64,000 nucleotides of DNA, from contig JBGAJA010000001.1 in assembly GCA_044225175.1 (NCBI GenBank), positions 206,114 through 270,113 of the forward strand, read 5' to 3'. Shown here piece by piece: positions 1 to 64,000 of the stretch; positions within the stretch are counted from its first letter, which is position 1, and the number at the start of each line of letters is the position of its first letter. Source of the stretch: Candidatus Omnitrophota bacterium (GTDB lineage Bacteria; Omnitrophota; Gorgyraeia; Zapsychrales; Fredricksoniimonadaceae). Both the position numbers and the translations under genes were made by a program. Below the pieces are notes generated by a model. The model did not search any database. It saw only the letters and a program-made list of their open reading frames with translations, and was not told the origin of the DNA.

Positions 1-162
1 TTTTGAGAATGGAAAGATTGTTGAAATGTGGGATGTGGGACAACAAGTTCCTGAGAAGTCTCCTAATAAGAATGGGATGTTTTAATAGGATGGAAGAAGT
101 TGATGACCCAGATCTAGTTGACTGCTCTGGATAAATACAAAATCTTCAAGAGGAGAGTGTCT

Positions 163-522
163 ATGAAATACGTTGATGGATTTATCATTCCTGTTCCAAA
201 GAATAAGTTAGAAGTATACCGTCAGATGGCCAAGAAGGCCTCCAAGGTTTGGATGGAACATGGTGCTTTAGATTACAAGGAATGTGTCGCAGATGATGTG
301 AAGGTAGGTAAACGGACATCTTTCCCACAAAGCGTGAAGTTAAAGAGTGGAGAAACAGTCGTTTTTGCCTACATTGTCTATAAATCTCGTGCGCATCGTG
401 ACAGTGTGAATAAGAAGGTTATGAAGGATCCTAGGTTAATGGCTATGTGTGATCCCAAAAACCCTCCTTTTGATATGAAACGCATGTTCTTTGGTGGCTT
501 TAAGGTGATTGTTGAAGTTTAA
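163..522 (+). CDS. DUF1428-family protein (YbaA-like)
   Basis: The ORF tracker's ORF starts at 118. I place the start at the internal ATG at 163, preceded by aggagag, so the product begins MKYVDGFIIPVPK as DUF1428 proteins typically do. ~120 aa. Confidence 0.55.
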   Translation: MKYVDGFIIPVPKNKLEVYRQMAKKASKVWMEHGALDYKECVADDVKVGKRTSFPQSVKLKSGETVVFAYIVYKSRAHRDSVNKKVMKDPRLMAMCDPKNPPFDMKRMFFGGFKVIVEV

Positions 523-537
523 AAATAACTAATTAAA

Positions 538-571
538 GGGACGCAATACTTGAGATAAGTATTGTGTCCCC
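538..571 (+). terminator. Stem-loop after DUF1428 gene (gggacgcaatactt-gagat-aagtattgtgtccc), possible terminator
   Basis: 14-bp stem with one G·U pair, 5-nt loop, located right after the stop. There is no clean T-tract. It is followed by a direct repeat ccggaatca x2. Confidence 0.3.
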
Positions 572-658
572 GGAATCACCCGGAATCAAAGGGTTGAAAA
601 TTTTCGACTTCCCGATATATTTACGCTATACTTGAACGACTAACGAAAGGAACTATTT

Positions 659-859
659 ATGACTACAGTCAAAGAAATAGAGAAAGCCATCGCGGCATTG
701 CCAGATGAAAAGTTTTCCATCATAAGAGAATGGATTAATAAAGTTGATGAAATGCGTTGGGATAAGCAAATAGTTAAAGATTACAAAGCAGGGAAGCTTG
801 ATGCCATGATGGCTAAAGCGAAGGAAGACTATAAAAAGGGCAAATGTAAGCAATTATGA
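659..859 (+). CDS. Type II antitoxin-like small protein (addiction-module component)
   Basis: 66 aa, charged and helical. It overlaps the downstream RelE/ParE-like toxin gene by 4 bp (ATGA), the classic antitoxin–toxin arrangement. Confidence 0.5.
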   Translation: MTTVKEIEKAIAALPDEKFSIIREWINKVDEMRWDKQIVKDYKAGKLDAMMAKAKEDYKKGKCKQL

Positions 860-1119
860 AGCACAGCACTAATCCTACCTTTTGGAATTATTACCACAAA
901 CTTCCCCATTCAGTCCAAAAATTAGCTGACAAGAATTTTAGATTACTTGAAATCGATGAAAAACATCCTTCATTGCGCTTTAAGAGATTAATAGAAGATT
1001 TATGGTCTGTAAGAGTAGGGCAAGGATATCGAGCTTTAGGATCTATACAAGAAGATGGAAATATATTGTGGTTCTGGGTTGGTACGCATGCGGAATATGA
1101 CAAATTAATTAGAAAGTAA
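856..1119 (+). CDS. RelE/ParE-family type II toxin
   Basis: 87 aa. The pattern LRFKRL...WSVRVGQGYRALGSIQEDGNILWFWVGTHAEYDKL matches the RelE/ParE toxin fold signature. Translationally coupled to the upstream small ORF. Confidence 0.6.
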   Translation: MKHSTNPTFWNYYHKLPHSVQKLADKNFRLLEIDEKHPSLRFKRLIEDLWSVRVGQGYRALGSIQEDGNILWFWVGTHAEYDKLIRK

Positions 1120-1129
1120 TGTAAAGAAT

Positions 1130-2458
1130 ATGCGAATTATAGAATCAGAAAGTAAAAAAGTCTTTCTCGAGACCTACGGCTGTCAGATGAATGAGTACGA
1201 TTCTGAGCTTGTCCGGTCTATTCTCAAGAAGGAGAACTATGAGTTTGTTCTTCGGGAGAAGGAGGCGGATATTGTGATGCTCAACACGTGTGCTATTAGA
1301 GAGCATGCGCATCGGAAGATTTATGGACGTGTGCACCAGCTTCGGCATGATCGTAAGGGGAAGCCGGTGATGATTGGCTTGTTGGGGTGTATGGTGACGA
1401 ATTTGCGGCAGGAGTTGTTGGAAGATAAGTCTTTGAAGATTGACTTTATTGCTGGGCCAGACTCCTATAAGAGACTGCCGGATTTGATTCGTGAGGCGAC
1501 TGATGATGGGGAAAAGGGTTATGATGTCACCTTAAGTGAGTTTGAGACTTACTCTGACATTACCCCTTCGCGTAAAGAAGGGATTAATGCTTGGATTGCA
1601 ATCATGCGTGGGTGTAATAATTTCTGTACGTTTTGCGTTGTTCCATACACGCGTGGGCGTGAACGTAGTCGGGATCCTAAAAATATTGTAGAAGAGGTCG
1701 AACGATTGGCAGCTGAAGGTTTCAAGCAGGTCACTCTCTTAGGTCAGAATGTGAATTCCTATAAGTATGAAGACTACGACTTTGCTTATTTGATGGAAGA
1801 AGTAGCCAAGGTCAAGGGCATTGAACGCATTCGCTTTACATCACCTCATCCTAAGGACTATCCTGACCGATTCCTCGACGTGATGGCAGGCAATCCTAAG
1901 GTTTGCAAAAGCATCCATATTCCGCTTCAAGCAGGAAACAATCGTGTACTTGGTCTTATGGATCGCTCCTATACCAAAGAAGAATTCTTAGCGCTGGCTG
2001 AGAAAATGAAGAAACGCATTCCTGGCGTTACCCTCACCACAGATATCATTGTAGGATTTCCAACTGAAACTGATGAAGAATTTGCCGATACAATCGATGT
2101 AGTCCAAAAGGTTGGATTTGATGTGGCTTTCACATTTAAGTATTCTGAACGTAAGGGGACAATTGCGTCTAAGAAGTATCCTGACGACGTTTCCGAGGAG
2201 AAGAAAACAGAGCGCATCATGAAATTAATTGAAATTCAAAGGGCAATAACTTTAAAGAATAATCAAGCATACATAGGGCAAATTTGTGATATCTTAATTG
2301 AACCAGCTCTTGGGGAAAACGTTCAGCAGAATGTTGTTGGGCGTACAGATGGGAATCACCTGGTCATCCTACCTCAAGGGCCGTATAAAATAGGGGATAT
2401 CATCAAAGCCCGTATTACAGAAGCCACCCCGCATGTTTTAAAAGCTGTGCCGATTTAG
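1130..2458 (+). CDS. miaB: tRNA-2-methylthio-N6-dimethylallyladenosine synthase (radical SAM methylthiotransferase)
   Basis: N-terminal ETYGCQMNEYDSE motif, radical-SAM cysteine cluster CNNFCTFCVVP and a C-terminal TRAM-like region. 442 aa. Confidence 0.85.
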   Translation: MRIIESESKKVFLETYGCQMNEYDSELVRSILKKENYEFVLREKEADIVMLNTCAIREHAHRKIYGRVHQLRHDRKGKPVMIGLLGCMVTNLRQELLEDKSLKIDFIAGPDSYKRLPDLIREATDDGEKGYDVTLSEFETYSDITPSRKEGINAWIAIMRGCNNFCTFCVVPYTRGRERSRDPKNIVEEVERLAAEGFKQVTLLGQNVNSYKYEDYDFAYLMEEVAKVKGIERIRFTSPHPKDYPDRFLDVMAGNPKVCKSIHIPLQAGNNRVLGLMDRSYTKEEFLALAEKMKKRIPGVTLTTDIIVGFPTETDEEFADTIDVVQKVGFDVAFTFKYSERKGTIASKKYPDDVSEEKKTERIMKLIEIQRAITLKNNQAYIGQICDILIEPALGENVQQNVVGRTDGNHLVILPQGPYKIGDIIKARITEATPHVLKAVPI

Positions 2459-2494
2459 TTTTATAGTTATTGAAACGATAACGTTAGGAGAACG

Positions 2495-2896
2495 ATGAAA
2501 GCAAGGCATGTGGGGTTAAAGGGATTCTCTTTAGTAGAAATATTAATTGTTATTTCAATTCTTGCATTGCTGGCTTCTATTGCAATACCCAATTTGTTAA
2601 GATCAAAAGTTGCGGCTAATGATGCCTTAGCTAAGTCTGTATTAAAGGCTATTTCATCAGCAGCTGAGATCTACTCCACTTCTAATGCAGGTAACTATCC
2701 TGAAGATCAAGATTCTCTAACAAATCCCATTCCAGCCTATCTAACACAACATTATTGTGGACAATCCATCTCTGGTTTTGATTATGAATGTAATTTCGGT
2801 GCATCTAATTACTCGATTGTTGCGACTCCTACAAAACTCGGTAGTTCAGGAACCACCACATATACAGTGACAACCGGAGGGGTATTAACACCGTAA
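2495..2896 (+). CDS. Prepilin-type N-terminal cleavage/methylation domain protein (type IV pilin or pseudopilin)
   Basis: KGFSLVEILIVISILALLASIAIP is the class III signal peptide G|FxLxE followed by a hydrophobic helix. Confidence 0.75.
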   Translation: MKARHVGLKGFSLVEILIVISILALLASIAIPNLLRSKVAANDALAKSVLKAISSAAEIYSTSNAGNYPEDQDSLTNPIPAYLTQHYCGQSISGFDYECNFGASNYSIVATPTKLGSSGTTTYTVTTGGVLTP

Positions 2897-2976
2897 TATA
2901 TCAATTAGCCCCATTAAGTATCTCTGCAATCCAATTCTTGCTAAACCAAATAATGTAATATATATTATCCCTTCAT

Positions 2977-4023
2977 ATGCTAAAAACAGTCATTACAGCC
3001 CAACAGCTTTTCGATAAGCTCAAGAATATCAAACTTGGGGGCCAAACTTGTGTGTATTCTTTGAAGAAATGCGAAGAATTTGTGCCCTTAATCAATGAAA
3101 TCAATGAGCTTAAGGAGCAAAAGAACGCCGTTATTCTGACTCACTCCTACATTTCCCCTGAAATTGTCTATGGAGTCAGTGATTTTGTGGGGGATTCCTA
3201 CAAATTAAGTAAAGATGCCCTTAGCACCACAGCTAAAACAATTGTCTTTGTAGCTGTGCGGTTTATGGGTGAAACCGCCAAAATCCTCAATCCTGAGAAA
3301 GAAGTTTTGATTCCCGCGGTCTTAGATGGCTGCACCTTGGCAGACTCAATTAATGCCCAACAAGTGCGTGATTTACGTAAACAATATCCAGATCATACCT
3401 TCGTCTGTTACATCAATACCTCTGCTGAAGTAAAGGCGGAATGTGATGTCTGTGTGACATCCGCAAATGTCTATACTATCGTTGAAAATATCCCTAATGA
3501 AAAAATATATTTCCTGCCCGATAAATACATGGGGGAGAACCTGAAAAATGAAATGGCCAAGCGAGGCGTTAAGAAAGATATCCAATACTACAGCGGCGTT
3601 TGTTATGTTCATGAAGAATACAATATTGAAGACATTTTGAAGATCCGCTTGGAATATCCAGATGCCAAGATTGTTAGTCATCCTGAATGCAATTCTGTGG
3701 TTGTAGAACACTCTGACTTTGTTGGTTCAACTGAACAAATGTTGGATTATATGCGTACAGCTAAGACGCAGGAATACTTGATGTTAACCGAGTGTGGGCT
3801 TTCCAGCCGTTTGCAGGTGGAGTTTCCTGACAAGAAGTTAGTGGGCAGCTGCACCATGTGCAAGTATATGAAATCTAACTCTCTTAAAGATGTCTTAAGA
3901 GTTTTAAAGAACCCAACAGATCGCGATCGTGTGATTATTGCTGAAGATGTACGCCTGCGTGCCCTTAAATGCATTGAGGCTATGTTTAAGTATAATGAAA
4001 CTAAAATGTCAGCCAAAGGCTGA
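2977..4023 (+). CDS. nadA: Quinolinate synthase A
   Basis: 348 aa. NadA-like three-repeat architecture with VILTHSY..., FVCYINTSAEVKAECDVCVTSAN and the conserved Cys ligands. Confidence 0.8.
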   Translation: MLKTVITAQQLFDKLKNIKLGGQTCVYSLKKCEEFVPLINEINELKEQKNAVILTHSYISPEIVYGVSDFVGDSYKLSKDALSTTAKTIVFVAVRFMGETAKILNPEKEVLIPAVLDGCTLADSINAQQVRDLRKQYPDHTFVCYINTSAEVKAECDVCVTSANVYTIVENIPNEKIYFLPDKYMGENLKNEMAKRGVKKDIQYYSGVCYVHEEYNIEDILKIRLEYPDAKIVSHPECNSVVVEHSDFVGSTEQMLDYMRTAKTQEYLMLTECGLSSRLQVEFPDKKLVGSCTMCKYMKSNSLKDVLRVLKNPTDRDRVIIAEDVRLRALKCIEAMFKYNETKMSAKG

Positions 4024-4050
4024 TCAGCCTTCGGCTGAAGTCAATAAACA

Positions 4051-5151
4051 ATGAATAATCAATTCATCGAAACCCAATATTTCACATTCAATGAACTTGT
4101 CCTCAAAAGCGGGGTCAAATTAGGCCCCATTACGCTTGCTTACGAAACATACGGTAAGCTCAATGCAGACAAGTCGAATGCCATTCTTATCTTCCATGCT
4201 TTAACGGGAGATGCTAATGCCGCAGGACAGCATAAAGATACTAAGACGCCAGGCTGGTGGGATCCTATGATTGGCCCTGCACGTGCGTTTGATACGGATA
4301 AATATTTTATTATTTGCGCTAATGTGATTGGCGGCTGCAAGGGTTCAACCGGACCATCTTCACCTAATCCCGCGACGGGAAAACCTTATGGAATGAGTTT
4401 TCCTGTAATTACAATTCAAGACATGGTTGAATCTCAAAAGAAGTTGATTGATCATTTAGGGATCAAGAAGCTGCTGTCTGTAGCTGGTGGATCAATGGGT
4501 GGGCTTATGGCCTTAGATTGGTCCGTACGTTTTCCAGATACAGTGGAATCAGCTATTTTAATTGCGGCCAATTATAAACACACCGCTCAGCAAATTGCTT
4601 TGCATGAAGTAGCGCGCCAAGCCATTATGTCAGACCCTAATTGGAACAAAGGCGATTATTACGGCAAAGAACTTCCCGCTCAGGGAATGGCTGTGTCACG
4701 GATGATTGGTCACATCACATATATGAGCGAAAAATCCATGGAAGAGAAATTTGGCCGTAAATTGCAGGGCAAAGAGAAGGTGGGTTATGACTTTTCGCAT
4801 GATTTTGAAGTAGAAAGTTATCTGCGTTATCGAGGTGCCAGCTTTGTTCAGCGTTTTGATGCGAACAGCTATCTTTATCTATCAAAGGCTTTGGATTATT
4901 TTGATCTAAGTGAAGATCAAGAGCTATCGAAGGTCTTTAAGGCAATCAAATCCAAGATTTTGATTATTACATTCACATCTGACTGGCTGTATCCTTCGTA
5001 TCAAAGTAAGGATATGGTCAAAGCGATGAAGGGTAATGATGTGGATGTCTCTTTCGTTGAAATCACGACTAACTATGGGCATGATTCATTTTTGGTTGAG
5101 ATTGAGGGTCAGTCGAAATTGGTGAGTCATTTTTTAAATAACGTAAGGTAG
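4051..5151 (+). CDS. metX: Homoserine O-acetyltransferase
   Basis: Alpha/beta hydrolase with nucleophile elbow GGSMGG. 366 aa. Immediately followed by metW. Confidence 0.85.
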   Translation: MNNQFIETQYFTFNELVLKSGVKLGPITLAYETYGKLNADKSNAILIFHALTGDANAAGQHKDTKTPGWWDPMIGPARAFDTDKYFIICANVIGGCKGSTGPSSPNPATGKPYGMSFPVITIQDMVESQKKLIDHLGIKKLLSVAGGSMGGLMALDWSVRFPDTVESAILIAANYKHTAQQIALHEVARQAIMSDPNWNKGDYYGKELPAQGMAVSRMIGHITYMSEKSMEEKFGRKLQGKEKVGYDFSHDFEVESYLRYRGASFVQRFDANSYLYLSKALDYFDLSEDQELSKVFKAIKSKILIITFTSDWLYPSYQSKDMVKAMKGNDVDVSFVEITTNYGHDSFLVEIEGQSKLVSHFLNNVR

Positions 5152-5160
5152 GGGCACGGC

Positions 5161-5775
5161 ATGCCGCGCCCGTACGGGAATGATATGCAAAATATCCGCA
5201 CTGATCACAAATATATCCTAGAAATGGTTGAACCCAACAGCAGTGTTTTAGATTTAGGCTGTGGGGATGGCACATTGCTTTGGTATTTAAAGACCCAAAA
5301 GGGCTGCCGTGTCACTGGTATTGAAATTGACGAAAAGCAGATCTACAGCTGTGTTGAACGAGGGGTGACTGTTTCTCATGGGGATGTGGATTCGGGATTG
5401 AGAGACTATTCTGACAAACGCTTTGACTATGTGATTTTAAATGAAAGTCTCCAGGAAATCTTGCATCCAGAGAAAGTCATTATGGAAGCGCTTCGTGTAG
5501 GCAAGAAGGTCATTGTAGGGATTCCTAACTTTTGTAACATCATAGCTCGTCTTCAGATTTTCTTCCTGGGAAAGGTCCCTGTGACTAAAGGCTTGCCGTA
5601 TACCTGGTACAATACGCCTAACTTGAGGTTCTTAAGTATTAAAGACTTCCGCGAATTTTGCAGTGCCCGTAACATCACCATTCAACGCGAACGTGCTATT
5701 GGCAACAACGGTGAAATTTTCGTTTGGCGAAATCTGTTTGCTAATACATCCATTTTTTTAATTAGTAAAATTTAG
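5161..5775 (+). CDS. metW: Methionine biosynthesis protein MetW (methyltransferase-like)
   Basis: SAM-binding motif LDLGCGDG. ~200 aa. Conserved metX–metW adjacency. Confidence 0.8.
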   Translation: MPRPYGNDMQNIRTDHKYILEMVEPNSSVLDLGCGDGTLLWYLKTQKGCRVTGIEIDEKQIYSCVERGVTVSHGDVDSGLRDYSDKRFDYVILNESLQEILHPEKVIMEALRVGKKVIVGIPNFCNIIARLQIFFLGKVPVTKGLPYTWYNTPNLRFLSIKDFREFCSARNITIQRERAIGNNGEIFVWRNLFANTSIFLISKI

Positions 5776-5862
5776 AAGATTGCTCACACCACTTTGATTT
5801 GCAAATCAAAACTTTTGCGTATAAGCTTTTAGTAGAAGAATTCCTTACTTAGAAAGGTCATT

Positions 5863-8800
5863 ATGAGAAATATATTAAGGCTTACTGTATCGATCTTATT
5901 TTATTTTGTTCTAATTTCTACTGTTGTCTATGCAGAAGATCTTACAAGGTTTGTTCTTTCCAGTAGTAAGCAATCAGAAATTCAAAGTCCTTTCGAAAAT
6001 AAGATAATCCCTTTCTCAAAAGCAATTGAACCTAAGTATCATGCCAATCGTGTGTTAGTGAAATTTAGAGATGGTAATTTCGATACTCGAACACAGATTG
6101 AGAATTATTTAAAACCTACCTTAAATGCAACGGTTAAGCGATTATTTGTTCGAGATGAGTCTACGTTGGCTGCCAAGAATTTCTTAATTGAGAAATCCAC
6201 CAAAGCATTAAAAAATAAAAATTTTTCTCCAATTGCTTCAATAAATGGACCAGAGGTCCTTGCTAACTGGTATATTCTAGAATTACCCAAGGACACGAAT
6301 GTTCAAAGTGTTATTAATCAATTAAAAAAGGATGCTAATGTTGAAGCTGTTGAAGTTGATCAAACAATGAAAGCTGCCTCTATTCCTAATGATCCGATGT
6401 ATCCTCAACTTTGGGCCATGCCTAAAATCCATGCAGATGCTGCCTGGGATATTACTCAAGGTGAGGGTGTTATTATTGCCGAGGTAGATATGGGAATTGA
6501 TTATAATCATCCCGATCTTGCTGCCAGTATGTGGACTAACCCTGAAGATGGAAGCCATGGATGGAATTTTATCGACAACAATAACATGCCTTTGGATGAC
6601 GGTAGTTATGGTATAGCTGGTCATGGTACCTTTGTTGCTGGAATCATGGCTGCAACTATCAATAATAATATAGGAGTGGTAGGGATTGCGCCAAAATCCA
6701 AACTTATGGCGATAAAGGCATTGGATACATATGGTCAGGGAGATGTTTCAAATATAGCTAATGGAATTGTTTATGCTGCCATGAATGGAGCTAAGGTTAT
6801 TAACAATAGCTGGGAATGCCCAAATGGATGTGAAAGTGCACATATTCCTGTTTTGGAAGATGCCATACGAGTGGCTTATGGGATGGGAGTGACGATTGTT
6901 GTTTCAGCAGGTAATCATGAATCCGACACCAAGAATTTTAATCCCCAGAACATGGTAGAAACAATAAAAGTGGCAGATACCGATATCAATGATCAAAGAG
7001 GTCTATATTCTAATTATAGTGACCAAATGGATGTTGCTGCTCCAGGAGAACATATCTTTTCTACCTTTCGTAATAATGGTTATACCGTTGGAGATGGGAC
7101 ATCTTTTTCCGCACCACTTGTATCTGGATTAGCTGCGTTGATTTTGTCTGTGCACCCAAATTTTACGAATGAGCAAGTTAGACAGGTGATCCGGATGTCT
7201 GCAGATGACATTTTGGCTCCTGGCTGGGATAAAGAGTCGGGATTTGGCCGTATCAATGCAATCAAGGCTCTTAATATTCAGGATATTTGTACAGCTCAGA
7301 TTCAGTCTATTACACCTGTCGATGGTTCAAACAATACAAAGTTTCAAATCAATTATTCTGTCACTGGACAGAATTTTTCATCGTATAAAATTTCAAAGAA
7401 GGGAGAGGGGGATTCAAGCTGGGTCGATATCTATTCATCTCATGCGCCAATCCTAAATGGAAAAACAACCCTACCTCTTTCTGCTAGTTTTATTGGAACT
7501 TTAATCAGAGTTCAAGGAGTAGGATCAAATAATCAAAAATGTGAAGATATTAACATGATACGACATCCAAGTGTCCGTTTTACCTACCCTTTAGATAAAG
7601 GATATATCACAAATGACACTGTAGACATTAGAGGTAAGATTACCGGGGACAATTTTTCTGAATATCAATTAATGGTTGATAACAATATTGTTTTAGATCA
7701 TCAAAAGACTCCGGTTAATGACGGCATCATTGGTCAGGTCAATGCTGCTCAGCTAGATCCTTCTGTCGCCCACACGCTGACATTAAATGTCAAAACTAAA
7801 CAAGGAACCGTCATTACTCAAAAGATTAATGTTAAAGTCATTCCAAATAATGTTCATGGATGGCCTATGCAATTAAGTTCTGAATTCTATGGATTACTAT
7901 ATCCTCACTTTGCTGTCATTTCTCCCATTGTGAGTGATATCGATTTAGATGGTAAGAAAGATGTTGTCACAGCAGGTTTAAATAATTGGCCTCCTTATGG
8001 GACGACGGTAGCTATTAATGCCGATGGGACCCTGCGTTCTGGTTGGCCTGCTCCACTACAGGGAACAATTGTAAGTGTTGGTAATGTTACAGGAGATGCA
8101 AAGCTGGAAACCGTGGTCGTTTCAATTCCAGATTGGAATCTTCCAATACATTTAGCTTCCTTGTATGTCCTTGATCAGCAAGGCCATGTTTTGCCGGGCT
8201 GGCCAAAGGATTTAGGCACTAGTCCATTTTTTAGTTCATTGATGGTTACAGATCTAGATAAGTCTGGCTTAAGTAAGATTATTGTAGGAAAAATTAGAAG
8301 TCCTTCTCAGGGCACCGAAGAGATTGATGTTTTTAATGGAGATGGGACAATGGCTCAAGGGTGGCCTAAGGTATTAACTACTCTTACTGGGTCGGTTAAT
8401 CTTGTATTGGCAGTTGGAGACATTCTGGGTGATGGTAATAAAGAAATAATATCAGCAGATAAAAACTCTCCTTATGATCCACCACCTCAGGAAATTATTA
8501 GGATTTTTGATGCTTACGGGAATCAATTAAATACGATTACTTTTGAAGGGAACTTACAGACTCAAATTGTATTAGGAGATATTGATCATGATGGCCATAA
8601 AGAGATTATTTTTGGGGCTCATACTTCTCCAGGGGTAGCCAAGATTTATGTATTAAGACCAGATGGCTCATCTTTGCCTGGTTTTCCAGTTCAACTACCT
8701 AATAATCTTAAATATCCTTCAGGAATAGCCTTAGGTGATTTTGATGGAAATGGAATGCTGGGAATTGTTATTCAAACACGAGATATTAGTTCTAATAGTT

Positions 8801-9273
8801 CTCGCAATGCGCTGATTGTATTTGATCATAATGGTCAAATCAGATCAGGATGGCCGTTTATTTGGCCAACGCAACCAAAGGCTTATGGAGGAACCCGCCT
8901 AGCCGTAGGGGATATTAATGGAGATGGTCGCACAGATATTTTGGCGTTACAAGATTACACTAATAGTGTAGGGCTTTATGCATGGGACGATCATGGTACA
9001 GTTTTATCAGGATTTCCTTTGTCCTTAGGTAGTCAATACGCACCATGGGGGCCATCATTAACTGATTTAAATAATGACAGAAAGATTGATATTCTTCTTT
9101 CTGATGCAAATGGTGAGATTTGGGCGTATAGTCCATTTAAAGCTAATTTCGATCCAAGAAAGATCTATTGGCCACAAGATGGTTTTGACGCCGGCCATAC
9201 ATATGATTTTGAATTACCCTCCAAGATTAAACCCATAGCTAGGAAACAAAACTGCCACGGCTCTAATTGCTAA
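5863..9273 (+). CDS. Secreted subtilisin-like serine peptidase (S8) with C-terminal FG-GAP/VCBS-like repeat β-propeller region
   Basis: Signal peptide. Catalytic triad motifs DMGIDYNHPDL (Asp), HGTFVAGIMAA (His) and GTSFSAPLVSGLAAL (Ser). The C-terminal ~500 aa carries repeated GDxDGDG/GDINGDG calcium-binding-like motifs. Confidence 0.8.
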   Translation: MRNILRLTVSILFYFVLISTVVYAEDLTRFVLSSSKQSEIQSPFENKIIPFSKAIEPKYHANRVLVKFRDGNFDTRTQIENYLKPTLNATVKRLFVRDESTLAAKNFLIEKSTKALKNKNFSPIASINGPEVLANWYILELPKDTNVQSVINQLKKDANVEAVEVDQTMKAASIPNDPMYPQLWAMPKIHADAAWDITQGEGVIIAEVDMGIDYNHPDLAASMWTNPEDGSHGWNFIDNNNMPLDDGSYGIAGHGTFVAGIMAATINNNIGVVGIAPKSKLMAIKALDTYGQGDVSNIANGIVYAAMNGAKVINNSWECPNGCESAHIPVLEDAIRVAYGMGVTIVVSAGNHESDTKNFNPQNMVETIKVADTDINDQRGLYSNYSDQMDVAAPGEHIFSTFRNNGYTVGDGTSFSAPLVSGLAALILSVHPNFTNEQVRQVIRMSADDILAPGWDKESGFGRINAIKALNIQDICTAQIQSITPVDGSNNTKFQINYSVTGQNFSSYKISKKGEGDSSWVDIYSSHAPILNGKTTLPLSASFIGTLIRVQGVGSNNQKCEDINMIRHPSVRFTYPLDKGYITNDTVDIRGKITGDNFSEYQLMVDNNIVLDHQKTPVNDGIIGQVNAAQLDPSVAHTLTLNVKTKQGTVITQKINVKVIPNNVHGWPMQLSSEFYGLLYPHFAVISPIVSDIDLDGKKDVVTAGLNNWPPYGTTVAINADGTLRSGWPAPLQGTIVSVGNVTGDAKLETVVVSIPDWNLPIHLASLYVLDQQGHVLPGWPKDLGTSPFFSSLMVTDLDKSGLSKIIVGKIRSPSQGTEEIDVFNGDGTMAQGWPKVLTTLTGSVNLVLAVGDILGDGNKEIISADKNSPYDPPPQEIIRIFDAYGNQLNTITFEGNLQTQIVLGDIDHDGHKEIIFGAHTSPGVAKIYVLRPDGSSLPGFPVQLPNNLKYPSGIALGDFDGNGMLGIVIQTRDISSNSSRNALIVFDHNGQIRSGWPFIWPTQPKAYGGTRLAVGDINGDGRTDILALQDYTNSVGLYAWDDHGTVLSGFPLSLGSQYAPWGPSLTDLNNDRKIDILLSDANGEIWAYSPFKANFDPRKIYWPQDGFDAGHTYDFELPSKIKPIARKQNCHGSNC

Positions 9274-9280
9274 GGACATA

Positions 9281-9336
9281 AAAACAGGGTCAACTCCCAT
9301 TTTCTAAAGAAAATAGGGAGTTGACCCTGTTTTTTT
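9281..9336. terminator. Bidirectional rho-independent terminator between convergent genes
   Basis: Perfect 14-bp stem cagggtcaactccc / gggagttgaccctg, flanked by aaaa and ttttttt. Confidence 0.8.
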
Positions 9337-9562
9337 AGGATTGGATTTTATTATGGGTGCCGTCGCAAAAGGGTTTTTTGCTGCTCATTTGGCAGCCGCA
9401 CCAGGAAATGACTTGCTCATCTTCTATATAGGCCATGATGGGGCGGATCGTAGTGGAAGCGTGGCTGCCATCACAAAAAGGGGCTTTCTTGGATAGCCCA
9501 CAGGCACACCACACGTAACTTCCAGGCTTCATCTTGAGGATATAGGGACCATTCTGTGACAT
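9335..9562 (-). CDS. CDGSH iron-sulfur domain protein (two CDGSH motifs)
   Basis: Contains CDGSHASTT and CDGTHNKIQS motifs. I trimmed the ORF to the internal start MSQNGPY, because the longer ORF-tracker ORF overlaps the lhgO start region. Confidence 0.7.
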   Translation of the reverse strand: MSQNGPYILKMKPGSYVWCACGLSKKAPFCDGSHASTTIRPIMAYIEDEQVISWCGCQMSSKKPFCDGTHNKIQS

Positions 9563-9620
9563 GGGTTGTATTATATATTTTCTCATTGCTTTTGCACGAT
9601 GAATCCTTAAAATAAGCCAA

Positions 9621-10814
9621 ATGAAAAAGTACGAATTTGTAATTATTGGCTCTGGAATCATCGGCTTGACGATTGCTCATGCCATCAAATCCCGCCTCCC
9701 AAATGCCAAAATTCTCATCCTAGATAAAGAAGCGCAGGAAGCTTATCATGCCTCAGGGCGTAACAGCGGAGTCTTGCACGCAGGTTTTTACTATACAGCA
9801 GACAGTTTAAAGGCCAGATTTACCGTAGAAGGTAGTCGGGCCATGAAGGCTTATGTTCGTTCCAAGGGTTTGAAGATGAATGAATGCGGTAAGCTTGTTG
9901 TTGCCCAGAATGAGTACGAGCAAGGTCAGCTTCAGGAACTGTTACGACGAGGAACTCGTAATGGATCGAATGTTCGCTTAATTGATGAATTTCAAGCTCG
10001 TGAGCTTGAGCCGAATGTGAAAACATATAAACAAGCGCTTTATTCCCCAGATACAGCAAGTGTAGATCCCAAAGAAGTCTGTCATTCTATTAGAAAAGAT
10101 CTGGAGACGCTTGGCGTTGATTTTGTCTATAACGCACGATATCTTCGTCGAGAGAATACGGCGGTTGTCACATCAGTGGGGGAATTCGAAGGAAATAAGA
10201 TCATTAATTGCGGTGGGCTTTATGCAGATAAAATAGCTTGGGATTTTGGATTCGGACAGAAATATACTATGATTCCTTTCAAAGGTCTGTACCTCAAATA
10301 CACAAAGAATAAGACAGACATCAAAATGAATATCTATCCTGTGCCTAACTTGAAGAATCCTTTTCTAGGAGTTCATTACACCAAGACTGTTGATGGTTCC
10401 ATTAAGATTGGACCCACTGCGATTCCAGCGTTCTGGCGGGAGAATTACGTAGGTCTTGAAGGCTTTAACATCACAGAAATGTCTCAAGTTTTATATTATG
10501 AATCCAAGTTGTTCTTTAAGAATGCTTTTGGTTTTCGTTCCCTTGCTTTTGAAGAGATGCAGAAATATAACAAAGAATACTTTGTGTCATTAGCACAAGC
10601 AATGGTCCAGAAGATAGATCCTAAAGGATTCACTGAATGGACCAAGCCTGGCATTCGTGCCCAGCTTTTGAATAAGGAAACGCTAACATTGGTCCAAGAC
10701 TTTGTGGTGGAAGCAGACAAGCAAAGTGTGCATGTTTTAAATGCTGTTTCTCCAGCTTTTACATGTTCTTTTGTGTTCTCTAACTACGTCGTGGATAAAT
10801 ACATTTTAAACTAA
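9621..10814 (+). CDS. lhgO: L-2-hydroxyglutarate oxidase/dehydrogenase (FAD-dependent)
   Basis: N-terminal FAD fold VIIGSGIIGLTIA. HASGRNSGVLHAGFYY... is collinear with E. coli YgaF/LhgO over the full length. Confidence 0.75.
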   Translation: MKKYEFVIIGSGIIGLTIAHAIKSRLPNAKILILDKEAQEAYHASGRNSGVLHAGFYYTADSLKARFTVEGSRAMKAYVRSKGLKMNECGKLVVAQNEYEQGQLQELLRRGTRNGSNVRLIDEFQARELEPNVKTYKQALYSPDTASVDPKEVCHSIRKDLETLGVDFVYNARYLRRENTAVVTSVGEFEGNKIINCGGLYADKIAWDFGFGQKYTMIPFKGLYLKYTKNKTDIKMNIYPVPNLKNPFLGVHYTKTVDGSIKIGPTAIPAFWRENYVGLEGFNITEMSQVLYYESKLFFKNAFGFRSLAFEEMQKYNKEYFVSLAQAMVQKIDPKGFTEWTKPGIRAQLLNKETLTLVQDFVVEADKQSVHVLNAVSPAFTCSFVFSNYVVDKYILN

Positions 10815-10836
10815 TAAAGCCTAACTAAGGGAGTGT

Positions 10837-11388
10837 ATGATAAGAAATATTTTTATGTTTATGTGTTGTGTTTTGATGATCTCTTCTTGTGCTCATTCAC
10901 CTAAGAAAAATAGAGTGATGGGAGAGACCTCCTCAGTATCTGGAGTCGTTTTAGATGAGCCTGTGTTATTTGAAGGTGGCAATCTCGGCCTTACGCCTTT
11001 TAAGGCGGGACCTTCAGCGGAAGCAACAGAAGAGCTTGATCGTCTTTCGGGCACGATCACTAAAGGTATTAAAGACACAATCGATGAACAAAGCACCTCT
11101 TTACATGTTATTGATGCAACTCAAGGTGAACCTAAAATGGTCCTAGAAGGATATGTTAAAGAATTTTCAAAGACTGGCCGTATGTCTCGCATGATGATGA
11201 GTCCTAATAGAGATAAGCTCTCCCTTGAAGGTGATGTCTGGCTTGTTTCTAATGGAAAACGTCTTTTAGGATTCTCAATTGAAAAGAAATTCGATCCTCG
11301 CAAGGAAAAGATCTTGGATGTGGCTTATATGATGGGCCGCGAAATAGGTCATTTTATTATTTCAAATTCACAAAAGGCAAAGCAATGA
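10837..11388 (+). CDS. Putative lipoprotein, unknown function
   Basis: Signal peptide ending in the lipobox-like MISSC. No recognisable domain. Confidence 0.5.
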   Translation: MIRNIFMFMCCVLMISSCAHSPKKNRVMGETSSVSGVVLDEPVLFEGGNLGLTPFKAGPSAEATEELDRLSGTITKGIKDTIDEQSTSLHVIDATQGEPKMVLEGYVKEFSKTGRMSRMMMSPNRDKLSLEGDVWLVSNGKRLLGFSIEKKFDPRKEKILDVAYMMGREIGHFIISNSQKAKQ

Positions 11389-12356
11389 TTGTTATTACAG
11401 GTGCAGCAGGATTTATTGGGAGTTGTTTGGTTTCCAAGCTCAATGAATTGGGAGTCACTGACTTAATTGTTGTAGACCATTACGATAATGATCAAGATCC
11501 TAAGAAAAAGAACTTGGCAGGTAAGAAATATGTGCGCTATTTTGATAAAGCAGAATATTTAAAACTTCTTCGTCGAGATGCGTTTGATTTTGATGTCTCT
11601 TGTATATTTCATATTGGAGCTTGTTCTTCAACAACGCTTCAGGATGCAGAATACTTTGAGAAGAATAATTATGAGTATTCCTGTCAAGTGGCCCAATGGG
11701 CGCTTAAGTATCAGGCGCGGTTGATTTATGCTTCATCTGCGGCCACTTATGGGGAAGGTGAGATGGGTTATAGTGATGATGAGTCGTTGATCCCAAAACT
11801 AAAGCCATTAAATCTTTATGGACTTTCTAAGCAAAAGTTCGATCAATGGGTATTAGATAACCATTATCAGGATAAGATAGCAGGGTTAAAGTTTTTTAAT
11901 GTGTTTGGTCCCAATGAATATCACAAGGATGATATGCGTTCGGTTGCAGCCAAAGCCTATGATAGGGTTGTTTCTGAGGGGAAAATCAGGCTTTTTAAAT
12001 CCTATCGGCCTGATTATAAAGATGGTGAACAAAAAAGAGATTTTATTTATGTGAAGGACGTCGTTGATGTTATGATTTTTTTGATGCAAAACCCCCATAT
12101 CAATGGAATTTTTAATGTTGGAACCGGACGTGCCCATACTTGGAATGAATTGGCGAATGCTTTATTTAAGGCTGTTGGTCAACAACCTGTCATTGAGTAT
12201 ATTGAGATGCCGGATATTTTGAAGCCACGTTACCAATACTTTACTCAAGCAGAAATGTCAAAGCTGAGGAAGGCTGGTTACACAAAAGCATTTACAAGTT
12301 TGGAAGATTCCATTGCTGATTATTGTGGATATTTGAAATTTAAAAGTTATTTATAA
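11385..12356 (+). CDS. hldD: ADP-L-glycero-D-manno-heptose 6-epimerase
   Basis: NAD-binding ITGAAGFIGS, YASSAATYG, and the HldD-typical FNVFGPNEYHKDDMRSV. 323 aa. Confidence 0.8.
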   Translation: MIVITGAAGFIGSCLVSKLNELGVTDLIVVDHYDNDQDPKKKNLAGKKYVRYFDKAEYLKLLRRDAFDFDVSCIFHIGACSSTTLQDAEYFEKNNYEYSCQVAQWALKYQARLIYASSAATYGEGEMGYSDDESLIPKLKPLNLYGLSKQKFDQWVLDNHYQDKIAGLKFFNVFGPNEYHKDDMRSVAAKAYDRVVSEGKIRLFKSYRPDYKDGEQKRDFIYVKDVVDVMIFLMQNPHINGIFNVGTGRAHTWNELANALFKAVGQQPVIEYIEMPDILKPRYQYFTQAEMSKLRKAGYTKAFTSLEDSIADYCGYLKFKSYL

Positions 12357-12370
12357 CCTAAGGAGCGGAT

Positions 12371-13450
12371 ATGATGTTATTTGTGATTCTTGGGATGATT
12401 GTAGTGGTTGCGACCGGCGTTCTAGGTTTTCTTTTTTATTTACTTAATAAAGAGTCTTCGGAAACTACACAGAAGGTAGTTTCTGCTCATGAATTAAAAT
12501 CTTTACAACCATCGATCAAATCACAATCTCAAGAAATTGTTTTAGGTGATTTTGTGGAAACTCCTAAAGAAGTCTTAGTCGAAGCAAGGCTTACCCAAGA
12601 GTTTTCTTTAAAAGAAGAAGCTTATGAGCAAAAGGTCAAAGAATTAGAGGGAGAGTTGAATTCTATAGCGACCAAGGCCCAAGAACAAAATCAACAAGCG
12701 ATAGCTTCCATTGACCAATTAAAAAAAGAAAATGAACAAATAAAAACACAAAGTACGATTGAGATTGTGGCTGCCAAAGCAGATTTGATTAAAGCAGAAC
12801 AGGCGATCGAAAGCATGAGAGAAGAACAGATTTCTTTGGGTAATCGTTTAAATGAGAGTCAGATCCAAATAGGTAAATTACAAGATGAAGCGCTCGCCAT
12901 ACGTCATCAAATGGGCCAAGAAATAAGTAAGACAAAAGAAGAAGCGGAGAATTTAGTTATTGAGAATGAAACATTGAAGAAATCTTTAGAAGCAGGAATT
13001 GAAGAGGCGGGAAGGACTTTTAAGGAGAGCATTTCATCGTTACAGGAAGAAAATCAAACATTAAGAAATGCAGCTCAAGATTTAACTATGACTAATCAAA
13101 AGCTCAAGGAACTCAATAGTCATCTGATTGAAAAGTCTGAAAAATTGCAGTGGGAATTGACTAAGGCCAGGGCGCAGATGACAAGCTTTGAGCGAGCTTG
13201 CGAAAATTATCAAAATCAACTTCAAGGTGCTTTTGATCGCAGTGGTTCAATTGAAAAGAATGTTTCTAGTTTAAGTGACACAAATAATCGTCTTCAGCGT
13301 TTCTTAGATGATTTGCAGAAACAAAATGAAGAACTCGCCAAGCGTGAGAAGTTGTTTGAGTATGAATTAGAAAAAAATCGTACCCAGATAGTTTCCCTTG
13401 AACGAGACAATGCCAGTTTAAAAGCAAGTATTCAAACTGACAAATCCTAG
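12371..13450 (+). CDS. Membrane-anchored long coiled-coil protein
   Basis: One N-terminal transmembrane helix, then ~300 aa of E/K/Q-rich heptad-like sequence. Confidence 0.55.
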   Translation: MMLFVILGMIVVVATGVLGFLFYLLNKESSETTQKVVSAHELKSLQPSIKSQSQEIVLGDFVETPKEVLVEARLTQEFSLKEEAYEQKVKELEGELNSIATKAQEQNQQAIASIDQLKKENEQIKTQSTIEIVAAKADLIKAEQAIESMREEQISLGNRLNESQIQIGKLQDEALAIRHQMGQEISKTKEEAENLVIENETLKKSLEAGIEEAGRTFKESISSLQEENQTLRNAAQDLTMTNQKLKELNSHLIEKSEKLQWELTKARAQMTSFERACENYQNQLQGAFDRSGSIEKNVSSLSDTNNRLQRFLDDLQKQNEELAKREKLFEYELEKNRTQIVSLERDNASLKASIQTDKS

Positions 13451-13459
13451 GGGCAGATA

Positions 13460-14131
13460 ATGAGAAAGATGAATTTGGTTTTAATAATTTTGGTTCTTGG
13501 GTTTTGTGGCTGTGCTGGATTGGTAGATCTTCCTAAAACTCTATGGGGTTCTTCGACGCGTGTCTTGGAAGAAGCTCGAAACAATGCTATTTCTAAAACA
13601 TATGATAAGGGATATTGGGATTGTATTAGATCAGCCGTCAATGTTTTAAATGAGAAGGGTTATATTGTTTTTAAGAAAGATGAAGTCAGGGGTGTTTTTA
13701 TTGTGATGGGAATTCCTGGTGCTGTGGATACGACGGAGGTTGGAATATTTTTTGTTGAAATCAATGATCATCAGACAAGAATTGAACTTGCTTCTTTGAG
13801 CACTAATGCCAAAAGGCTTTTATCGAGACCATTCTTTCATGCCATGGACATTGCTTTTGGTTTAGCTCCTCCTGATGCAGATATGATGGTTGCTAAAACG
13901 AAGTTCTTAGATTTGGGTCCTCGAGGAGAAGATATTTATAAATATTTAATCGAAAAGGGGTGTTTGGTGGAAGTTTCAACCACAGAAGCCCGTATTAAAA
14001 AGGATGCTAAATTTATCAAAGAAGATTTGCGTGAGAAATTCTCGGAAGATTTAGATAAGATTTTGTCTGTTTTTGAGAATGCCAAATATCCAGTAAAAAC
14101 AGAGGTTAAAACAATAGACACTAAGTTATGA
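13460..14131 (+). CDS. Secreted or lipoprotein-like hypothetical protein
   Basis: N-terminal signal peptide (LVLGFCGCAG). No recognisable domain. Confidence 0.5.
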   Translation: MRKMNLVLIILVLGFCGCAGLVDLPKTLWGSSTRVLEEARNNAISKTYDKGYWDCIRSAVNVLNEKGYIVFKKDEVRGVFIVMGIPGAVDTTEVGIFFVEINDHQTRIELASLSTNAKRLLSRPFFHAMDIAFGLAPPDADMMVAKTKFLDLGPRGEDIYKYLIEKGCLVEVSTTEARIKKDAKFIKEDLREKFSEDLDKILSVFENAKYPVKTEVKTIDTKL

Positions 14132-14637
14132 TTGAGAATGAGTTCTTATTCTTAGGATTACTCGCTGAAGGTCCCAAACATGGCTATGAGATTAAACGCC
14201 AAATCGAACAAGAATTAGTCCCTGCCATTGGTTTACAGATCAAATCAATTTATTATCCTCTTCAAAAAATGGAAGAAGAAGGTTTGATTGAAAATGAAGT
14301 AGGGCGCCAAGGACGTTTTCCTCAGAAAAATATTTATCGCATCACTCCTAAAGGAAAGAAGAAATTTGAAGATTTGATCAGTAAGAGTTTTGTTGCTGTG
14401 GAAAGGCCCTATTTTCAAATTGATTTGTCTTTGTATTTCTTACCATTGATTGATCCAGCTTTAGCTAAAAAACGTCTTAGAACACGACTAGCTATTTTAA
14501 AACGTATCCGCAAAGATTTACTCACTCTTCAGAAAAACTCTTCCCAAACAAAGCCCTTAGGTCTGATTTTATCCCATGATATTGATCTTGTTGAAGCTGA
14601 AATATCTTCAATTAACAAGGTGATTGTTCAAATTTAA
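14128..14637 (+). CDS. PadR-family transcriptional regulator
   Basis: GPKHGYEIKRQIE...IYYPLQKMEEEGLIE is a winged-helix PadR signature. Confidence 0.7.
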   Translation: MIENEFLFLGLLAEGPKHGYEIKRQIEQELVPAIGLQIKSIYYPLQKMEEEGLIENEVGRQGRFPQKNIYRITPKGKKKFEDLISKSFVAVERPYFQIDLSLYFLPLIDPALAKKRLRTRLAILKRIRKDLLTLQKNSSQTKPLGLILSHDIDLVEAEISSINKVIVQI

Positions 14638-14690
14638 AAGTGACCAACCTAAAGTAGCATTTATTTAATTTATATTGTATCCTTTCTTAA

Positions 14691-17600
14691 ATGTTAAATA
14701 GTATAAAGGATATCCCTTATATAGCCCTGGTGGTTCTCTGTGCCTTTATGGGCAATTTTTTGTGTCCTTTAGAGGCATATGCAGACGATGGACTCCATTT
14801 ACCTAGTCCAGGTCAAATATTAGAATCCAGTCCCAATTTTTCTCCTGTCTTGCTCAAGGGATTGACTATTGATCCCAAGAATCCATTTGCTTTTGATTTC
14901 ATTGTGGATTCGGGTGATTCTGGATTATCCGTAGAGACGCAAGATTTTGCGTCTCTACAAGACGAATCAAAGAAATTAATCAAATATTTCCTCGCCTCTT
15001 TAACGACCCCTGAAGATGATCTATGGGTGAATTTATCCCCTTATGAGAAGAACCGTATAGTTCCTGAGAACTTTGGCCAAACGCAAATGGGAAGAGATTT
15101 ATTGGCCCAGGACTATATTTTAAAACAATTAACAGCTTCTTTGATTTATCCCGAGAAAGATCTAGGTAAAAAGTTTTGGGAAAAAGTTTATAAAAAAGCC
15201 CAAGCCCAATACGGCACAACCCAAGTCCCTATAAATACATTTAATAAAGTCTGGATAATTCCAGATAAAGCCTCTGTTGTTGAATACAAAGGCACAATAT
15301 TGATTCAAGAAAGACATTTGAAGGTGATGTTGGAGGAGGATTATTTAGCAGTGGAGAAACATAATTCTGATAAGAATGGGGCGAATTCAATAGGAAATGA
15401 AATCATCCGCCAAATCATCCTCCCTGAAATCGAAAAAGAAGTCAATGAAGGCAAGAATTTCGCCAATCTCCGCCAGATCTACAGCGCTATGATTTTAGCG
15501 ACATGGTTTAAGGTGAGACTCAAAGAAAGTCTTTTAGGAAAATTTTATGTGAATCAAAATAAAATTAAGGGAATTGATCTAGGAGATAAAAGTGCAAAAC
15601 AGAAGATTTATGACCAGTATTTAGAAACTTTTAAGAAAGGTGTTTATAACTATATCAAGGAGGATCATGACCCTATTACCCACCAATCTATTCCTAGAAA
15701 ATATTTTTCAGGAGGATTTGAGGCAGGAAAGAATTTAGCCATGTTGATTAAAAATAATTCTAGGGTTGTGCCATCTATAGATTTTGCTTCATTGTCTAGG
15801 GCAGATAAGGCCAGTTTAAATGAAGTGGCAGAAAATCATCAGGGGAATGTCTCGATTGTTCAGGCAAGATTAGAACAGCCTCACCCAATAACAAAAGTAA
15901 AACAAATTGAAACCGCTCAAGTAATGGGTTTTTTATTATCCAAATGGGGGATTCGTCAAATACTTAAAGGGGGAAAAATTAAGCATCCTGATTGGTTTAT
16001 TGTTTTTAAAGAGGATCAAGAAGAGCTAAGGGAGAGAATGATCGCAGCTTCTACTTTTGGTCCATTATTAGATGATAGAGATGTTAGGGATTTTAGAGAA
16101 ATAGCCCAACAGATTGTCTCTGGAAATATTAATTTACCCGTTGTTTATAAACCACATTTTGGCTCTTTAGGTAGACGGATTTTTTACATTCATAAAGGCG
16201 AAGGATCTGATTTAATTATTACTTTTGCTTATACGGATTCTACAGGAGTTTCTCCAGGAACCCAAAGACAGGTTATAGGGTATTTTGAAGGATATGGAAT
16301 TCTTCCTATCCTTGATAAGGACAATCAAAATATTATGCAATTTGTCATAGATGCAGCAAATGCAAACGCGGTAGATGTTTTATGTGGATTATGGAGACTC
16401 AATTCTTCTGTTGAATCCCGATATGATTTAGGAGGAATGGAGTCCTATATTGATGCATTTAAATTGAAAGGAATGTCTTATGAAAGCCGATTTATATTTA
16501 GGGGTAATTTTCAAACAGGTCAATTCATCCCAACGCCCAATGATCCTGATCAAGATGCATCCTGGATCCAAGACACTCGTATAGGAAGTTCTGAGTTTTT
16601 TTCTAATAACCGGGGGCGCCCACGATCAGAGGCATTAGTTGGCTCAAACAGGTATGAAGCCGTATTACAAAAATATGACATAGACCCCAGTCGTTGGGAA
16701 GAGTTTCAAGCTTATGTCTATGAACTCATTGAACATGATTTTAAATTAATAGTTTCTCGTTTAAATGCTGTGGGAATTCATTTAAATATGAACGTGAGAG
16801 GAAATTTTGATCTGATGTGGCTTCCTCCAGAAAAGAGAGGAGAATTTCCGGTTCCTGTATTGATCGAGACTCATTTTTTCTTTGAACCATCTGAAAATTG
16901 GGAGAAATATTTAAGTGTTGACTCTAATTTTGATGGCAAGTGGCAGGATGCAGCCATGGCGAATAGGGAAATACATGCAAGGTTTGAGGTTTATAACGAT
17001 AATGACTCTTGGTTTATTAAACTACCTTGGGGAAATAAATTTAATTTGGCGGAGGGATCATTTAGAAGGTTTTTGAAAGAAATTGGTGTGGATGTCCTTA
17101 GCTATGAGAGTAATGATGTAGAAAAATATTTTCGGCTTAGCTATCAGGGAAAAGAAAGAATTATTAAGTATGGAATAAATGAGCCGGCTGAGAAAGTGGG
17201 TTTGGAATTCTCAAGAATTATTTCGCCCGCGTTAATCAATTTAAGATTTCAACAGTTTGCTGCCAATGGATTTGACAATATTACTGTGAAGCAATGGATA
17301 TTACTTGGGTATGAAGCATTGAGTCCTGATTTTATAGAATTGATTGATGTAGATATCATGGAATCCATGCTTAAAAAAATTTTATCTATGAAAGAGGATC
17401 CTCAAAGAAGAGGAGATGTTTTTTATTGGGCCCATCAATTGTATGAAAGGGTCTTTGCTTTAGATATTCAAAATATGCTAGAGGAATCTGAATTTGTTAA
17501 CAAAGAACACAATAAGAAATTGTTAAGAATCCGTCAAGAAGTCAGACGGTTATATTTAGGAATTAGTATTGCTAATGAAGAGAGATTCATCAAATCATTA

Positions 17601-19496
17601 CAAAATATAGAATCATTTCAGGGGATCGATCGTGTGATTTCACAATGGGTTGCAGATAGACAACAAGATACAGTGGAGCAGATTATTTTTAATATTAGAA
17701 AGATCTTTCTATATCATATTTTCAAAAGGACCTCACATGATGACATGTCACATTTACTTCAAGTTGTTGAATCTTTAAAGCGCGAGATTAATAGAGATCT
17801 TTATAAGTTGCAGGACATGAATGATATGTACGCTCTCGGTTTTATCCATGAACTCTTGGGCCGAGATTTATATGGAAATAAAGGTGATCTTTCATTGCAA
17901 TTATATAAAAACAGCTTGATTCTTACCACTGAAGAGAGGGAAGATTTATTAAAGTATCGAAAGAGAGTATTTTCTTCAATGTCTCGTTTGCGTGCAAATT
18001 CAGAACTAAGAAAAACTATTAAACAAGAGAAGCTTGATAAGAAAGAGGATCCACCAGAGACTTCATATGATCTTGAATTTGATGGGAAGATTGATATTTT
18101 TATGAATAACAATGACTTGAAAGTAAAGGTGCGCTCTACCGGAGATATCTTTGACCTTCAATCGGATGAGTTTGAAGCATATTTAAGTAAAAATGGTCTA
18201 TATTTTTCAGGAGAGTGGAAGTCGAATAATGAATTACATTGGGATTTAAGGCTCTATGGGGAAAATGAATCTCATTTATTGACTTGGAAAATGAATATTG
18301 ATGTAAAAGATTTAACAAATTTATTTAACAATCTGCTTAGCGAATCTAAGCCTATACTAGTTGTTAAGGATTTTATTTTGCATGGTTGGCAGGGTGATGA
18401 AATTAAATATGCTCAACGCCTGACATGGGCAGTCGAAAAACTTCTTCGTTGGCAAGGCAAAGACCAATCAGAGATTTTGGCGCACCTGACATTGATTGAC
18501 CAAGTATTCACTAAAATAAAAATGCTCGGTTCGAATAAAAGAGTTTTATTAAAGGGTAGAGCTATATTTTGGGATGAAATGAAAACTATTTTTACTTCTC
18601 CATATTATCTAGGCAGGACTGGAGAAATTGTTCAGGAAGAAGAAATGCCTAGAAATAGTGTTATTGAAGCTCTCAAACATAGCGACCGAAGTGTCAATTT
18701 AAAAATTCAGAAACTAAAGCGAAAAGCATTTAATGAATTCAATTTAGTGAAATTATTTCAATCTGGTTTGAGTCCTGATCGATTAGATCAAGAATTCCAT
18801 GAGCATTTGAAAGAGGCAAGTCCTGTAGATATGTTGAATATTTTGGAAAACTGGTATGTCAAGCAGCCATTAAAAGGCGTAGACTTAGTGATAGAGTTTA
18901 TTTATTATTCAAGAAAAGCAGTTGTCTTATCAGAGATTCTTAAAGAAATTTCATCTAAGGAGGAAGTCTGGGATAAATTTCATAATGATTATAGTCGTAT
19001 TATGCACGTCTTGTTAGATAATATTTCCCATCAAATTATTCGCTCAAATGACATTCCTACTTTTGAAGAAGCTTATGAACGGATGCACAAAGATATTGAA
19101 GACTTTCCTGATTCTATTTTTGCCAATAGCTATGAATATCAACAGCAAATGAAATCCATAGTAATTAGAATGGAGGATCTAAATACAAAATTCCAGACCA
19201 ATAAGGGTTTTTCTTCTAGTGAAAAAACTGATCAAGCTATGAGAGAATCCACAGTTGACCAATATAGGGAAAAGTTAAAGGAAGGGGAAGCTATATCAAC
19301 TAGAAGTCCTGGTGGTATTGACCTTAATGTCAAACATTTGGACCTTCAGATCAAACGCGATGATAAGGGCATTCCGCTTCCGATTTCCCAGAAACCCTTG
19401 GAAAGTATTCATATTGAGGGGTTTTTTCCTGTTATTATAAAAATTACCCCAGTGGATGATTTACCTGCTTATTTGGGTTTTTTGAGCTCTAAGTAA
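14691..19496 (+). CDS. Giant secreted protein (1601 aa) of unknown function
   Basis: Signal peptide and an uninterrupted 4.8-kb ORF. The central segment VVYKPHFGSLGRRIFYI loosely resembles an ATP-grasp nucleotide-binding strand. No other domain recognised. Confidence 0.6.
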   Translation: MLNSIKDIPYIALVVLCAFMGNFLCPLEAYADDGLHLPSPGQILESSPNFSPVLLKGLTIDPKNPFAFDFIVDSGDSGLSVETQDFASLQDESKKLIKYFLASLTTPEDDLWVNLSPYEKNRIVPENFGQTQMGRDLLAQDYILKQLTASLIYPEKDLGKKFWEKVYKKAQAQYGTTQVPINTFNKVWIIPDKASVVEYKGTILIQERHLKVMLEEDYLAVEKHNSDKNGANSIGNEIIRQIILPEIEKEVNEGKNFANLRQIYSAMILATWFKVRLKESLLGKFYVNQNKIKGIDLGDKSAKQKIYDQYLETFKKGVYNYIKEDHDPITHQSIPRKYFSGGFEAGKNLAMLIKNNSRVVPSIDFASLSRADKASLNEVAENHQGNVSIVQARLEQPHPITKVKQIETAQVMGFLLSKWGIRQILKGGKIKHPDWFIVFKEDQEELRERMIAASTFGPLLDDRDVRDFREIAQQIVSGNINLPVVYKPHFGSLGRRIFYIHKGEGSDLIITFAYTDSTGVSPGTQRQVIGYFEGYGILPILDKDNQNIMQFVIDAANANAVDVLCGLWRLNSSVESRYDLGGMESYIDAFKLKGMSYESRFIFRGNFQTGQFIPTPNDPDQDASWIQDTRIGSSEFFSNNRGRPRSEALVGSNRYEAVLQKYDIDPSRWEEFQAYVYELIEHDFKLIVSRLNAVGIHLNMNVRGNFDLMWLPPEKRGEFPVPVLIETHFFFEPSENWEKYLSVDSNFDGKWQDAAMANREIHARFEVYNDNDSWFIKLPWGNKFNLAEGSFRRFLKEIGVDVLSYESNDVEKYFRLSYQGKERIIKYGINEPAEKVGLEFSRIISPALINLRFQQFAANGFDNITVKQWILLGYEALSPDFIELIDVDIMESMLKKILSMKEDPQRRGDVFYWAHQLYERVFALDIQNMLEESEFVNKEHNKKLLRIRQEVRRLYLGISIANEERFIKSLQNIESFQGIDRVISQWVADRQQDTVEQIIFNIRKIFLYHIFKRTSHDDMSHLLQVVESLKREINRDLYKLQDMNDMYALGFIHELLGRDLYGNKGDLSLQLYKNSLILTTEEREDLLKYRKRVFSSMSRLRANSELRKTIKQEKLDKKEDPPETSYDLEFDGKIDIFMNNNDLKVKVRSTGDIFDLQSDEFEAYLSKNGLYFSGEWKSNNELHWDLRLYGENESHLLTWKMNIDVKDLTNLFNNLLSESKPILVVKDFILHGWQGDEIKYAQRLTWAVEKLLRWQGKDQSEILAHLTLIDQVFTKIKMLGSNKRVLLKGRAIFWDEMKTIFTSPYYLGRTGEIVQEEEMPRNSVIEALKHSDRSVNLKIQKLKRKAFNEFNLVKLFQSGLSPDRLDQEFHEHLKEASPVDMLNILENWYVKQPLKGVDLVIEFIYYSRKAVVLSEILKEISSKEEVWDKFHNDYSRIMHVLLDNISHQIIRSNDIPTFEEAYERMHKDIEDFPDSIFANSYEYQQQMKSIVIRMEDLNTKFQTNKGFSSSEKTDQAMRESTVDQYREKLKEGEAISTRSPGGIDLNVKHLDLQIKRDDKGIPLPISQKPLESIHIEGFFPVIIKITPVDDLPAYLGFLSSK

Positions 19497-19618
19497 GTTT
19501 GTAACCTTCAATTTCTGAAGTGTTTATCTCTCCAAAGTTTTCCTTGATAAATCCCAATCCTGTACTAAAATCACACTATTAAAATTTTACTAGTAGGGCA
19601 TGATTCATCATGCCCTGA

Positions 19619-21157
19619 TTGGGTTTGATGAATCAAACCCCTACAATTATGGACATTTACTCAATTCTACAACAATCGGCCAATCGTTTTGCCGGCAAAC
19701 CTGCGGTAATATTTAAGGATCAGACCCTATCCTTTGCTGACCTTAAATCCAAGGTTTTTCAGCTGTCCCATGGGTTGGCTGGTTTAAATGTTCAAAAATC
19801 CACCAAAATAGGCTTATTTTTACCCAATTCCCCAGAATACATTTATAGTTATTTAGCTTCCTTTTGTTTAGGGGCAACGGTTATTCCATTAGATTTTATG
19901 CTTAAAGCTGATGAGCTTATTTCTTGCCTGTCTCATTCTGAAACTGAAATTCTGATTGCCTGTAAGAACCCTTCCGTAGATTTTGCTCAACTCAAAGAAA
20001 ATATTCCCACACTACAGAAGATCATTGTTTTAGGAGAAACAGAAGCGGTCAATTGGCAAGTGCCGTTTTATGCTTTAATGACAAGTGAGGGCTTCACTAA
20101 AGCACAGGTTAGCCCAACAGACCCTTGTATGATTATGTATACTTCTGGTACGACGGGAAAACCTAAAGGCATTCTTCTCAACTACAGGCATCTCGATGGA
20201 TCTCCGGAAGCCATGCATCACTTTGTAGATTTAAGTGAACGAGATACGAAGCTTTGTGCCATTCCTTTTAGCCATATTGGTGGCTTTGTCTATATTCAAA
20301 ATTGCATTTTATTTGGGATCACTTTGGTTGTGATGGACAGGTTTCATCCGCTAGAGTTCCTCAAGAATGTTGTGCAATACAAAGTCACTTGCTTTCATAT
20401 TGTTCCCCCCATGTACACCGCTTTACTGACCCTTAAAAATATTGATCAATTTGATTTAACTTCTCTTAGATGGGTGGTTGTCTTTGGTGCGCCAAGTTCT
20501 CCAGATATCTTGGAGCGTTTTCATAAATATTGTCCTAATGCTAAGCTGCTCAATGGCTGGGGTATGACAGAAACATGTCCGCCAAACACAGTCACACCTT
20601 TGGATAATCCAAAGATTGAAAGTGTTGGAAAACCTGCTCCAAATTGTGAGATTAAAATTGTTGATGACAGCGACGGAGAACTTGCTCAAGGAGGGGTTGG
20701 AGAAATCGTCATTCGCGGCTGGGTTGTGATGCAGGAATATTACAAAGATCCAGAGGCTACAGCTTTAGCTAAACGAAACGGATTTTTTCATACGGGAGAT
20801 TTGGGACGATTTGATGAGGATGGACTGCTTTATATTGTAGGACGTAAGAAAGAAATGATTAAGGTGGCTGGACAAATTGTTTTTGCTCCTGAAGTTGAAG
20901 CAGCCCTTTGTAAACATGAAGCAGTTCTTGAAGTGGCAGTCATTGGGGTGCCAGACAAGATGCGAGGTGAAGCGGTTAAAGCATTTGTAGTGCTTAAGGA
21001 AGGATTTTCTTTAGATCCATTAGAAATCAAATATTTTGCTAAAGAACATTTAGCTAATTTTAAGGTTCCCCACACTATAGAAATTCGTTCCAGTTTACCA
21101 AAGAATAGAACAGGCAAGATTGATAAAGAATCGTTAAAACAAGAAGTCACAGTTTAG
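19619..21157 (+). CDS. AMP-dependent synthetase/ligase (acyl-CoA ligase family)
   Basis: AMP-binding motif YTSGTTGKPKG and C-terminal ...GKIDK. The start may instead be the ATG at 19631. Confidence 0.8.
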   Translation: MGLMNQTPTIMDIYSILQQSANRFAGKPAVIFKDQTLSFADLKSKVFQLSHGLAGLNVQKSTKIGLFLPNSPEYIYSYLASFCLGATVIPLDFMLKADELISCLSHSETEILIACKNPSVDFAQLKENIPTLQKIIVLGETEAVNWQVPFYALMTSEGFTKAQVSPTDPCMIMYTSGTTGKPKGILLNYRHLDGSPEAMHHFVDLSERDTKLCAIPFSHIGGFVYIQNCILFGITLVVMDRFHPLEFLKNVVQYKVTCFHIVPPMYTALLTLKNIDQFDLTSLRWVVVFGAPSSPDILERFHKYCPNAKLLNGWGMTETCPPNTVTPLDNPKIESVGKPAPNCEIKIVDDSDGELAQGGVGEIVIRGWVVMQEYYKDPEATALAKRNGFFHTGDLGRFDEDGLLYIVGRKKEMIKVAGQIVFAPEVEAALCKHEAVLEVAVIGVPDKMRGEAVKAFVVLKEGFSLDPLEIKYFAKEHLANFKVPHTIEIRSSLPKNRTGKIDKESLKQEVTV

Positions 21158-21169
21158 AAAGGGTTTGAT

Positions 21170-21949
21170 ATGTCAACTACAACAGTCGATCGCATGACAA
21201 GAGATGTTCATTTAAGCGGAAAAGATTTAATGGCTATGGTGCAATTAAGACCGCAAGATGTTGGAACTTATGCGATTGTTCCTGGGCCAAAAGAAAGGCT
21301 AGATAGCGTCGTAAAGAAGATGGAAAATCCTGTGAAGAATTTCACCTTCATGGAATACAGCATGTATACCGGCTTGATTAATGGAACAAAGATTACTGCA
21401 ATTAATGGTGGGCGTTTTGGTGCTGATACCGCGATCACAACAGAAATTTTGTGTAGTGCTCAAACCAAAGCTTTAATCCGTATTGGTAGCTGTGGTGCTC
21501 TTCGTAAAGATATTAAAATTGGCGATTTCATTGTTGCAACCGGATGCGTTCGTGGAGACGGTGTTTCTCCTTATTATGTTGAAAAAGATTTTGTCACTTT
21601 ACCTGATCCAGGGTTAACTGCAAAGTTAACAGCTATTGCTAAAGCTTCAGCTGCAACAGCTGGGATGAGTGTTCATGAAGGAAAAGTTTGGTCAACGGAT
21701 GCAATTCTCAAAGAAACCAAAGAAATTGTAAACGGTGTCATTGATCAAGGTGCAATTGGTGTAGACATGGTCAGCTCTACATTTTTAACAATCGCTCAAA
21801 CATATAAGATTCCTGCCGTATCCATCTTGGCAGTTTCAGATAATTTAATCACAGGTCAAATGGGCTTTATTAATCCTGACTATTACATGGCTGAGGGAAT
21901 GCTTATCCAAATGGCATTAGAATTAGTCAAGCAAATGGAAGGTAAATAA
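21170..21949 (+). CDS. Purine/MTA nucleoside phosphorylase, DeoD type (PNP_UDP_1 family)
   Basis: IVPGPKERL, IRIGSCGALRKDIKIGDFIVATG and GVDMVSS...ILAVSD are collinear with DeoD. Sits upstream of mtnA and mtnB. Confidence 0.7.
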   Translation: MSTTTVDRMTRDVHLSGKDLMAMVQLRPQDVGTYAIVPGPKERLDSVVKKMENPVKNFTFMEYSMYTGLINGTKITAINGGRFGADTAITTEILCSAQTKALIRIGSCGALRKDIKIGDFIVATGCVRGDGVSPYYVEKDFVTLPDPGLTAKLTAIAKASAATAGMSVHEGKVWSTDAILKETKEIVNGVIDQGAIGVDMVSSTFLTIAQTYKIPAVSILAVSDNLITGQMGFINPDYYMAEGMLIQMALELVKQMEGK

Positions 21950-22917
21950 TGTTTGAATCTCCGTTGTTCTGGCCAGCACACTGGCAAGATAAAACTTTAA
22001 TGGTTTTGGATGAAACTTTAATTCCAGGAAAATTGAAATACATTCCGGTCAAGAATCTTAAGGATGCGGTGGAAGTTATTAAGACTATGAAGACTAGAGC
22101 TTTTGGTCAATTCTTAGTCGTCTTAAATGCCTTTTCTTTAGAAATCCATCGAGCGGGTACTAAGTCGAAATTTGATCTAAAGCATGTTCAAGAAATTGCA
22201 GATGCTTTAAACAATTCGCGGCCCACATTTCCATTTTCGGAAGTAACTGCAATTATTGTGGGGTCAGCACAAAAAGCTTCCACACATGGTGCGGATGTGA
22301 AGACAGCTGTTCAAAAGACGATTGAAGGATTTTTACAAGGCATTCGTCATCGCCGTATGGAGCGTGTTCGACAATTGGCAGCAAGTATTCAAGATGGTGA
22401 TCACATTTTGACGCATTGCAATGTCTCGGGCGAACTTGCTATGGCATGTGCTATAGCTAAAGCAGAAGGCAAAAAAGTTCATGTTTTTGCGACGGAGACT
22501 CGTCCTTATTTGCAAGGAGCAAAGTTAACTGTATGGGAATTACAAGAAGCTAAAATAGGAGTCACGCTAGTTGCTGATAATGTGGTTGGGTCTTTGATGT
22601 CGGAGGGAATGGTCAATAAGGTTGTAATTGGTTCTGATCGTTCTGCTGCAAATGGAGATATTGCAAACAAAATTGGATCATACCAAATTGCATTATTAGC
22701 TAAAGAGTTTGGTATTCCACTCATTGCATTAACTCAACCATCTAACAAAGTTCCAAATGGAAAAAGCATTCCTATTGAACAACGTTCAGGTCATGAAGTT
22801 GTGAACTTTGAACGTAAACGTTTGTTTCCTGCAGGGGCAGAAGGATATTATCCTGGATTTGACATCGTCCCTCATGAATTAATCAAGAAAGCGATCTCGA
22901 TCAATGCTGGAATTTAA
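21949..22917 (+). CDS. mtnA: S-methyl-5-thioribose-1-phosphate isomerase (eIF-2B α/β/δ-like)
   Basis: THCNVSGELA...ATETRPYLQGAKLTVWEL...IGSDRSAANGDIANKIGSYQIAL matches the MtnA consensus. Confidence 0.75.
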   Translation: MFESPLFWPAHWQDKTLMVLDETLIPGKLKYIPVKNLKDAVEVIKTMKTRAFGQFLVVLNAFSLEIHRAGTKSKFDLKHVQEIADALNNSRPTFPFSEVTAIIVGSAQKASTHGADVKTAVQKTIEGFLQGIRHRRMERVRQLAASIQDGDHILTHCNVSGELAMACAIAKAEGKKVHVFATETRPYLQGAKLTVWELQEAKIGVTLVADNVVGSLMSEGMVNKVVIGSDRSAANGDIANKIGSYQIALLAKEFGIPLIALTQPSNKVPNGKSIPIEQRSGHEVVNFERKRLFPAGAEGYYPGFDIVPHELIKKAISINAGI

Positions 22918-23377
22918 AGATAACTCAATTGTGCTTCTTCATGGTGTTTTTACCGAAGGAGCATTAGCCAAAATTAAACATAAAGGTGGAGCTCGTTTAG
23001 TCATATCAGAAGGGCGACCAACTCTTCGTGCGGGCGAGCACAATAGCCGATATTTCTTATCAAAGAAGCTTAAGCCTATTATTATCTGCGACAATATGGC
23101 AGGATCTTTATTTTTTAACGGCTATGTTAAAGAAGTAGTTTTAGCCTGCCAGTATGCTGACAAAACGGGGGCATTATGTGATATGGGTGCACTTATTTTA
23201 GCTGTACTTGCTAAGAAACATAAGGTTGCAATCCGTCTACTTGAAGGTGAACATAAGAAGCATTTCTTAGGTAATCCAAAAGATTTGTTATCGCTCAAAG
23301 GTTCTCCTACGGCATCAGCTAACACGCATGCTTATGCACCGTTAGTGGAATGGGTTCCGATTAAGTATTTTAAATAG
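22904..23377 (+). CDS. N-terminally truncated eIF-2B/MtnA-like paralog
   Basis: 157 aa that align to residues ~150–270 of the adjacent MtnA (VISEGRP..., IICDNMAGSLF...). The N-terminal domain and the C-terminus are missing. Overlaps mtnA by 14 nt in a different frame. Confidence 0.45.
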   Translation: MLEFKDNSIVLLHGVFTEGALAKIKHKGGARLVISEGRPTLRAGEHNSRYFLSKKLKPIIICDNMAGSLFFNGYVKEVVLACQYADKTGALCDMGALILAVLAKKHKVAIRLLEGEHKKHFLGNPKDLLSLKGSPTASANTHAYAPLVEWVPIKYFK

Positions 23378-24405
23378 TGGGGATTATGAAAGAACAACTC
23401 AAACAAGAAATCATTCGTATCGGTAAATTGCTCTGGGATAAGGGGCTGGTTTTTGGGTTTAATGGAAACATTTCTCAGCGCATCGATGTAAATACTGTAC
23501 TCATTACAGCGACAGGGACTTGCTTAGGATATTTGACTGAAAAAGATATCATCACAATGGATCTTGATGGAAAGGTTATTGGCGAAGGGAAAGCATCCAG
23601 TGAAAGATTGATGCATACAGCGATTTACAAATCCTTGCCTAATATCCAATGCGCGCTTCACACGCATACGACATATACCAATGGTTTTTTCTTAAGCAAT
23701 GATCGCTTCACACCTAAAACATTTGAAGCCCAGTTTTATTTAGGAGAAGTTAAGGCAATTGCTCAGTCAACACCTTCTGTGACAGAGCCTGCTCCTGTTG
23801 TGGAGGCGTTGAAAGCAAACAACATCGTTGTTCTTAAGAACCATGGTGTAGTTAGCGTCGGGGACAATCTTTTTAATGCTTTTGTTTTGATTCAGGAATT
23901 AGAAGAGCAAGTTAAGATGGATTTGGTTGATGTTCATTATAGAGGAGAATCATCAAAACCTCTACAAAGCAGCGTGCACTGCGGAATGGCTGAGGACTTA
24001 ATCAATAAGGGAGCTTCAGCGTCTACGAAGAAATACAAATTATTCTCTAATGAACAGATCGCCGAGATCGTCAAATTAGTCAACTCTGATCCTCAAATGC
24101 AAGAACTTGGAACCAAGACAGCCATGAATATGGACTTAGCCGTATGTCTTCAGGAAACAGGAGACACGCATAGTTTTAAATTTCAAAATGGCAAGATCAT
24201 CGAGACAGCTCATGATGCCAATGCCGAATTTTTAATTACAGCCAATGAATCAATTTGGCGTGCCGTGTTTAATCGTGAGATCGATCCATTTGTCGCAACG
24301 ACTCAAAAGAAAATGAGTCTACGAGGAGATTTTGCCCGTATCTCTAAATGGTATGCGCCATGCAGCCGCATCTTTCAATTATGGACTAACGTCCCGGTGG
24401 AATAG
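23377..24405 (+). CDS. mtnB: Methylthioribulose-1-phosphate dehydratase-like class II aldolase fused to a C-terminal SCP2-like domain
   Basis: N-terminal class II aldolase/adducin motifs (FGFNGNISQRI, HTHTTYTNGF). The C-terminal ~110 aa resemble a sterol-carrier-protein-2 fold. Confidence 0.6.
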   Translation: MGIMKEQLKQEIIRIGKLLWDKGLVFGFNGNISQRIDVNTVLITATGTCLGYLTEKDIITMDLDGKVIGEGKASSERLMHTAIYKSLPNIQCALHTHTTYTNGFFLSNDRFTPKTFEAQFYLGEVKAIAQSTPSVTEPAPVVEALKANNIVVLKNHGVVSVGDNLFNAFVLIQELEEQVKMDLVDVHYRGESSKPLQSSVHCGMAEDLINKGASASTKKYKLFSNEQIAEIVKLVNSDPQMQELGTKTAMNMDLAVCLQETGDTHSFKFQNGKIIETAHDANAEFLITANESIWRAVFNREIDPFVATTQKKMSLRGDFARISKWYAPCSRIFQLWTNVPVE

Positions 24406-24581
24406 AGTATGTTTAATAAATTTATTATCATGGTGATCAAATGGAGTTTAAGAAGCAGATAAGAGGATTAGAAGATATCTTTTATATTTCCGATAAAGGC
24501 GGGCCGACAAGAGAGTTTTTAATTTGGGATTCAAAGTCGAACAAGGCTTTTTATTTTGAACAATAATAATTTTAAAGAAAA

Positions 24582-26075
24582 ATGAGCACAACAACTGTAC
24601 AACAATTTGAATTATTACTCGAAGGCAAAATCAGTGCGCCTATGTCGGGGAAGTATTTTGACTGTGTGAATCCCTCCAATGGAGAGGTGTTTGCGCGTTT
24701 GGCTGATGCAGGAGAGTTGGATGCTGAAATTGCTATTCAAGCGGCTCGTTTGGCTTTTGACCACGGAAATTGGCCCAAGTTGTCTTTGCAAGAACGTGGG
24801 GCTTTTTTAGTCAAGATAGGACAAGCGATTCGTGAGCATGCCAAAGAATTGGCTGATTTGGAATGTGCCTCTACGGGAAAAACGATTAAACATGCAACAT
24901 TCATTGATGTGCCTACTGCAGCGGAAACATTTGAATATTTTGGTTCTTTGAAAGATGCCCATTTAGGCAAGGAAACACTTAAGCTGAGTGCTCCTTTAGA
25001 CTCTGTGATTGAACGGGAGCCCATGGGTGTGGTGTCTTTGATTATTCCTTGGAACTATCCTTTGATTATGGCAGCCTGGAAAATGGCTCCCGCGCTTTTG
25101 GCTGGAAACACAATCATTCTTAAACCTTCTTCCACAGCCTGTGTGGCAATCATGGCGCTTGCCAAGTTGATTGCTCAGGTGGGATTACCAAAGGGAGTCA
25201 TCAACATTATTTCTTCCACATCTGCTTCTGTGAAGGACATGATATCAAGTGCCCCGTCGGTGGATATGGTTTCTTTTACAGGCGGGACAGACACGGGAAG
25301 TAAGATTATGGCCCAAGCAGCCAAGAGCGTTAAGAAACTGGGGCTTGAATTAGGCGGCAAGTCAGCCAATATTGTCTTTGCAGACTGTGATATGGATGTC
25401 GCAATTGGGGGAGCTTTATCAGGTATCTTTATGAATCAAGGACAGATGTGTACGGCTGGTTCCAGGCTTCTAGTTGAAGATAAGATTTACAAAGCTTTTG
25501 TAGAGAAGTTGGTTGAACGTGCAAAGTCCTTGAAGATTGGTCCAGCGGATCAATTCGAGACTGAATTTGGTCCTTTGGTGAGTGTGGCGCATAGAGATGG
25601 CGTGTTAAAGATGATAGAGGCTGCCATTAAAGCAGGAAATAAGCTAGCCTGTGGGGGTCAAATACCGACGGGGAACATGGTAGGAGCTTATCTGGAGCCG
25701 ACGATATTTGTTGACGTCAAAAACAATGCTGCTATTGCCCAGGAAGAGGTTTTTGGCCCGGTACTATGTGTTATGCCTTTTACTAGTTCGGATGAAGCTA
25801 TTCATCTAGCTAACGATTCTAAGTATGGCTTAGCCGCCATGATTTGGACTAAAGATTTGGACAAAGCCAATGCTGTTGCCCGTAAGCTTCGTTGTGGAAC
25901 AGTGTGGATTAATACTTATGGGGCTTTCCCTAATGAAGCTCCTTTTGGTGGATGCAAACAAAGCGGTTTCGGTCGCGATTTAGGTAAGGATGGATTGCTC
26001 GAGTTTACACAAGTGAAACATATTGCCATTGATCAGACGCCTGGAGGGAAGTCTCTTGTGACTTCATGGTTTTGA
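24582..26075 (+). CDS. NAD(P)-dependent aldehyde dehydrogenase
   Basis: ELGGKSANIVF (catalytic Glu) and GQMCTAGSRLLV (catalytic Cys). 497 aa. Confidence 0.85.
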   Translation: MSTTTVQQFELLLEGKISAPMSGKYFDCVNPSNGEVFARLADAGELDAEIAIQAARLAFDHGNWPKLSLQERGAFLVKIGQAIREHAKELADLECASTGKTIKHATFIDVPTAAETFEYFGSLKDAHLGKETLKLSAPLDSVIEREPMGVVSLIIPWNYPLIMAAWKMAPALLAGNTIILKPSSTACVAIMALAKLIAQVGLPKGVINIISSTSASVKDMISSAPSVDMVSFTGGTDTGSKIMAQAAKSVKKLGLELGGKSANIVFADCDMDVAIGGALSGIFMNQGQMCTAGSRLLVEDKIYKAFVEKLVERAKSLKIGPADQFETEFGPLVSVAHRDGVLKMIEAAIKAGNKLACGGQIPTGNMVGAYLEPTIFVDVKNNAAIAQEEVFGPVLCVMPFTSSDEAIHLANDSKYGLAAMIWTKDLDKANAVARKLRCGTVWINTYGAFPNEAPFGGCKQSGFGRDLGKDGLLEFTQVKHIAIDQTPGGKSLVTSWF

Positions 26076-26146
26076 CTAAGCAAGTTTGAAGCAGTAACGA
26101 TTTACATAGTAACGACATTTATTAAATGGATCAAAAGGAGAACAGT

Positions 26147-27625
26147 ATGATTAAAAAAGTATTATTTCTAACCCCACCATTGAAAGCTTGGGATTCTCAT
26201 GGATTCCATAGAGCAGCAAATCAAATGCATGCTCAAGTTGCTGCCTATGTACGTCAGCAAAATAAGGTTGAAGTTGAAGCTCTTGATTGCCGTGCGCTTG
26301 ATATGGACTGGGATGCGATGATTGCCAAGATTGGTGAGAGCAAACCTGATATCGTCTTTGTAGGCGATCAACTGTTTTCAACCCTTGGAGCTGCTGTTAT
26401 CTGGTATTTCAACGAAGCATTGCGTTTGATTAAGGCTAAATATCCGCAAATTACAACTGTTGCTAGCGGTCTTTGGTATTCTGCTGATTATGATCGTCAA
26501 ATGAGATTGAATCCTGCAATCGATTACATCTTAATCGGTGAAGGTGAACTTACATTAGAAGAGTTGATTAACAATCTCAATAACAAAACAAAAGATATGC
26601 GTGAGATTCCAGGACTTGTACACCGTCCTGATGCCAATACAATTGTCGTCGGTCCTCATCGTGGATTAATTCCAGATTTGAATAAGCTTCCAATGCCAGC
26701 CTATGAATTATTCCCAATGGATAAATATGTAGGACATACCTATTGGAAACCTTTCGCAGAATTGATGACATCTCGTGGTTGTCCAGGCAAATGCCATTTT
26801 TGTTATGAATGGGCTTTGTATGATAGTCGTTCTGCAACTCAAGACTTCACATCCTGGAGAGGTTTATCAGGAAAACGTATTGTTGATGAATTAGATATCT
26901 TGGAACAAAAATATGGCGTCGTGACTGTTGTTATGCAAGACGATGCATTTAATAGTGATACTAAGGCGATGATCGAATTCTGTGAAGAAAAAATCAAGCG
27001 CGGAAACAAAATCGGCTGGGTGTGTCTAGGTCGTGCGGATCAATGGATTTCTCAACAAGAGATTCTTCCTTTGATGAGAAAAGCAGGTTTATTTATGGCC
27101 TTAACTGGTGTTGAAGTGGAAGATGATAAAACTTTATCAAAGACAGGTAAGGGTGTGACTGTTGATCAAATTAAGAAAACTATTCAATTATTGCGTGCTC
27201 AAAATATTGGAACAGTAGGTACGGTTCTAATTGGTTTGAAAGATGATACCGAAGAAAAGATCAAGAAGCGTTTACAAACCGCTGATGAAATTGATCCAGA
27301 CGTATTTGCTTTGGATTATTTGACCCCAGTTCCTAACTCACCAGATTGGCGTTATGGAATTCAAAAGAAATGGTTTGATCCTGAAACAATCAATTTGAAA
27401 GACTGGGATTTTCAACATCCAGTTATTCCAACGGATCATTTATCTGTTGAAGATGTGGGTCGTTTAGGGGCATGGTGTATGCGTGAGTATTATTCCAAGC
27501 CAGAGAGAATTCATCGCATCATGGAAAGCGATTATGATATTCGCGTCAAATTGTGCGTAAAAGATTTCATGAATAATATTTCCAAATGGGAAGCTAATTC
27601 AAGAGTAGAAGCTTCAGCTAGTTAA
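26147..27625 (+). CDS. B12-binding domain radical SAM protein
   Basis: N-terminal cobalamin-binding Rossmann region. Radical-SAM cluster motif CPGKCHFC (Cx3Cx2C). The start is set at the ATG with RBS aaaggag; the ORF tracker's ORF starts at 26126. Confidence 0.75.
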   Translation: MIKKVLFLTPPLKAWDSHGFHRAANQMHAQVAAYVRQQNKVEVEALDCRALDMDWDAMIAKIGESKPDIVFVGDQLFSTLGAAVIWYFNEALRLIKAKYPQITTVASGLWYSADYDRQMRLNPAIDYILIGEGELTLEELINNLNNKTKDMREIPGLVHRPDANTIVVGPHRGLIPDLNKLPMPAYELFPMDKYVGHTYWKPFAELMTSRGCPGKCHFCYEWALYDSRSATQDFTSWRGLSGKRIVDELDILEQKYGVVTVVMQDDAFNSDTKAMIEFCEEKIKRGNKIGWVCLGRADQWISQQEILPLMRKAGLFMALTGVEVEDDKTLSKTGKGVTVDQIKKTIQLLRAQNIGTVGTVLIGLKDDTEEKIKKRLQTADEIDPDVFALDYLTPVPNSPDWRYGIQKKWFDPETINLKDWDFQHPVIPTDHLSVEDVGRLGAWCMREYYSKPERIHRIMESDYDIRVKLCVKDFMNNISKWEANSRVEASAS

Positions 27626-27641
27626 TCAAGGAAGGTAGAAC

Positions 27642-27905
27642 ATGGTTAGTGTACAAACAACAATGGCGTGGGAACCAACAGCATTAGCAAAATTTAATAA
27701 AATGCTGAATTTGATTCCTATTTTCCATAGAGGTATTGCAAAGGAAGTCGTCAACATCAAAGCTGAGCAAAATGCTAGAGAGAGAAAGAGTTCTCAGGTT
27801 GAGGAGAAGGATATTGTGGAAGCTTTCACCTCAGAAGTTCCAAAGGCATTTTATAGCTTGATGATTCGAATTATGGATGAAGTGGGATTGGATTATAAAA
27901 AATGA
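27642..27905 (+). CDS. PCP_red-like small protein (resembles the protochlorophyllide reductase BchB C-terminal domain)
   Basis: WEPTALAKFNKMLNLIPIFHRGIAKEVV resembles the PCP_red domain start (W.E.A...L.KIP.F.R). Confidence 0.4.
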   Translation: MVSVQTTMAWEPTALAKFNKMLNLIPIFHRGIAKEVVNIKAEQNARERKSSQVEEKDIVEAFTSEVPKAFYSLMIRIMDEVGLDYKK

Positions 27906-28924
27906 AAATCGTTGTTATTGGAGCTGGTGCAATTGGTGGTTGTGTCGCCGCTTATTTAAAAAAAGCGGGCGAAGACGTTCTTTTGATTGGTCATGAGGAT
28001 CAGGTGGAGGTGATTAATCGAAAGGGGCTTACAATCACAGGTGTTCGTGGCACAGAAACGATTCGTATTCCTGCAGCTTTGAAAATGATGGAATATGCAG
28101 ACTTGGTTATTTTTGCGGTTAAGACCCAAGATATGGAAGAAGCTTATGCGGCTAATGCCGATTTTCTTGATAATGGCTTAGTGTTAACAAGTCAAAATGG
28201 TGTTCAAGCGGATAATCTTTTGAGCTCTCATTTTGATCAAACGCGTCAATTATCAAGCATCGTCATGTTTGGTGCAACATACATTAAGCCAGGTGAGATA
28301 GTCTTTAATTTTGAAGGAGACTGGATAGTTGGAAAACCTTTTTCACCAGTTGATCCAACAACTCATAAGGTCATTGAAGTTTTAAACAGAGCTTTTAAAG
28401 TTATACTCAGTACTGATATTACAGGGATGAAGTATTTAAAACTCTTTGTGAATTTCAATAATTGTATCCCAGCTTTAGTTGGCAAAAGCATGCAAGAAAC
28501 CTTTGCTGATATGGATTTGTGTCGATTGAGCATTTTGCTTCTTCAAGAAGGATTAAGTATTATTAAAGATGCAAAGATAGAGCTTACCTCTATGCCTAAC
28601 TTTGAAAAAGAAAAACTCTTTGGTTTAGCGGCATTACCAATCGAGCAATCAGCTGCCATTATGAATAAAACATTAACTACATTAAGCAAGGAACCGCTCT
28701 ACGGTTCGATCTTGCAAAGTATTATGCGTGGAAAAACGAGCGAGATCGATTTTATTAATGGGGAAGTGGTTCAATTAGCTAAACATTTGCATTTGAAAGC
28801 ACCATTGAATGAAAAGATTGTGGATATGGTGCATGAGGTTGAGCGAACAGGGAAATATTTTACGATTGATCAGGTTAAAAATGCATTTAACGTAGGGGCG
28901 GGTTCTAAACCCGCCCTAACATAG
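27902..28924 (+). CDS. Ketopantoate reductase (ApbA/PanE)-family oxidoreductase
   Basis: N-terminal MKIVVIGAGAIGG Rossmann motif. 340 aa with the ApbA C-terminal helical domain. Confidence 0.7.
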   Translation: MKIVVIGAGAIGGCVAAYLKKAGEDVLLIGHEDQVEVINRKGLTITGVRGTETIRIPAALKMMEYADLVIFAVKTQDMEEAYAANADFLDNGLVLTSQNGVQADNLLSSHFDQTRQLSSIVMFGATYIKPGEIVFNFEGDWIVGKPFSPVDPTTHKVIEVLNRAFKVILSTDITGMKYLKLFVNFNNCIPALVGKSMQETFADMDLCRLSILLLQEGLSIIKDAKIELTSMPNFEKEKLFGLAALPIEQSAAIMNKTLTTLSKEPLYGSILQSIMRGKTSEIDFINGEVVQLAKHLHLKAPLNEKIVDMVHEVERTGKYFTIDQVKNAFNVGAGSKPALT

Positions 28925-28950
28925 GGGCAGGTTTAGAACCTGCCCCTACG
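28892..28950. repeat. Two tandem, near-identical palindromic units straddling the stop codon (REP-like)
   Basis: Unit 1 is taggggcgggttctaaacccgccctaac (inside the CDS end). Unit 2 is taggggcaggtttagaacctgcccctac (12-bp perfect stem), immediately 3' of the stop. No T-tract. Confidence 0.55.
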
Positions 28951-28966
28951 ATATGGGGGAAATAAA

Positions 28967-29431
28967 ATGGCCAAAACCGCTGAACAATTAGGATTTAAAC
29001 GTACCTCTTGGATTCCTGATTATTGGAATGACACACAAATTGAAATTTTTAAAGGCATTGATGAGCATTGGGATCTTTTAATCAACAAGAAGGTTGATGA
29101 GTTTATCAAGTACATTCATCCTTCGATGATTGGATATGGTCATGAAAGTCCTGTCCCGGTTGATTATGGCTGGTTAAATAAATGGGTTGGGTTTTGGACG
29201 AAGAGTACCAATATTGCAATCGCTGAGCTTCGTCCAACACAGATTGTTTTGCACGGAGATATTGCGATCGTTCAATATCTAATTTTCACGGTAGAGGTTA
29301 ATGCCGAGGGTGGCAAACGTGTCATCCGTCGCTATACCATGACATGGAAGAAAACCAATCAACCAGGATATCCTGCTTGGCAAGTCATTGGAAGTCATAA
29401 TAATTTGATGGACGAGACCCTAAAAGGTTAA
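28967..29431 (+). CDS. NTF2-like (SnoaL/DUF4440-like) protein
   Basis: ~150 aa α+β pattern with conserved W/Y/H residues typical of the NTF2 superfamily. Fold assignment is tentative. Confidence 0.4.
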   Translation: MAKTAEQLGFKRTSWIPDYWNDTQIEIFKGIDEHWDLLINKKVDEFIKYIHPSMIGYGHESPVPVDYGWLNKWVGFWTKSTNIAIAELRPTQIVLHGDIAIVQYLIFTVEVNAEGGKRVIRRYTMTWKKTNQPGYPAWQVIGSHNNLMDETLKG

Positions 29432-29494
29432 AAAGGGTCGAAGCCCGCCGAAGCCAAACGTGAAAACATTTTGGCGAAGGTGGGGGAAAAATAT

Positions 29495-30772
29495 ATGGAG
29501 TATAGTATGAATAAAAAACGTCGTGTAGTAATTACTGGAGTTGGAATTGTGGCTCCCAATGGAATCGGCAATGACGCCTGTTTTTCAGCCATGATTAAAG
29601 GTGTATCTGCGATTCGTCGTGTCACCGAATTTGACGTCTCCATCTTCAATACAAAGATTGCGGCACAAGTTTTGGACTTTGACCCAATTGCTTTAGGTCT
29701 ATCTTTCGAAGAAGCAATTCGTATGGATCGCTATGTTCAGTTTGCCTGCGTGGCAGCACGAATGGCGCTGGAAGATTCGAAGTTAAGCTTGAATGCTGTG
29801 AATAAAGATCGCATTGGTGTTTCTTTGGCGAATGCGATTTGTGGAACCAAGTATATGGAAGAAGAGTTTGCGCTTGTGACTGATAGCGGGACAAAGCCTA
29901 TTAATCCTGCCATTGTTCGTCCTGATCTTTATGATGCAGCGATGTTTAATACTCCATCAAGTGAACTTTCTGCTAAGTATGGTTTAAGAGGTGTTTGCAA
30001 TACGATTTCGACGGGCTGTACAGCTGGAACAGATTCTGTTGGATTTGCAATGGAGACGATTCTAGATGGAGATGCAGACATTATGCTCTGTGGAGCAGCA
30101 GAAGCGCCCATTACTCCGATCACATTTGGTGCCTTTGATACGGTGAACGTTTTATCTGTCCATAACGATGAGCCAGCAAAGGCTTCTCGTCCATTTGATA
30201 ATAAGAGAAATGGCTTTGTGATTTCAGAAGGTGCGGGGGTTTTAGTTGCTGAAGAATTAGAACATGCCCTTAAACGCGGTGCTCGTATTTATTGTGAGAT
30301 CACAGGCTTTGGGACAACATGCAATGCCTATCACATGACAGATCTTCCTCCAGAAGGTGATGCTATGGCAGATAGCATTACACTTGCAATGGATGATGCT
30401 GGAATTAAGGCAGAGCAGATTGATTACATCTCAGCTCATGGTTCTTCAACTCGACAGAATGATACCTTTGAAACAAGTGCTTACAAAATGGCATTAGGGC
30501 CCCAAGCGTATAAGATTCCGATCTCTTCTGTTAAATCCATGATTGGACATCCCCTAGCAGGTGCAAATGGGATCGAATTAGCTCTCAGTTCATTAATGTT
30601 TGAGCGTAATATTTTACCGCCAACGATCAATCAGGAAGAAAAAGATCCTACATGCGATTTGAATTACATTCCTAATAAGGCGATGGAAAAGAAGGTGGAT
30701 TGTATTTTAAAAACATCCAGCGGGTTCTCCGGAATTCATTCAGCTATGGTGCTGCAACGATATAAGGGGTAA
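29495..30772 (+). CDS. Beta-ketoacyl synthase (KS, catalytically intact)
   Basis: Active-site Cys in ISTGCTAGTDS, His in YISAHGSST and MIGHPLAGAN. The ORF tracker's ORF begins at a TTG at 29471. I use the ATG at 29495, which is preceded by aaggtggggg. Confidence 0.8.
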   Translation: MEYSMNKKRRVVITGVGIVAPNGIGNDACFSAMIKGVSAIRRVTEFDVSIFNTKIAAQVLDFDPIALGLSFEEAIRMDRYVQFACVAARMALEDSKLSLNAVNKDRIGVSLANAICGTKYMEEEFALVTDSGTKPINPAIVRPDLYDAAMFNTPSSELSAKYGLRGVCNTISTGCTAGTDSVGFAMETILDGDADIMLCGAAEAPITPITFGAFDTVNVLSVHNDEPAKASRPFDNKRNGFVISEGAGVLVAEELEHALKRGARIYCEITGFGTTCNAYHMTDLPPEGDAMADSITLAMDDAGIKAEQIDYISAHGSSTRQNDTFETSAYKMALGPQAYKIPISSVKSMIGHPLAGANGIELALSSLMFERNILPPTINQEEKDPTCDLNYIPNKAMEKKVDCILKTSSGFSGIHSAMVLQRYKG

Positions 30773-30776
30773 AACT

Positions 30777-31046
30777 ATGTGTTGTCCTACAACTCAACAA
30801 ACAGTTTCATTTTTTAAATCTGTTGAACCTTTGTTTTGGTTGTTTCAAATTCTTATTGTTTCAAACTTGGTTTTTCCAAAAATCTTCTTTGCAACTCAGT
30901 TGAACTGGCTTAATAAGCTTTTAAAATACCAGGGCTTTGAGGCGCATATTACCTTTAGTGAAAAGGCATATAAGATTTGGTATAGAGATTTATGTGTTTT
31001 GTTTTTTTTAAATTTGATTGTTATTGGACTTATACATTTAATTTAG
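30777..31046 (+). CDS. Small hydrophobic ORF between the two KS genes
   Basis: 89 aa with two hydrophobic segments. RBS-like aagggg sits upstream. No homology recognised. Confidence 0.3.
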   Translation: MCCPTTQQTVSFFKSVEPLFWLFQILIVSNLVFPKIFFATQLNWLNKLLKYQGFEAHITFSEKAYKIWYRDLCVLFFLNLIVIGLIHLI

Positions 31047-31057
31047 GGGCTTAATTA

Positions 31058-32290
31058 ATGGAAAAAATTGCAATTACAGGTTTAGGAGTCATTTCTCCTT
31101 CAGGGATAGATAAGCGTCAGTTTTGGGCTAATATCAAAGCAGGACGTTCAACGGTTGAGAAGATTGAGCGTTTTGATGCATCTTTATATCCTTCACGCAT
31201 TGCTGGTCACGTCAAAGAGTTGGATGCATACAGCAATGTTTCATCTCGGTTACTTAAAAAGATTGATTTGTTTTCTCATATGGCACTTGTTGCTTCCGAA
31301 ATGTGTTTAGCGGATGCCAAGATCAATCTTTCAGAAGAAGATTTGAAACGTGTGGGAATCTTTATGGGCAATGCTTTGGGTGGATGGTTGTATGCTGAAA
31401 CGGAGCTTCGGGATATGTATCTTGAAGGAAGAGAAGGTGTTAGTCCTTTCATGGCTTCCGCCTGGTTTCCAGCAGCTCCTCAAGGACAGATTTCTATTCA
31501 TTATGGAATCAAAGGGTACAGTAAGACTATTGTTGCTGATCGAGCGAGCTCTTTGATGGCCATTGCCTATGCAGCTAAGACAATTAATCGTGGTAAATGT
31601 GATTTTATCTTGGCAGGTGGTATGGAAGCGCCTGTTACCCCTTATGCATTACTATGTTGTGTCACGTCGGGGACATTGTCTTTGAATAACAATAATCCAC
31701 ACAGTGCTTACCGACCTTTTGATAAGAATCGTGATGGATTGGCCATTGCTGAAGGTGCTGGTGTTTTGACATTAGAACCTCAATCACGTGTTGCTAAACG
31801 TGGCGCTCATGTGTATGCCAATATTATTGGTTATGGAACAACGACAGATGCAACCAATCGCATTGATCCATCTGGCGATGGTCATCAATTAGCGCGTGCA
31901 ATTAAAATAGCTTTGGATGACGCAAAGCTTGCTCCATCAGACATTGATTACATTTGTGCTGATGGCGCAGGAACAATCCTTGGAGATATTACAGAGACCA
32001 AGGCAATCAAAGAGGCGTTTGGTCCCGTTGCTTATAAGATTCCTGTGTCAGCACCTAAGTCTATCTTTGGAAATATGCTTGGAGCCTGTGGAGCGTTAGA
32101 TGTGATTACAACCCTCTTGGCTATGGAACACAGTATGGTGCCGCCAACAATTAATTATCAAACACCAGATCCAGAATGTGATTTGGATTACGTGCCTAAT
32201 AAAGCTCAAGAGAAGACTATCAAAAATGCCATGATCATTAATCGTGGTCGTGGTGGGATTAATTGCGTTTTAATTTTACAGAAAGGTTAA
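31058..32290 (+). CDS. KS-like partner lacking all three catalytic residues (chain-length-factor-like)
   Basis: Aligned to the upstream KS, the Cys position reads IVADRASSL (C→R), the first His reads YICADGAGT (H→D), and the second His reads IFGNMLGA (H→N). Confidence 0.75.
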   Translation: MEKIAITGLGVISPSGIDKRQFWANIKAGRSTVEKIERFDASLYPSRIAGHVKELDAYSNVSSRLLKKIDLFSHMALVASEMCLADAKINLSEEDLKRVGIFMGNALGGWLYAETELRDMYLEGREGVSPFMASAWFPAAPQGQISIHYGIKGYSKTIVADRASSLMAIAYAAKTINRGKCDFILAGGMEAPVTPYALLCCVTSGTLSLNNNNPHSAYRPFDKNRDGLAIAEGAGVLTLEPQSRVAKRGAHVYANIIGYGTTTDATNRIDPSGDGHQLARAIKIALDDAKLAPSDIDYICADGAGTILGDITETKAIKEAFGPVAYKIPVSAPKSIFGNMLGACGALDVITTLLAMEHSMVPPTINYQTPDPECDLDYVPNKAQEKTIKNAMIINRGRGGINCVLILQKG

Positions 32291-32292
32291 TT

Positions 32293-32535
32293 ATGGAAAC
32301 ACAAACAGATTTAGAAAATAAAGTTAAGGGGATTTTAAAGAAGGTCTTGGATGTCAAGGACAGTGAAATTATTCCAGGCGCCAAACTAGATGAGTCGCTC
32401 GGAATTGATTCTACAGAAATGGTTGAGATTTCTGTTTCTATAAAGAAGGAATTGGGAGTTGCTTTAAAAGATAATGAGCTAAAGAAGACTCATTCTTTGA
32501 ATGAAATCGTTAGTATTTTAAAGTCTAAGGGCTAA
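32293..32535 (+). CDS. Acyl carrier protein
   Basis: 80 aa with LGIDSTEMVE, the phosphopantetheine-attachment Ser motif. Start trimmed to the ATG after the KS-like stop. Confidence 0.75.
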   Translation: METQTDLENKVKGILKKVLDVKDSEIIPGAKLDESLGIDSTEMVEISVSIKKELGVALKDNELKKTHSLNEIVSILKSKG

Positions 32536-32624
32536 GGGAGTATTAAGTGGACTTAATTAATTTTGATAAAAACAGGAATTTAGACGAGTTGGAGTTAGCG
32601 GGGGGAATAGAAAGACGGGGGTCT

Positions 32625-32984
32625 ATGATGTCCCGATCTACCAAGCTTAGACAAATACCTGTAAAGAAATTAACTACGGAAGAATTACGTCTGATGATTG
32701 TGCAAAATAGAAGTTTGAGATTTTTGGTTCCACTTGCAATTGAACGTTTGCTAGATGATTCAATGCTCAAAGGAGATCAATACGCAGGCGATTTGACAAA
32801 TGCAGTATTAACGATTGAGAAAAAGTTTTGGGCAGGTGATTTGAATGGCTACGTTCCTATGCTTAATTCTATTATTGAAAAAGCACAAAAAATAGCAGAA
32901 GAGAATCCAAAGGATTATGAAGGTTTCTTTCAGCACACCTCTCATGCGATTAAACTTTTTAAAGCAAACACGAGTGAGCTATGA
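32625..32984 (+). CDS. Hypothetical protein
   Basis: ORF with plausible start MMSRSTKL preceded by gacggggg. No domain recognised. Confidence 0.4.
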   Translation: MMSRSTKLRQIPVKKLTTEELRLMIVQNRSLRFLVPLAIERLLDDSMLKGDQYAGDLTNAVLTIEKKFWAGDLNGYVPMLNSIIEKAQKIAEENPKDYEGFFQHTSHAIKLFKANTSEL

Positions 32985-33352
32985 AGGGTCGAATCCAAGA
33001 TCTCAATTTAGTTGAACTCAAAGACATCAAGATTAAAGATGTTGTTCTTAATGAATTTAATATTGAGATTGTTTTCGAAGGTGATCACTCTCTTGTCATT
33101 GAAGAATATTGGGAATATGTGGATGAAAAAGAACAAGTGATCGATAGGCAGTTAAGCTCTAAGTTCAGAAAAGAATTTAAGTTGAAAGAAGTGGTGGGTA
33201 GCCAATTTATCAAATTGAGTAAAGTGTTAGAAACGTTTTATTTCGGTTTTAGTAATAAGAACTCTTTAAAAGTTTCTGCTCCCGATTTTGAATTTATGAA
33301 TTTAGATCATTATAAAGCCTTTGGTGATGATAGTGCGCCGTCAGGAGTTTAA
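32981..33352 (+). CDS. Hypothetical protein
   Basis: 123 aa, overlapping the upstream ORF by 4 bp. No domain recognised. Confidence 0.4.
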   Translation: MKGRIQDLNLVELKDIKIKDVVLNEFNIEIVFEGDHSLVIEEYWEYVDEKEQVIDRQLSSKFRKEFKLKEVVGSQFIKLSKVLETFYFGFSNKNSLKVSAPDFEFMNLDHYKAFGDDSAPSGV

Positions 33353-33354
33353 AT

Positions 33355-34158
33355 ATGACAATAATTGATTTAAGTCTTCCTATTGATGATAGCTTGATTG
33401 AAACGCATGCGGCTACAATTGAGCGTATCACTCATAAGGCTGGGGTTGAACATTTTAATTGGGTAGTCATGAAAAATCAGCCGGGTGGGCAGGAGCGTTT
33501 TGATAAGGGTGAACGTGTGGCCACTGCGCAAGAGATTCCTGATGGCGAGATGTTGTCATTAGAAATTGTGAATTCTTCTGTCCACATGGGTTCTCATGTG
33601 GATGCTCCTTTTCATTATGGAAGCACATGTGAGGGGAAACCTGCCAAGCAAATCATGGATGTTCCGCTCGAATGGTGTTATGGTCCAGGTGTTGTTTTAG
33701 ATTTCACTCATTTAAAATTTCCTGATGCAATCGGCCGCAAAGAAGTTGAAGGGGCTCTCACCAAAATTAATTATAAGCTTAAGCCAATGGACATAGTTCT
33801 TCTCTATACAGGAGGTGACAAGCTTCTTGGTACAGATGATTACGTAAATAAATATGTCGGCTGTACGCCTGATGCGATTGAGTTTTTGCTTGATCAAGGA
33901 ATTAAGATGATTGGCGTAGATACAATCGGTTTAGATCGTCCATGTTTTTTAATGTTCAAAGAATTTTTAAGTACTAAAGACAAGAGTAAGATTTGGCCGT
34001 GCCATTTCTTAGGTCGCAGACGTGAATATTGTCATATGGAACGTTTAGGAAATTTAGGTGCGATTCCTAAGCCTTTTGGATTTACAGTTTCATGTTTGCC
34101 TGTGAAGGTTCGTAATGCTGGTGCAGGTTGGAGTCGAGTGGTGGCTTTAATCAACTAA
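33355..34158 (+). CDS. Cyclase-family protein (PF04199, kynurenine formamidase / polyketide cyclase type)
   Basis: Metal-binding motif HMGSHVDAPFHY (HxGTHxDxPxH), the family signature. Confidence 0.7.
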   Translation: MTIIDLSLPIDDSLIETHAATIERITHKAGVEHFNWVVMKNQPGGQERFDKGERVATAQEIPDGEMLSLEIVNSSVHMGSHVDAPFHYGSTCEGKPAKQIMDVPLEWCYGPGVVLDFTHLKFPDAIGRKEVEGALTKINYKLKPMDIVLLYTGGDKLLGTDDYVNKYVGCTPDAIEFLLDQGIKMIGVDTIGLDRPCFLMFKEFLSTKDKSKIWPCHFLGRRREYCHMERLGNLGAIPKPFGFTVSCLPVKVRNAGAGWSRVVALIN

Positions 34159-34169
34159 GGGAGAAAATT

Positions 34170-34751
34170 ATGAGACATCTGATTTTAATTTTGGCAGTCG
34201 TTTTGGTTTCAGGGAATGTCTGGGCTGAGAATAACGAATTTAAAGGTTATAGAGTAGATCGAATAGAAAAAGTTAAGGCGCACCGTCTTGAACAAAAAGC
34301 TGAGAACAAAGACTTTCGTTCCACTCTTAAAGATAAAAGCAAAGAAGAGCGAATGGAGGCTGTTCATTCTCATCGTTTGAACCAACATACAGAAAATATT
34401 GAAAAGCATAAAATTATGCATGAACAACAGATGGCTAGATTAAAAGAAGAATTAGCTAAGAAAGAAAATCTCACTCAAGCACAAAAAGATGAAATTCTTA
34501 ACAAGCGTGAAGCTCAATTTCAAGAAAAGTTACAACATCATCAACAGCAATTCTCTGAGAATAAAGCTTTTGCAGAGAAAATATCTGCTGAAGACATGAA
34601 TTCTCAAGAACGCAAGGATGCTTGGAAGGCTCATATGGAGGAACAAAAGTCGGAAAATAAAACCTTTCGCCAAAACGCCATGTTAGAAATGAAAGCCAAG
34701 CGTCAGCAAATGCATAATGATATGAAAGCTACCAGAAAAGATGTGAAGTAA
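34170..34751 (+). CDS. Secreted K/E/H-rich coiled-coil protein with repeated HRL.Q motifs
   Basis: Signal peptide MRHLILILAVVLVSGNVWA, RBS aagggag. Low-complexity charged repeats with many His. Confidence 0.5.
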   Translation: MRHLILILAVVLVSGNVWAENNEFKGYRVDRIEKVKAHRLEQKAENKDFRSTLKDKSKEERMEAVHSHRLNQHTENIEKHKIMHEQQMARLKEELAKKENLTQAQKDEILNKREAQFQEKLQHHQQQFSENKAFAEKISAEDMNSQERKDAWKAHMEEQKSENKTFRQNAMLEMKAKRQQMHNDMKATRKDVK

Positions 34752-34767
34752 TATTAAAGGAGGAGTT

Positions 34768-35217
34768 ATGGGTCATACTGTTAATTCAATAGTCATTAAT
34801 GCGCCATACGAGTTGGTTTTTGATGTTTCTAATCATATTGAACGTTGGACTGAGTTGTTTGGTAAGGAATACGCAAGTGCAGATGTTTTAGAGCGTAAAG
34901 GAAATGAGATCACATTTCGTTTAACTGATGAAGATAAGAAATCTTGGGTATCTAAGCGTTGGTTATACAAAGATTTGAAGTTTGCTTATGCGCAGCGTCA
35001 TGATCCTTTGTTTCCTTTTATTTATATGAAGATTGTTTGGTTGTATCAAGAAACGCCAGAAGGAATCAAGATGACATGGATCCAAGATTTTGAAATGGAT
35101 CCTAAGTTTACAAAATTTACGGCCGAGCAAATTGAAGGGTTTGTGAATGAACATTCACAGCATAACATGAAAATTTTTAAGAAGGTGATTGAAGCAGAAG
35201 CCCATGCTGTTAAATAA
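34768..35217 (+). CDS. SRPBCC-superfamily protein (polyketide cyclase/dehydrase-like, TcmN ARO/CYC type)
   Basis: ~150 aa with pattern SIVINAPYELVFDVSNHIERW typical of Polyketide_cyc2/SRPBCC. Confidence 0.6.
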   Translation: MGHTVNSIVINAPYELVFDVSNHIERWTELFGKEYASADVLERKGNEITFRLTDEDKKSWVSKRWLYKDLKFAYAQRHDPLFPFIYMKIVWLYQETPEGIKMTWIQDFEMDPKFTKFTAEQIEGFVNEHSQHNMKIFKKVIEAEAHAVK

Positions 35218-36346
35218 CAATCGACGTTTGATTCTGTTTTATTTTTGTTGTGCCAATATTTTAATCTCGTTTAACATTTCAGCTCTGATTGCAACTGTTC
35301 CGGCCATCGCGCGCTCTTTGGATGTGGATGCAGGAGATGTGGCAGGTATTGTAACTTACTACATGATTCCTTATGGATTATGTGCGCTGGGATTTGTACC
35401 TTTAGCTTGCAGGTTTTCGATTAAATCGCTGTTGATCTTTTCTGCTAGTCTTTTTTCCTTAGGCAATTGGATATGCTTATGGTCAGATTCTTTAACAGTG
35501 ATCATGGCGGGGCGAATTCTATCGGGAATTGCGGCAGCTGCCGTTACTCCTTTAGGTTTAATTACCTTAGGTAAGATTTTTCCAACGCATTTGCGGGGGA
35601 GAGTCATTGGAATATTCTTTAGTTCAGCATTCTTTGGTTCGATCTTTGGCTTAATTCTTAGTGCCGTTGCTCATTGGCATTGGCAATTTATTATTCCCTT
35701 TTGGCTGGGGCTGATCTTAGCTATTGGTTTATTTTTTTGTCCCAAGGATGGAATGGAGGCGCATTCGGTTAAAGTTGATTATTTTGATGCTTTTCGTATC
35801 CCAGGATTACGTAGATTGCTGGTTCTCATATTCTTTATGAGTTTGTTCTTTCATGGTGTGGTTAAGTGGTATGGGGTTTATTTGGATAAGATCTATAGTT
35901 ACAGCCAAGTAACTATTAGTGGTTTGATAATTCTGACAGCTTTTGCTTCAATGTTGGGTCAATTAATTGGAGGGATCATTACAGATAAGCTTGGTCGTTT
36001 GTACTCTTGTTATATAGGAACTGGATTATTAGGTTTGTGTGTTGTGGCGTTGTATTGGCAATATTCTTTTTTGATTTTAAGTATTGTGTTTTGTTTAATT
36101 TCAGTTGGTTGGACGATAGCACATAACGGTATATCAACAGTGCTTACGGATTTCTCAGATAAGTTTCGCATGGAACTTGCAGCGCTTAATTCAGCGGTTA
36201 GATTTTTTAGTGGAGGTTTGGGGTTTTGGCTGAGCGGAAATTTTGTACAGCGTAATTTTGGTCTTACATTTTTAATGATTGGAATATTGATGTTGACCCA
36301 AATGTTGTTTATTTCGAAAATTGTTTCACAACGAAAGGAAAGTTAA
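35204..36346 (+). CDS. MFS transporter
   Basis: About 12 predicted transmembrane helices. Overlaps the previous gene end. Confidence 0.65.
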   Translation: MLLNNNRRLILFYFCCANILISFNISALIATVPAIARSLDVDAGDVAGIVTYYMIPYGLCALGFVPLACRFSIKSLLIFSASLFSLGNWICLWSDSLTVIMAGRILSGIAAAAVTPLGLITLGKIFPTHLRGRVIGIFFSSAFFGSIFGLILSAVAHWHWQFIIPFWLGLILAIGLFFCPKDGMEAHSVKVDYFDAFRIPGLRRLLVLIFFMSLFFHGVVKWYGVYLDKIYSYSQVTISGLIILTAFASMLGQLIGGIITDKLGRLYSCYIGTGLLGLCVVALYWQYSFLILSIVFCLISVGWTIAHNGISTVLTDFSDKFRMELAALNSAVRFFSGGLGFWLSGNFVQRNFGLTFLMIGILMLTQMLFISKIVSQRKES

Positions 36347-37131
36347 TGTCACATGTATCTGTTGATTTGAAGGGTAAGGTTGCTGTGATCACTGGTGCAA
36401 GCCGTGGGATAGGTAAGGCCATCGCAACGCGTTTGGCTGAGCATGGAGCTAGCCTGGTCTTAGCGGCGCGTTCACAGGGGCCTTTGGATGCGACGGTGAA
36501 TGAGTTAAAGGATAAGTATGGGGTTCAAGCGATTGGTGTTTCTTGTGATGTGGCTAAATTAGATCAACTTCAGAATTTGGTTGCTAAAGCTAAAGCGCAA
36601 TTTAAACAAATTGACATCTTAGTGAATGTTGCTGGTGTATCTAGTCAATATCCTTTTCATGAACAACCGATCGAAGACTTTGAAATGTTAGCTCATATCA
36701 ACTATTTGGGTTATGTGCGTTTGATTCGCTTGATTATTCCTGATATGGTGGCTCGTCGTGATGGTCATTTGATCAATGTGGTTTCTGGTTCAACCTTAGT
36801 CGACCCAATTCCTCGTGGATTTTTAACCTATAGTTCCTTGAAGATGGGTTTGCGTGCATTTCTTAAAGGTCTCTTTTGGGAAATGCGTGAACACAATATT
36901 AAAGTAACATCTTTGCTTCCTGGAGTTGTAGCCTCCGATTTGACTGACCATCTTAAGGATGTGGCGGTGACTCAGCGTGACCGTCTTATGGATCCAGTTG
37001 CGGTTGCAGATATGGTCAGCTTTGCTTTGTCAGTTCCAGCTAATGCTTGCCCGCTTGAATTGGCTGTAATCAATCAGTTGACGACTTGGACTAAGCCGAT
37101 TATTGATTATAAGCAAACCCAAGCAAAGTAG
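36346..37131 (+). CDS. Short-chain dehydrogenase/reductase (SDR, ketoreductase-like)
   Basis: VAVITGASRGIGKAIA cofactor-binding motif. 261 aa. Confidence 0.8.
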   Translation: MSHVSVDLKGKVAVITGASRGIGKAIATRLAEHGASLVLAARSQGPLDATVNELKDKYGVQAIGVSCDVAKLDQLQNLVAKAKAQFKQIDILVNVAGVSSQYPFHEQPIEDFEMLAHINYLGYVRLIRLIIPDMVARRDGHLINVVSGSTLVDPIPRGFLTYSSLKMGLRAFLKGLFWEMREHNIKVTSLLPGVVASDLTDHLKDVAVTQRDRLMDPVAVADMVSFALSVPANACPLELAVINQLTTWTKPIIDYKQTQAK

Positions 37132-37165
37132 GGCAGAACAACTTGATCTTGTAAAGGAGTGATGC

Positions 37166-37399
37166 ATGGATAAAACCGTTGCTACATTTCAAAAAAACAA
37201 GTTTCAACAAGTTCATGTAGGGATTAGAGAGTTTAAAGGAAATGATTTGGTGGATATTCGAGTGTTTACACAGCTGCAGGGATCGAATCATATGGTGGCC
37301 ACAGCTAAAGGAATTAGTATTAATGTCCATCTGGTGCCAGAATTAAGAAAAGCTTTGGAAGAAGTAGATCGTCTGTTAAGAGAAGAGAAAATGTTATGA
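37166..37399 (+). CDS. PC4-like (transcriptional coactivator p15 fold) ssDNA-binding protein
   Basis: VGIREFKGNDLVDIRVF...AKGISINV matches the PC4 C-terminal domain consensus. Confidence 0.6.
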   Translation: MDKTVATFQKNKFQQVHVGIREFKGNDLVDIRVFTQLQGSNHMVATAKGISINVHLVPELRKALEEVDRLLREEKML

Positions 37400-38304
37400 C
37401 CATTGATTCACACAGTCATTTTATGCCACCAGCTGTTGCTCAAAAGACCGCGTTCTTTAAAGAGCATTGGTCAGATGTTGATAAACATCTTAAGTTGATG
37501 GATGATCATCATGTTAATCAATCGCTGCTTTTATATCCAACCAGCGACGCGCATATCAATATGGGGGGATGGAAGAATCTTTGCGATGTTTATAATCGTG
37601 AGCTTTCTCAAATTGTTCATAAATATCCCAATCGTTTTATTGGAGCTGGAATTTTACCTATTGATTCTCCTGATGACATTCTCAAAGAATTAAAACGCAT
37701 TGAAGACTTGGGATTAAAAGTAATTTCATTGGCATCCAGTTATGATGGAATTTATTTGGATGATCCAAAATTCTTTCAGATTTATGAGTTCGCCAAGTCA
37801 AAGAAAATGCCCATCCATGTACATCCTCAAATCATGAACCCTATTGGGTTTGAACGCGTGCAAGACCCATTATTAAGTCCTGTTTTAGAGTATGTATTCG
37901 ATGTTTCTATGTGTATTGGAAAGATGATGATGTCAGGTGTCTTTTTAAAATACCATGACGTTAATTTCATTTTTGCTCATTATGGAGGAGTGCTTCCAAT
38001 TGTAAAGGAGCGCTTCGATGCTACGTACGCAATGCTCAGACGACGAAACTTTGTAAAAGACATTACTAAATTTCCAAGCGAATTTTTTTCGAATTTATAT
38101 TTTGATACCAGTGGTTCAAAATCCAAGGCCTCATTATTGGCTGCATTAGAGTTAACGGACTGCCACCATATATTGTGGGGGTCTGATTTTCCAGCGAATC
38201 AAAATTTCAAAGATTCCCTCGGTGTAATCAGTAATACCGTGCTTTCTGTGCAAGAACGTAACTCATTATTTGGCTATAATTTTGCACGCCTCATGGAAAA
38301 ATAA
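37396..38304 (+). CDS. Amidohydrolase-2 family metal-dependent hydrolase/decarboxylase (ACMSD-like)
   Basis: N-terminal IDSHSHFMPP metal-binding His pair. TIM-barrel amidohydrolase_2 pattern. Confidence 0.65.
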   Translation: MTIDSHSHFMPPAVAQKTAFFKEHWSDVDKHLKLMDDHHVNQSLLLYPTSDAHINMGGWKNLCDVYNRELSQIVHKYPNRFIGAGILPIDSPDDILKELKRIEDLGLKVISLASSYDGIYLDDPKFFQIYEFAKSKKMPIHVHPQIMNPIGFERVQDPLLSPVLEYVFDVSMCIGKMMMSGVFLKYHDVNFIFAHYGGVLPIVKERFDATYAMLRRRNFVKDITKFPSEFFSNLYFDTSGSKSKASLLAALELTDCHHILWGSDFPANQNFKDSLGVISNTVLSVQERNSLFGYNFARLMEK

Positions 38305-38333
38305 GATAAATAAAAAATAGTCAAAAAAAATTG

Positions 38334-38362
38334 TTGACATTAAAAATTTATCTGGTATCTTT
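38334..38362 (+). promoter_or_regulatory. Candidate rRNA operon promoter (TTGACA, 16–17 nt spacer, tatctt) with upstream A-tract UP-like element
   Basis: ttgacattaaaaatttatctggtatctt preceded by aaaaaatagtcaaaaaaaa. A second TTGACA lies at 38386. Confidence 0.4.
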
Positions 38363-38445
38363 ATGAAACCTTTTTTAGACGTTCTTTGACAATCTATTGT
38401 TCGATTCAAATTTAAACAAGCCAAAGATTTTTTTGAAGCCAAGAA

Positions 38446-39989
<1,544 letters not shown>

Positions 39990-40180
39990 TATTCTATTAC
40001 AGGATAGAAACGAAAATTTCATCGTCAACGAAATGTTTAAGCATAATAAGTAAATCAAGATCTTCTCTTTGAAGTTCTTGGCTTTCAAAAATTTTAGAAC
40101 TGCTCGTTGAAACAATGAGCGATCATTGTTTCAACGGGTTTGTTTTCCAAGTGGTCAATCCACTGGCTAAGCCGTATAAC

Positions 40181-40254
40181 GGGCCCGTAGCTCAGATGGT
40201 TAGAGCGCGTCCCTGATAAGGACGAGGTCAGTGGTTCGATCCCCCTCGGGCCCA
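40181..40254 (+). tRNA. tRNA-Ile (anticodon GAU)
   Basis: Cloverleaf GGGCCCGTAGCTCAG...CTGATAA... in the 16S–23S spacer. CCA is not encoded. One U·C mismatch in the T-stem. Confidence 0.85.
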
Positions 40255-40264
40255 TTTATTTCGA

Positions 40265-40341
40265 GGGGCCGTAGCTCAGTTTGGTAGAGCGCCTGCTTTG
40301 CAAGCAGGAAGTCAAGAGTTCGATCCTCTTCGGCTCCACCA
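40265..40341 (+). tRNA. tRNA-Ala (anticodon UGC)
   Basis: GGGGCCGTAGCTCAG...TTTGCAA... with the G3:U70 identity pair. CCA is encoded. Confidence 0.9.
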
Positions 40342-40472
40342 TTTTTTATACGGACTAAATGAATGAACAATAGATGTTAAGCATAGATTTGGATCTCGTT
40401 ACTGACGAGATCGACATGCTCTTTGACAATTATGAAATATAGGGTAATACAATTTCGAGTAGTTTTCGTGTT

Positions 40473-43431
<2,959 letters not shown>

Positions 43432-43488
43432 TATATTAAAATTTGCTTGGGTTGAATTATCCTATATTTCATAATTGTCGTTATCTAT

Positions 43489-43603
43489 TGCGGTAACATT
43501 ACTTGTGGGGCAACACCCGTTCCCTTTCCGAATACGGAAGTTAAGTCCACAGAGGTCGATGGTACTGTAGTCGCAAGGCTATGGGAGAGTAGAACGTTAC
43601 CGC
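43489..43603 (+). rRNA. rrf: 5S ribosomal RNA
   Basis: Terminal helix GCGGTAAC.../...GTTACCGC. Conserved CCGAATACGGAAGTTAAG and GAGAGTAGAACG. Confidence 0.9.
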
Positions 43604-43611
43604 TTTTCTTT

Positions 43612-43650
43612 AAAGCCCTGTAACCCATAAGGTTACAGGGCTTTTTTATT
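43612..43650 (+). terminator. Rho-independent terminator of the rRNA operon
   Basis: aagccctgtaacc-cataa-ggttacagggctt followed by ttttttatttc. Confidence 0.85.
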
Positions 43651-43661
43651 TCTTTCCTTGT

Positions 43662-43690
43662 TTGACAGCGTTATAGCATAATGTTATATT
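43662..43690 (+). promoter_or_regulatory. σ70-like promoter of the pilin operon (TTGACA, 17 nt spacer, TATATT)
   Basis: ttgacagcgttatagcataatgttatatt, 19 nt upstream of the first pilin gene start codon at 43709. RBS aggag present. Confidence 0.6.
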
Positions 43691-43708
43691 TGAATTAGGA
43701 GACTATTT

Positions 43709-44140
43709 ATGAAATCAAAAAATCATGGTTTTACATTGATTGAAATCAGTATTGTTTTAATCATTTTAGGTGCAATTGCTGTATTGGCATTTCCTGGTCT
43801 TTTTGCTCAAATTGAAAGACACCGAGGACAGGAGGCTCTTCAGTCTCTCAATCTTATTAAAAGTTTAGTTGAATCTTGTGGTTTACAAAATAGTGGGGAT
43901 TATACCAAATGTGATACTTGGGATGAAATTGGTATGACTAATCCATCAGGAACCAATTTCAAATATTCAGATCCATCCGATAGTACTGGGAATTCGATAA
44001 ATATTAAAGCTAACTTTGGAACTAATGTGTATAAACTCCAAGCAATTAGAATAACTTCAGGCGATACTATAACTATAGATAGGCCTGATACTGGTATTGC
44101 TACTTGTGCAGGCGTTGGGGCATATCGTGAGTTATGTTAG
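43709..44140 (+). CDS. Prepilin-type N-terminal cleavage/methylation domain protein
   Basis: HGFTLIEISIVLIILGAIAVLAF. Confidence 0.75.
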   Translation: MKSKNHGFTLIEISIVLIILGAIAVLAFPGLFAQIERHRGQEALQSLNLIKSLVESCGLQNSGDYTKCDTWDEIGMTNPSGTNFKYSDPSDSTGNSINIKANFGTNVYKLQAIRITSGDTITIDRPDTGIATCAGVGAYRELC

Positions 44141-44151
44141 AGAGGTATAGA

Positions 44152-44631
44152 ATGAATAAAAAAAGTGGATTTACTTTAATAGAGTTAGGTATTGTAGCTA
44201 TTATAGTAGGAATTTTGGTTTTAGTTGGCATACCCAATATGATCAAAGGCGTTAATCGTGGATATGCTCAAGATGGCCTTCGAAACTTAATGGCGATTTA
44301 TGCAGCGGAACAAAATTATGCACAAAATAATGATGGGAAACATTTTCCTGCTGTTGGAACGGCCCATTGTGATTTAAATTGTATGAATGGAGGCTTAAGT
44401 TTAAATATTGTTCAAAGCGGTTCCAATTTATATGACTGTAGTAACGCAGCAGAAGTAGTTACCTGTACGTTGAGTAATACCCCCGCTGCTTTTAAATTAG
44501 TATCCGTTTCTAATCTATCAATATCAGTTAATTCAAACCCCGTTTATTGTTTTAACGATCTTCCTAACAGTACCTACAATCCTTGTTGTCCTCTAACAGC
44601 TGGCCATGTCCCAGGGGATGCTTGTCCATAA
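44152..44631 (+). CDS. Prepilin-type protein, Cys-rich C-terminus
   Basis: SGFTLIELGIVAIIVGILVLVGIP. C-terminus ...NPCCPLTAGHVPGDACP. Start trimmed to MNKKSGF. Confidence 0.75.
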   Translation: MNKKSGFTLIELGIVAIIVGILVLVGIPNMIKGVNRGYAQDGLRNLMAIYAAEQNYAQNNDGKHFPAVGTAHCDLNCMNGGLSLNIVQSGSNLYDCSNAAEVVTCTLSNTPAAFKLVSVSNLSISVNSNPVYCFNDLPNSTYNPCCPLTAGHVPGDACP

Positions 44632-44633
44632 TT

Positions 44634-45137
44634 ATGAAAAATAAAGCAGCATTTACTATTATTGAAATTTTTCTCGTAATTGTAATATTAGGAGTCTTAG
44701 CTTGTTTTGCAGTTCCCAATTATATTTTAGGTTTAAGTCGAACATATGCTCGAAATGCAGTAGATAACTTAGTATCTATTCAATCTGCTCAATTAATTTA
44801 TATTCAAGCTAATGGCTCTTATTATGAGTCTAGTTATCAATCCAATAATCCTGCTGTTGATGATTCTCCTACTCTAAACAGTAGATTAAATTTAAACATT
44901 ACGCCCAATGGTGGGACTAAATATTATTGTGATTCTACTCCTGCTTGCCATGCTGTTCGTACAGATACGGGGGCTTTTGATATTCAATTAAATTTAAGAA
45001 TGCCAATTGTCAGTGTAGGAAGGCCTTTAATTTATTGTGATCCTGCAATTGCACCTGGTGGTCCTAGTCCTAATAATAATCCATGTTGTTTAAATACAAA
45101 AGGATATGCAAAAGACGCTCTCTGTCCAGCATTTTAA
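44634..45137 (+). CDS. Prepilin-type protein, paralog of the preceding gene
   Basis: AAFTIIEIFLVIVILGVLACFAVP. C-terminus ...NPCCLNTKGYAKDALCPAF shares the PCC...DAxCP motif with the previous gene. Confidence 0.75.
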   Translation: MKNKAAFTIIEIFLVIVILGVLACFAVPNYILGLSRTYARNAVDNLVSIQSAQLIYIQANGSYYESSYQSNNPAVDDSPTLNSRLNLNITPNGGTKYYCDSTPACHAVRTDTGAFDIQLNLRMPIVSVGRPLIYCDPAIAPGGPSPNNNPCCLNTKGYAKDALCPAF

Positions 45138-45140
45138 TCT

Positions 45141-45497
45141 ATGATTAAGAAAAACAATAAAGGCATCACTCTTTTAGAAGCATTTTTAGCTGCTTTTATT
45201 TTTATTATTTCTGTCTCTGCAATTTTTGTTACGATGACAAATTTACGTAAGCCTGCAGTGAATAATGAACAAGCCGTAGCGGCTGCTTTGACATTAAGTA
45301 ATATTCTAGAAGATTTACGTTCAAAGGTAGATAGCCGTGATTACGATACTGGAAAGCTTTCTATAAGACCAGAGGATAATCCTCATAAAATAAGTCTGGG
45401 GACTCAATACAAGATAGCCTATAACGTAACTGCAGACCCTTCTGGGTCAGGGGCTAGAAAAGTCGATGCCAGTATATTCTGGAATGATACCCTTTAA
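45141..45497 (+). CDS. Prepilin-like minor pilin or pseudopilin
   Basis: KGITLLEAFLAAFIFIISVSAIFV. Confidence 0.6.
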   Translation: MIKKNNKGITLLEAFLAAFIFIISVSAIFVTMTNLRKPAVNNEQAVAAALTLSNILEDLRSKVDSRDYDTGKLSIRPEDNPHKISLGTQYKIAYNVTADPSGSGARKVDASIFWNDTL

Positions 45498-45498
45498 T

Positions 45499-46275
45499 AT
45501 GAAAATTAATCAAATTCGATCTTTTACCATTATAGAAATTTTAGTCGCAAGTATTGTAGTGAGTATTATTTTACTAGGAGTTATTACGACGAGTATTTCG
45601 TTAAGTAATAGTGCCAGGTTTTCTTCTGGAAATTATTTTGTCACTCAAAGTACTCAAAGTACTTTAAATCATATACTCAAAAACGCAGCGTTAGCCATTG
45701 GTACGCCATCTAATCCTGGTTTTGTAGGAATGAATACTTTGTGGGATAAAGATGACTTAGGCAATCCTATAAAAGCTCCTGATGGAACTGTTTTGGAAGG
45801 AAATCCACCTTTGTCAGACCTTGTTGGTTCTGGAAAGCCATCCACTTTTTGTATCCATCAAAACCTATCTCTAAATGGAAGTTATAATATTCTAAATTCA
45901 AATGCATACCATCGATGGCTATGTTATACGTTAGATACAGCAACAAAGAATATTTATTGGTGTGCTAGAGCTTATGATGTTAATAATCCTCCTGGAACAG
46001 CTGGGTATCTTTCTAGTCAACCTGCTAATATAAATCATACAGGGGGGGCTCCCTGTTCTACAACAGATAATTTATTGGGAACGGCGACAAATATTTCTAC
46101 TTCTTTATCGATTAATGCCGCTGGAAGTTCTCAAAAGGTAGAATTTCAGGTAACTATTGATAATTGCCTTGACCCCAATGGTAATGTATTTGGCCAATGC
46201 GTGGCAGGCGGTTCAAATAATCCGTATGTTCAAAAAACAGGAACAATTTCTCCGTCAGGTCATGTGGGAGGTTAA
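45499..46275 (+). CDS. Prepilin-like protein with a large C-terminal domain
   Basis: RSFTIIEILVASIVVSIILLGVITT (Ser at −1). Start trimmed to MKINQIRSF. Confidence 0.55.
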   Translation: MKINQIRSFTIIEILVASIVVSIILLGVITTSISLSNSARFSSGNYFVTQSTQSTLNHILKNAALAIGTPSNPGFVGMNTLWDKDDLGNPIKAPDGTVLEGNPPLSDLVGSGKPSTFCIHQNLSLNGSYNILNSNAYHRWLCYTLDTATKNIYWCARAYDVNNPPGTAGYLSSQPANINHTGGAPCSTTDNLLGTATNISTSLSINAAGSSQKVEFQVTIDNCLDPNGNVFGQCVAGGSNNPYVQKTGTISPSGHVGG

Positions 46276-46285
46276 GCCTTTTAAT

Positions 46286-46314
46286 TTGACAGTCCTCGTC
46301 GGTTAAGCTACTAT
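46286..46314 (+). promoter_or_regulatory. σ70-like promoter (TTGACA, 17 nt spacer, TACTAT) ending 8 nt before the serS ATG
   Basis: ttgacagtcctcgtcggttaagctactat. No Shine-Dalgarno between the −10 and the ATG at 46323. Confidence 0.55.
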
Positions 46315-46322
46315 ATCGCCTT

Positions 46323-47600
46323 ATGTTAGATCTCAAATTTATTCGTGAAAATATAGATAAAGTTAAATCTAGTTTGGAAGCCAAAAGGGTTCAAGTTGAT
46401 CTCAACCGTCTTATGAAATTAGATGGGGACCGACGTGCTCTTATCATTGAATTAGATGATTTGAAAGCCCAAAAAAATATAGCCAATGAAGAGATTGGCC
46501 GCATGGTAAGAGAGAAACTAGATGCCAAAATGAAAATTGCTTCCATGAAGACCATAGCTACTCAAATTGATACTATGGATCCCGCCATTAAAAAAATTGA
46601 AGAAGAAATTAATCAGATTCTGTTAACAATTCCTAACATTGCTCATATTTCTGTTCCAGTTGGTGGGCCAGGCCTTAACAAAGAAATAAGAAAGTGGGGA
46701 GAAACTCCTCAATTTAATTTTAAGCCAAAGACGCACATTGAACTAGCTGAAGATTTAGATATTATCGATTTTAAGCGAGGAACAAAGTTAAGTGGTTCTA
46801 ATTTTATTCTTTACAAAGATCTAGGGGCTCGACTAGAGAGGGCTTTATATAATTTTATGCTTGATTTACATACTTCCAAGCATGGTTATCGAGAAATGTC
46901 GCCACCTGTTTTAGTTAATACAGCATCAATGACAGGAACTGGTCAATTACCTAAAATGAAAGAAGATATGTATCATGTCCAAACAGATGATTTGTATTTG
47001 ATTCCAACAGCAGAAGTGCCTGTCACCAATATTCATCGTGATGAAAGTTTAAATGAGGAAGATTTGCCAATTTATTATACTGCTTACACTCCTTGTTTTC
47101 GTAGAGAAGCAGGTTCTTATGGAAAAGATACTAGAGGATTGGTGAGGATACATCAGTTTGATAAGGTAGAGTTGGTTAAATTTGTCAAGCCTGAAAATTC
47201 TTATGATGAATTAGAGAAATTGTTACAAAATGCCACTGTTGTTTTTGAGCTTTTGGGAATTCCTTATCGTGTTCTTATGCTAGCTAGCGGAGATATGAGT
47301 TTTGCAGCTGCCAAGTGTTACGATATTGAGGTTTATGCGGCTGGTCTTGAAAAATGGTTAGAAGCTTCAAGTTGTTCAAATTTTGAAGATTTTCAAGCTC
47401 GTAGAGCTAACATTGCCTACAAAGGTAAGGATGGAAAGAAAAAAGGTTTTGTCCATACCCTAAACGGATCTGGTGTTGCCCTTCCTCGTACAATGATTGC
47501 TATCCTAGAGAACTATCAAACTAAAGAAGGCAATGTAATCATTCCTGAAGTTCTTCGCCCTTATATGGGTGGTTTGGATATTATTACAAAATATAAATAA
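46323..47600 (+). CDS. serS: Seryl-tRNA synthetase
   Basis: N-terminal MLDLKFIREN... coiled-coil arm and class II aaRS core motifs (FRREAGS...). 425 aa. Confidence 0.9.
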   Translation: MLDLKFIRENIDKVKSSLEAKRVQVDLNRLMKLDGDRRALIIELDDLKAQKNIANEEIGRMVREKLDAKMKIASMKTIATQIDTMDPAIKKIEEEINQILLTIPNIAHISVPVGGPGLNKEIRKWGETPQFNFKPKTHIELAEDLDIIDFKRGTKLSGSNFILYKDLGARLERALYNFMLDLHTSKHGYREMSPPVLVNTASMTGTGQLPKMKEDMYHVQTDDLYLIPTAEVPVTNIHRDESLNEEDLPIYYTAYTPCFRREAGSYGKDTRGLVRIHQFDKVELVKFVKPENSYDELEKLLQNATVVFELLGIPYRVLMLASGDMSFAAAKCYDIEVYAAGLEKWLEASSCSNFEDFQARRANIAYKGKDGKKKGFVHTLNGSGVALPRTMIAILENYQTKEGNVIIPEVLRPYMGGLDIITKYK

Positions 47601-47637
47601 AATTCTTTTGGAGCATCGACCAAACTTCTTGGTATTT

Positions 47638-47726
47638 GGAGAGGTGGCAGAGTGGTCGAATGCGGCGGTCTCGAAAACCGTTGTCCGGCGTAAGTCGGAT
47701 CCAGGGTTCAAATCCCTGCCTCTCCG
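47638..47726 (+). tRNA. tRNA-Ser (anticodon CGA)
   Basis: GGAGAGG acceptor stem, long variable arm, anticodon loop CTCGAAA, T-arm CAGGGTTCAAATCCCTG. CCA is not encoded. Confidence 0.85.
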
Positions 47727-47734
47727 TTGAAAGA

Positions 47735-48382
47735 CATATGGGACATATACGAAAAATTGGGGAAGTGTATTATATTGAATTTTTTGCTAGAGGATTGATG
47801 TATTCTCAGGTTGCAGGTCTAACTGAAGAAGGAGCCCGAGAGATGCTTGAAAAGATTGAGAGTAAGATCTCAGCAGGGGAAGCTTTAACGATTGTCAGGC
47901 AAATTAATTTAGATGTTTTTTTTGAGAGGTATCTAGAAGATGTTCATGATCAATTTTCTTCAAAAAGTATTGAGCGTTTTTCTTCGGCCTGGAGAAGTCT
48001 ATTGAATTTTCTAAACAAAAATTATCCGGAAGTTTATCAGTTGTCTCAAATCACGCCATTTTTAATTGAGTCGTATAAAGCCTATTTAATTCCATTAGAA
48101 ACGCCTAAGATTGTCAATTTCACTCTGCTTTTGTTAAGGGAAATTTTTGAGTACGGTATTAAGATTGGGTTTTTAAACGACAATCCATCCTTACATGTCA
48201 CATTGTTGAAAATGACACCATCACCTTTAAGAAAGGGTGCCCGTTCCCAGATAGCAAAAGAATTATTAACTAACGGAGTAATATTAGGAAAAATTTATCA
48301 AGTTCTAAAATTGAAAGATGTGGCTCAGGTCATGTTTTGGTCAAATTTTATTCCCCTGAAAAGGGAAGATGTGTATAATTAA
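47735..48382 (+). pseudogene. Truncated tyrosine-recombinase (phage-type integrase): N-terminal arm-binding and SAM-like core-binding domains only
   Basis: GEVYYIEFFARGLMYSQVAGLTEEGAREMLEKIESKISAGE is the AP2-like integrase N-terminal domain, and ...SQITPFLIESYKAYL the core-binding domain. The ORF ends at the start of the catalytic domain, so no RHRY catalytic residues are present. It sits 8 nt after the tRNA-Ser. Confidence 0.6.
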
Positions 48383-48403
48383 CGGCTTGTAACGCAATTT
48401 TGG

Positions 48404-48438
48404 GAGAGGTGGCAGAGTGGTCGAATGCGGCGGTCTTG
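48404..48438 (+). repeat. Direct repeat of the tRNA-Ser 5' half (att-like remnant)
   Basis: ggagaggtggcagagtggtcgaatgcggcggtct is identical to tRNA-Ser positions 1–35 and diverges at the anticodon loop. Confidence 0.7.
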
Positions 48439-48599
48439 AAATCCGAAAAAGCCCATTTTCTCAACCTCTTGAAATTGCTAAAAAGACCGCAGTTGTCGTC
48501 GACAAAATTGATTTTTAGGCCTTTGGATACTTTTGGATTTTTTAAGTATTTTTAATCTAAAACCGTCACGATTTCGACACCAAAAAAGGAGGTCAAAAA

Positions 48600-49010
48600 A
48601 TGACTTTCCAACCCATCAAAAGATTCATCACCCAATTTAATGACAAAACTTTTGCTACTCTATGGTTAGAGTCATTATTATTTTCTGTACTTTTTGGAAT
48701 AGGGTTTCATTCTTTGCTGGTATCTGTTTTGATGTTCGTAGGCTTAACATGGCTTATGAATAAGTGGAAAGGGACGCTCTATGCGATTCTCACGTTAAGT
48801 TTTCTGTGGGGATTTATTGTTTTCTGTATTTGTTATAGTGCTGGTGGATGGGTGTGGGGTCTTGGTTTAGGAGCGATAGTTTTTTATAAAGGAGTAAGAG
48901 TACATTTCCGTGAGTTAAAAGAGTCTTTGGATAATTTTAATTTTTTCACTTCTAATAATATTAGAGAGTGGCGACAAGATAATTATTGGGGTAGGCAGAA
49001 TTTGAATTAA
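48600..49010 (+). CDS. Small integral membrane protein (about 4 transmembrane helices)
   Basis: Strong RBS aaaaaggaggt. Hydrophobic segments. No domain recognised. Confidence 0.5.
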   Translation: MTFQPIKRFITQFNDKTFATLWLESLLFSVLFGIGFHSLLVSVLMFVGLTWLMNKWKGTLYAILTLSFLWGFIVFCICYSAGGWVWGLGLGAIVFYKGVRVHFRELKESLDNFNFFTSNNIREWRQDNYWGRQNLN

Positions 49011-49117
49011 TCATGGGACTCAATTTTTTATACCCTATGTGATTTAATAAATCACAGGAGGGTTCTTGTTTGAAGTAGAAAATAGTATTCAACACAATTG
49101 ACTTAAATGAGGATTAT

Positions 49118-50293
49118 ATGAGTGAGAATCAAGACATTGCTTTTAGTGCAGATTTAAGACCTGGTGGGAAAGAGGAATTGTTTGAGAATTTGAATGATTT
49201 TCAAATATGGCTAAATGTCGAACGAGAATTTTGGAACTGGATGGAAGTTCTGAGACAGAAGAATCCTAATGCTCACCACTACATTAATAGCTACTATCAG
49301 AGGTTAAATCAAATACAGGCTCATTTAGAAGCTACTCTTAATAATACAAATATTCCTCATCATCGGGGTCAATTAATTCAGGTTCTACAGAATTATTATC
49401 AAAAAAATCAATTAATTCACTCCTCACAACCCCGAGCAAAGTTTCTCAAAGAAATATTTGAAAAAGATCCAGCCCACGCTGTTTATACTTTGAAATTTTT
49501 TATTGATCGTAGATTTAATCAAGATACACCAGGAGAAATTGAAGGTTCTTTCTCTGCACTATTGTTTGAACATAATGTTAAGGATAGTAATAAAGGAGAA
49601 ACAAAAGCCCTGGAAGAACTTCGTGATTTGTGGCAAATACATCTAAATAATTCTAAGACAGATTTAACAAATATAACAAACGATTATGCGAACACTCTAA
49701 TAAAGCTTCAAGATCAAAAGAATGAAGAGAAGAAAAAATTTGAAGAATTATTAGGTAAAGCAGAAAAAGAACATGAGCAACGTATTGAAAAAGTGAAACA
49801 ACGCTTTAAAGAAATTGAAGACCTCTATGAGAAAAAATTAGCGCTTCATGCTTCAATTAAATATTGGGGAGAGAAAGCGAAAAGTCATTTTAGATGGTCG
49901 ATAGGGTTTACTATAGCTACTCTCGGGGGGTTTTATATTGCAGGGAATTGGTTATATAACATTATGAGATCAGTGATAGGAAATGCAACAATCAAAGACC
50001 TAGAAGTATGGAAAATAGGGTTGCTGTTAATTGCAGCGACAATAGGTGTTTGGATAACACGGGTTTTAATAAGATTGTTGTTAAGTAATGTTCATTTATG
50101 GAATGATGCCAATGAGCGAAGGACAATGATTCAAACATACTTGGCCTTACATAATGAAGGCAAAATGCCTGACCAATCACGAGAATTGATTCTTCAGGCT
50201 TTGTTTCGTCCTACAAGCACGGGTATAGTAAAGGATGATGCAGCTCCTCCTTTTATGGCTGAATGGTTAAAGAGAACAACAGGGGCCGACTAA
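49118..50293 (+). CDS. Hypothetical protein: N-terminal helical/coiled-coil domain, two transmembrane helices, short C-terminal tail
   Basis: 391 aa. Transmembrane helices near residues 255–275 and 290–315. Convergent with the TIR gene. Confidence 0.5.
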   Translation: MSENQDIAFSADLRPGGKEELFENLNDFQIWLNVEREFWNWMEVLRQKNPNAHHYINSYYQRLNQIQAHLEATLNNTNIPHHRGQLIQVLQNYYQKNQLIHSSQPRAKFLKEIFEKDPAHAVYTLKFFIDRRFNQDTPGEIEGSFSALLFEHNVKDSNKGETKALEELRDLWQIHLNNSKTDLTNITNDYANTLIKLQDQKNEEKKKFEELLGKAEKEHEQRIEKVKQRFKEIEDLYEKKLALHASIKYWGEKAKSHFRWSIGFTIATLGGFYIAGNWLYNIMRSVIGNATIKDLEVWKIGLLLIAATIGVWITRVLIRLLLSNVHLWNDANERRTMIQTYLALHNEGKMPDQSRELILQALFRPTSTGIVKDDAAPPFMAEWLKRTTGAD

Positions 50294-50342
50294 TGACTTT
50301 AAGGAATACAAGAATTTTATAGAAAATAAGCAATTTTGAGAA

Positions 50343-51695
50343 TTAAAAATGCTGCAATGAACTAAAAGGAGTGCTTCCTTCTCGAGGGGCATTTCCGTTT
50401 ATATAAACTTTCCACAAAACCACGTATTGAGCCCTATTCTGCCATTTATCAAAATTTAAAGAGTAAATGAGGTTGGATATTCCGTTTTCTCCAAATATTC
50501 GTATTTTCTTGCCTGGTAAAAGGAATTTATTAAATTCTTTTTTACCGCTATCTGGTAGAGCGGAATAGTCAAATATAAGATTTAAATAGCCAGGGTTATC
50601 CCGTGATTCACTCGACGTTAAATGAGGGTATTCCCATTTTTTCTTTTCCATATATTCACTAGGAAATTGAAGTTCAATAACAATATTTTTAAATTCTTCT
50701 TTTGTCTTATTTTCGATTTCAAGAAGGAAAGAATATTCGTGTAACTCTGAGGTTTGTTTCAAGGTTTTATAGGTTACTTCTACGTTGGCAGATGATGCGA
50801 TTGGAGAATATCCTTCTTTTAATTTGAGGAGTTCTGTTAATTCGTCTGGTTGCATAGTGTAGGTATTATTTGGAATTCCAAATTGTTCACATATTTTCTT
50901 ACAACTACTTAAAAGATCGGTTGAATCGAATAGTGTTATCCCTTGTGTAACTAAATTTAAAGGTGATCCAAATTCAGTTGGTGATATATTGGTATACATA
51001 GGATAGATTTTAAAACCTCGACCCCAAACGGCAGCGGATTCCCACCATACCCAAGAAGACTCCTGAGCCAATCGAGAGCAAATAGGAATTATAGCCTCTG
51101 CATTTTTTAAATTGGTTTCTAACATAATTTTTAGAGGGTCATCGCCAGGTTGTATACTACGTCTTGCGATAAATATCTCTGCCTTATCTTGAGTAAATTT
51201 TCTAAGTATTTTTTTTATGAAATCAGCTAAAGCGAGTTCTTCACTGGCATAACTGATAAAGATTATAGGGAGTTGTTGAATGGGGCACCTCTCTTTTATA
51301 TATCTAATTTTTTCTTCTGCAATTTCTTTTGTTTGTGAGGTTACACGTATTAGGCCCTCTTTCTTAAAGGGTGTATAAATGAAGGTGCATCTTGGGCTAT
51401 TATTCGTTGTTCCACTTATGCAAATATCATAAGTTAATTCTTGTTTGTATGCTTGAATAAGTTCAGCCAGGCTACTTACGGTGTGTTTAATGCCATCTGC
51501 GCTGTGCCAATAAGCAGTGATCCCACCAATAACATGTGGGTAACCAGGGAAGCCTTGAAACTCTTTACCCCAAGTTTGATCAAAAATTTCAAATAGTTGA
51601 TCTGAGGTTAGAATTTCGGGGGAAAATCCAATATAAGATAAGGTTACGCTGCTTTTCATTTTTGATAATATACTGCGCAAGACTTCAAAGGTCAA
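50343..51695 (-). CDS. TIR-domain protein with unknown N- and C-terminal domains (candidate defence or NADase effector)
   Basis: The central PIIFISYASEELALADF...AIIPICSRLAQESSWVWWESAAVW matches the TIR βA (FISY) and SxW...E motifs. The tracked start is TTG; an alternative ATG lies at 51659. Confidence 0.6.
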   Translation of the reverse strand: MTFEVLRSILSKMKSSVTLSYIGFSPEILTSDQLFEIFDQTWGKEFQGFPGYPHVIGGITAYWHSADGIKHTVSSLAELIQAYKQELTYDICISGTTNNSPRCTFIYTPFKKEGLIRVTSQTKEIAEEKIRYIKERCPIQQLPIIFISYASEELALADFIKKILRKFTQDKAEIFIARRSIQPGDDPLKIMLETNLKNAEAIIPICSRLAQESSWVWWESAAVWGRGFKIYPMYTNISPTEFGSPLNLVTQGITLFDSTDLLSSCKKICEQFGIPNNTYTMQPDELTELLKLKEGYSPIASSANVEVTYKTLKQTSELHEYSFLLEIENKTKEEFKNIVIELQFPSEYMEKKKWEYPHLTSSESRDNPGYLNLIFDYSALPDSGKKEFNKFLLPGKKIRIFGENGISNLIYSLNFDKWQNRAQYVVLWKVYINGNAPREGSTPFSSLQHF

Positions 51696-51795
51696 TGTAC
51701 CATTAGTAAACGAAGCGAACTTTATTTTTTACTACAAACAAACTACAAAAAGAACTACATCCGTGTAGTTGTTTTGTAGTAAATGTCTTTCCTAA

Positions 51796-51916
51796 CTCTC
51801 CCATTTGCAAGGGGTTTTTGGGGAAAAGCACCCAAAACTGTTCCCGACCCCACTCCCTCAACCATAGGTTAAGCGGAGGGACTGGGGTCGGGAACTACCA
51901 ATTGCAAATGGGAGAG
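51796..51916. repeat. Nested inverted-repeat structured element (perfect 15-bp outer inverted repeat plus 20-bp inner hairpin)
   Basis: Outer ctctcccatttgcaa / ttgcaaatgggagag. Inner gttcccgaccccactccctc–loop–gagggactggggtcgggaac. An additional ttttggg/cccaaaa hairpin lies between. Confidence 0.6.
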
Positions 51917-51987
51917 AGTAGAAGGGTGAGAAGATGTTGTATACTTGAGAAGGTGGTTAAGGAAGAATTTAAAAGGGAGGAATTATT

Positions 51988-52509
51988 ATGGAAACAGTAG
52001 GATTTTTTAACGGTGTATTAGGTGATGTATTTAAAACAGTAAGGCAAAGAATAGGAATTAAAGCTGATATTGATTTAGAAAAGATGAGGTTGATTGCAGA
52101 TAAAAAAGAAACACGTATTAAGGAATTAAAAGAGGCTCATAATATTTTGTTTGATCTGTCTAAGGAGTTCTCTCAGGACACTACTTATATCTTTTTTTCA
52201 TCAAAAATGAGCAGAGACCAATACAATAATCGATACCTAGATAAATGGACTGATCTCAATCGATTTATGGCCATAATAGCTACATACTTTCCCCAACTAA
52301 ATGATTTGGCGGAAAAGCTGGCTGGGAAGATAAATATTTATTGGGGTCAACAGCAGAATTTGTTATACCAAAAAGAAAAAGGTAGCGATCAGGTGGTTTG
52401 TATGGAAGTATTAAATAATGTTACTCAAGCAACGTTCAATATTGAAGAAACCATAAATTCTCTTAAGGTAGGTCTCAATAAAATATTAAATGAATTGAAA
52501 GAGGATTAG
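51988..52509 (+). CDS. Hypothetical protein
   Basis: 173 aa. RBS aaaagggagg. No domain recognised. Confidence 0.45.
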   Translation: METVGFFNGVLGDVFKTVRQRIGIKADIDLEKMRLIADKKETRIKELKEAHNILFDLSKEFSQDTTYIFFSSKMSRDQYNNRYLDKWTDLNRFMAIIATYFPQLNDLAEKLAGKINIYWGQQQNLLYQKEKGSDQVVCMEVLNNVTQATFNIEETINSLKVGLNKILNELKED

Positions 52510-52766
52510 TTTTAAATCTTTACCAACCGTTTTAATCAAATCCGCAGGTGGTTTGTCTCTGGTGCAGACAGGTTAGGCACATTCATTAGTTCAAGAGTTC
52601 GTATTCGTACGCTCCCGCATCCTTTCGATTGTTTTTTCGATTCTGTCATACGTATCAAGGACTACGCCCCACATAAAGCCTGTGAGGCTTGCAAGTGCTC
52701 CGCTCCGCTTCGCATCCTTGACACGTATGCCTTTAGATAATTAAAAAAATCGAAAGGAAACTCACT

Positions 52767-53285
52767 ATGCAAAACACACAAACAACACCAAAAATCTATG
52801 TAGCTTGTCTGGCAGCTTACAATAATGGTTTCTTACATGGTAAATGGATTGAAGCCAATCAGGAAGCAGAAGCTATCTATAAAGAGATACAAGAAATGTT
52901 AGCCAAAAGTCCTATAGCTGGTGCAGAAGAATGGGCTATCCATGATTATGAAGGCTTCATGGGTTTACAGTTATCAGAGTCTGAGGATATTGTTACTGTA
53001 GCAAGCATAGCGGTTATGTTAGAAAAGCATGGAGAAGCTTGGGCATTGTTTACGGAACATGATGGCATAGAATACGCCACAGAAGAGAGATTTGAAGAAG
53101 CGTATGAAGGTGAGTGGGATTCAGAAGAAGATTTTGCTGAAAATTTGGCTAGTGAGACTATGGAAATTCCGAAGCATTTAGAATTTTACATAGATTACGG
53201 GAAACTAGCCTATGATCTTTTCATTAACGATTATTTTTCTGCGGAAGGAAGTAGCCATAAGGTTCATGTATTTAGAAGGCTTTAA
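52767..53285 (+). CDS. ardA: Antirestriction protein ArdA
   Basis: KIYVACLAAYNNGFLHGKWIE...EEWAIHDYEGF and C-terminal LEFYIDYGKLAYDL are collinear with Tn916-type ArdA. Strongly acidic. Confidence 0.8.
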   Translation: MQNTQTTPKIYVACLAAYNNGFLHGKWIEANQEAEAIYKEIQEMLAKSPIAGAEEWAIHDYEGFMGLQLSESEDIVTVASIAVMLEKHGEAWALFTEHDGIEYATEERFEEAYEGEWDSEEDFAENLASETMEIPKHLEFYIDYGKLAYDLFINDYFSAEGSSHKVHVFRRL

Positions 53286-53386
53286 GCTATACGACCTAGA
53301 CATGTCGTAAAACTGTCTATTTTTTATTGAATTAGAAGTGGTAGTAAAAAATTTGACAGCAACATATAAAAGAGTATACTTAAAAC

Positions 53387-53767
53387 ATGAATAAGATTTT
53401 TACATCTTTTCTTGTTACATCCTTTCTTGCGACTTCTTTTCTTTGTTCTTGCGTAGGTAGTGCAGAGACTTTTTTAGATTCAGATGTTCATCATGATGAA
53501 TCAGACTGTCATTCCCATCAAGATAAAAGCGATCATTCATCTAAAAAAGATTGTGATTGCTGTGCGACTAAAATAATCAATGCCGATATTACTGCTAAAA
53601 ATGTTTTGGCAGTGCCTGGCAGTCTTTCTCAACAATCGTTTATTTTTAGTAGTACTTTTTTGAATAGAAATATTGATCTAAAGCAAAATCTTTCTTATGC
53701 CCATGGCCCTCCAGGGTCTGTAAGTCTAGTTCCTCTGTATATCCAATTCCACAGCCTTCGTATTTAA
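53387..53767 (+). CDS. Secreted or lipoprotein-like Cys/His/Asp-rich protein (putative metal-binding)
   Basis: Signal peptide ...FLCSC. HHDESDCHSHQDKSDHSSKKDCDCC cluster. Confidence 0.5.
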   Translation: MNKIFTSFLVTSFLATSFLCSCVGSAETFLDSDVHHDESDCHSHQDKSDHSSKKDCDCCATKIINADITAKNVLAVPGSLSQQSFIFSSTFLNRNIDLKQNLSYAHGPPGSVSLVPLYIQFHSLRI

Positions 53768-53840
53768 TCTTTTCTTCTTAAAATAGTGTCCTTTTCTATA
53801 AAGGGACGCAGTGTCTTTTTTTATTTTTAAGGAGGAAATT

Positions 53841-54221
53841 ATGAAATTATTATTTACTGTTATTTACATATTTTTGATTGGCACTGTTTCTGTTAATGCT
53901 TCTAGTAAAGTTAAAGAACACATGGCCATACATAAAATTCAATTTAATTCTAAATCTGATCGCATTAAATCATTTCATATGGAAGATGACGGCCAATTTA
54001 TTCATTTAAGCGGAATAATATCTAAAAGGCTGGGAGTGCCTTTTAGTAATTACTCCATTAAGACTGTTTGTGTTGATCAGAACGATAAAATTATTGATAA
54101 AGACAGCACACGTATAAGCGGAAGTTCAAGTTTTCTGCGTGGAAGAACAACGGCAAATTTTTATACAAGGATAAAGGATCATCAAGAAATAACAAAATGT
54201 GACATTAATGTTAGCGGTTAA
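53841..54221 (+). CDS. Secreted hypothetical protein
   Basis: RBS aaggagg. Signal peptide MKLLFTVIYIFLIGTVSVNA. Start trimmed from the ORF-tracker ORF. Confidence 0.45.
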   Translation: MKLLFTVIYIFLIGTVSVNASSKVKEHMAIHKIQFNSKSDRIKSFHMEDDGQFIHLSGIISKRLGVPFSNYSIKTVCVDQNDKIIDKDSTRISGSSSFLRGRTTANFYTRIKDHQEITKCDINVSG

Positions 54222-54235
54222 AAGGAGAAATCATT

Positions 54236-55630
54236 ATGCGAAATAAAGTTTTGATTGCCATCTGGTTATTAGCGCCAGGATTGGTATGGGCAGGAGACAA
54301 GGAGTCGGTATCTTCAGGGAATATGAAGAATTTATCTGAAGTGCAGCACATCGTTAAAGATAGAAGTGCCTACTCTATTAAAGAACAACCTTTAAGCGTG
54401 AAGGGGCCCCTAGATGAAGAGCAGGCCATTAGTTTATCTTTAAACAATAATTTAGTGCTTAAAGCATTATTTGAGAGATACGCAGTAGATAGGGCTGATA
54501 TCATAGGAGAAAGTTTATTAAAAAATCCTAAATTTTCTTATTCATCTAGAAAATCCAATGAGCCAGACACCAAAAGGGATACGGAATGGCAAATTAAAGT
54601 TGATGCTTTGGATTTATTATTGTGGCCTTTAAAGAAACAAGCACAACATCGTCAGATTAAATCCGCTGAATTTATGGTGGCTTCCAAGGTTTTGGATTTT
54701 ATCAAAGAGGTAAAAGTAAATTTTTATCATCTACAAGAAGCGCAGGCAGTAATGGATTCTTATGAAGATGATATGCAAGCCCAGCAGACCATCTTAGATT
54801 TAGCCAAAGGAATGTATGGAGCAGGAAACAGCAATATTCTTCAATGGCAAAAAGCACAGGTCGTATTTCATGAATCAAAATTAGGCTACTTAGATGCGAA
54901 ACGTGATTTAGCTATAGCTAGAGAAAATTTAAACTTGCTCTTAGGTTTACCTAAGGGGGAAGATGATTGGAAAATAAATAGCCAATTTAAAGATATTGCT
55001 TTTAGTGAACCTGAATTAACAAAACTTAATCAGATGGCACAAGAGAACCGTCTGGAAATTATTATTGCTAAAGCCCAGATTGGTATTTTAAGCAATAAGC
55101 TGACCATGGCTCGGGCTGGACTTTTGCCGTCATTCGAAGTCGGTTATGATCAAGAACGTGAAGCTAGTGGCAATAAACTCAAAGGCATGGTGTTGGAAAC
55201 GGACGTACCAATTTTTAATTTTAATCAAGCAGGAATGTTACGGTATGAATCACTTTTAAGCGAATCAAAGATTAACGTACCAGCAGTAGAAGCCTTGGTA
55301 ACTAAAGAAGTTAATGTGGCTTATCAGGAGTTAATTACAGCAAGGGCTAAAGTTGAAAATCTTCAAGAAGTCTTACCGCTCTATCAGCAAATGACTAGAG
55401 AGACGCTGTATCATTACAATTTTATGTTAAAAGATGTTTTTTCTGTGTTAGAAGCCAAAAGTGTACAGTTAAAAGCAAAGTCAGAATTTGCTAAAGCTAT
55501 GAGTGAATATTGGCAGGCACGGACTGAATTAGAACATGCGGTGGGGCATACTTTGTCATATACACCCTTAGTTCAAAAAACAGTTGAAGAACAAAAGACT
55601 AACGAAGCTGAACATCATCATGGAGGCTAA
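54236..55630 (+). CDS. Outer-membrane efflux protein (TolC/CusC family) with His-rich C-terminus
   Basis: Signal peptide. Two-repeat OEP-like helical/β pattern. Ends ...EAEHHHGG. Confidence 0.65.
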   Translation: MRNKVLIAIWLLAPGLVWAGDKESVSSGNMKNLSEVQHIVKDRSAYSIKEQPLSVKGPLDEEQAISLSLNNNLVLKALFERYAVDRADIIGESLLKNPKFSYSSRKSNEPDTKRDTEWQIKVDALDLLLWPLKKQAQHRQIKSAEFMVASKVLDFIKEVKVNFYHLQEAQAVMDSYEDDMQAQQTILDLAKGMYGAGNSNILQWQKAQVVFHESKLGYLDAKRDLAIARENLNLLLGLPKGEDDWKINSQFKDIAFSEPELTKLNQMAQENRLEIIIAKAQIGILSNKLTMARAGLLPSFEVGYDQEREASGNKLKGMVLETDVPIFNFNQAGMLRYESLLSESKINVPAVEALVTKEVNVAYQELITARAKVENLQEVLPLYQQMTRETLYHYNFMLKDVFSVLEAKSVQLKAKSEFAKAMSEYWQARTELEHAVGHTLSYTPLVQKTVEEQKTNEAEHHHGG

Positions 55631-55631
55631 T

Positions 55632-56834
55632 ATGTTTAAGTGTTTAATAATGTTTTTAATGCTTATAGTTTCATCAAGTAGTACATCATGGGCGCAGCCA
55701 TTGTCCTATACTCCTGTCATCACGCCTAATGGCAGTACAATGCCGTGGACATTGGCCAAGGATGGAGTTAAAGAGTTTCATATCACCGTTGGAGCATGTC
55801 AACATGAAATAGCACCTGGTATGACTATCAATGCCTGGTGTTATAACGGTCAAACGCCAGGGCCAACGATTGAAGTCGTTGAAGGAGATAGAGTAAGAAT
55901 TTTTGTTAAGAATGAACTACAAGAAGGTACGGCTGTTCATTGGCATGGAGTATTCTTGCCCAACGGTATGGATGGTGTTTCAGGTTTGACACAAAAATCC
56001 ATAGAACCAGGACAGACGTTCAAATATGAATTTACCTTAAAACAGCACGGAACGTTTATGTATCATTCCCACGGCGATGAAATGACACAAATGGGCTTAG
56101 GTACTATGGGCTTCTTTATTGTTCATGCTAAAGATGAACCCAAGGTTGATCGTGATTTTGCAATTTTCTTAAATGAATGGTTTGTTGAGCCAGGCACAAA
56201 AACACCCAATCCGAATATTATGACGGACTTTAATATTTTTACTTTCAATAGCCGAGCATTTCCTGGAACAGCTCCTTTGGTCGCTAAAACTGGAGATAGG
56301 ATAAGAATTCGTATAGGTAATGTTGGTCAAGAATCTCACCCTATTCATTTGCATGGGTATGCTTTTAAAGTAGTCGCAACTGATGGGGGAGATATTCCAC
56401 AATCAGCCCAATATCCAGAAACAACGGTTGTAACCTTTCCTGGTCAGACACGCACAGTTGAATTTGTCGCCAATGCTCCTGGTGATTGGGCACTGCATTG
56501 TCATCGTAGACATCATCCGATGAATGCCATGGGGCATGATGCAGCCAATGTACTAGGGGTTAATCAAGATAGCGTTAAAGATACTATCCGTAAACTTGTT
56601 CCTGGGTATATGCCGATGGGAGAAAACGGTATGGATGAGATGAACTACATGCAAATGAAAGGCCCAGCAAATACTCTGCCTATGATGGGTGGTCAAGGTC
56701 AATTTGGCCCCACAGGCATGGGAGGCATGTTCACAGTCTTTAAAGTTAGGGATAATCTTAAAGATTATGATAACCCTGGAGAATATCCTCATCCAGCGGG
56801 AACAGTTGCAAGTGTAATCGAAGATAAAAAATAA
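55632..56834 (+). CDS. Multicopper oxidase with Met-rich C-terminal region
   Basis: Copper-site motifs HWHG, HPIHLHG, HCHRRHHPMNAMG. C-terminal MPMGENGMDEMNYMQMKG...MMGG. Signal peptide. Start at the ATG after ggagg. Confidence 0.8.
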   Translation: MFKCLIMFLMLIVSSSSTSWAQPLSYTPVITPNGSTMPWTLAKDGVKEFHITVGACQHEIAPGMTINAWCYNGQTPGPTIEVVEGDRVRIFVKNELQEGTAVHWHGVFLPNGMDGVSGLTQKSIEPGQTFKYEFTLKQHGTFMYHSHGDEMTQMGLGTMGFFIVHAKDEPKVDRDFAIFLNEWFVEPGTKTPNPNIMTDFNIFTFNSRAFPGTAPLVAKTGDRIRIRIGNVGQESHPIHLHGYAFKVVATDGGDIPQSAQYPETTVVTFPGQTRTVEFVANAPGDWALHCHRRHHPMNAMGHDAANVLGVNQDSVKDTIRKLVPGYMPMGENGMDEMNYMQMKGPANTLPMMGGQGQFGPTGMGGMFTVFKVRDNLKDYDNPGEYPHPAGTVASVIEDKK

Positions 56835-56859
56835 CAATCATCAAAGAAAGGAAATACGT

Positions 56860-57204
56860 ATGAAAAATAGAACCATAACAATATTAGTTGCAGGTAGTAT
56901 TTTGATGTTAGGAGGCTATTCTTTTGCTCAAGAAGCAGATCATGGCCAGGTTATCAGTGATAAGCAGGCTATGGAAGATATTGCTGCAAAGAAGGCTGTA
57001 GAAGTTGGCAATACAATTTGTCCTGTAAGTAAAGAAGAGATTCCTGCACCGGGTAAAGAAGGCCCAATGGGCGGGGCTATTAAATATGAATACAATGGTA
57101 AGATTTATAATCTATGCTGCAAGATGTGTGTAAAGGATTTTAAAAAAGATCCTGAGAAATATAGCAAAATTGCAGAAGATCAAGCTAAAACTGTCCAGAA
57201 ATAA
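56860..57204 (+). CDS. Periplasmic YHS/TRASH-domain metal-binding protein
   Basis: Signal peptide. ICPVSKEEI...YEYNGKIYNLCCKMCVKDFKKDPEKY matches the YHS pattern. Confidence 0.6.
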   Translation: MKNRTITILVAGSILMLGGYSFAQEADHGQVISDKQAMEDIAAKKAVEVGNTICPVSKEEIPAPGKEGPMGGAIKYEYNGKIYNLCCKMCVKDFKKDPEKYSKIAEDQAKTVQK

Positions 57205-57264
57205 TTGTTAGTTGATTAGCGGGTGGGAAAATTTGATTCCCACTCGCTATCTAAAGGAGAATTT

Positions 57265-57690
57265 ATGTTGGAACAACTGTTTCCCATACATCCCAAGCTT
57301 GTGCATTTTCCTATTGCTTTATTTATGACTGCATTTGCTTTGGATAGTTTAAGCTGGATTTTTCGTAAGGAACATTTACATAACACAGCAATAGTTATTT
57401 ATGTATTTGCGGCGTTATTCACTCCTCTAGTTGTCTGGACAGGGTTGTTTGAGCAACAGAGACTTCATTTGAATCATCCTGTCCTTAATCAACATAAATT
57501 ATACGCTTTTGGGACGATGTGGATTTCTTTAGCTTCATTACCTGTTTTATGGTTTTTGAAAAAGTTTTTTTCTAGAAATTTTAGAATAATATTTACATTG
57601 CTGCTTTTAAGTTTGGCAATACTGGTTACAGTTACAGGGCATTTTGGTGGACGTATGGTTTATGAATATGGAGCAGGAGTACAGAATTAA
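57265..57690 (+). CDS. Membrane protein (DUF2231-like, four transmembrane helices)
   Basis: Hydrophobic helices. Start trimmed to MLEQLF. Confidence 0.45.
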   Translation: MLEQLFPIHPKLVHFPIALFMTAFALDSLSWIFRKEHLHNTAIVIYVFAALFTPLVVWTGLFEQQRLHLNHPVLNQHKLYAFGTMWISLASLPVLWFLKKFFSRNFRIIFTLLLLSLAILVTVTGHFGGRMVYEYGAGVQN

Positions 57691-57710
57691 GATAGACTGA
57701 AATTATTCTC

Positions 57711-57742
57711 TTGACTCTCCACCATACTGGAAGGTGTATAGT
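57711..57742 (+). promoter_or_regulatory. MerR-type promoter: TTGACT, 20 nt spacer, TATAGT, with a GGAAGGT half-site in the spacer
   Basis: ttgactctccaccatactggaaggtgtatagt. The over-long spacer is typical of MerR/CueR-controlled promoters. It sits upstream of the MerR-family gene. Confidence 0.5.
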
Positions 57743-57768
57743 TTTATTAGATAACAAGGGAGATAAAA

Positions 57769-58167
57769 ATGTTTATCGGTGAACTCAGTAAAGAGACAGG
57801 TATTCCAGTTAAGACAATACGGTATTACGAAGAGTTTGGGCTTTTACATAAGCCGAAAAGATCAGTGTCTCAATACCGTATTTATAATCATAAAGACCTT
57901 GAAAAACTTTTATTTATCAAGAAGTCTAAAGATTTGGGGCTAACCTTAGCTGAAATAAAAAAAATCATCAAACGTAGCAGTAGTGGAGTTGAGGCAACGT
58001 GTTGTTTAGTCCATGAAGTTTTTGAAGAAAAAATAGCTGATTGTGAACAAAGAATCAAAGAATTAAAAGAAACTAAGAAGCGCTTAAGCGAACGGCTTCA
58101 CCATTGGATAACAACCAGTGAAGCTAAGAAATTAAAATTTACAATTTGTCCTCAAATTGATAAGTAA
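57769..58167 (+). CDS. MerR-family metal-responsive transcriptional regulator (CueR-like)
   Basis: N-terminal MFIGELSKETGIPVKTIRYYEEFGLL HTH, dimerisation coiled coil, C-terminal Cys-containing tail. Confidence 0.75.
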   Translation: MFIGELSKETGIPVKTIRYYEEFGLLHKPKRSVSQYRIYNHKDLEKLLFIKKSKDLGLTLAEIKKIIKRSSSGVEATCCLVHEVFEEKIADCEQRIKELKETKKRLSERLHHWITTSEAKKLKFTICPQIDK

Positions 58168-58313
58168 GATGGTTCAAATGAGGCTAACAGTATTTAAAAT
58201 TAAGTAGTTTTACTTAGATTTGCGAGTATGTTTCCGTACAGTATTTTTTTGTCTGTAGTGTTATTTTAGTTAAATAAAAATTTAAGGGTAATCTTTTATA
58301 AGGAGGTGGTTTT

Positions 58314-58964
58314 ATGCATGGAGATGAATTAGGGAGTTATGCCTATGGTATGTGGCCTGTGGTAATTTTTAACATACTTATTTTTTCTTTTTTTATCATT
58401 AGTTTTGTTAAGCCTCAAGGCAAAGTCGAATGGGCTTCTATGGGTGCTTTCATAGGATTTATCGTCGCTTTATTTACAGAAATGTACGGCTTTCCGTTGA
58501 CGATTTATCTCTTGTCAACCTGGATGGGGAAATCATATCCAGTTTTAAATCCATTTTCTCATAATCATGGTCATTTATGGCTGGTTTTGTTGGGGTTGGC
58601 TGATTCTGCATGGGCGATGACTCTTCTACATATAGTGAGCAATGGCATGATTCTTATCGGTTTTTATATAATTCAGAAGGGCTGGGTGCTTATCCATGCC
58701 GCAGCCGGCAAACGTTTGGTAACAGAAGGTATTTATGCTCATATACGACATCCTCAATATAGTGGGATGTTTTTGATAACCTTAGGTTTTCTTTTGCAAT
58801 GGCCTTCGATATTAAGTCTGGTGATGTGGCCTATTTTGATGTTCGCCTATTATCGTCTGGCTATGAAGGAAGAAAAAGACGTTCAGAAAATATTCGGGAA
58901 ACAATATGAGGAATACAGGAAGACAGTTCCTGCATTTATTCCTAAATGGGGAGGTACAAAATGA
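58314..58964 (+). CDS. Isoprenylcysteine carboxyl methyltransferase (ICMT/PEMT)-family membrane methyltransferase
   Basis: LVTEGIYAHIRHPQYSGMFL... is the family signature. Confidence 0.65.
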   Translation: MHGDELGSYAYGMWPVVIFNILIFSFFIISFVKPQGKVEWASMGAFIGFIVALFTEMYGFPLTIYLLSTWMGKSYPVLNPFSHNHGHLWLVLLGLADSAWAMTLLHIVSNGMILIGFYIIQKGWVLIHAAAGKRLVTEGIYAHIRHPQYSGMFLITLGFLLQWPSILSLVMWPILMFAYYRLAMKEEKDVQKIFGKQYEEYRKTVPAFIPKWGGTK

Positions 58965-59113
58965 CAAATACAATGTTTATTCTTATTGTGTTTATAGTTC
59001 TAATTGCTTTCATGATGATGAGAAAAGGCGGTGGAGGTTGTTGCGGTGGTCATCATGATGAAAAATCTGAAACAGATAAAAAAGAGGATGATAGGAAGCA
59101 CGGGTGTCATTAA
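58961..59113 (+). CDS. Small membrane peptide (50 aa) with GGGGCCGGHH and C-terminal HGCH motifs
   Basis: Not in the ORF track (under 60 aa). ATG overlaps the upstream stop (ATGA). One transmembrane helix then the Cys/His tail. Confidence 0.5.
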   Translation: MTNTMFILIVFIVLIAFMMMRKGGGGCCGGHHDEKSETDKKEDDRKHGCH

Positions 59114-59157
59114 CGGGAATTATCTAAAGATTGTAAAACTTGGAAAGGAGGATTGAA

Positions 59158-59409
59158 ATGAAAAATCATAATCATGGTTTATGGATGATGCTCTGTTGCA
59201 TTTTGCCTTTATTGGCAATTTTTCTGTTGCCGGGCTTTGGAGCTAGGGGTAATTCTTCAATTCTATTCTTTGTCATTATGATGTTTGCTTGTCATTTTAT
59301 GATGATGGGTGGTCATCAGCATGGTGAAGAGAATACTGACAATAAGACAGAGAATGAAGAAGATAAAAATAAAGAACACAAGGAAGGGGGTCATCATGGG
59401 TGTCATTAA
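59158..59409 (+). CDS. Small membrane protein with CC and C-terminal GGHHGCH motif, paralogous tail to the 58961 peptide
   Basis: RBS aaaggagg. MKNHNHGLWMMLCCILPLL... ending ...GGHHGCH. Confidence 0.55.
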   Translation: MKNHNHGLWMMLCCILPLLAIFLLPGFGARGNSSILFFVIMMFACHFMMMGGHQHGEENTDNKTENEEDKNKEHKEGGHHGCH

Positions 59410-59686
59410 TATTAAAAGATTCGGACTAGCGGTTGGTTTAACTCTGGTTTTTTTACGTCTGGGGTGCATCATTGTGTTTTTAATGACAACTAGGGAACAG
59501 GCAGTAGTTTTTTTTAATACTCTTTTGCATGGGATCGATGTTAGTTCGATATTAAAGACTGAAATGTCTGTCTTAGAGATGGTATTTGGACTGATTCAGA
59601 TATTTATTTTAGGGTGGTTAACAGGAGCAACAATAGCTAGTATTTATAACTTTAGTTTTAATAAAAAGAAAGGGTGTTGCATATGA
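59396..59686 (+). CDS. Small membrane protein ending in KKKGCCI
   Basis: ATG at 59396 preceded by ggaaggggg. Three hydrophobic segments. I rejected the ORF tracker's N-terminal extension at 59309, which overlaps the upstream gene. Confidence 0.4.
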   Translation: MGVINIKRFGLAVGLTLVFLRLGCIIVFLMTTREQAVVFFNTLLHGIDVSSILKTEMSVLEMVFGLIQIFILGWLTGATIASIYNFSFNKKKGCCI

Positions 59687-59820
59687 AAAACAATATTATA
59701 GGTATCATAGTATTTGCTATTTTAATAGTCTCAGGATTAGCCTTTGCTCATACGATGGGAATGGGTGGCGGTTGTTGCGGTGGTGCTCATCATACCTGTA
59801 GTCTGCATCACGCTCAGTAA
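59683..59820 (+). CDS. Small membrane peptide (45 aa) with MGMGGGCCGGAHH motif
   Basis: Not in the ORF track. One transmembrane helix plus a GGGCCGG.HH tail like the 58961 peptide. Confidence 0.5.
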   Translation: MKNNIIGIIVFAILIVSGLAFAHTMGMGGGCCGGAHHTCSLHHAQ

Positions 59821-59886
59821 TAAGAAAATGATAATGTATAATAGACAACAAATGAAGCTGTTGTTAACTAGAGAAAGGTAAAGTTT

Positions 59887-60309
59887 ATGAAAAACAGTAT
59901 CGCAGTATTCACAGCAATTGTAGTTTTAACCGTTTCAGGATTGGCCTTAGCCCAAATGAATGATAAGGGCAAAGAAATGATGGGGGACAAAACAGGAATG
60001 ATGGAGGGTAAAGGCGGCATGATGGGAATGATGGGTGGTAAAGGGATGATGGGTATGATGGGAATGTGTCAGTCCATGATGAACAAACCGTCTGTGGTTG
60101 CGGTTGGTGATGGAGTGGTTGTTTTATCAGGTAAAAAACTCTATAAATATGATGCCAATCTCAATTTAATTAAAGAAGCTGATGTTAAGGTGGAAGAGAT
60201 GGGAATGATGGGTGGGGATATGATGGGCAAAGGTAAGATGGATGCTGATGATAAAGAATCAGCAGAAGAGGCGGCTAAACATGCATCACATCATCCAGAA
60301 CAAAAATAG
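59887..60309 (+). CDS. Periplasmic methionine-rich copper-binding protein
   Basis: Signal peptide, then repeated [10 protein letters not shown] motifs and a His-rich C-terminus. Confidence 0.7.
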
Positions 60310-60326
60310 TCAAAGAGGGCTTATTT

Positions 60327-62600
60327 ATGGTTAAGGACCCCGTATGTGGAATGATGGTTGATCCATCAAAAGCGATCCATGCCTCTGTTGGGGGCATGGA
60401 TCACTATTTCTGTAGTACACACTGTAAAGAGAAGTTTCTAAGCAAGATTCAAGTGCCTGTGCCTGAAGCTAAATTTAATGGGAAAGCCATTTACACTTGT
60501 CCCATGCACCCTGAAATTAAGCAAGATCATCCAGGCGATTGTCCAAAATGCGGTATGCATTTGGAGCCACTCAACCCCACAGGTGGAGGAAATGAAGATC
60601 AAAAAGAGATTCATTCATTATCTCAAAAGTTTTGGATTGGCCTTACACTAACAATACCTTTGGTATTGTTAGTGTTGGGGGATATGATTCCAGCTGTCAA
60701 TCTTCAAGCATTCCTGCCTCAACATTTATTACCATTTTTACAATTAGCTTTAGCTACTCCTGTAGTTTTATGGACAGGGTGGATGTTTTTTGTTAAAGGC
60801 TGGCAATCTGTAATTAATAAAAGTCTTAATATGTTTACACTGATTGCTATTGGTGTTGGTGCAGCTTATGGGTACAGTACCATCGCAACTTTGTTTCCTC
60901 AAATTTTTCCTGAATCGCTTAAAAAAATGGGCAAGGTTGATCTCTATTTTGAAGCAGCAGCCGTCATCACAGTTTTAATTATTTTAGGACAATTATTAGA
61001 AGCTAAGGCTCGTAGTCAAACAGGTCAAGCTATCAAAGCACTTTTGGGGTTAGCTGCTAAGAATGCTCATCGCATTCAAAATGGAGTTGAGCAAGAAGTA
61101 GCTATTGATTCTGTTCAAAAAGGAGATTTGCTTAGAGTCCGTCCTGGAGAAAAAGTTCCTTTAGATGGTGTTATTACTGAAGGTCATAGTAGTATTGATG
61201 AATCGATGATTTCAGGTGAGCCAATTCCAGTTGAGAAGAATATTGGTGATCGAGTGATTGGTGCAACTGTTAACCAAACTGGCAGTTTTGTCATGAAGAC
61301 AGAAAGGGTGGGGGCAGAAACATTGCTGTCTCAAATTGTTCACATGGTTGCTGATGCTCAACGCAGTCGTGCTCCTATTCAAAAACTTGCTGACACTATA
61401 TCTGGTTATTTTGTTCCTGTTGTTATTTTGATTTCCGCTTTAACTTTTATTATTTGGTTGAATTGGGGGGTAGAGCCAAAGTTAGCATATGCGATTGTTA
61501 ATGCTATCGCAGTATTGATTATTGCTTGCCCGTGTGCTCTTGGCTTAGCTACACCTATGTCTATTATGGTTGGTGTTGGTCGTGGCGCACAAGCAGGAAT
61601 TTTAATTAAGAATGCTGAGGCTATTGAAAAATCTGAGAGAATTACCCATGTTCTAACCGATAAAACAGGAACACTGACCGAAGGTAAACCAAGGGTTACA
61701 ACTTGTGTCCCGAGTCGGGGCATAGATGAACAGCAACTTATAGGCATGGCTGCATCTATAGAACAAAGTAGCGAACATCCGTTAGCTCGTGCTGTGATTG
61801 ATTATGCAAAAGAAAGAAAAGTCAATTTGCAAGCTGTGCAGGATTTTGAATCGATTACAGGTGGTGGTATTAAGGGCAAGATCAATGGACAAGTGATTAT
61901 TTTGGGAAAGCAAAAATTTATTGAAGATCAAAAGATTACAATACCTGATGATTTAAAAAATAAAGCTGAACAATTACAAGAGAAGGCGCAGACTGTGGTT
62001 TGGTTAGCTGCTGATCAAAAAGTGATGGGAATGCTTGGAATTTCTGATCCTATTAAAAAATCAACTCCAGAGGCAATCGAAGCTCTTCATAAAATGGGGA
62101 TTAAGGTTGTGATGTTAACAGGAGATAATCAAAAGACAGCGGAAGTTATTGCTAAGGAACTTAAAATTGATGATGTTCGAGGGCAGTTAGAGCCAAAGAG
62201 TAAACAAGAGATAGTTAAAGAATTCAAATCCAAAGGTGCTGTAGTCATGATGGCAGGAGATGGTATTAATGATGCTCCAGCTTTGGCGCAAGCAGAGGTT
62301 GGTGTTGCGATGGGGACAGGAACAGATGTTGCTATTGAAAGTGCAGGAGTAACCTTGGTTAAAGGCGATCTTAACGGTATTGTTAAAACTTTACGATTAA
62401 GTAGAGCTGTTATGAAAAATATTCGTCAGAACTTATTTTTTGCATTTATTTATAATGTGTTGGGGATTCCTGTAGCCGCAGGTATTTTGTATCCTATTTT
62501 TGGCATTCTTTTAAGTCCCATTATCGCTGGCGCTGCGATGAGTTTCGGTTCAGTATCTGTTATTGGTAATGCTTTAAGGTTAAAGCGGTTGAGTTTTTGA
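60327..62600 (+). CDS. copA: Copper-translocating P1B-type ATPase with N-terminal TRASH/YHS and CPxH-type metal-binding domains
   Basis: DPVCGMMVD...YFCSTHC (TRASH). [26 protein letters not shown]. Transmembrane CPC motif. [21 protein letters not shown]. Confidence 0.9.
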
Positions 62601-62871
62601 TCTCAAGATAGATATTTGTTAAAAATATAGTATTTGAAAAAATATCAAATACTTCTTGACATTTAATAAAATATTTGTTGACAAATATTTTTGATCTGGT
62701 AATATTGTTTTCAGCAATTAGGAATAGTTGATTGCTACCGATTTCCCCGATCGGTTTAAGTAGTAGAAATTCCCCGAAGTTTGTTTTTATAGTTTAATTC
62801 AATGCTCAATTTCTTTTACCCCAAATCAAAGAAGTTGAACTCACAAGGTGCATTTTTTGTAAAAAGGACGC

Positions 62872-63642
62872 TTGTTTATGCGTGCGATTCCGCAAAAAAT
62901 TCAAATCTTGAAGTTCATAGGGGAACAGGGAATTGTTACTCTCTCTGATGTATCCCGCCATTTATTTAGTGAAGATAAGCTTTCTTATGTACGGGTTACT
63001 ATGTATGAGCTAGGTATAGCTCACAAAAAATACCCAGATGTAGCTAATGGTGTTTGGTTTATTGATAATCCAAAACTTTATGAGCTATTGAGTCTTTATT
63101 TTCCTGATTTTCCGCAATTAGAAGTCAAACCCTTTACCCTACATAAAATCCCACATAGTTTAGAAATAAACCGTATCCGCAGTACATTTACTCAATCCCA
63201 TCTTATTACAATTGATGAATGGTGGTCAGAAAGGTTGATCTGGGCATTGCCTGTTTCCCATCGTGAAGATTTTTGTAGCGATAAAGTCCCTGATGCTATT
63301 TTTTGGCGTAGACGTAAGGATGGTAGCCGACAAAAATATTTTCTTGAATATGAACGCACTTTAAAGAGTAAAGAGCGTTACGAAGAGATTTTTCGCTCTT
63401 ATGCCAAGTGTAAAGATGTCAAAGACCGCAATGTCATCTACATTTGCCAGACTCTGCGTATTAAAGAAGAGCTTCAAGACATAGAAGAACGCTTAGTCAA
63501 AGCAGGTCGATTAGCTGATGTTGCTCTCTATTTTCAATTCATTACCCTCGAAGGCTTTTATAAAACACATTCAAACCACAATTTAAAGGAGGAAGTAAAC
63601 CATGAACAAACTCAAAAAGTATACGCAAACGTATCTGTTTAA
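62872..63642 (+). CDS. Hypothetical winged-helix-like protein (possible mobile-element replication, relaxation or regulatory protein)
   Basis: N-terminal ILKFIGEQGIVTLSDVSRHLF is wHTH-like. Preceded by an inverted-repeat-rich intergenic region. Confidence 0.35.
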   Translation: MFMRAIPQKIQILKFIGEQGIVTLSDVSRHLFSEDKLSYVRVTMYELGIAHKKYPDVANGVWFIDNPKLYELLSLYFPDFPQLEVKPFTLHKIPHSLEINRIRSTFTQSHLITIDEWWSERLIWALPVSHREDFCSDKVPDAIFWRRRKDGSRQKYFLEYERTLKSKERYEEIFRSYAKCKDVKDRNVIYICQTLRIKEELQDIEERLVKAGRLADVALYFQFITLEGFYKTHSNHNLKEEVNHEQTQKVYANVSV

Positions 63643-63898
63643 TTGTTTATTAATGACATTTTTGTTCTTTATTCTTTTTAATACACCTGCTTTTGCTGAT
63701 TTAACTAGCAGTATGGAAGACTTGCAAAGCAGGGTAAGGAGTATTTGCACACCTTTAGCAATAATCTTTCTTGTCATTGCAGGTATGCAAAAGGCAATGG
63801 GGAATAACCAGATTTTTGTTCTGGCTTTGGTTGGAACAATCATCATGTTTGGGGCCCCACAAATTGTTTCTTTTATTAGCGCTGCCTTTGGAGGGTAA
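63602..63898 (+). CDS. TrbC/VirB2-like conjugative type IV secretion pilin
   Basis: 98 aa. Signal peptide ...NTPAFA|DL, then two hydrophobic helices separated by a short polar loop. Confidence 0.5.
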   Translation: MNKLKKYTQTYLFNCLLMTFLFFILFNTPAFADLTSSMEDLQSRVRSICTPLAIIFLVIAGMQKAMGNNQIFVLALVGTIIMFGAPQIVSFISAAFGG

Positions 63899-63903
63899 GA
63901 CTC

Positions 63904-64000
63904 ATGCGCCTTTACATGGAAAAATGTTTAAGGAATTTACAAGATAGGATGATTGTCTTTGGATTTGAAGGCTGGGACATATTCATTGTCCTAGGAGCTG
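63904..64000 (+). CDS. Partial ORF at the window edge (possible VirB3/TrbD-like small membrane protein)
   Basis: MRLYMEKCLRNLQDRMIVFGFEGWDIFIVLGA..., truncated by the window end. Confidence 0.25.
   Translation, partial: MRLYMEKCLRNLQDRMIVFGFEGWDIFIVLGA

Follow-up and report, generated by a model that had tools for sequence, protein, structure and literature searches.

A structurally complete, predicted integrative conjugative element with a copper-resistance island in a tRNA-Ser gene of an Omnitrophota-like bacterium

Introduction

Integrative conjugative elements (ICEs) and islands for copper and other heavy metals are familiar from the Proteobacteria, examples being the Tn4371-family ICEs and the copper homeostasis and silver resistance islands, in which a P1B ATPase, a multicopper oxidase, a MerR-type regulator and periplasmic metal-binding proteins travel as conjugative cargo. 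As mobile elements go, a copper ICE is of an ordinary type, but the phylum Omnitrophota has hardly any described ICEs.

As to insertion sites, in the tRNA islands of the Islander collection a tyrosine integrase adjoins the regenerated tRNA gene, and a displaced tRNA fragment is found at the other end (Hudson, Lau & Williams, 2015, PMC4383910). Displacement of a 5' fragment, with an anticodon-centred attP and a crossover at the anticodon loop, is documented for a minority only (159 of 3919 islands; PMC4383910). As to DNA processing, the MOBC relaxases (CloDF13 MobC, pAD1 TraX) and the Replic_Relax family (PF13814) are restriction-endonuclease-like proteins of the PD-(D/E)xK fold (PMC12857230).

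Here we describe a locus in a stretch of 64,000 nucleotides (the window). Positions 48442-64000, 15.6 kb in all, very likely form the left part of a chromosomal ICE that measures 26,984 bp and interrupts tRNA-Ser(UGA) in its anticodon loop. Judged from sequence, this 27-kb element is a structurally complete ICE of an Omnitrophota-like bacterium, with predicted mobility; the labels of its nearest relatives fall inside the PVC group, as an earlier note on this DNA had suspected.

Boundaries of the element

The chromosomal left flank and the left arm carry the following features:

47637 to 47727, plus strand: tRNA-Ser(CGA), chromosomal and not an element end (ARAGORN and Rfam)
47738 to 48382, plus strand: g214, a chromosomal gene for a protein of 214 aa whose arm-binding and core-binding domains resemble those of lambda Int and which lacks catalytic residues
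48403 to 48441, plus strand: attL, a displaced tRNA-Ser(UGA) 5' half that covers tRNA position 1 through the anticodon loop CTTGAAA
48561 to 48584, plus strand: 24-nt motif AACCGTCACGATTTCGACACCAAA of the left arm, a putative arm-type integrase-binding site

The earlier note let the mobile DNA begin at the tRNA-Ser at 47638 and counted g214, as an integrase remnant, among the mobile hallmarks. The tRNA gene stands, as tRNA-Ser(CGA), but the boundary has to be moved. In a relative with an unoccupied site (L023, SerRS 85% identical), an intact tRNA-Ser(TGA) directly follows g214; this stretch of L023 is colinear with g214 and attL up to 48441, and at 48442 the window departs from the tRNA, placing the start of mobile DNA inside tRNA-Ser(UGA). 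No tRNA is called at 48403-48441 by either ARAGORN or Rfam. The neighbourhood of serS, tRNA-Ser(CGA) and g214 is kept in L023 and L026, both lacking the element here, and members of the g214 family likewise lie close to serS and beside tRNA-Ser genes in genomes whose corresponding locus is free of the element.

In profile searches g214 matches Phage_int_SAM_5 only, and alignment with full integrases reveals none of the R/HxxR/Y residues. Its predicted model (pLDDT 90) has lambda Int as the best PDB match. Its family comprises at least 75 clusters that agree in length, and the family profile aligns with ICE integrase residues 38-191. Such homology to the N-terminal part of the element-family integrase, the position directly after a tRNA gene and the occurrence of a g214 homologue after the T4SS module in L009 would suit an element that starts at the 3' end of tRNA-Ser(CGA) (47728) and whose decayed integrase is g214. 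We give this reading almost no credence: it is refuted by the empty-site alignment, the length of g214 is conserved throughout those clusters, in L023 and L026 the gene lies beside tRNA-Ser genes in loci that core genes flank left and right, an independent contig of the element begins at 48407, and the real integrase is at the opposite end. By sequence comparison, g214 and tRNA-Ser(CGA) are chromosomal and outside the element, g214 belonging to a conserved family of about 214 aa rather than being decay debris.

The independent contig comes from a public assembly (Logan SRR28480385_626519, 27,067 bp) and carries the element, with no mismatches to the window over 48407-63285 (L030) and 100% identity over 63516-64000 (L029), extending 11.5 kb beyond the window end. 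In addition, one 819,945-bp NCBI contig records the integrase Int (P0193), the relaxase-like protein (P0001) and g214 (P0092). The far-end att repeat, whose presence the earlier note had proposed to check, was found: attR is an intact tRNA-Ser(UGA) 11.4 kb beyond the window, and attL (48403-48441) is a direct repeat of the tRNA-Ser 5' half, matching the attR copy (L029 11872-11910) over 39 nt with 3 mismatches, the longest exact identity being 15 nt. The attL half is identical to the 5' half of tRNA-Ser(CGA) of the same genome, and the attR half differs at three positions, as expected of an element-borne copy; the 5' half and the upstream arm of the attR tRNA are supplied by the element. As the Logan contig ends at the 3' end of this tRNA, the chromosomal flank past attR lies outside the data for this genome. 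An identical copy of AACCGTCACGATTTCGACACCAAA is present at L029 11780-11803, 68 nt upstream of the attR tRNA, another at the same position in L022, and one with two mismatches in L028.

The Logan contigs break exactly at the repeats of the tRNA-Ser 5' half, which may raise the suspicion of an assembly artefact, of a plasmid with a tRNA-Ser-like attP mis-joined to the chromosome via the shared tRNA sequence. This is most improbable, as both hybrid junctions are present in the independent assembly, one consisting of a native-type 5' half and the left arm, the other of an element-type 5' half and a chromosomal-type 3' half, and as the 15 nt of exact identity between attL and attR are too short for mis-joining.

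The arrangement of a chromosomal ICE in tRNA-Ser(UGA) conforms to the Islander pattern, specifically that of the anticodon-centred minority, with the integrase near the regenerated tRNA gene and the displaced fragment at the other end, and it satisfies the Islander rule, the 5' fragment lying upstream of the intact gene (PMC4383910). What sets it apart is that the upstream region of the tRNA must also come from the element, and the host phylum is not among the well-studied examples.

Conjugation and integration genes

At the right end of the window the following are found:

62640 to 62871, plus strand: conserved non-coding region, candidate oriT and operon promoter
62872 to 63642, plus strand: 256-aa protein with a wHTH and a PD-(D/E)xK nuclease domain, probable MOBC/Replic_Relax-type relaxase
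63602 to 63898, plus strand: TrbC/VirB2 pilin (PF04956, 35.7 bits)
63904 to 64000, plus strand: start of the gene for a VirB3-VirB4 fusion ATPase (922 aa), the rest of which, with the rest of the element, lies past the window

As the earlier note presumed, the window ends inside the T4SS operon; two contigs that are 100% identical to the window end (L001 and L029) continue into the VirB3-VirB4 gene. From the left, the element consists of attL, the AbiZ-like, TIR and ArdA genes, the copper island, the conserved non-coding region, the wHTH-nuclease protein and the pilin. These are followed by VirB3/4, a lipoprotein, a 248-aa protein, VirB6, VirB8/TraE, VirB9, VirB10, a TraV-like lipoprotein and the coupling protein (T4CP), and then, still past the window, by an HTH_17 excisionase-like protein, a small MerR-like HTH protein, Int, a toxin-antitoxin-like pair and attR with the intact tRNA-Ser(UGA). 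All ORFs of the element are intact.

A mating-pair-formation T4SS is represented by the pilin, VirB3/4, VirB6, VirB8/TraE, VirB9, VirB10 and TraV-like proteins, while VirB11, VirB1 or a clear VirB5 were not found among the element ORFs. The coupling protein (599 aa) matches TraG-D_C, T4SS-DNA_transf and TrwB_AAD_bind. The tyrosine integrase (362 aa, L029 10001-11089) matches PF00589 and Int_N and keeps the catalytic motifs GMR223, HDLRH311, LGH335 and RYAH345. Of the genes that the earlier note had named as decisive (VirB4, VirD4, relaxase), a VirB4 ATPase, a T4CP and a relaxase candidate are thus present, downstream or in the window.

The closest described transfer machinery is the F-type T4SS of proteobacterial plasmids: the best VirB4 matches are TraC (TIGR02746; the plasmid matches are annotated traC), and the element encodes TraE-like and TraV-like proteins but no VirB11. 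However, VirB4 identity is only 22-23%, the TraC equivalog reaches 133 bits where the cut-off is 567, and the F-specific TraF/H/N/U/W families have no match among the element ORFs, so that the system is not classified as MPF-F; the set is also compact, with about 11 genes and a VirB3-VirB4 fusion.

The 256-aa protein had been described as a wHTH protein; the wHTH is present, but it is joined to a PD-(D/E)xK domain. An N-terminal HTH followed by a restriction-endonuclease-like PD-(D/E)xK nuclease fold, a length close to 250 aa and a location beside a conserved inverted-repeat region and T4SS genes are all features of the MOBC/PF13814 relaxases. The scores are far under the curated cut-offs (PF13814, 13.3 bits versus 25.3; NF041423, 37.5 bits versus 200), and do not place the protein in these families; its nicking activity is a prediction. 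Among its homologues, 17 of 41 match PF13814 at E<0.1 (best 2e-7). Based on the fold and these sub-threshold profile matches, the protein is probably a MOBC/Replic_Relax-type relaxase; the element showed no match to any other relaxase family, and tblastn against 72,556 plasmids gave no match to it.

The inverted-repeat-rich intergenic region of the earlier note (62600-62872) was recovered and is conserved in relatives, nucleotide conservation with L003, L004, L006, L011, L013 and L019 starting right after the copA stop. At 62640-62871 it holds TTGACA-16-TAATAT (62678-62705, promoter scan), the hairpin ACCGATTTCCCCGATCGG and the inverted repeat TCAATTTCTTT/AAAGAAGTTGA, suggesting that it likely serves as oriT and promoter.

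Cargo genes

The cargo lies between the left arm and the candidate oriT:

48600 to 49010, plus strand: 136-aa membrane protein, first gene of the element (ORF list)
49118 to 50293, plus strand: AbiZ-like/DUF6161 protein (PF19658, 90.3 bits, cut-off 27; PADLOC AbiZ, E 7e-22)
50343 to 51695, minus strand: TIR-domain protein (TIR_2, 34.4 bits, cut-off 28)
52767 to 53285, plus strand: ArdA anti-restriction protein (PF07275, 131.9 bits, cut-off 27)
53353 to 62600, plus strand: copper-resistance island as a whole (Pfam, NCBIfam; gene calls on the identical contig L030)
53353 to 53380, plus strand: strong promoter-like site (11/12 positions, promoter scan)
between this site and the next gene, plus strand: two secreted His/Cys-rich proteins (island order)
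54236 to 55630, plus strand: outer-membrane efflux protein (OEP; Pfam/NCBIfam)
55584 to 56834, plus strand: multicopper oxidase (Pfam/NCBIfam)
56860 to 57204, plus strand: YHS protein (Pfam/NCBIfam)
57223 to 57690, plus strand: DUF2231 protein (Pfam/NCBIfam)
57769 to 58167, plus strand: MerR-family regulator (Pfam/NCBIfam)
58314 to 58964, plus strand: PEMT/ICMT-like protein (Pfam/NCBIfam)
58946 to 59820, plus strand: small Cys/His-rich ORFs and a DUF5676 ORF (island order)
59887 to 60309, plus strand: Met-rich protein (gene call)
60327 to 62600, plus strand: CopA P1B ATPase (TIGR01511, 600.1 bits, cut-off 397)

All the genes named earlier, TIR, ArdA and the copper genes (OEP, multicopper oxidase, YHS, MerR, Met-rich, CopA) included, were recovered in their places by gene calls and profile matches. 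The AbiZ-like protein is a candidate for abortive-infection defence and the TIR protein a candidate defence effector. The latter matches no PADLOC system, only the generic TIR_2 model passes, and Thoeris was rejected (ThsB_TIR, 17 bits versus a cut-off of 21.2; no ThsA neighbour). The 136-aa membrane protein has no family match in profile and defence searches.

CopA passes the Cu(I) P1B-1 subfamily model, its translation contains the CPC motif, and its N-terminal domains are YHS and HMBD. The P1B ATPase, multicopper oxidase, MerR-type regulator and periplasmic metal-binders are shared with the proteobacterial metal ICEs; the metal specificity of the regulator is not assigned by its profile matches. 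In contrast to those ICEs, the backbone is a different one, the cargo is placed between ArdA and the candidate oriT, and the element has no CusAB or PcoBCD. The island had been called a complete copper-homeostasis module; its genes are there, but 'complete' is generous for an outer-membrane channel without an RND or MFP partner in the element.

Relatives and mobility

Related elements are found in many Omnitrophota MAGs, with other metal-resistance cargo in the same slot (RND/CusB-like, DsbA-HMBD, NicO or other P-type ATPase modules). The sister elements have the right arm and the 24-nt motif in common, and each terminates in Int and then an intact tRNA gene: tRNA-Ala in L006, tRNA-Ser(CGA) in L004/L022 and L028. 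One backbone, with varying cargo, thus occupies three separate tRNA genes. Between this genome and L003, VirB4 is 96% identical, compared to 85% for SerRS and 59% for g214. The higher conservation of VirB4 compared to SerRS and the variable cargo slot are signs suggestive of horizontal spread.

These data also bear on the possibility of a fixed or defective genomic island, integrated once and immobile now, with a T4SS that was retained or given a new role, such as contact-dependent secretion by an Omnitrophota cell that relies on a host. We hold this to be unlikely. It would agree with the below-threshold relaxase matches, with a T4SS devoid of VirB11 and with the many secretion and pilus loci reported for Omnitrophota, but the intact ORFs, the Int catalytic motifs, the nearly undamaged att repeats, the linkage of T4CP, Xis, Int and the oriT-like region, the one backbone at three tRNA genes with differing cargo and the excess of VirB4 over SerRS conservation all speak against it.

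Base composition counts against an ICE, the contrast between element and chromosome being weak, as do the sub-threshold scores of the relaxase candidate and the lack of VirB11, VirB1 and a clear VirB5. The AT-richness seen earlier is real (36.6% GC in the element versus 38.8% in the core) but mild, the core stretch at 43.65-48.4 kb being equally AT-rich (36.1% GC). Likewise, the k-mer comparison of 47.6-64 kb with 0-47 kb proposed in the earlier note gave a tetranucleotide distance between element and core that is raised only moderately. The transfer genes, the integrase, the att repeat and the empty site in a relative all favour the ICE that the note had called.

Proposed mechanism and implications

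In the proposed cycle, Int and Xis would recombine attL with attR over the anticodon loop CTTGAAA, flanked by anticodon-stem half-sites, with the 24-nt motif, one per arm, as the arm-type binding site, and this would release a circle and restore the native tRNA. The MOBC-like wHTH/PD-(D/E)xK protein would nick oriT within 62640-62871, and the coupling protein would pass the DNA to the VirB11-less T4SS. In the recipient, ArdA may shield the incoming DNA from type I restriction, Int would insert the circle into tRNA-Ser(UGA), or into tRNA-Ser(CGA) in the case of sister elements, and the toxin-antitoxin-like pair may stabilise the element.

A further reading, a doubtful one, joins two ideas: that the element takes over expression of tRNA-Ser(UGA), and that g214, wedged between the two tRNA-Ser genes targeted by the ICE family, is a host factor domesticated to act at att sites. 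In the former, the takeover would follow from the replacement, by the element, of the tRNA-Ser(UGA) 5' half together with everything upstream of it. Since standard wobble rules make this tRNA necessary for reading UCA, the takeover would act as built-in addiction. If the latter were true, g214 would bind att sites and govern integration or excision, as a decoy or a directionality factor.

For the host, the predicted benefits of the ICE are Cu(I) export by CopA and periplasmic Cu(I) oxidation by the multicopper oxidase, along with periplasmic metal binding by proteins that a MerR-type regulator controls, and two proteins that are candidates for phage defence.

The left boundary lies within a serine tRNA gene

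The earlier note's reading of this end of the window as an integrative conjugative element (ICE) is supported, except for the boundaries, as the left end, previously placed at 47638, is corrected to 48442, within a gene for tRNA-Ser(UGA). The element is a new member, and its family a well-delimited one, of a known kind. The window upstream of it is core chromosome, in which pseudopilin-like genes are also present.

Features of the core chromosome and the left boundary
38446-43605, rRNA operon with tRNA-Ile and tRNA-Ala, core
46323-47600, serS, core
47637-47727, tRNA-Ser(CGA), chromosomal
47738-48382, g214, a gene for a 214-aa protein
48400-48445, 46-nt copy of the tRNA-Ser 5' half, anticodon TGA

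The boundary is defined by a related genome with an empty site (L023; its SerRS 85% identical to that of the window genome), whose gene order is serS, tRNA-Ser(CGA), g214, an intact tRNA-Ser(TGA), T2SSE, ftsH, folP and uvrB. The two sequences are colinear from 43.7 kb through the end of g214 and a spacer of 18-19 nt into the tRNA anticodon loop, CTTGAAA, and the window departs from its relative at 48442; therefore, the element is inserted into tRNA-Ser(UGA). By this comparison, attL is assigned to 48403-48441, the displaced 5' half of tRNA-Ser(UGA), and both tRNA-Ser(CGA) and g214 are assigned to the chromosome, outside of the element. Islands with a displaced 5' fragment and an anticodon-centred site are a documented minority among tRNA islands (159/3919; PMC4383910), and the window element shares this configuration.

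The composition check proposed in the earlier note gave a weak contrast. The element has a slightly lower GC content than the core (36.6% vs 38.8%) and a modest tetranucleotide shift, but two stretches of the core (43.65-48.4 kb; 12.5-20 kb) resemble it in composition, and the island is not identifiable from composition alone. The second of these stretches surrounds an ORF of 1601 aa (14691-19496; no Pfam domain); its GC is 0.33-0.36, and its tetranucleotide shift matches that of the ICE in size. Two giant ORFs of a sister element (L004 1-8705), immediately upstream of its relaxase-like gene, share 52-59% identity with the 1601-aa ORF; these giant genes may be cargo or chromosomal.

A conserved integrase-like gene beside the insertion site

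The gene g214 had been described as an integrase remnant. In profile searches it matches the integrase SAM-like domain only, and alignment to full integrases reveals no catalytic R, HxxR or Y; it has lambda-Int-like arm-binding and core-binding domains with the catalytic residues absent. Its family comprises 75 or more protein clusters, with identities of 45-65%, almost all of them 213-217 aa long. In other Omnitrophota-labelled genomes it is found near serS, directly beside tRNA-Ser genes and with core genes on both sides.

Homologues of g214 in relatives
L023 7868-8512
L026 10001-10645
L022 10001-10645
L009 8860-9507

In six of the seven contexts examined, g214 lies immediately next to one or more tRNA-Ser genes or fragments, and these tRNA-Ser genes are those serving as attB for this ICE family. 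The conserved length of the family, the missing catalytic residues, the chromosomal contexts and the gene order at the empty site lead us to reject a decayed integrase of this element; g214 has the look of an integrase fragment that was domesticated and is under selection. An alternative was suggested by one relative, L009, in which g214 would be carried by the ICE, with attP between the excisionase gene (xis) and g214. At this locus (8313-9601) a coupling protein and Xis, with no integrase, are followed by approximately 290 bp, the last 16 nt of the 3' end of tRNA-Ser(CGA) and a g214 homologue, a junction geometry unlike that of the window element, of the 3'-end type or eroded. We rejected this alternative in view of the empty site and of the chromosomal surroundings of g214 in other genomes.

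The complete element and its right boundary

The element was extended by a homologue search with the integrase of the sister element L004, which led to a 362-aa integrase (P0193). Its record is on an NCBI contig of 819,945 bp, equal in length to the one that carries the relaxase-like protein (P0001) and g214 (P0092) of the window, and its exact sequence is on a Logan contig of 27,067 bp (SRR28480385_626519). One locus of this contig (L030) matches window 48407-63285 over 14,879 nt with 0 mismatches, and the other (L029) is an exact match for window 63516-64000 and for a further locus, L001. The coordinates close: 48407 + 27,067 - 1 = 75473 = 63515 + 11958.

Genes of L029 beyond the window, in order
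1, VirB3-VirB4, 922 aa
2-3, glycine-zipper lipoprotein; 248-aa protein
4-7, VirB6/TrbL-like; TraE/VirB8-like; CagX/VirB9; TrbI/VirB10
8-9, TraV-like lipoprotein; coupling protein, 599 aa
10-11, HTH_17 excisionase-like protein; MerR-like HTH, 58 aa
12, integrase, with GMR, HDLRH, LGH and RYAH motifs
13-14, Gp49-like 107-aa protein; 105-aa protein
L029 11871-11959, intact tRNA-Ser(TGA), attR (ARAGORN; Rfam 63.2 bits)

The type IV secretion (T4SS) ATPase anticipated downstream of the window is thus present, as VirB4, along with the coupling protein, and so is the far-end att repeat, the tRNA 5' half common to attL and attR (39 nt, 3 mismatches, the last 15 nt, GCGGCGGTCTTGAAA, identical). The element unit is 26,984 bp. 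The last two genes look like a toxin-antitoxin pair. The attL half equals the 5' half of the genome's own tRNA-Ser(CGA) except for the anticodon, while the attR half has three differences, a pattern consistent with recombination inside the anticodon loop, the new 5' half being supplied by the element. A 24-nt motif, AACCGTCACGATTTCGACACCAAA, occurs once per arm, and the right arms of two sister elements have it in the corresponding place; it is a putative arm-type binding site. The integrase and the excisionase-like protein would carry out excision.

Independent short-read contigs of the same sample break exactly within the tRNA-Ser 5' half common to tRNA-Ser(CGA), attL and attR (the start of L030, equal to window 48407; the end of L029; and the end of another contig locus, L032, equal to window ~47667), and the ICE is for this reason assembled as a separate contig. 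Elements assembling in this way could easily be lost by binning pipelines. In a sibling sample (SRR28480381), a variant of the pilin-VirB3/4 region, 99.5% identical (L002 535-1238), has the start of VirB3/4 split into ORFs of 117 and 118 aa, which could be a frameshift or an assembly error.

Cargo genes

Profile searches recovered all of the genes named in the earlier note.

Genes of the element in the window
49118-50293, DUF6161 protein, also AbiZ in PADLOC (E 7e-22)
50343-51695, minus strand, TIR_2 protein
52767-53285, ArdA
copper island: outer-membrane efflux protein, multicopper oxidase, YHS protein, DUF2231, MerR-family regulator, PEMT/ICMT-like protein, small Cys/His-rich and Met-rich proteins
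CopA-type P1B ATPase (TIGR01511, 600 bits vs cut-off 397)
63602-63898, TrbC/VirB2 pilin

The copper genes, which would confer copper homeostasis, are ordinary. The MerR-family regulator (57769-58167) scores 81-89 bits on the CadR/PbrR, MerR, ZntR and CueR equivalog models, all below cut-off, and with scores so nearly equal its sequence does not assign a metal specificity. Two segments of the island are duplicated, one coding for a signal peptide (59682-59755 and 59886-59959, 72% identity) and one for GGGCCGGHH (59030-59059 and 59764-59793, 87% identity), indicating a set of small secreted paralogues rich in Cys/His and Met.

Candidate oriT and relaxase

Nucleotide similarity to sister elements begins ~26-40 nt past the copA stop, and the 230-nt non-coding stretch that starts there, the candidate oriT, is kept in at least six elements. 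It holds a promoter-like TTGACA-16-TAATAT, a hairpin, ACCGATTTCCCCGATCGG, and a second inverted repeat. Matches in promoter and terminator scans were not enriched compared to shuffled sequences, and only two promoter-like sites are used here, each backed by its position.

Next comes the gene of a 256-aa protein (62872-63642), previously noted as a wHTH protein; in all relatives this gene opens the T4SS operon. The protein has no Pfam match above threshold, and its match to the NCBIfam model 'MobC family replication-relaxation protein' (E 1.5e-9) is also sub-threshold. Among 41 homologues, 17 give a match to Pfam Replic_Relax, and some are named 'replication-relaxation family protein' by NCBI. 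P140-D141 and E161 are invariant, and E159 and K165 nearly so. The architecture is the same as described for MOBC relaxases (PMC12857230), but the curated cut-offs are not reached, and tblastn found no match among 72,556 plasmids; because of these two results it is taken as a probable MOBC-like relaxase, a divergent one that would nick at oriT, and not as a family member. A scan of IMG/VR with an alignment of this protein gave no match, so the element is not phage-like.

A family with a variable cargo slot

Approximately 20 related loci, with a common operon order, are found in Omnitrophota- or 'Planctomycetales'-labelled MAGs and in metagenomes, and the family comprises at least 90 clusters of the relaxase-like protein. 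Scans of genome and metagenome collections with VirB4 brought up nothing but relatives, whose identity reached 96% at most. The best match among plasmids of cultured bacteria is F-type TraC, at only 22-23% identity. Three elements end with the integrase followed by an intact tRNA, which is tRNA-Ala(CGC), then core genes, in L006, and tRNA-Ser(CGA) in L004/L022 (a single element) and L028; no displaced tRNA-Ala 5' fragment was found in the available stretch of L006, nor a tRNA-Ser fragment in that of L004. The cargo slot, from attL to the candidate oriT, differs among elements and is often metal-related. One example is L003 (31-8548), with a CusB-like MFP, an AcrB-type RND pump, DsbA-HMBD and NicO; another is L011 (5639-8079), which has a P-type ATPase of a second type along with a YHS protein. 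VirB4 of the window element is 96% identical to that of L003, above SerRS (85%) and g214 (59%) of the same two genomes, consistent with horizontal spread, in which the T4SS would act in transfer.

Significance

It is well established that ICEs can carry resistance to copper and heavy metals, and this element type is textbook. The Omnitrophota are bacteria that have not been cultured; their cells are often ultra-small, and they may depend on hosts. In the available portions of the literature on the mobile elements of the phylum, lateral gene transfer is mostly attributed to plasmids, phages and unusual Mu-like or integrase-bearing elements, and no canonical ICE is described there. The window element provides a fully delimited example, with both att sites, integrase, excisionase, T4SS, coupling protein and a candidate relaxase and oriT mapped, of a widespread family in which metal-resistance cargo recurs in one slot. 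It is a concrete vehicle of gene flow in Omnitrophota and serves as a model by which islands of this type can be annotated in MAGs.

Follow-up and report, generated by a model that had tools for sequence, protein, structure and literature searches.

Candidate single-gene defences of the AbiZ and TIR kinds in a probable cargo slot of an integrated conjugative element from Omnitrophota

The interval between p136 and ardA, located in a 64,000-nucleotide stretch of Omnitrophota DNA (the window), is best read as the left-edge slot in which an integrated conjugative element, lying beside a tRNA-Ser gene, carries variable cargo, here with independent single-gene defence candidates. We give this reading a probability of roughly 0.7. 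An AbiZ-like gene and a TIR gene are two unrelated single-gene candidates for phage defence and, together with p173, are cargo of the element. The locus is a defence-gene cargo cluster whose members belong to already known kinds. An initial annotation had proposed a candidate multi-gene defence locus. Two defence-type genes do indeed lie in the variable region of a mobile element, but they are not parts of one system. The four open reading frames of that annotation were recovered at the same coordinates (Table 1). All four have homologues elsewhere and are therefore real genes, and good Shine-Dalgarno sequences precede p136, the gene of the 391-aa AbiZ-like protein and p173. Homologues of the TIR protein begin at Met13, and on an identical contig the gene had been called independently with 438 aa; the most likely start of the TIR gene is thus Met13 (51659).

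Table 1. Features of the cargo slot and its surroundings (positions in the window).
Feature	Position	Strand	Description
tRNA-Ser(CGA), intact	47637-47727	+	ARAGORN; Rfam tRNA 59.3 bits; immediately 3' of serS
Integrase remnant	47738-48382	+	Pfam Phage_int_SAM_5 2.4e-5, ORF aa 94-184
Partial tRNA-Ser 5' half, second copy	48403-48445	+	Direct repeat; sub-threshold Rfam tRNA 22.5 bits
p136	48600-49010	+	136 aa, 3-4 TM; backbone gene beside cargo slot
AbiZ-like / DUF6161 gene	49118-50293	+	391 aa; site a cargo
TIR gene	50343-51659	-	438 aa from Met13; ORF reaches 51695; site a cargo
Conserved non-coding backbone block	51744-51938	no strand	Splits site a from site b
p173	51988-52509	+	173 aa, soluble; site b cargo
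ardA anti-restriction gene	52767-53285	+	Pfam ArdA 4.1e-38; backbone, right flank of slot
TrbC/VirB2-type conjugative pilin gene	63602-63898	+	Pfam TrbC 9.9e-9

The division into backbone and cargo is directly supported by comparison with related loci. Three of them (L056, L058 and L059) have only p136, a 195-bp non-coding block and ardA in common with the window (blastn, blastp). Identities in these loci were 83, 41 and 71% for p136 and 95, 72 and 73% for ArdA, respectively. L059 is empty at both cargo sites. Relative to the empty element, site a of the window comprises positions 49011-51744 with the AbiZ-like and TIR genes, and site b comprises positions 51938-52512 with p173. The order p136, variable genes, motif, variable genes, ardA was found in 28 further metagenomic loci (L060-L087), and the content between p136 and ardA differs in L056, L058 and many of these 28. 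In related Omnitrophota contigs the interval contains a retron-type RT, a DndB-like gene, E1-E2/JAB genes, or none. The variable genes of the slot include retron-type RT, E1-E2/JAB, PDC-S59, ThsB_TIR, RES and HEPN; the slot also bears MCP/Che genes and arsenic and copper resistance genes, which are non-defence cargo. In the window, the GC content drops to 0.33-0.34 over 49-51 kb. We propose a backbone made of p136, the hairpin-rich non-coding block and ardA, with two insertions between them. Site a would hold two independent, convergent, single-gene defence candidates and site b would hold p173 at the ardA-proximal position. The AbiZ-like and TIR genes share one insertion site and may have been acquired jointly.

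Defence-gene hotspots are found in other mobile elements, for example hotspot 5 of the SXT ICE and the hotspots of P2 and P4. The slot described here resembles them in having conserved backbone flanks and a changing content that often consists of defence genes. It differs in that a conserved motif of structured DNA splits it in two and in that its cargo is only partly defensive. The element family, from uncultured Omnitrophota-like bacteria, was previously undescribed. Its outline, with the motif dividing a defence-rich site from an ardA-proximal site, offers a layout that is useful for mining more cargo, including unannotated candidate defence and anti-defence genes. With the comparative data, an apparent four-gene 'system' resolves into candidate single-gene defences stacked in one slot as cargo that can be exchanged.

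The intact tRNA-Ser(CGA) gene is likely the integration landmark of the island. A 46-nt direct repeat at the left edge is 93% identical to positions 47635-47680 and has TGA in the anticodon loop; the partial tRNA located there is a candidate att-type repeat or remnant. The integrase remnant holds the N-terminal SAM-like domain only and lacks the catalytic domain. No relaxase or complete integrase of the element was found inside the 64-kb window. We regard the element as conjugative because of the TrbC pilin gene and ardA. In related loci, ardA is followed by orphan methylases and a UmuC-like gene.

Hydropathy analysis of p136 revealed three to four hydrophobic segments (around aa 18-50, 60-80 and 72-96), and twelve homologues were found, one of them labelled Omnitrophica. 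The initial annotation had taken this four-TM protein as part of the defence locus. Judging from sequence comparisons, p136 belongs to the conserved backbone of the mobile element and not to a defence system, as it stands beside varied cargo or none. It had also been considered that the membrane proteins might turn out to be structural proteins of a prophage or ICE; p136 does prove to be an element backbone gene, while the 391-aa protein is cargo. p136 and the AbiZ-like gene are codirectional, 108 bp apart, and both encode membrane proteins, as would be expected of a membrane-protein operon, for example a toxin/immunity or holin-like pair. This is extremely improbable, as in every other locus the genes after the p136 homologue are unrelated or the backbone motif follows directly, and the two genes have separate Shine-Dalgarno sequences. 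Moreover, no p136 homologue was detected near any of 43 DUF6161 loci or near other TIR loci. p173, which had been viewed as a further member, occupies the separate insertion site and is missing at the corresponding position in L056, L058 and L059. It is flanked by the motif and by ardA, whose strand it shares. A family search at E<=1e-3 yielded 93 cluster representatives, and p173 had no match in Pfam, PADLOC, PDB, plasmid or phage searches.

The 391-aa protein belongs, by profile and sequence matches, to the AbiZ/DUF6161 family. It matched Pfam PF19658 (DUF6161) with 1.6e-25 (90.3 bits, cutoff 27) and the PADLOC AbiZ profile (PDLC02354) with 7.1e-22, the latter over profile positions 160-384 of 398 and beginning at aa 147 of the protein. 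A DUF6161 protein from a lactococcal plasmid (WP_032398699.1) is 26% identical over aa 133-376 (BLASTP 1e-18), and hhalign against it gave 98.7% over profile positions 198-391. The gene of this lactococcal protein lies close to abiA, and from this genomic context we presume that it is AbiZ itself. No similarity to it was detected before residue 133 by BLASTP or 193 by hhalign. The likeness to lactococcal AbiZ extends over no more than half to two thirds of the protein, at its C-terminal end, and the N-terminal 130-190 aa are unrelated.

The helical N-terminal domain and two TM helices of the initial annotation were borne out by hydropathy and structure prediction. A strong TM segment was found at aa 298-320, preceded by a weaker one around aa 259-283, and the AF2 model is all-helical (pLDDT 83) with a helical hairpin at the TM position. 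From the N-terminus onward, an all-alpha domain is followed by a long coiled helix, a membrane hairpin of two helices and, on the cytoplasmic side, a conserved C-terminal segment. What had been called a short C-terminal tail does comprise only about 70 aa after TM2, but it is the best conserved part of the family, with most of the invariant residues at 315-369. The N-terminal domain had been suggested for comparison with Macro, SLOG and SIR2 folds; it is all-alpha and Pfam, PADLOC and Foldseek gave no such signal. A Foldseek search of the PDB with the model returned no match under E=0.001.

AbiZ was reportedly described from the Lactococcus lactis plasmid pTR2030 by Durmaz & Klaenhammer in 2007. 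The window protein shares with it the profile families, the coiled helical region, the two-helix membrane hairpin and the conserved segment after the TM helices, and each is encoded by a single gene that a mobile element carries alongside further defence genes. In contrast, the 26% identity covers the C-terminal part only, and the host is a member of a diderm candidate phylum and not a Gram-positive bacterium. The AbiZ family, hitherto studied only in Lactococcus, now reaches such a phylum, and the diverged N-terminal domain provides comparison material for what AbiZ senses. According to a review, AbiZ causes premature lysis together with the holin and has no recognisable domain (PMC13064643). 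DefenseFinder classes AbiZ as a one-gene system.

The genomic surroundings of the AbiZ-like gene were analyzed in 43 loci with homologues of the 391-aa protein, comprising 83 directly adjacent genes. No neighbour family recurred outside close taxa; restriction-modification, ParE, HEPN, GmrSD and housekeeping genes were found in mixture. With no conserved partner in the 43 loci, the AbiZ-like gene appears to act as a single gene. A TIR domain was present in 2 of the 83 adjacent genes (loci L016 and L050), 40 of the 43 loci have no TIR gene in the flanks, and the TIR gene of L026 is not close by but about 5 kb off. The homologues with 57% and 46% identity have no TIR neighbour. The DUF6161 and TIR genes of L016 converge across 60 bp, the same layout as in the window, where the gap is 49 bp. 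In L050, the TIR gene adjoins a DUF6161 fragment only. Both TIR proteins match the window TIR protein solely within the TIR domain and thus belong to different families.

These data bear on the pairing of a TIR protein with a membrane effector, the logic of type II Thoeris, which the initial annotation had put forward. In such a two-gene system the TIR protein would sense phage and make an ADPR-derived signal, and the AbiZ-like two-TM protein, once activated by this signal, would breach the membrane. The two genes are neighbours in the window and in L016, and a DUF6161 fragment adjoins the TIR gene in L050. Among the homologue loci, TIR genes beside DUF6161 genes show a nominal, borderline enrichment (2/83 compared with 1/538 ORFs; p=0.048, one-sided Fisher test). 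A role as ligand sensor is conceivable for the N-terminal domain conserved in the 391-aa family. A recent preprint reports some 29 types of Thoeris effector, of which several are membrane proteins (10.64898/2025.12.03.692087). DUF6161/AbiZ is absent among the effectors in its text and part of its supplements. A Thoeris-like system is very unlikely. The pairing is not conserved, the nearest homologues of either gene are never paired, and the few TIR proteins beside DUF6161 genes are from other families. The genes of the window are convergent and form no operon, the soluble domain is all-alpha, matches no known fold and shows no sign of Macro, SLOG, SAVED or any further domain known to sense nucleotides, and lactococcal AbiZ functions as a single gene. 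In a looser version, DUF6161/AbiZ-like proteins would be facultative effectors of TIR-made signals, the tail-to-tail pairs (window, L016 and the L050 remnant) would be functional and the N-terminal domain would be a new sensor of nucleotide signals. We give this version very little credence.

In the protein encoded by the second gene of site a, an alpha/beta domain at the N-terminus precedes the TIR domain, which bears an invariant Glu219, and a beta-sandwich forms the C-terminus. The TIR fold was recognised by TIR_2 with 34.4 bits against a cutoff of 28. The ThsB_TIR model reached 17.0 bits, below its cutoff of 21.2, there was no PADLOC ThsB match, and a ThsB structure was among the weaker Foldseek matches. 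Among 50 TIR homologues, E219, W215 and an F-x-S-Y strand are invariant or nearly so. From its conservation and its place in the motif, Glu219 is a candidate for the catalytic glutamate of the S-x-W-x3-E position. A PDB sequence search gave no match with a residue-level alignment to a solved NADase. The TIR and beta-sandwich core is conserved, and the N-terminal domain is exchanged or missing among homologues. We compared six distinct contexts of homologues with 44-50% identity. The neighbours were different in all: four were defence islands (BREX, Gabija-like, type I R-M, integrase-rich), one was beside an Mrr-type nuclease gene and one among housekeeping genes. None of the six contained a DUF6161 gene. 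The gene thus appears to stand alone, with no obligate partner in these contexts, and the compact TIR/beta-sandwich family delimited here behaves as a stand-alone module.

For both proteins we infer anti-phage activity and the following killing mechanisms. From its homology with lactococcal AbiZ, the inner-membrane protein may permeabilise the membrane or speed lysis once phage late functions (holin) appear, and the cell would die before progeny mature. The variable N-terminal domain and the conserved beta-sandwich of the TIR protein may sense infection. Its TIR domain with Glu219 would then hydrolyse NAD+ and abort infection, as does SpbK (YddK) of ICEBs1, a single TIR-domain abortive-infection NADase (PMC8880864, PMC12847820). 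The window protein has no detectable sequence similarity to SpbK and differs from it by the extra N-terminal alpha/beta domain and C-terminal beta-sandwich.

One or both genes might serve purposes other than phage defence, DUF6161 as a general membrane or stress protein and TIR in some other process, for instance inter-element competition, ICE addiction or NAD metabolism. Distant DUF6161 genes occur in conserved housekeeping synteny, beside thyX (Thy1) in four Rhodobacteraceae loci, so that not every member need be defensive. Short TIR/beta-sandwich homologues lie amid glycolysis genes in WOR-1 bacteria, and the slot itself carries the non-defence cargo listed above. We consider this unlikely for the window genes, given the strong AbiZ profile match and the invariant putative catalytic motif of the TIR protein. 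Close homologues of both genes sit in defence islands with BREX, R-M, Gabija-like and HEPN genes, and a DUF6161 family was independently flagged by an ESM-based defence predictor (10.1101/2025.01.08.631966).

The non-coding block between the two sites contains a small hairpin (51728-51783) and a three-way hairpin motif of about 120 nt (core 51796-51916), and it is conserved in L056, L058 and L059 (blastn). The motif had no match in Rfam and no sequence similarity in the plasmid collection. It resembles Frpo/ssi single-strand promoters and oriT hairpins from the leading regions of conjugative elements (PMC11541004), a comparison that covers the motif only, in being hairpin-rich conserved DNA. 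It differs from them in that no similar plasmid sequence, no convincing -35/-10 pair inside the stems, no nic site and no relaxase were identified. DNA folding in the block gave z-scores of -8.5 and -10.3. Covariation in the motif is strong (12 of its 41 pairs), with 98.7% of cells paired. The pairs are almost exclusively Watson-Crick, and the motif lies on the ardA strand, upstream of ardA.

The locus is most likely a stack of independent defences carried as ICE cargo. All four open reading frames of the initial annotation, encoding a small membrane protein (p136), the protein p391, a TIR protein and the protein p173, were recovered at their reported positions. Hydropathy gave three to four hydrophobic segments for p136, which had been described as a four-TM protein. 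For p391 the helical N-terminal domain and the pair of TM helices were confirmed, with a strong segment at aa 298-320 and a weaker one before it at ~259-283. In contrast, what had been called a short C-terminal tail is the most conserved part of the family. The AlphaFold model of p391 consisted of helices only (mean pLDDT 83). Its N-terminal domain is helical and compact, residues 157-287 form one very long helix, and the TM segments fold as a helical hairpin.

p391 matched Pfam DUF6161 (PF19658) at 1.6e-25, well over the gathering threshold, and the PADLOC AbiZ model at 7.1e-22, covering profile positions 160-384 of 398. When plasmids were searched by tblastn, a Lactococcus plasmid came up on which a DUF6161 protein is encoded near an AbiA gene, a layout that agrees with that of pTR2030. 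Over aa 133-376, p391 is 26% identical to the lactococcal protein (E=1e-18), and the DUF6161 family profile matched the latter with 98.7% probability in the C-terminal half. The N-terminal 130-190 residues of p391 had no likeness to the lactococcal protein. Whether this N-terminal part is a Macro, SLOG or SIR2 domain had been raised as a question, and searches of Pfam, PADLOC and NCBIfam returned no such match. The all-alpha fold of the model excludes these Rossmann-like folds. Foldseek of the p391 model against the PDB returned just long coiled coils at E>=0.25. In having no structural match under E=0.25, p391 resembles AbiZ, which a 2026 review describes as being without a recognisable domain or structural neighbour (PMC13064643). 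According to the same review, AbiZ is a single protein that makes infected cells lyse too early, in probable cooperation with the phage holin. p391 is a diverged AbiZ, a further member of an already known kind.

Conserved partners were then sought around the DUF6161 genes. The protein collection held 46 p391 homologues, almost all of ~395 aa. Scanning one genome per species gave 43 DUF6161 loci from many phyla, whose flanking ORFs were called and searched with the window proteins. Relatives of p136 or p173 were found in 0/43 loci, and relatives of the window TIR in none, save for a weak TIR-domain match in one locus (L050). When two neighbours per side were clustered, families repeated only inside closely related taxa. 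A conserved small upstream ORF was rejected as a candidate on the same clustering, its recurrence being confined to close taxa. TIR_2 occurred in 2/83 genes immediately beside DUF6161 homologues (L016 and L050), about as frequently as MmeI-type R-M, ParE and AAA_21, and many of the adjacent genes were housekeeping genes. L016, from a Bryobacterales genome, has the layout of the window: a DUF6161 gene convergent with a 257-aa TIR gene across a 60-bp gap. In L050 the TIR gene adjoins an 88-aa DUF6161 fragment. The likeness of both TIR proteins to that of the window is limited to the TIR domain, and the L016 TIR belongs to a different family. The adjacency was nominally enriched (2/83 vs 1/538, p=0.048, the non-adjacent genes having been screened less sensitively), but the count is too small to bear weight. 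The closest p391 homologues (57% and 46% identity) lie beside a HEPN protein and a type IIG R-M system, or beside unannotated genes, and no TIR gene adjoined them. A conserved co-occurrence of p391 homologues with TIR genes was not supported.

In four Rhodobacteraceae loci (L035, L040, L043, L045) thyX (Thy1) lies directly upstream, ~1 kb from the DUF6161 match, in conserved synteny. These homologues are distant (23-26% identity). Part of the DUF6161 family may thus be chromosomal and outside defence islands.

The TIR protein belongs to a family of 59 members. Their conserved core is the TIR domain followed by a ~150-aa domain, a beta-sandwich in the model, which Foldseek likened to cohesin modules, CLIPPER and the receptor-binding domain of a macroglobulin. 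The first 135 aa of the protein are kept in 437-aa forms, missing in 311-aa forms and replaced in others. F146, S148, W215 and E219 are invariant. In TIR_2-type NADases the catalytic Glu is found four residues past the Trp, the place that E219 takes, which makes it the candidate catalytic residue. A PDB sequence search with the TIR family profile gave nothing at E<=0.01 that could serve to align this residue with a solved NADase. The TIR homologues were read in six different genomic surroundings: beside BREX; beside a Gabija-like OLD/UvrD pair and type I R-M; beside type I R-M, HEPN_AbiU2 and an integrase; beside Fic and an integrase; beside an Mrr-type nuclease; and alone, with housekeeping genes on both sides. 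No p173 homologues were found near the TIR homologues. The window TIR is a member of an uncharacterised TIR/beta-sandwich family within the known class of stand-alone TIR proteins.

The searches show to which families the proteins belong, how they are built and that conserved partners are lacking. The initial annotation had likened the grouping of a TIR protein with a membrane protein to the logic of type II Thoeris. Such a joint system would gain from the two further DUF6161-TIR adjacencies and from the recent growth of the Thoeris effector repertoire, which now takes in many membrane proteins, but it is quite improbable given that the two genes are convergent, p391 has no sensor domain, close homologues on both sides are unpaired and AbiZ works as a single gene. 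With two independent defences, steps of function may be proposed from family membership. The AbiZ-like protein would be an inner-membrane protein whose two termini both face the cytoplasm and, by homology, may raise membrane permeability or advance lysis upon phage late functions. In the TIR protein the beta-sandwich, the N-domain or both would sense infection, after which the protein would oligomerise and act as an NAD+ hydrolase. That either gene, or both, has a role outside defence is unlikely.

The cargo character of the locus emerged from the p136 side. Twelve p136 relatives were found, the sole one with a source name being from a Candidatus Omnitrophica bacterium. In three longer contigs (L056, L058, L059) a p136 homologue is followed by differing genes and then ardA. 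L056 carries arsenic-resistance genes and a reverse transcriptase matching PADLOC retron and other defence-RT models, and L058 a DndB-like gene with two unknown genes. L059 has no cargo, its order being p136, 85 bp, a non-coding block, 199 bp and the ardA region. By blastp and blastn, the window and these contigs share only the p136 gene, this block of ~195 bp and the ardA region. Compared with the empty L059, the window carries two insertions, at site a and site b. No convincing terminal repeats flanked the AbiZ-like/TIR insertion. A pairing of p136 with p391 as two membrane proteins is scarcely credible, since the synteny contradicts it. A metagenome scan with a pattern made from the block yielded 28 further loci with the same part order. 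Their defence-type cargo comprised E1-E2/JAB, PDC-S59, a ThsB-type TIR, RES and HEPN/NTase toxins and DUF4238; chemotaxis genes, response regulators, transposases and large proteins without annotation were also carried. Defence genes in a mobile-element hotspot are an already known phenomenon, and p391 and the TIR gene are carried in this way. GC content over the cargo falls to 0.33-0.34, and a promoter/terminator scan gave counts no higher than shuffled expectation.

Features of the window and of related loci (window positions unless a locus is named)
Feature	Position	Strand	Remarks
Type IV pilin/pseudopilin-like genes	43709-46275		five in a row, just upstream of serS; N-terminal 'GFTLIE' prepilin motifs
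tRNA-Ser(CGA)	within 47637-48445		intact; first feature, upstream of p136
Integrase remnant	within 47637-48445		follows the tRNA; just N-terminal SAM-like domain
tRNA 5'-half copy	within 47637-48445		last; 46 nt, 93% identical, anticodon loop TGA
p136	48600-49010	+	small membrane protein
Site a insertion	49011-51744		AbiZ-like and TIR genes
p391	49118-50293	+	AbiZ-like/DUF6161
TIR gene	50343-51659	-	convergent with p391 gene
Non-coding element	51728-51938		core 51796-51916; small hairpin, then three-way structure
Shared non-coding block	51744-51938
Site b insertion	51938-52512		p173
p173	51988-52509	+
ardA region	from 52512
ardA	52767-53285	+
Copper/metal-resistance cargo block	53811-62600		after ardA; OEP/TolC-like protein, multicopper oxidase, YHS protein, DUF2231, MerR regulator, PEMT-like methyltransferase, DUF5676, Met/Gly-rich protein, 757-aa P-type ATPase
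TrbC/VirB2 pilin gene	63602
DUF6161/TIR pair	L016:7959-9965		convergent
Retron-type reverse transcriptase	L056:7124-8745		site a; with small membrane protein
E1-E2/JAB gene set	L060:9326-13984		site a; ubiquitin-like conjugation
Large Pfam-blank protein	L063:9044-13966
Large Pfam-blank protein	L071:3786-6779
Large Pfam-blank protein	L075:2176-5367
Large Pfam-blank protein	L083:3792-7388
Large Pfam-blank protein	L084:525-3542
Large Pfam-blank protein	L065:75-2705
Segment like L059	14956-15716		~65% DNA identity to L059 7878-8635 and 11341-12125

The island is probably a conjugative element, with an ardA side that looks like a leading region (for the concept see PMC11541004). This assignment follows from the TrbC/VirB2 pilin gene, ardA, the orphan DNA methylases and UmuC-like gene that come behind ardA in related loci, and the cluster of tRNA-Ser, integrase remnant and duplicate just upstream. 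Duplication of the tRNA 5' half instead of the 3' half is unusual, and no tRNA-Ser 3' half, as a right att site, was found elsewhere in the window. In L056 and L058, fragments ahead of the p136 homologue resembled tRNA to the eye and were rejected, being unsupported by Rfam; L059 had no tRNA fragment there.

The hairpin motif is the most unusual item of the region, though it lies outside the defence-gene finding. Its three-way structure has an outer stem of 12-15 bp and two hairpins, one of 7 bp and the other of 19 bp, the longer one with a conserved bulge. Folding as ssDNA gave z = -8.5 for one strand and -10.3 for the other. Across 22 distinct metagenome copies 98.7% of cells were paired, with compensatory changes in 12/41 pairs. 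G-U was seen in 3/901 cells, which fits a DNA-level (single-strand) structure. In every case the motif stands between a p136 homologue and ardA. No Rfam family, plasmid-database entry or viral contig matched it. Possible roles are those of an oriT, of a single-strand promoter like Frpo or of a site for recombination.

p173 has 93 cluster-level relatives and is therefore a real gene. Its family gave no Pfam match in 46 members, no PDB profile match and no plasmid or phage match. Its position in the motif-ardA interval, on the same strand as ardA, would suit a gene for establishment or anti-defence that is expressed early. Immediately upstream of the motif, six related loci (L063, L065, L071, L075, L083, L084) encode Pfam-blank proteins of 876-1640 aa, which may be cargo or backbone genes that have escaped annotation. 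The L059 segments resembling part of the window lie inside large unannotated post-ardA genes, and the window may thus encode a related large protein elsewhere.

Follow-up and report, generated by a model that had tools for sequence, protein, structure and literature searches.

In the window (the whole stretch of 64,000 nucleotides that was analysed), the gene ardA is preceded by a long hairpin, hp2; 18 distinct loci, in which ArdA identities are 61–95%, have it at the same place 5′ of ArdA. The pattern of mismatches in these copies indicates that the strand selected to fold is the minus strand, i.e., the template of ardA. Judging from its sequence and its conservation, hp2 is probably a single-stranded-DNA (ssDNA) promoter for ardA, a view that we hold with moderate confidence. 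The initial annotation had proposed an ssDNA promoter of the ‘Frpo/ssi type’. Its general reading is sustained by covariation, template-strand folding, a −10 motif, copies before several genes and the absence of an ordinary upstream promoter. The assignment to Frpo/ssi by homology did not survive, and no −35 was found at promoter spacing, the only such box (TTGAYA) lying 6–8 nt from the −10 hexamer.

Genomic setting and architecture of the hairpin

hp2 lies in a genomic island, the surroundings of which comprise the following features.

38446–43605: rRNA operon (within the window, as is serS)
47637–47727: tRNA-Ser(CGA), directly after which the genomic island starts
51796–51916: hp1, a second conserved hairpin near hp2, with a three-way junction
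52520–52585: upstream block, cTGCCAGyCGTTTTaatCAaATCCGCAGGTGGTTTkTCTCTGGTGC, conserved in sequence and part of the cassette in a subset of loci
52620–52758, minus strand (best fold): the main hairpin hp2, ~140 nt, imperfect, with two nested inverted repeats
52767–53285, plus strand: ardA, the gene that the hairpin would serve
54236–62600: copper-resistance block, 3′ of ardA in the island
62872–63642, plus strand: MobC-family ‘replication-relaxation’ gene
End of the window, plus strand: TrbC/VirB2 pilin gene

The first gene of the island is an integrase-like ORF having only the N-terminal SAM-like domain. It is followed by the genes for a DUF6161 protein and (on the minus strand) a TIR-domain protein, and by a 173-aa ORF with no assigned family. 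The initial annotation had named the gene downstream of hp2 as ardA, and rightly so, as it matches the Pfam family ArdA (PF07275) with E = 4e-38. The MobC-family gene was recognized through NCBIfam with E = 1.5e-9, a value below the curated cut-off. The island is an integrative conjugative element (ICE) adjoining tRNA-Ser, and has a bona fide ArdA gene. More than 2,200 ArdA homologues were obtained in a homologue search; the closest loci are from MAGs labelled Omnitrophota or Planctomycetales and from metagenome contigs. A search for tRNA and tmRNA genes gave none at the site of the hairpin. The upstream block is present in the window, L001, L004, L053, L134 (two copies), and L136; conserved structure was looked for in this block and was not found.

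The minus-strand fold of hp2 has the following parts.

52620–52635, minus strand: left arm of the outer stem P1, pairing with 52743–52758 (16 nt, 94% complementary)
52743–52758, minus strand: right arm of P1; the plus strand here holds the ardA Shine–Dalgarno sequence (SD) AAAGGA (52753–52758)
52647–52661, minus strand: left arm of the inner stem P3, pairing with 52715–52729 (15 nt, 93% complementary)
52715–52729, minus strand: right arm of P3; TTGACA on the plus strand at 52718–52723
52666–52688, minus strand: apical hairpin Hb, in which 52666–52673 pairs with 52681–52688

The hairpin ends 8 nt before the ATG of ardA (52767), and the 5′ UTR would be copied from the minus strand of the right arm of P1. 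The tip is branched, being made up of Hb and a small hairpin (52690–52694/52710–52714), and the base of the stem is CCTTTCGATTCT/AGAATCGAAAGG in nearly all copies. Of the two nested repeats, the inner one had been described by the initial annotation and is present, while the outer repeat that encloses it had been missed. The internal hairpin named at that time (aagcc...ggctt) is not the conserved one; the apical helix that covaries is that of Hb. The region was also correctly described as relatively GC-rich (0.43–0.47 vs 0.29–0.38 for the flanks). The reported direct repeat tcgatt occurs twice, within TTTCGATT at 52623 and again at 52635, the second copy being specific to the window, as related loci have a single copy. 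No intrinsic terminator was found after the hairpin.

Both strands were folded as DNA and compared with dinucleotide shuffles. For the whole 257 nt (52510–52766), z was −3.4 for the plus strand and −4.2 for the minus strand, and for the minus strand of the core (52612–52766) it was −6.3. The region, therefore, folds better than shuffled controls on both strands. When the island was scanned with a sliding window, hp2 ranked second among its structures by strength.

The 18 loci that have hp2 are the window, L001–L006, L052, L053, L055, L057, L058, L132, L134, L136, L137, L140, and L141. A profile HMM and a covariance model were made from 16 copies, and both recovered all 18 loci. Conservation upstream of ArdA homologues, which had been put forward as a check on the initial annotation, is thus borne out. 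Two loci with ArdA of ~60% identity, L059 and L143, are without hp2.

Covariation was tested on an alignment with a structure derived from the per-sequence folds. Of the cells expected to be paired, 86% were so, compared with 29–51% when the partners were slid by 1–3 columns. Changes on both sides were seen in 16 of the 36 pairs, and none of 500 shuffles reached the observed covariation. P1 (helix 1) was 87.5% paired, with six pairs changed on both sides; P3 (helix 2) was 90% paired; and for the apical Hb (helix 3), 6 of 7 pairs were changed on both sides. For the lower helix of P3, three sequences unrelated to one another occur (CATACG/CGTATG, ACCACC/GGTGGT, and CACATGCCA/TGGCATGTG), and pairing is kept in each of them.

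The folding strand and its promoter-like elements

When DNA parameters were used, the minus strand was the more stable one in 16 of the 18 loci, the strands of the other two being within 0.3 kcal/mol. The minus-strand folds had 36 G·T pairs and one single A·C mismatch, compared with 18 G·T pairs and 14 single A·C mismatches for the plus-strand folds. In P3, there were 15 G·T cells spread over five columns, and no A·C cells. A column-wise count on the MAFFT alignment gave 27 G·T against 29 A·C, which is balanced at face value. The A·C cells in this count were traced to the unpaired SD end of P1, to a one-base misalignment of L137 and to the non-homologous tip of one subgroup; hence, the asymmetry holds inside the reliable helices. 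Such an asymmetry implicates the ardA template, and not the mRNA-sense strand, as the strand under folding selection. It may be noted that, in a mixed set of 114 upstream regions of ArdA genes, 90 also had the more stable fold on the minus strand, so that part of the asymmetry may be compositional.

Promoter-like determinants were located in the hairpin as follows.

52640–52648, minus strand: candidate extended −10, TGACAGAAT, with TG at 52647–52648 and the hexamer CAGAAT at 52640–52645
52653–52658, minus strand: −35-like box TTGATA (conserved as TTGAYA), 6–8 nt upstream of the hexamer, 7 nt in most copies
52738–52750, plus strand: predicted zone of transcription start, if the hairpin is a promoter, as suggested by where the hexamer lies and by the A-rich 7–9 nt after it

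In the minus-strand hairpin, the candidate −10 occupies a weakly paired part of the 3′ arm, where the arms are not properly complementary. On this arm, TGnNAnnAT was present in all of 19 copies, with TG, A2, A5, and T6 of the hexamer invariant. TGnNAnnAT is the pattern expected of a σ70 extended −10. Positions 1, 3, and 4 of the hexamer vary (CATAAT, CACAAT, TACAAT, TAGAAT, CAAGAT, CATGAT, AAAAAT), and the match is often just 4 out of 6, as for CAGAAT of the window; the copy of L055 has TATAAT and carries the consensus TGGTATAAT. Spacing is fixed on the arm that bears the motif, whereas the length of the opposite arm differs by several bases. The orientation of the candidate −10 is such that copying of the other arm would run into ardA. 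After the hexamer come the A-rich 7–9 nt and then the outer stem, the template arm of which encodes AGAAUCGAAAGGAG (5′ UTR with SD).

A −35 was also sought. At 16–18 nt from the hexamer, none was present or conserved across the copies. Conversely, a −10 at 16–18 nt from the TTGAYA box was looked for on either strand, and was absent or not conserved. For the plus-strand TTGACA of P3, a hexamer with T6 at 16–18 nt downstream was found in 0 of 16 loci (tabulated by eye). P3 is 17 nt long in 18 of 19 copies (L055 not counted), a length that puts the −35 position in the branched tip, without any conserved sequence. Other hairpins of these elements have the TTGAYA box as well. Of the −35 and −10 elements that the initial annotation had proposed to look for in the folded form, only the latter is thus recognizable, as the invariant motif of the extended −10 type.

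Ordinary promoters were searched for as well. In 16 of the 18 loci, including the window, the 400 nt before ardA had no canonical σ70 promoter on the plus strand. By their sequences, canonical promoters are in use at other places in the same elements: TTGACA-16-TAATAT stands upstream of mobC in the window and is conserved in L134. The 16S gene is preceded by a TG-extended promoter candidate that fits the σ70 pattern. In L054 and L056, which have identical upstream sequences and represent one variant, only the right arm of the hairpin is present. The left arm is lost, and TTGACA-17-TATACT (11/12) occurs where it would be. On the basis of the sequence, we read this as a natural exchange of one promoter type for another.

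The layout of the genes bears on the strand that is transferred. ardA is co-oriented with, and upstream of, the trb/virB genes (plus strand) in the window, L134/L135, and L140. In the window and in L134/L135, trbC has a MobC-family gene before it; in L140, none was identified. The gene order of IncI1 was examined for comparison. Where this layout occurs, in F and IncI1, it is the template strand that is transferred. With oriT upstream of mobC, ardA would belong to the leading region and transfer would be of the minus strand; the gene layout suggests that this may be the case. hp1 could be an alternative candidate for oriT, and ardA would then be on the wrong side or at the wrong end. In pLS20, where a comparable GC-rich structured region is found before the establishment genes, it is the non-template strand that is transferred (PMC8708921).

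Proposed mechanism and other explanations

If hp2 is an ssDNA promoter, the events may be pictured as follows. During conjugative transfer, the minus strand would enter the recipient as a single strand, and 52620–52758 would snap back into the long hairpin. The 3′ arm would then serve as the non-template strand, offering the extended −10 in a weakly paired, partly pre-opened stretch, and transcription of the 5′ arm by RNA polymerase would proceed outward, across the stem base and into ardA. The predicted ardA mRNA would start ~20–30 nt before the ATG; its 5′ UTR would have the ribosome-binding site and lack the partner of this site in the stem. Synthesis of the complementary strand would abolish the hairpin; no usable promoter would then face ardA, and expression would stop. 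Initiation by RNA polymerase within hp2, and the position of the start, are predictions from the sequence.

Alternatively, hp2 might work as an mRNA leader, of the SD-sequestering or RNA-thermometer kind. A plus-sense RNA, arising from a promoter further upstream or as a read-through product, would hide the ribosome-binding site and control the translation of ardA until the stem is opened. The RNA of 52612–52790 is indeed stable (−49.8 kcal/mol, z = −6.6 against dinucleotide shuffles), with AAAGGA paired; the SD is inside the right arm of P1 in most loci; and read-through is possible, the neighbouring genes being all on the same strand. We consider this explanation unlikely, since the mismatches are A·C on the plus strand and G·T on the minus strand, and no upstream promoter is seen in those 16 loci. 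Pairing of the SD core is not kept in L001, L006, L132, and L141. The hairpin of L057 stops 32 nt before the ATG, and that of L140 also stops well short of the ATG and SD (from a reading of the sequence). Moreover, the invariant TGnNAnnAT, weakly paired as it is, has no obvious role in an RNA. An effect on translation may still coexist with the promoter role, as a secondary effect on read-through transcripts.

hp2 might also be a conserved regulatory region of another kind, recurring ahead of establishment genes and comparable to EGeRS1 of pLS20 or to the ArdK/ArdR regions repeated in pKM101. It would then be a set of repressor operators (zygotic induction), or act by some other means, with the transferred strand not serving as template. 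The description of EGeRS1 fits in several respects: it is GC-richer, has many inverted repeats, occurs in copies just upstream of the RBS and has no strong promoter (PMC8708921). As would be expected of a protein site, the TCAAGG/CCTTGA box does not vary and is found again in other hairpins; there is also an HTH gene in the L135 element. Nevertheless, stem positions beside this box covary, and whole helices have been replaced with pairing kept, which argues for a nucleic-acid structure rather than a protein site. A duplex operator gives no explanation for the strand asymmetry, and no repressor gene is consistently linked. On balance, a regulatory region of this kind, including the operator array that the initial annotation had given as an alternative, is quite unlikely, what speaks for it being mainly the box.

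A signal of the ssi/sso type would likewise use the folded transferred strand; it would recruit RNA polymerase or primase for a primer of the complementary strand, and not for an mRNA. ssoA and ssoU of rolling-circle plasmids and ICEs are strand-specific long imperfect hairpins, and their promoter-like elements are found by RNA polymerase only in the folded strand. They differ from the promoter proposed here in that short primers are made, without a tie to the start of a gene. Of the conserved motifs of sso elements, RSB and CS-6, the latter is TAGCGT, which was not seen in 52620–52758 in an informal reading by eye. Like sso and Frpo, hp2 is a template-strand hairpin with −10-like determinants; several hairpins are clustered; and Frpo is reported to prime DNA synthesis too (PMC12672017). 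We are, however, very doubtful that priming is what hp2 is for, as nearly every copy of the hairpin is tied to the SD and ATG of the gene that follows, and the duplication of the hairpin before different genes meets the need for a promoter and not that for a priming site. A priming role is better suited to the nearby hp1.

A cis-antisense RNA is highly improbable, and a small RNA, which the initial annotation had offered as an alternative, is not supported: a minus-strand transcript crossing the start of ardA would be complementary to the ardA 5′ UTR and could fold to control the gene, the minus strand being the one selected to fold, but a σ70-like promoter on the minus strand of the first 200 nt of ardA was strong in 0 of 18 loci, weak in two and conserved in none, no terminator follows the hairpin and no Rfam family matches.

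Relation to known elements and reuse of the hairpin

ssDNA promoters explain how anti-defence genes are expressed from incoming conjugative DNA before it becomes double-stranded. The mechanism has been described for Frpo (class 1) and for the class 2 hairpins located 5′ of ardA and klcA in IncI1 plasmids (PMC9849209, PMC11541004, PMC12672017). The ardA gene of an IncI1 plasmid is driven by a hairpin ssDNA promoter, the start site of which was mapped (PMC12672017). Known ssDNA promoters are described as restoring both −35 and −10 (PMC9849209; PMC12672017). Those with experimental support that we found in the literature belong to IncF and IncI plasmids of enterobacteria, and candidates elsewhere have been named by resemblance.

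Similarity of hp2 to such sequences was examined; for class 1 Frpo/ssi, the criterion of Samuel et al. is a BLAST E < 1e-6. The hairpin profile (nhmmer) had 0 matches in ColIb Frpo1 and F ssiD, and blastn against known Frpo/ssi gave only chance words of 8–11 nt. No match was obtained when the 257 nt were compared with 72,556 plasmids by blastn. Neither nhmmer nor blastn detected any similarity to the IncI ardA upstream region (L144). Hence, the comparison with Frpo suggested by the initial annotation disclosed no sequence similarity to Frpo, the ColIb ssi or the IncI1 ardA hairpin. A scan of viral contigs for the outer-stem pattern had 0 matches. In Rfam 15, there was none at the gathering threshold, and the matches at E up to 10 were at chance level.

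With respect to structure, hp2 has the stable stem-loop in the template strand that is characteristic of an ssDNA promoter (z = −6.3 for the core, covariation and strand asymmetry). Class 1 has both boxes rebuilt at promoter spacing; hp2 has the TG-extended −10 without a spaced −35. From the sequence and structure of class 2, i.e., of the ardA and klcA hairpins of pESBL, it differs in its size and the arrangement of its boxes. As it resembles neither in sequence and has no spaced −35, we place hp2 as ssDNA-promoter-like, outside class 1 and class 2.

Among the known elements, class 2 (pESBL; PMC12672017) shares with hp2 a large template-strand hairpin directly 5′ of ardA that is silent as a duplex, and related copies before another leading-region gene. 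In the fold that we made, the −10 of IncI likewise occupies a small unpaired site of the 3′ arm. The IncI hairpin is, however, ~250–300 nt long, with a −35, TTGCAT, ~15–16 nt from TAAGAT (from our reading of its sequence and fold), whereas hp2 is ~140 nt long and has a TG-extended −10 with the TTGAYA box just 6–8 nt away. The hosts differ too, those of hp2 being uncultivated bacteria labelled Omnitrophota or Planctomycetales, in which it sits in an ICE with a MobC-type relaxase gene. Like Frpo/ssi1–3 of F and ColIb-P9, hp2 occurs in multiple copies before different leading-region operons, and the proposed mechanism is the same. An unpaired stretch of the 3′ arm right after a TTG-type box was also seen in the fold of Frpo made here. 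In contrast, Frpo is ~330 nt long, is GC-rich, is reported to restore both −35 and −10, and has no homology with hp2.

EGeRS1 of the pLS20 family is similar in being GC-richer than its surroundings and rich in inverted repeats, in standing directly before the RBS of anti-restriction and other establishment genes, and in having several copies per element without a strong ordinary promoter (PMC8708921). It is longer (400–600 bp), and its transferred strand is the non-template one, on account of which its authors rejected the idea of an ssDNA promoter (PMC8708921); the mismatch pattern of hp2 points to template-strand folding. Two further kinds of element were considered and rejected. The core sites (R″/R′, RYYYAAC...GTTRRRY) that an integron attC has at the base of its bottom-strand hairpin, 3′ in a cassette, do not fit the stem base of hp2, there being no GTTRRRY at its right end; the GTTAGGC at 52574 falls beyond the limits of the hairpin and is not kept in L004. 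A MITE is ruled out, as all copies are at one place relative to the gene start.

We tentatively suggest, as a possibility that we would not yet call probable, that hp2 represents a hitherto undescribed class of ssDNA promoter. Its members would be ~140 nt long and lack a spaced −35; exactly 17 nt below a branched tip, they would have a TG-extended −10 in a stretch of weak pairing. The hairpin would be a portable cassette, set in arrays before ardA and other early genes (e.g., that of an acidic 152–158-aa protein), with hp1 marking the far end of the array and being, perhaps, a site of second-strand priming.

The comparative data on hp2 (covariation, strand-specific wobble pairs and the invariant −10 pattern) point to the same logic in a different and shorter design, without a spaced −35, and in a distant uncultivated group. 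If this is true, the known range of ssDNA promoters would be wider and their design rules would be extended, and their logic would be a general solution that has evolved independently and not an enterobacterial peculiarity. The covariance model and the nhmmer profile would then be a means to find leading regions in ICEs without a known oriT. Genes behind sister hairpins would be candidates for early or anti-defence functions, and the hairpins could be used for discovery in uncultured phyla.

Related hairpins were observed before other genes of these elements. In L134/L135, a second full copy of the hairpin, together with the upstream block, precedes the gene for an acidic 152-aa protein, and in L055 a copy precedes the gene for a homologous 158-aa protein. 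No Pfam or NCBIfam family was found for this sister protein of 152–158 aa. Smaller variants of the hairpin with the TCAAGG/CCTTGA box precede other small ORFs, and a larger relative precedes a SpoVG-like gene. In L134, there are five outlier hairpins within the 3 kb that end at ardA, with energies between −38 and −54 kcal/mol (background, −14 ± 6); in all five, the minus strand is at least equally stable. Likewise, each induced leading-region operon of pESBL has a large hairpin before it (PMC12672017). In a separate observation, a more distant locus, L111 (ArdA 49% identity), was seen to have a long hairpin upstream that is unrelated in sequence, with TGATAAGAT on the same arm.

Hairpins before ardA and before other genes

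A natural variant of hp2, the hairpin directly upstream of ardA, was observed at L054 and, identical in sequence, at L056 (L numbers denote ArdA loci of other metagenome-assembled genomes or metagenome contigs). This variant retains the right arm and ardA, and in place of the left arm it has DNA of unrelated sequence with a near-consensus promoter, TTGACA-17-TATACT. The loci considered here are as follows.

L054 1530–1675: hairpin variant with the left arm replaced
L134 7483–8098 and L055 1–601: family of acidic 152–158-aa proteins (MQTVNTEIPKMSINELEAYIDLRYEAGAPQDELEALE...), with its own hairpin copy
L055 731–813, L134 9462–9572 and L134 8267–8500: smaller and larger hairpin relatives
L111 5654–5818: long hairpin, unrelated in sequence and with an internal tandem duplication, directly 5′ of a 49%-identity ArdA
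L137–L139 9800–10522: hairpin–ardA unit of Omnitrophota contigs, directly after chromosomal genes (enolase, DivIC-like)

The acidic protein family gave no match when compared with Pfam and NCBIfam; its gene is a candidate early or anti-defence gene. The hairpin relatives of L055 and L134 precede a small ORF and a SpoVG-like gene, and have in common a TCAAGG/CCTTGA (or TCATGG/CCATGA) box. In a hand alignment, the minus-strand 3′ arm of the L055 mini hairpin reads TTGATA-16-TAAAAT, with the boxes properly spaced.

The L111 hairpin carries TGATAAGAT on the corresponding arm. When 114 ArdA upstream regions were folded, 90 folded better on the template strand and many had z < −5. It may be common for ardA to be preceded by a structured leader on the template strand. 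In L137–L139, the hairpin–ardA unit opens an island rich in restriction-modification and defence genes, ardA being its first gene.

A second hairpin and a conserved block upstream of hp2

Window 51796–51916: hp1, a conserved hairpin between the divergent TIR gene and a 173-aa ORF
Window 52520–52585: sequence-conserved block upstream of hp2, CTGCCAGyCGTTTTaatCAaATCCGCAGGTGGTTTkTCTCTGGTGC

Stronger than hp2, hp1 folds as single-stranded DNA at −62 kcal/mol (z = −9.7) into a three-way junction of 46 pairs, 20 of which show compensatory changes, nearly all Watson–Crick. It is kept in L001, L002, L004, L053, L057, L134, and L136. In L001, L004, and L134, the loci where both were located, the first hp2-type cassette follows on its right at a distance of 200–320 nt. 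No match to hp1 was found in Rfam. Candidate roles are an oriT-type large inverted repeat, a priming site for second-strand synthesis, or a noncoding RNA.

Some loci have the block at 52520–52585, and in L134 it accompanies both copies of the hairpin; a search for conserved structure in it found none. Other loci have a different block upstream of the hairpin, containing CCGCCTCAATATTTGC.

Probable transfer-operon control region, integrase remnant, and possible defence cargo

Window 62601–62872: region upstream of the MobC-family gene, 77% identical to L134
Window 47636–48382: integrase-like ORF (248 aa) adjoining tRNA-Ser
Window 49118–51695: two genes, one for a DUF6161 protein and one for a TIR-domain protein, lying after the integrase remnant and before ardA

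The identity of the MobC upstream region to L134 exceeds that of coding DNA. With AT-rich palindromes and a canonical promoter (TTGACA-16-TAATAT), it is likely the promoter/operator of the transfer operon, and is also a candidate oriT.

In the integrase-like ORF, the phage-integrase SAM-like N-terminal domain was the only one found, the catalytic domain not being matched; the element may not be capable of excising on its own. The DUF6161 and TIR-domain proteins are possible defence cargo. At the equivalent position, L134/L135 carry OLD/UvrD (Gabija-like), RES, and HEPN genes.

Follow-up and report, generated by a model that had tools for sequence, protein, structure and literature searches.

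Small cysteine- and histidine-rich membrane proteins in a MerR-controlled copA locus of an Omnitrophota bacterium: a divergent DUF2933 branch with candidate Cu(I)-binding motifs

Background

The transporters MerF, MerT and MerE use a pair of cysteines in their first transmembrane helix (TM1) for Hg(II) (PMC5500634, PMC5715351). MerF is sufficient alone for Hg(II) transport, and its vicinal cysteine pairs were described as favouring this ion (PMC5500634). MerF and MerE are composed of ~80 aa and two TM helices. In these and in MerT the vicinal pair of TM1 is followed by a proline; a second cysteine pair is found at the cytoplasmic end after TM2, and expression is under the control of MerR-family regulators. 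The soluble protein SlyD, a FKBP prolyl isomerase involved in nickel delivery, carries an unstructured tail that binds several metal ions and serves as chaperone or reservoir (PMC7055735). This tail is rich in His, Cys, Asp and Glu, and in Escherichia coli (PDB 2KFW, residues 145-196) it displays DGCCGGHGH and EGCCGGKG and ends with GCGCH.

Closest by descent are proteins of Pfam family DUF2933 (PF11666), whose genes were already tabulated next to copA and a gene for an ICMT-type methyltransferase (PMC8478169, PMC9104804). More than 30 marine gammaproteobacteria were reported to have DUF2933 paired with ICMT (PMC8478169). The pair of Bradyrhizobium adjoins a methionine adenosyltransferase gene and belongs to a FixK2-regulated (microoxic) operon without known copper response (PMC9104804). 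No functional account was found in the literature mentioning DUF2933, and a literature search found no paper naming family DUF5676.

The locus considered here lies in a stretch of 64,000 nucleotides from a Candidatus Omnitrophota bacterium (hereafter the window). An earlier note had drawn attention to four small ORFs in it, here called A to D, and had viewed A, B and D as repeated paralogs, each with one hydrophobic helix, a glycine-flanked vicinal cysteine pair and histidines, forming an unannotated class of Cu(I)-binding membrane peptides.

Results and discussion

A compact operon of small conserved genes

Genes merR, ICMT, A, B, C, D, the gene of a Met-rich protein and copA form a compact operon on a mobile island (Table 1). 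The putative promoter is located 5' of merR, presumably resembles the E. coli copA/CueR operator and may act as a MerR/CueR-type promoter, as judged from its elements. The regulator remained sub-threshold against the CueR, CadR, ZntR and MerR equivalog models. The ATPase displayed a CPC motif (read from the sequence) and lacked an HMA/CopZ-type domain; no CopZ/HMA chaperone was found at this locus. The Met-rich protein matched no Pfam family and was encoded directly upstream of copA in at least eight related loci. Neighbours in the window and in related loci were CopA, a multicopper oxidase, YHS and the Met-rich protein, while mer genes (merA, merP) were encountered neither in the 64-kb window nor in the related loci.

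Table 1. Features of the copper locus, with positions counted from the first nucleotide of the window
Feature	Length	Coordinates	Strand	Remarks
Putative MerR/CueR-type promoter		57711..57742	+	TTGACT, 20-nt spacer, TATAGT; GGAAGGT half-site; read from sequence
MerR-family metal-responsive regulator	132 aa	57769..58167	+	Pfam MerR_1 (2e-20), MerR-DNA-bind
ICMT/PEMT-family membrane methyltransferase	216 aa	58314..58964	+	Pfam PEMT, ICMT
Peptide A	50 aa	58961..59113	+	one TM helix; paralog of B without helix 1 (by sequence)
Protein B	83 aa	59158..59409	+	two TM helices; divergent DUF2933 branch (by sequence)
Protein C	96 aa	59396..59686	+	two-TM DUF5676 protein (PF18926)
Peptide D	45 aa	59683..59820	+	signal-peptide-like N-terminus
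Met-rich secreted protein	140 aa	59887..60309	+	signal peptide resembling that of D
CopA-type P1B ATPase	757 aa	60327..62600	+	YHS and HMBD N-terminal domains

All four ORFs were recovered with the positions and sequences that had been reported for them. The absence of two of them from the ORF track agrees with the source gene calls of the 819,945-bp NCBI contig, which record D, C, ICMT, MerR, the Met-rich protein and CopA but neither A nor B. The NCBI call for C uses a longer start, at 59354, and this over-long DUF5676 start is one plausible cause of the loss of A and B. The Logan assembly, with 100 % identical DNA, independently calls products of exactly 50, 83, 96 and 45 aa, in agreement with the coordinates given here.

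The genes are tightly packed. ICMT and A share an ATGA at their stop and start codons, B starts 45 nt beyond A, the first 14 nt of C lie within B, and an ATGA likewise joins the stop of C to the start of D. GGAGG and AGGAGG are located six nt upstream of the ATG of A and B, respectively. These Shine-Dalgarno sites and the overlaps of 4 or 14 nt imply translational coupling. The 14-nt overlap between B and C was also found in a Pontibacter plasmid, and both genes overlapped in other loci too.

Conservation in related copper loci was what the earlier note had made its proposal depend on, and it was found. The order ICMT-(A)-B-DUF5676-(D)-Met-rich-CopA recurred in Planctomycetales and Omnitrophota MAGs, gene order was kept in other organisms (more than 15 loci), and the reading frames were unbroken in more than 15 diverged loci. 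Values of dN/dS were 0.1-0.2 for A, B and C (0.20 for A against its L001 ortholog) and 0.26-0.48 for D; being below 1, they indicated purifying selection on all four ORFs. The presumed mature part of D, 21 residues long, displayed no non-synonymous and four synonymous changes relative to its closest relative, at locus L026. The motif GGCC/GCCGG occurred only twice in the six frames of the window, in A and in D. The four ORFs are thus real and conserved genes for small membrane proteins or peptides bearing Cys/His motifs, and they are firmly integrated into copA loci under MerR control.

Protein B, peptide A and family DUF2933

Protein B (...WMMLCCILP...GGHHGCH) carries WMMLCCILP in TM1 and FACHFMMM in TM2. 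After TM2 come GGHQH, a charged tail and the HGCH terminus. The single helix attributed to it earlier was not upheld, since two hydrophobic helices were found; nor is its cysteine pair flanked by glycines, as it lies within helix 1 (MLCCILP) and the tail has a single Cys. An AlphaFold2 model (11-sequence alignment; mean pLDDT 58) displayed two helices and a disordered tail and, being of low confidence, was used for helix boundaries only. Counts of K/R considered for topology were 1.5 for the N-terminus, 0.57 for the loop and 2.06 for the tail. Measured from the cytoplasmic edges, the helix-1 Cys is ~4 residues deep and the Cys/His of helix 2 ~5.

Sequence comparisons place B in a divergent branch of DUF2933. 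The window protein itself did not match the family even at E<=10. Among its orthologs, P0011 passed the Pfam gathering threshold of 21 bits with 22.5 bits and P0009 reached 16.4 bits. Close homologs of B numbered nine. A profile of A-type and B-type sequences retrieved 464 cluster representatives at E<=1e-3, and 46 of the best 150 of these matched DUF2933 (E<=0.01; best 1.1e-11). B fits the family pattern: it is small and has two TM helices, its TM2 ends with C-(P/H)-x-x-H...MM-x-G-H, and the tail is His-rich; there B reads FACHFMMMGGHQHG and canonical members read CPLMHIFMHGGHGH, the branch sharing with the family a Cys-(Pro/His)...His...MM-G-H-G-H signature. Helix 1 is where they diverge: W-M-x-x-C-C-x-x-P is found in the branch of the window, in contrast to ...E-H-x-x-H in canonical DUF2933. 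Many members of this branch also end with -GCH.

The helix-1 C..P was present in 145 of 159 relatives, and a C-terminal -CH in 40 of 159, against 0.46 expected from tail composition. The overlapping DUF5676 start (CATGGGTGTCATTAA) was considered as the sole reason for the HGCH end of B and rejected, because A, the proteins of loci L003, L014 and L026 and many distant relatives end with -GCH without any overlapping gene. A B-like/DUF5676 pair was also detected in the Pontibacter plasmid, with copper genes absent nearby; this speaks against a role in copper handling, as does the FixK2 regulation of the Bradyrhizobium pair (PMC9104804).

In peptide A (...RKGGGGCCGGHHDE...KHGCH), the single TM helix is followed by RKGGGGCCGGHH, after which come a charged linker and the C-terminal HGCH. 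Judging from alignments, it is a truncated paralog of B which lost the first helix: it aligned with two-helix forms having the CCxxP helix of B, and L026, the closest locus, encodes a full two-helix form of A of 78 aa. The lack of helix 1 altogether sets A apart from DUF2933. Four metagenome contigs encode one-helix MMRKGGCCGGH peptides in the interval from merR to copA. Neither A-type nor D-type peptides gave a match in Pfam or NCBIfam. The FeoB-associated Cys-rich membrane proteins (PF12669) were considered for A and discarded: window A did not match, and the best score, from the L001 ortholog, was 13.2 bits (E 0.11) against a threshold of 27 bits.

Protein C is by its sequence a clear member of DUF5676 (PF18926; 8e-20, 71.9 bits, cut-off 27.6, profile positions 1-81 of 82). 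The GCCI end noticed earlier is indeed present (...KKKGCCI), though kept in very close relatives only and absent from distant orthologs; a terminal -GCCI or -KCCT is specific to the lineage of C and distinguishes it from other DUF5676 proteins. With B in a branch of DUF2933 and C in DUF5676, the class is not entirely unannotated, while A-type and D-type peptides are unclassified.

The small-protein tails resemble that of SlyD in their composition, and the short motifs GCCGGH, GCCGG and C-terminal GCH recur in it. The peptides considered here are membrane-anchored, in contrast to SlyD, and the likeness is one of motif and composition rather than homology (NCBIfam E 0.03-0.09, far below the cut-off).

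Pairing with an ICMT-type methyltransferase

The window ICMT was 51 % identical to the enzymes adjoining DUF2933 in plasmids of Alteromonas, Legionella, Acinetobacter and Stanieria, and orthologs across phyla displayed invariant RHPQY and EE..FG..Y..Y motifs and His residues. These plasmid loci were located with the ICMT protein as anchor; a tblastn search of plasmids with a canonical DUF2933 protein (P0152) gave no match. Canonical DUF2933 overlapped ICMT in all four sampled plasmids, which represent four different orders, by 4-11 nt. Such a start/stop overlap with an orthologous ICMT gene, with a P1B ATPase nearby, is common to DUF2933 loci and the window module; the small gene lies downstream of ICMT in the window, in contrast to its upstream position in canonical loci.

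This association suggests another reading, in which A and B serve the methyltransferase as dedicated partners (its substrates, or a subunit that regulates it or senses metal), and copper binding is secondary. Possible targets of methylation would be, for example, a Cys thiol, a His or the carboxylate at the C-terminus of the peptide; or else the peptide might make the methylation of a lipid or thiol depend on metal. The overlaps on plasmids and in the window, the pairing known from marine gammaproteobacteria (PMC8478169) and Bradyrhizobium (PMC9104804), the preserved enzyme motifs and the presence of the thiol S-methyltransferase model MddA in the enzyme superfamily all argue for it. However, B-like genes adjoin CopA without ICMT in Clostridia, a Methanosarcinales archaeon and Patescibacteria, and B-like or A-like genes do so at locus L003 and in the merR-copA metagenome contigs. 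No CaaX-like box is present. The -CH end was considered as a mark of ICMT substrates and rejected, as it did not correlate with ICMT adjacency: it occurs without ICMT, and the canonical DUF2933 proteins next to ICMT end differently. Those proteins lack CCxxP as well, so that neither motif is needed for the role of the ICMT pairing. We regard this reading as rather unlikely.

Likeness to the Mer transporters

In hhalign, the CCxxP helix aligned in register with C21C22 of MerF and C24C25 of MerT, with a probability of 42-43 % and P ~2.5e-4 over one helix. B (MLCCILP) and the A-type two-helix forms (VCCLLP) were thereby aligned with MerF LCCFTP. No MerF or MerT match (PF11431, PF02411) was obtained in Pfam scans at E<=10 or PDB sequence searches; homology was thus not established, and only a functional analogy is retained.

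B alone, or B and DUF5676 as a four-helix unit, together with two-helix A-type proteins, could nevertheless be thiol-relay transporters of the MerF/MerT kind, carrying a soft metal such as Cu(I), Ag(I) or Hg(II) through the inner membrane in addition to binding it. B equals MerF and MerE in size and helix number and carries CCxxP in TM1; like MerF, A-type two-helix forms have a second Cys pair after TM2, following basic residues (...FFMMMRKGGGCCGG in L026, ...IQRKRQADACC in MerF), and the window locus is also governed by a MerR-family regulator. The register of the helix alignment, the sufficiency of MerF alone for Hg(II) transport (PMC5500634) and the translational coupling of B and DUF5676 across phyla are consistent with transport. 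Against it stand the modest, single-helix hhalign probability, the failure of Pfam and PDB searches and the genomic context, which in the window is one of copper efflux (CopA, multicopper oxidase, Met-rich protein) without merA or merP, and in which an importer has no obvious logic. Moreover, Mer proteins lack the long acidic, Lys-/His-rich tail ending with GCH. We consider transport of this kind doubtful. Since vicinal Cys pairs in MerF are described as favouring Hg(II) (PMC5500634), the metal bound here may not be copper.

Peptide D and the Met-rich protein

Peptide D displayed a signal-peptide-like N-terminus ending with ...SGLAFA, followed by HTMGMGGGCCGGAHHTCSLHHAQ, and terminated with ...MGMGGGCCGGAHHTCSLHHAQ. 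By eye, its N-terminus reads MKNN, a 15-residue hydrophobic core and AFA|H. This segment and the signal peptide of the Met-rich protein encoded next to it were ~50 % identical, and by sequence the former is a copy of the latter. D shares no more than the GGGCC motif with A and B and is otherwise unrelated to them, so that the idea of a single repeated paralog family had to be abandoned. Homologs of D were found in eight protein clusters among 5.8 billion, with G26, G28, C31, C32, H36 and H42 invariant.

Periplasmic Cu(I) binders have Met/Gly-rich stretches, as do D and the 140-aa Met-rich protein. Compared with the periplasmic Met-rich copper binders of the CusF, PcoE/SilE and CopM type, D is short (only ~21-23 residues after predicted cleavage), matches no family model and relies instead on an invariant vicinal Cys pair and His residues. 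In the periplasm, this Cys-Cys might simply be oxidised.

The leader-plus-core layout of D with invariant CC and His, and the methyltransferase gene within the operon, recall precursors of secreted, modified metal-binding peptides (RiPP or chalkophore-like), for which D, and possibly A, would be candidates with the methyltransferase as tailoring enzyme. This is very improbable: no RiPP maturase, protease/exporter or MbnB/C-like gene was found at any of the loci, and for D the idea was dropped on account of the missing maturase genes; the "leader" looks like a typical Sec-type signal, common to the Met-rich protein; and L003 encodes D in a locus without ICMT. Least credible of all, and refuted by conservation, is that the ORFs are untranslated chance frames in AT-rich, Gly/Met-codon-rich DNA, for which their very short length and the lack of A and B in NCBI gene calls might speak, as opposed to dN/dS well below 1, intact frames in more than 15 diverged loci, hundreds of homologs, strong Shine-Dalgarno sites and a second pipeline placing the genes at identical coordinates.

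Proposed function

Taken as a whole, the data are best explained if A and B at the cytoplasmic face, and D in the periplasm, assist the CopA system by binding Cu(I), a reading to which we assign a probability of about 0.5. Cu(I) binding is plausible from residue types and neighbouring genes. A and B would be small inner-membrane proteins of a DUF2933-like superfamily. B is probably a hairpin of two helices whose ends both lie in the cytoplasm; the CCxxP of helix 1 and the Cys-His of helix 2 would then be at equal depth near the cytoplasmic face, and the disordered, charged tail ends with GG-HH-GCH. A would correspond to helix 2 and tail (RK-GGGGCCGGHH...HGCH), the latter probably cytoplasmic. 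D is probably exported, leaving a Met/Gly/Cys-Cys/His-rich peptide of ~21-23 residues in the periplasm beside the Met-rich protein.

Thiolates and imidazoles would provide ligands for Cu(I), possibly Ag(I). A and B could trap or buffer Cu(I) where the membrane meets the cytoplasm and hand it to CopA, probably as part of a complex that includes the ICMT-type methyltransferase and, for B, DUF5676 too, while D and the Met-rich protein may handle the exported ion in the periplasm. Topology, metal binding, transfer to CopA and any role of the methyltransferase are all inferred.

A bolder and speculative extension, to which we give little weight, would view the CCxxP two-helix proteins, the one-helix GGCCGGH derivatives, DUF5676 and ICMT as a new membrane thiol-relay for soft metals, a Cu/Ag counterpart of MerT/MerF, in which the methyltransferase modifies a metal-thiolate carrier or a lipid and D is a secreted Cys-Cys/His copper binder of ~20 residues acting outside the cytoplasm.

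Conclusion

Standard gene callers miss two of the four genes (A and B) at this locus. Among the uncharacterised genes carried by islands for copper, silver and other heavy metals, those for DUF2933-type proteins and their ICMT partners are some of the commonest; plasmids of Acinetobacter, Legionella and Alteromonas are among the carriers. The branch found in the window makes the ligand residues unusually explicit, with a CCxxP helix as in MerF, tails that recall SlyD (GCCGGH, -GCH) and, to match, a probably secreted peptide with CC and His, and thereby leads to concrete and cheap hypotheses.

The small-gene array and its annotation

Four small ORFs, here called A, B, C and D, lay between the genes for an ICMT/PEMT-family membrane methyltransferase (ICMT) and a secreted Met-rich protein (Table), at the positions and with the sequences that the earlier note had given. 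The array was tight: the ICMT stop overlapped the start of A (ATGA), B followed after 44 nt and displayed an AGGAGG site, C overlapped B by 14 nt and D overlapped C by 4 nt (ATGA). Downstream of D, the Met-rich protein gene came after 66 nt and the gene of the P1B ATPase CopA after a further 17 nt. The 14 nt at 59396-59409 were dual-coded, CATGGGTGTCATTAA reading HGCH-stop in the frame of B and MGVIN in that of C; the same overlap length was encountered in a Pontibacter plasmid (L005, 6209-6222) and in related locus L001.

All four ORFs were evidently real genes. Pairwise codon comparison with orthologs gave dN/dS values of 0.12-0.20 (A and B), 0.08 (C) and 0.26-0.48 (D), for comparison with 0.04-0.08 in the flanking ICMT, and mature D displayed four synonymous and no non-synonymous changes relative to its closest relative. 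A Logan assembly with identical DNA carried gene calls of exactly 50, 83, 96 and 45 aa. The source NCBI calls included D, ICMT, MerR, the Met-rich protein and CopA; A and B were missing from them, in agreement with the earlier remark that two of the ORFs were off the ORF track. There, C was annotated from 59354 (59354-59686, 110 aa), with a 56 nt overlap with B, and this over-long call may be the reason why B was left uncalled. Orthologs and Pfam favoured a start at 59396 (96 aa).

Features of the copper operon, the surrounding element and related loci
Feature	Position	Strand	Length or remark
tRNA-Ser(cga)	47637-47727		followed by phage-integrase SAM-like remnant
TIR-domain protein	50343-51695	-	
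ArdA antirestriction	52767-53285		
Conserved Cys-rich protein	53387-53767; L003:11233-11595		about 120-126 aa
Outer-membrane efflux protein (OEP), multicopper oxidase, YHS protein, DUF2231, MerR			features of the mobile element
Putative MerR/CueR-type operator-promoter	57711-57742		upstream of merR; TTGACT, 20-nt spacer, TATAGT, GGAAGGT half-site
ICMT	58314-58964	+	
A	58961-59113		50 aa; MTNTMFILIVFIVLIAFMMMRKGGGGCCGGHHDEKSETDKKEDDRKHGCH
B	59158-59409		83 aa
C	59396-59686		96 aa
D	59683-59820		45 aa
Met-rich protein	59887-60309	+	140 aa
CopA	60327-62600	+	
TrbC/VirB2 pilin	63602-63898		far end of element
B-like/Peptidase_M50 fusions	L013:5968-7326; L017:5968-7326; L018:5944-7353; L025:5938-7332		~450 aa
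Small stand-alone YHS/TRASH proteins	L003:7247-7432; L026:2809-2994; L015:1359-1523; L007:3682-3855		52-61 aa

Family assignments

C belonged to DUF5676 (PF18926, E 8e-20; Pfam scan), of which no mention was found in the literature search. B had nine close homologs in the database search and displayed two hydrophobic helices with the CC pair within the first, so that the earlier description of A, B and D as one-helix paralogs failed for B. The two database homologs of A were likewise two-helix proteins (71-77 aa) whose helix 1 (MMxxCCLxPxL) matched that of B, and the closest related locus, from a Planctomycetales MAG (L026, DNA 87-90 % identical to the window), carried a full 78-aa form at the position of A. 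On this basis A is a B paralog that has lost helix 1; the short 50-aa type was also retained in L001.

A profile of A-type and B-type sequences collected 464 representatives (50 % identity clusters, E<=1e-3), and 46 of the best 150 matched Pfam DUF2933 (top E 1e-11), whose cut-off was passed by one B ortholog and missed by B of the window. Canonical DUF2933 proteins had helix 2 and the His-rich segment in common with A and B but differed in helix 1, so that, on sequence grounds, A and B make up a separate CCxxP branch within the superfamily. The helix-1 C..P was present in 145 out of 159 branch members, and a -CH end in 40 of these 159, where tail composition predicted 0.46.

D formed a separate small family of eight clusters among 5.8 billion proteins, with the invariant pattern G-x-G-x-x-CC...H...H and an N-terminus similar to the signal peptide of the neighbouring Met-rich protein. 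GGCC/GCCGG occurred only twice in a six-frame scan of the whole window, in A and in D, and neither A-type nor D-type peptides matched any Pfam or NCBIfam model. The earlier note was essentially right in what it observed and only partly so in its interpretation: the peptides do not constitute a wholly new class. Besides the DUF5676 protein, the set comprises a distinctive Cys-rich DUF2933 branch and two kinds of unclassified peptide, a one-helix GGCCGGH type and a putatively secreted GGGCC-His type. The literature found on DUF2933 assigns it no function.

Distribution of the gene order

MAGs of Planctomycetales and Omnitrophota, and also metagenome contigs, repeated the order ICMT-(A)-B-DUF5676-(small YHS)-(D)-Met-rich-CopA. 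Three layouts were encountered: short A plus B (window, L001, L002), two-helix A alone (L003, L014, L026, L034, L035) and B alone (L004, L007-L011). B-like genes adjoined CopA without ICMT in Clostridia, a Methanosarcinales archaeon and Patescibacteria, and in four further contigs one-helix MMRKGGCCGGH peptides (47-48 aa) were flanked by merR and copA.

Four Planctomycetaceae MAGs encoded a fusion protein with a two-helix domain of B type (WMMICCLLPI...) at the N-terminus and, for the rest, a Peptidase_M50 (site-2 protease, HELGH) domain, a hint that the DUF2933-like module may act in sensing or regulation. Several small YHS/TRASH proteins ended in a vicinal Cys pair (...SGSCCS, ...SGGCCG, ...SCPSCCGH); terminal CC tails thus recurred on soluble proteins of related operons too. 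In L001, L003 and two plasmids (L005, Pontibacter; L031, Stanieria), DUF2933-like and DUF5676 genes were repeatedly found near glgP (glucan phosphorylase), together with type II GAPDH, DUF1622, universal stress protein and SAM-methyltransferase genes, which suggests a broader stress-island association, beyond copper.

The operon of the window sits within an apparently integrative mobile element (Table). The segment upstream of merR looks like a MerR/CueR-type promoter, missed by the standard promoter scan because of its long spacer. The conserved Cys-rich protein, encoded near copper genes here and in Omnitrophota locus L003, displayed CDCC or VCCC plus SSCCH, ended in ...VPLY(I/T)QFHSLRI and had no Pfam match.

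Predicted topology and proposed function

Family-wide Lys/Arg counts (N-terminus 1.5, loop 0.57, first 15 tail residues 2.06) favour a cytoplasmic location for both ends of the two-helix proteins, which would place the helix-1 Cys (~4 residues in) and the helix-2 Cys/His (~5 residues in) equally deep near the cytoplasmic face. In a low-confidence AlphaFold2 model of B, residues 4-23 and 33-50 were helical and the tail was disordered. A has an uncharged N-terminus and RK immediately after the helix, which predicts a cytoplasmic tail; for D, the N-terminal Lys and the A-x-A site predict a periplasmic one.

Matching motifs are known from two systems with experimental data. MerF, MerT and MerE handle Hg(II) via a vicinal TM1 Cys pair, and both Cys pairs of MerF are on the cytoplasmic side (PMC5500634, PMC5715351); hhalign put CCxxP in register with MerF C21C22 and MerT C24C25, at a probability of only 42-43 %. 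In E. coli SlyD, the unstructured tail that binds metals carries DGCCGGHGH and EGCCGGKG and has GCGCH as its end (PMC7055735). CopA of the window had YHS and HMBD domains; no HMA domain was found in it and no CopZ at the locus. Predicted topology, these analogues and the missing HMA and CopZ favour A, B and D as Cu(I)/Ag(I)-binding accessory proteins.

A rival reading makes the peptides substrates or subunits of ICMT. Its orthologs (~51 % identical) were on 262 plasmids; in four out of four inspected (Alteromonas, Legionella anisa, Acinetobacter johnsonii, Stanieria) an annotated DUF2933 gene overlapped the ICMT start, and three had an adjoining heavy-metal ATPase. Among marine gammaproteobacteria, a merR-copA-cupredoxin-DUF2933-ICMT core cluster was tabulated on genomic islands (PMC8478169), and a DUF2933-ICMT operon was recorded in Bradyrhizobium (PMC9104804). 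A pure substrate role is opposed chiefly by the lack of correlation between a -CH end and a neighbouring ICMT. Metal-island ICMT orthologs displayed an invariant S-H-x-x-G-H loop (FSHNHGH in the window) and His2, His106 and His146 invariant across four phyla, which could give the methyltransferase a metal site of its own. The other rival readings are a MerF-like transporter and a RiPP precursor.

In the favoured reading, A and B would feed CopA with Cu(I)/Ag(I), or buffer it, at the cytoplasmic membrane face, and D would act in the periplasm together with the Met-rich protein. The translational coupling of A and B to ICMT and DUF5676 is conserved, which suggests that they work as parts of a membrane complex.
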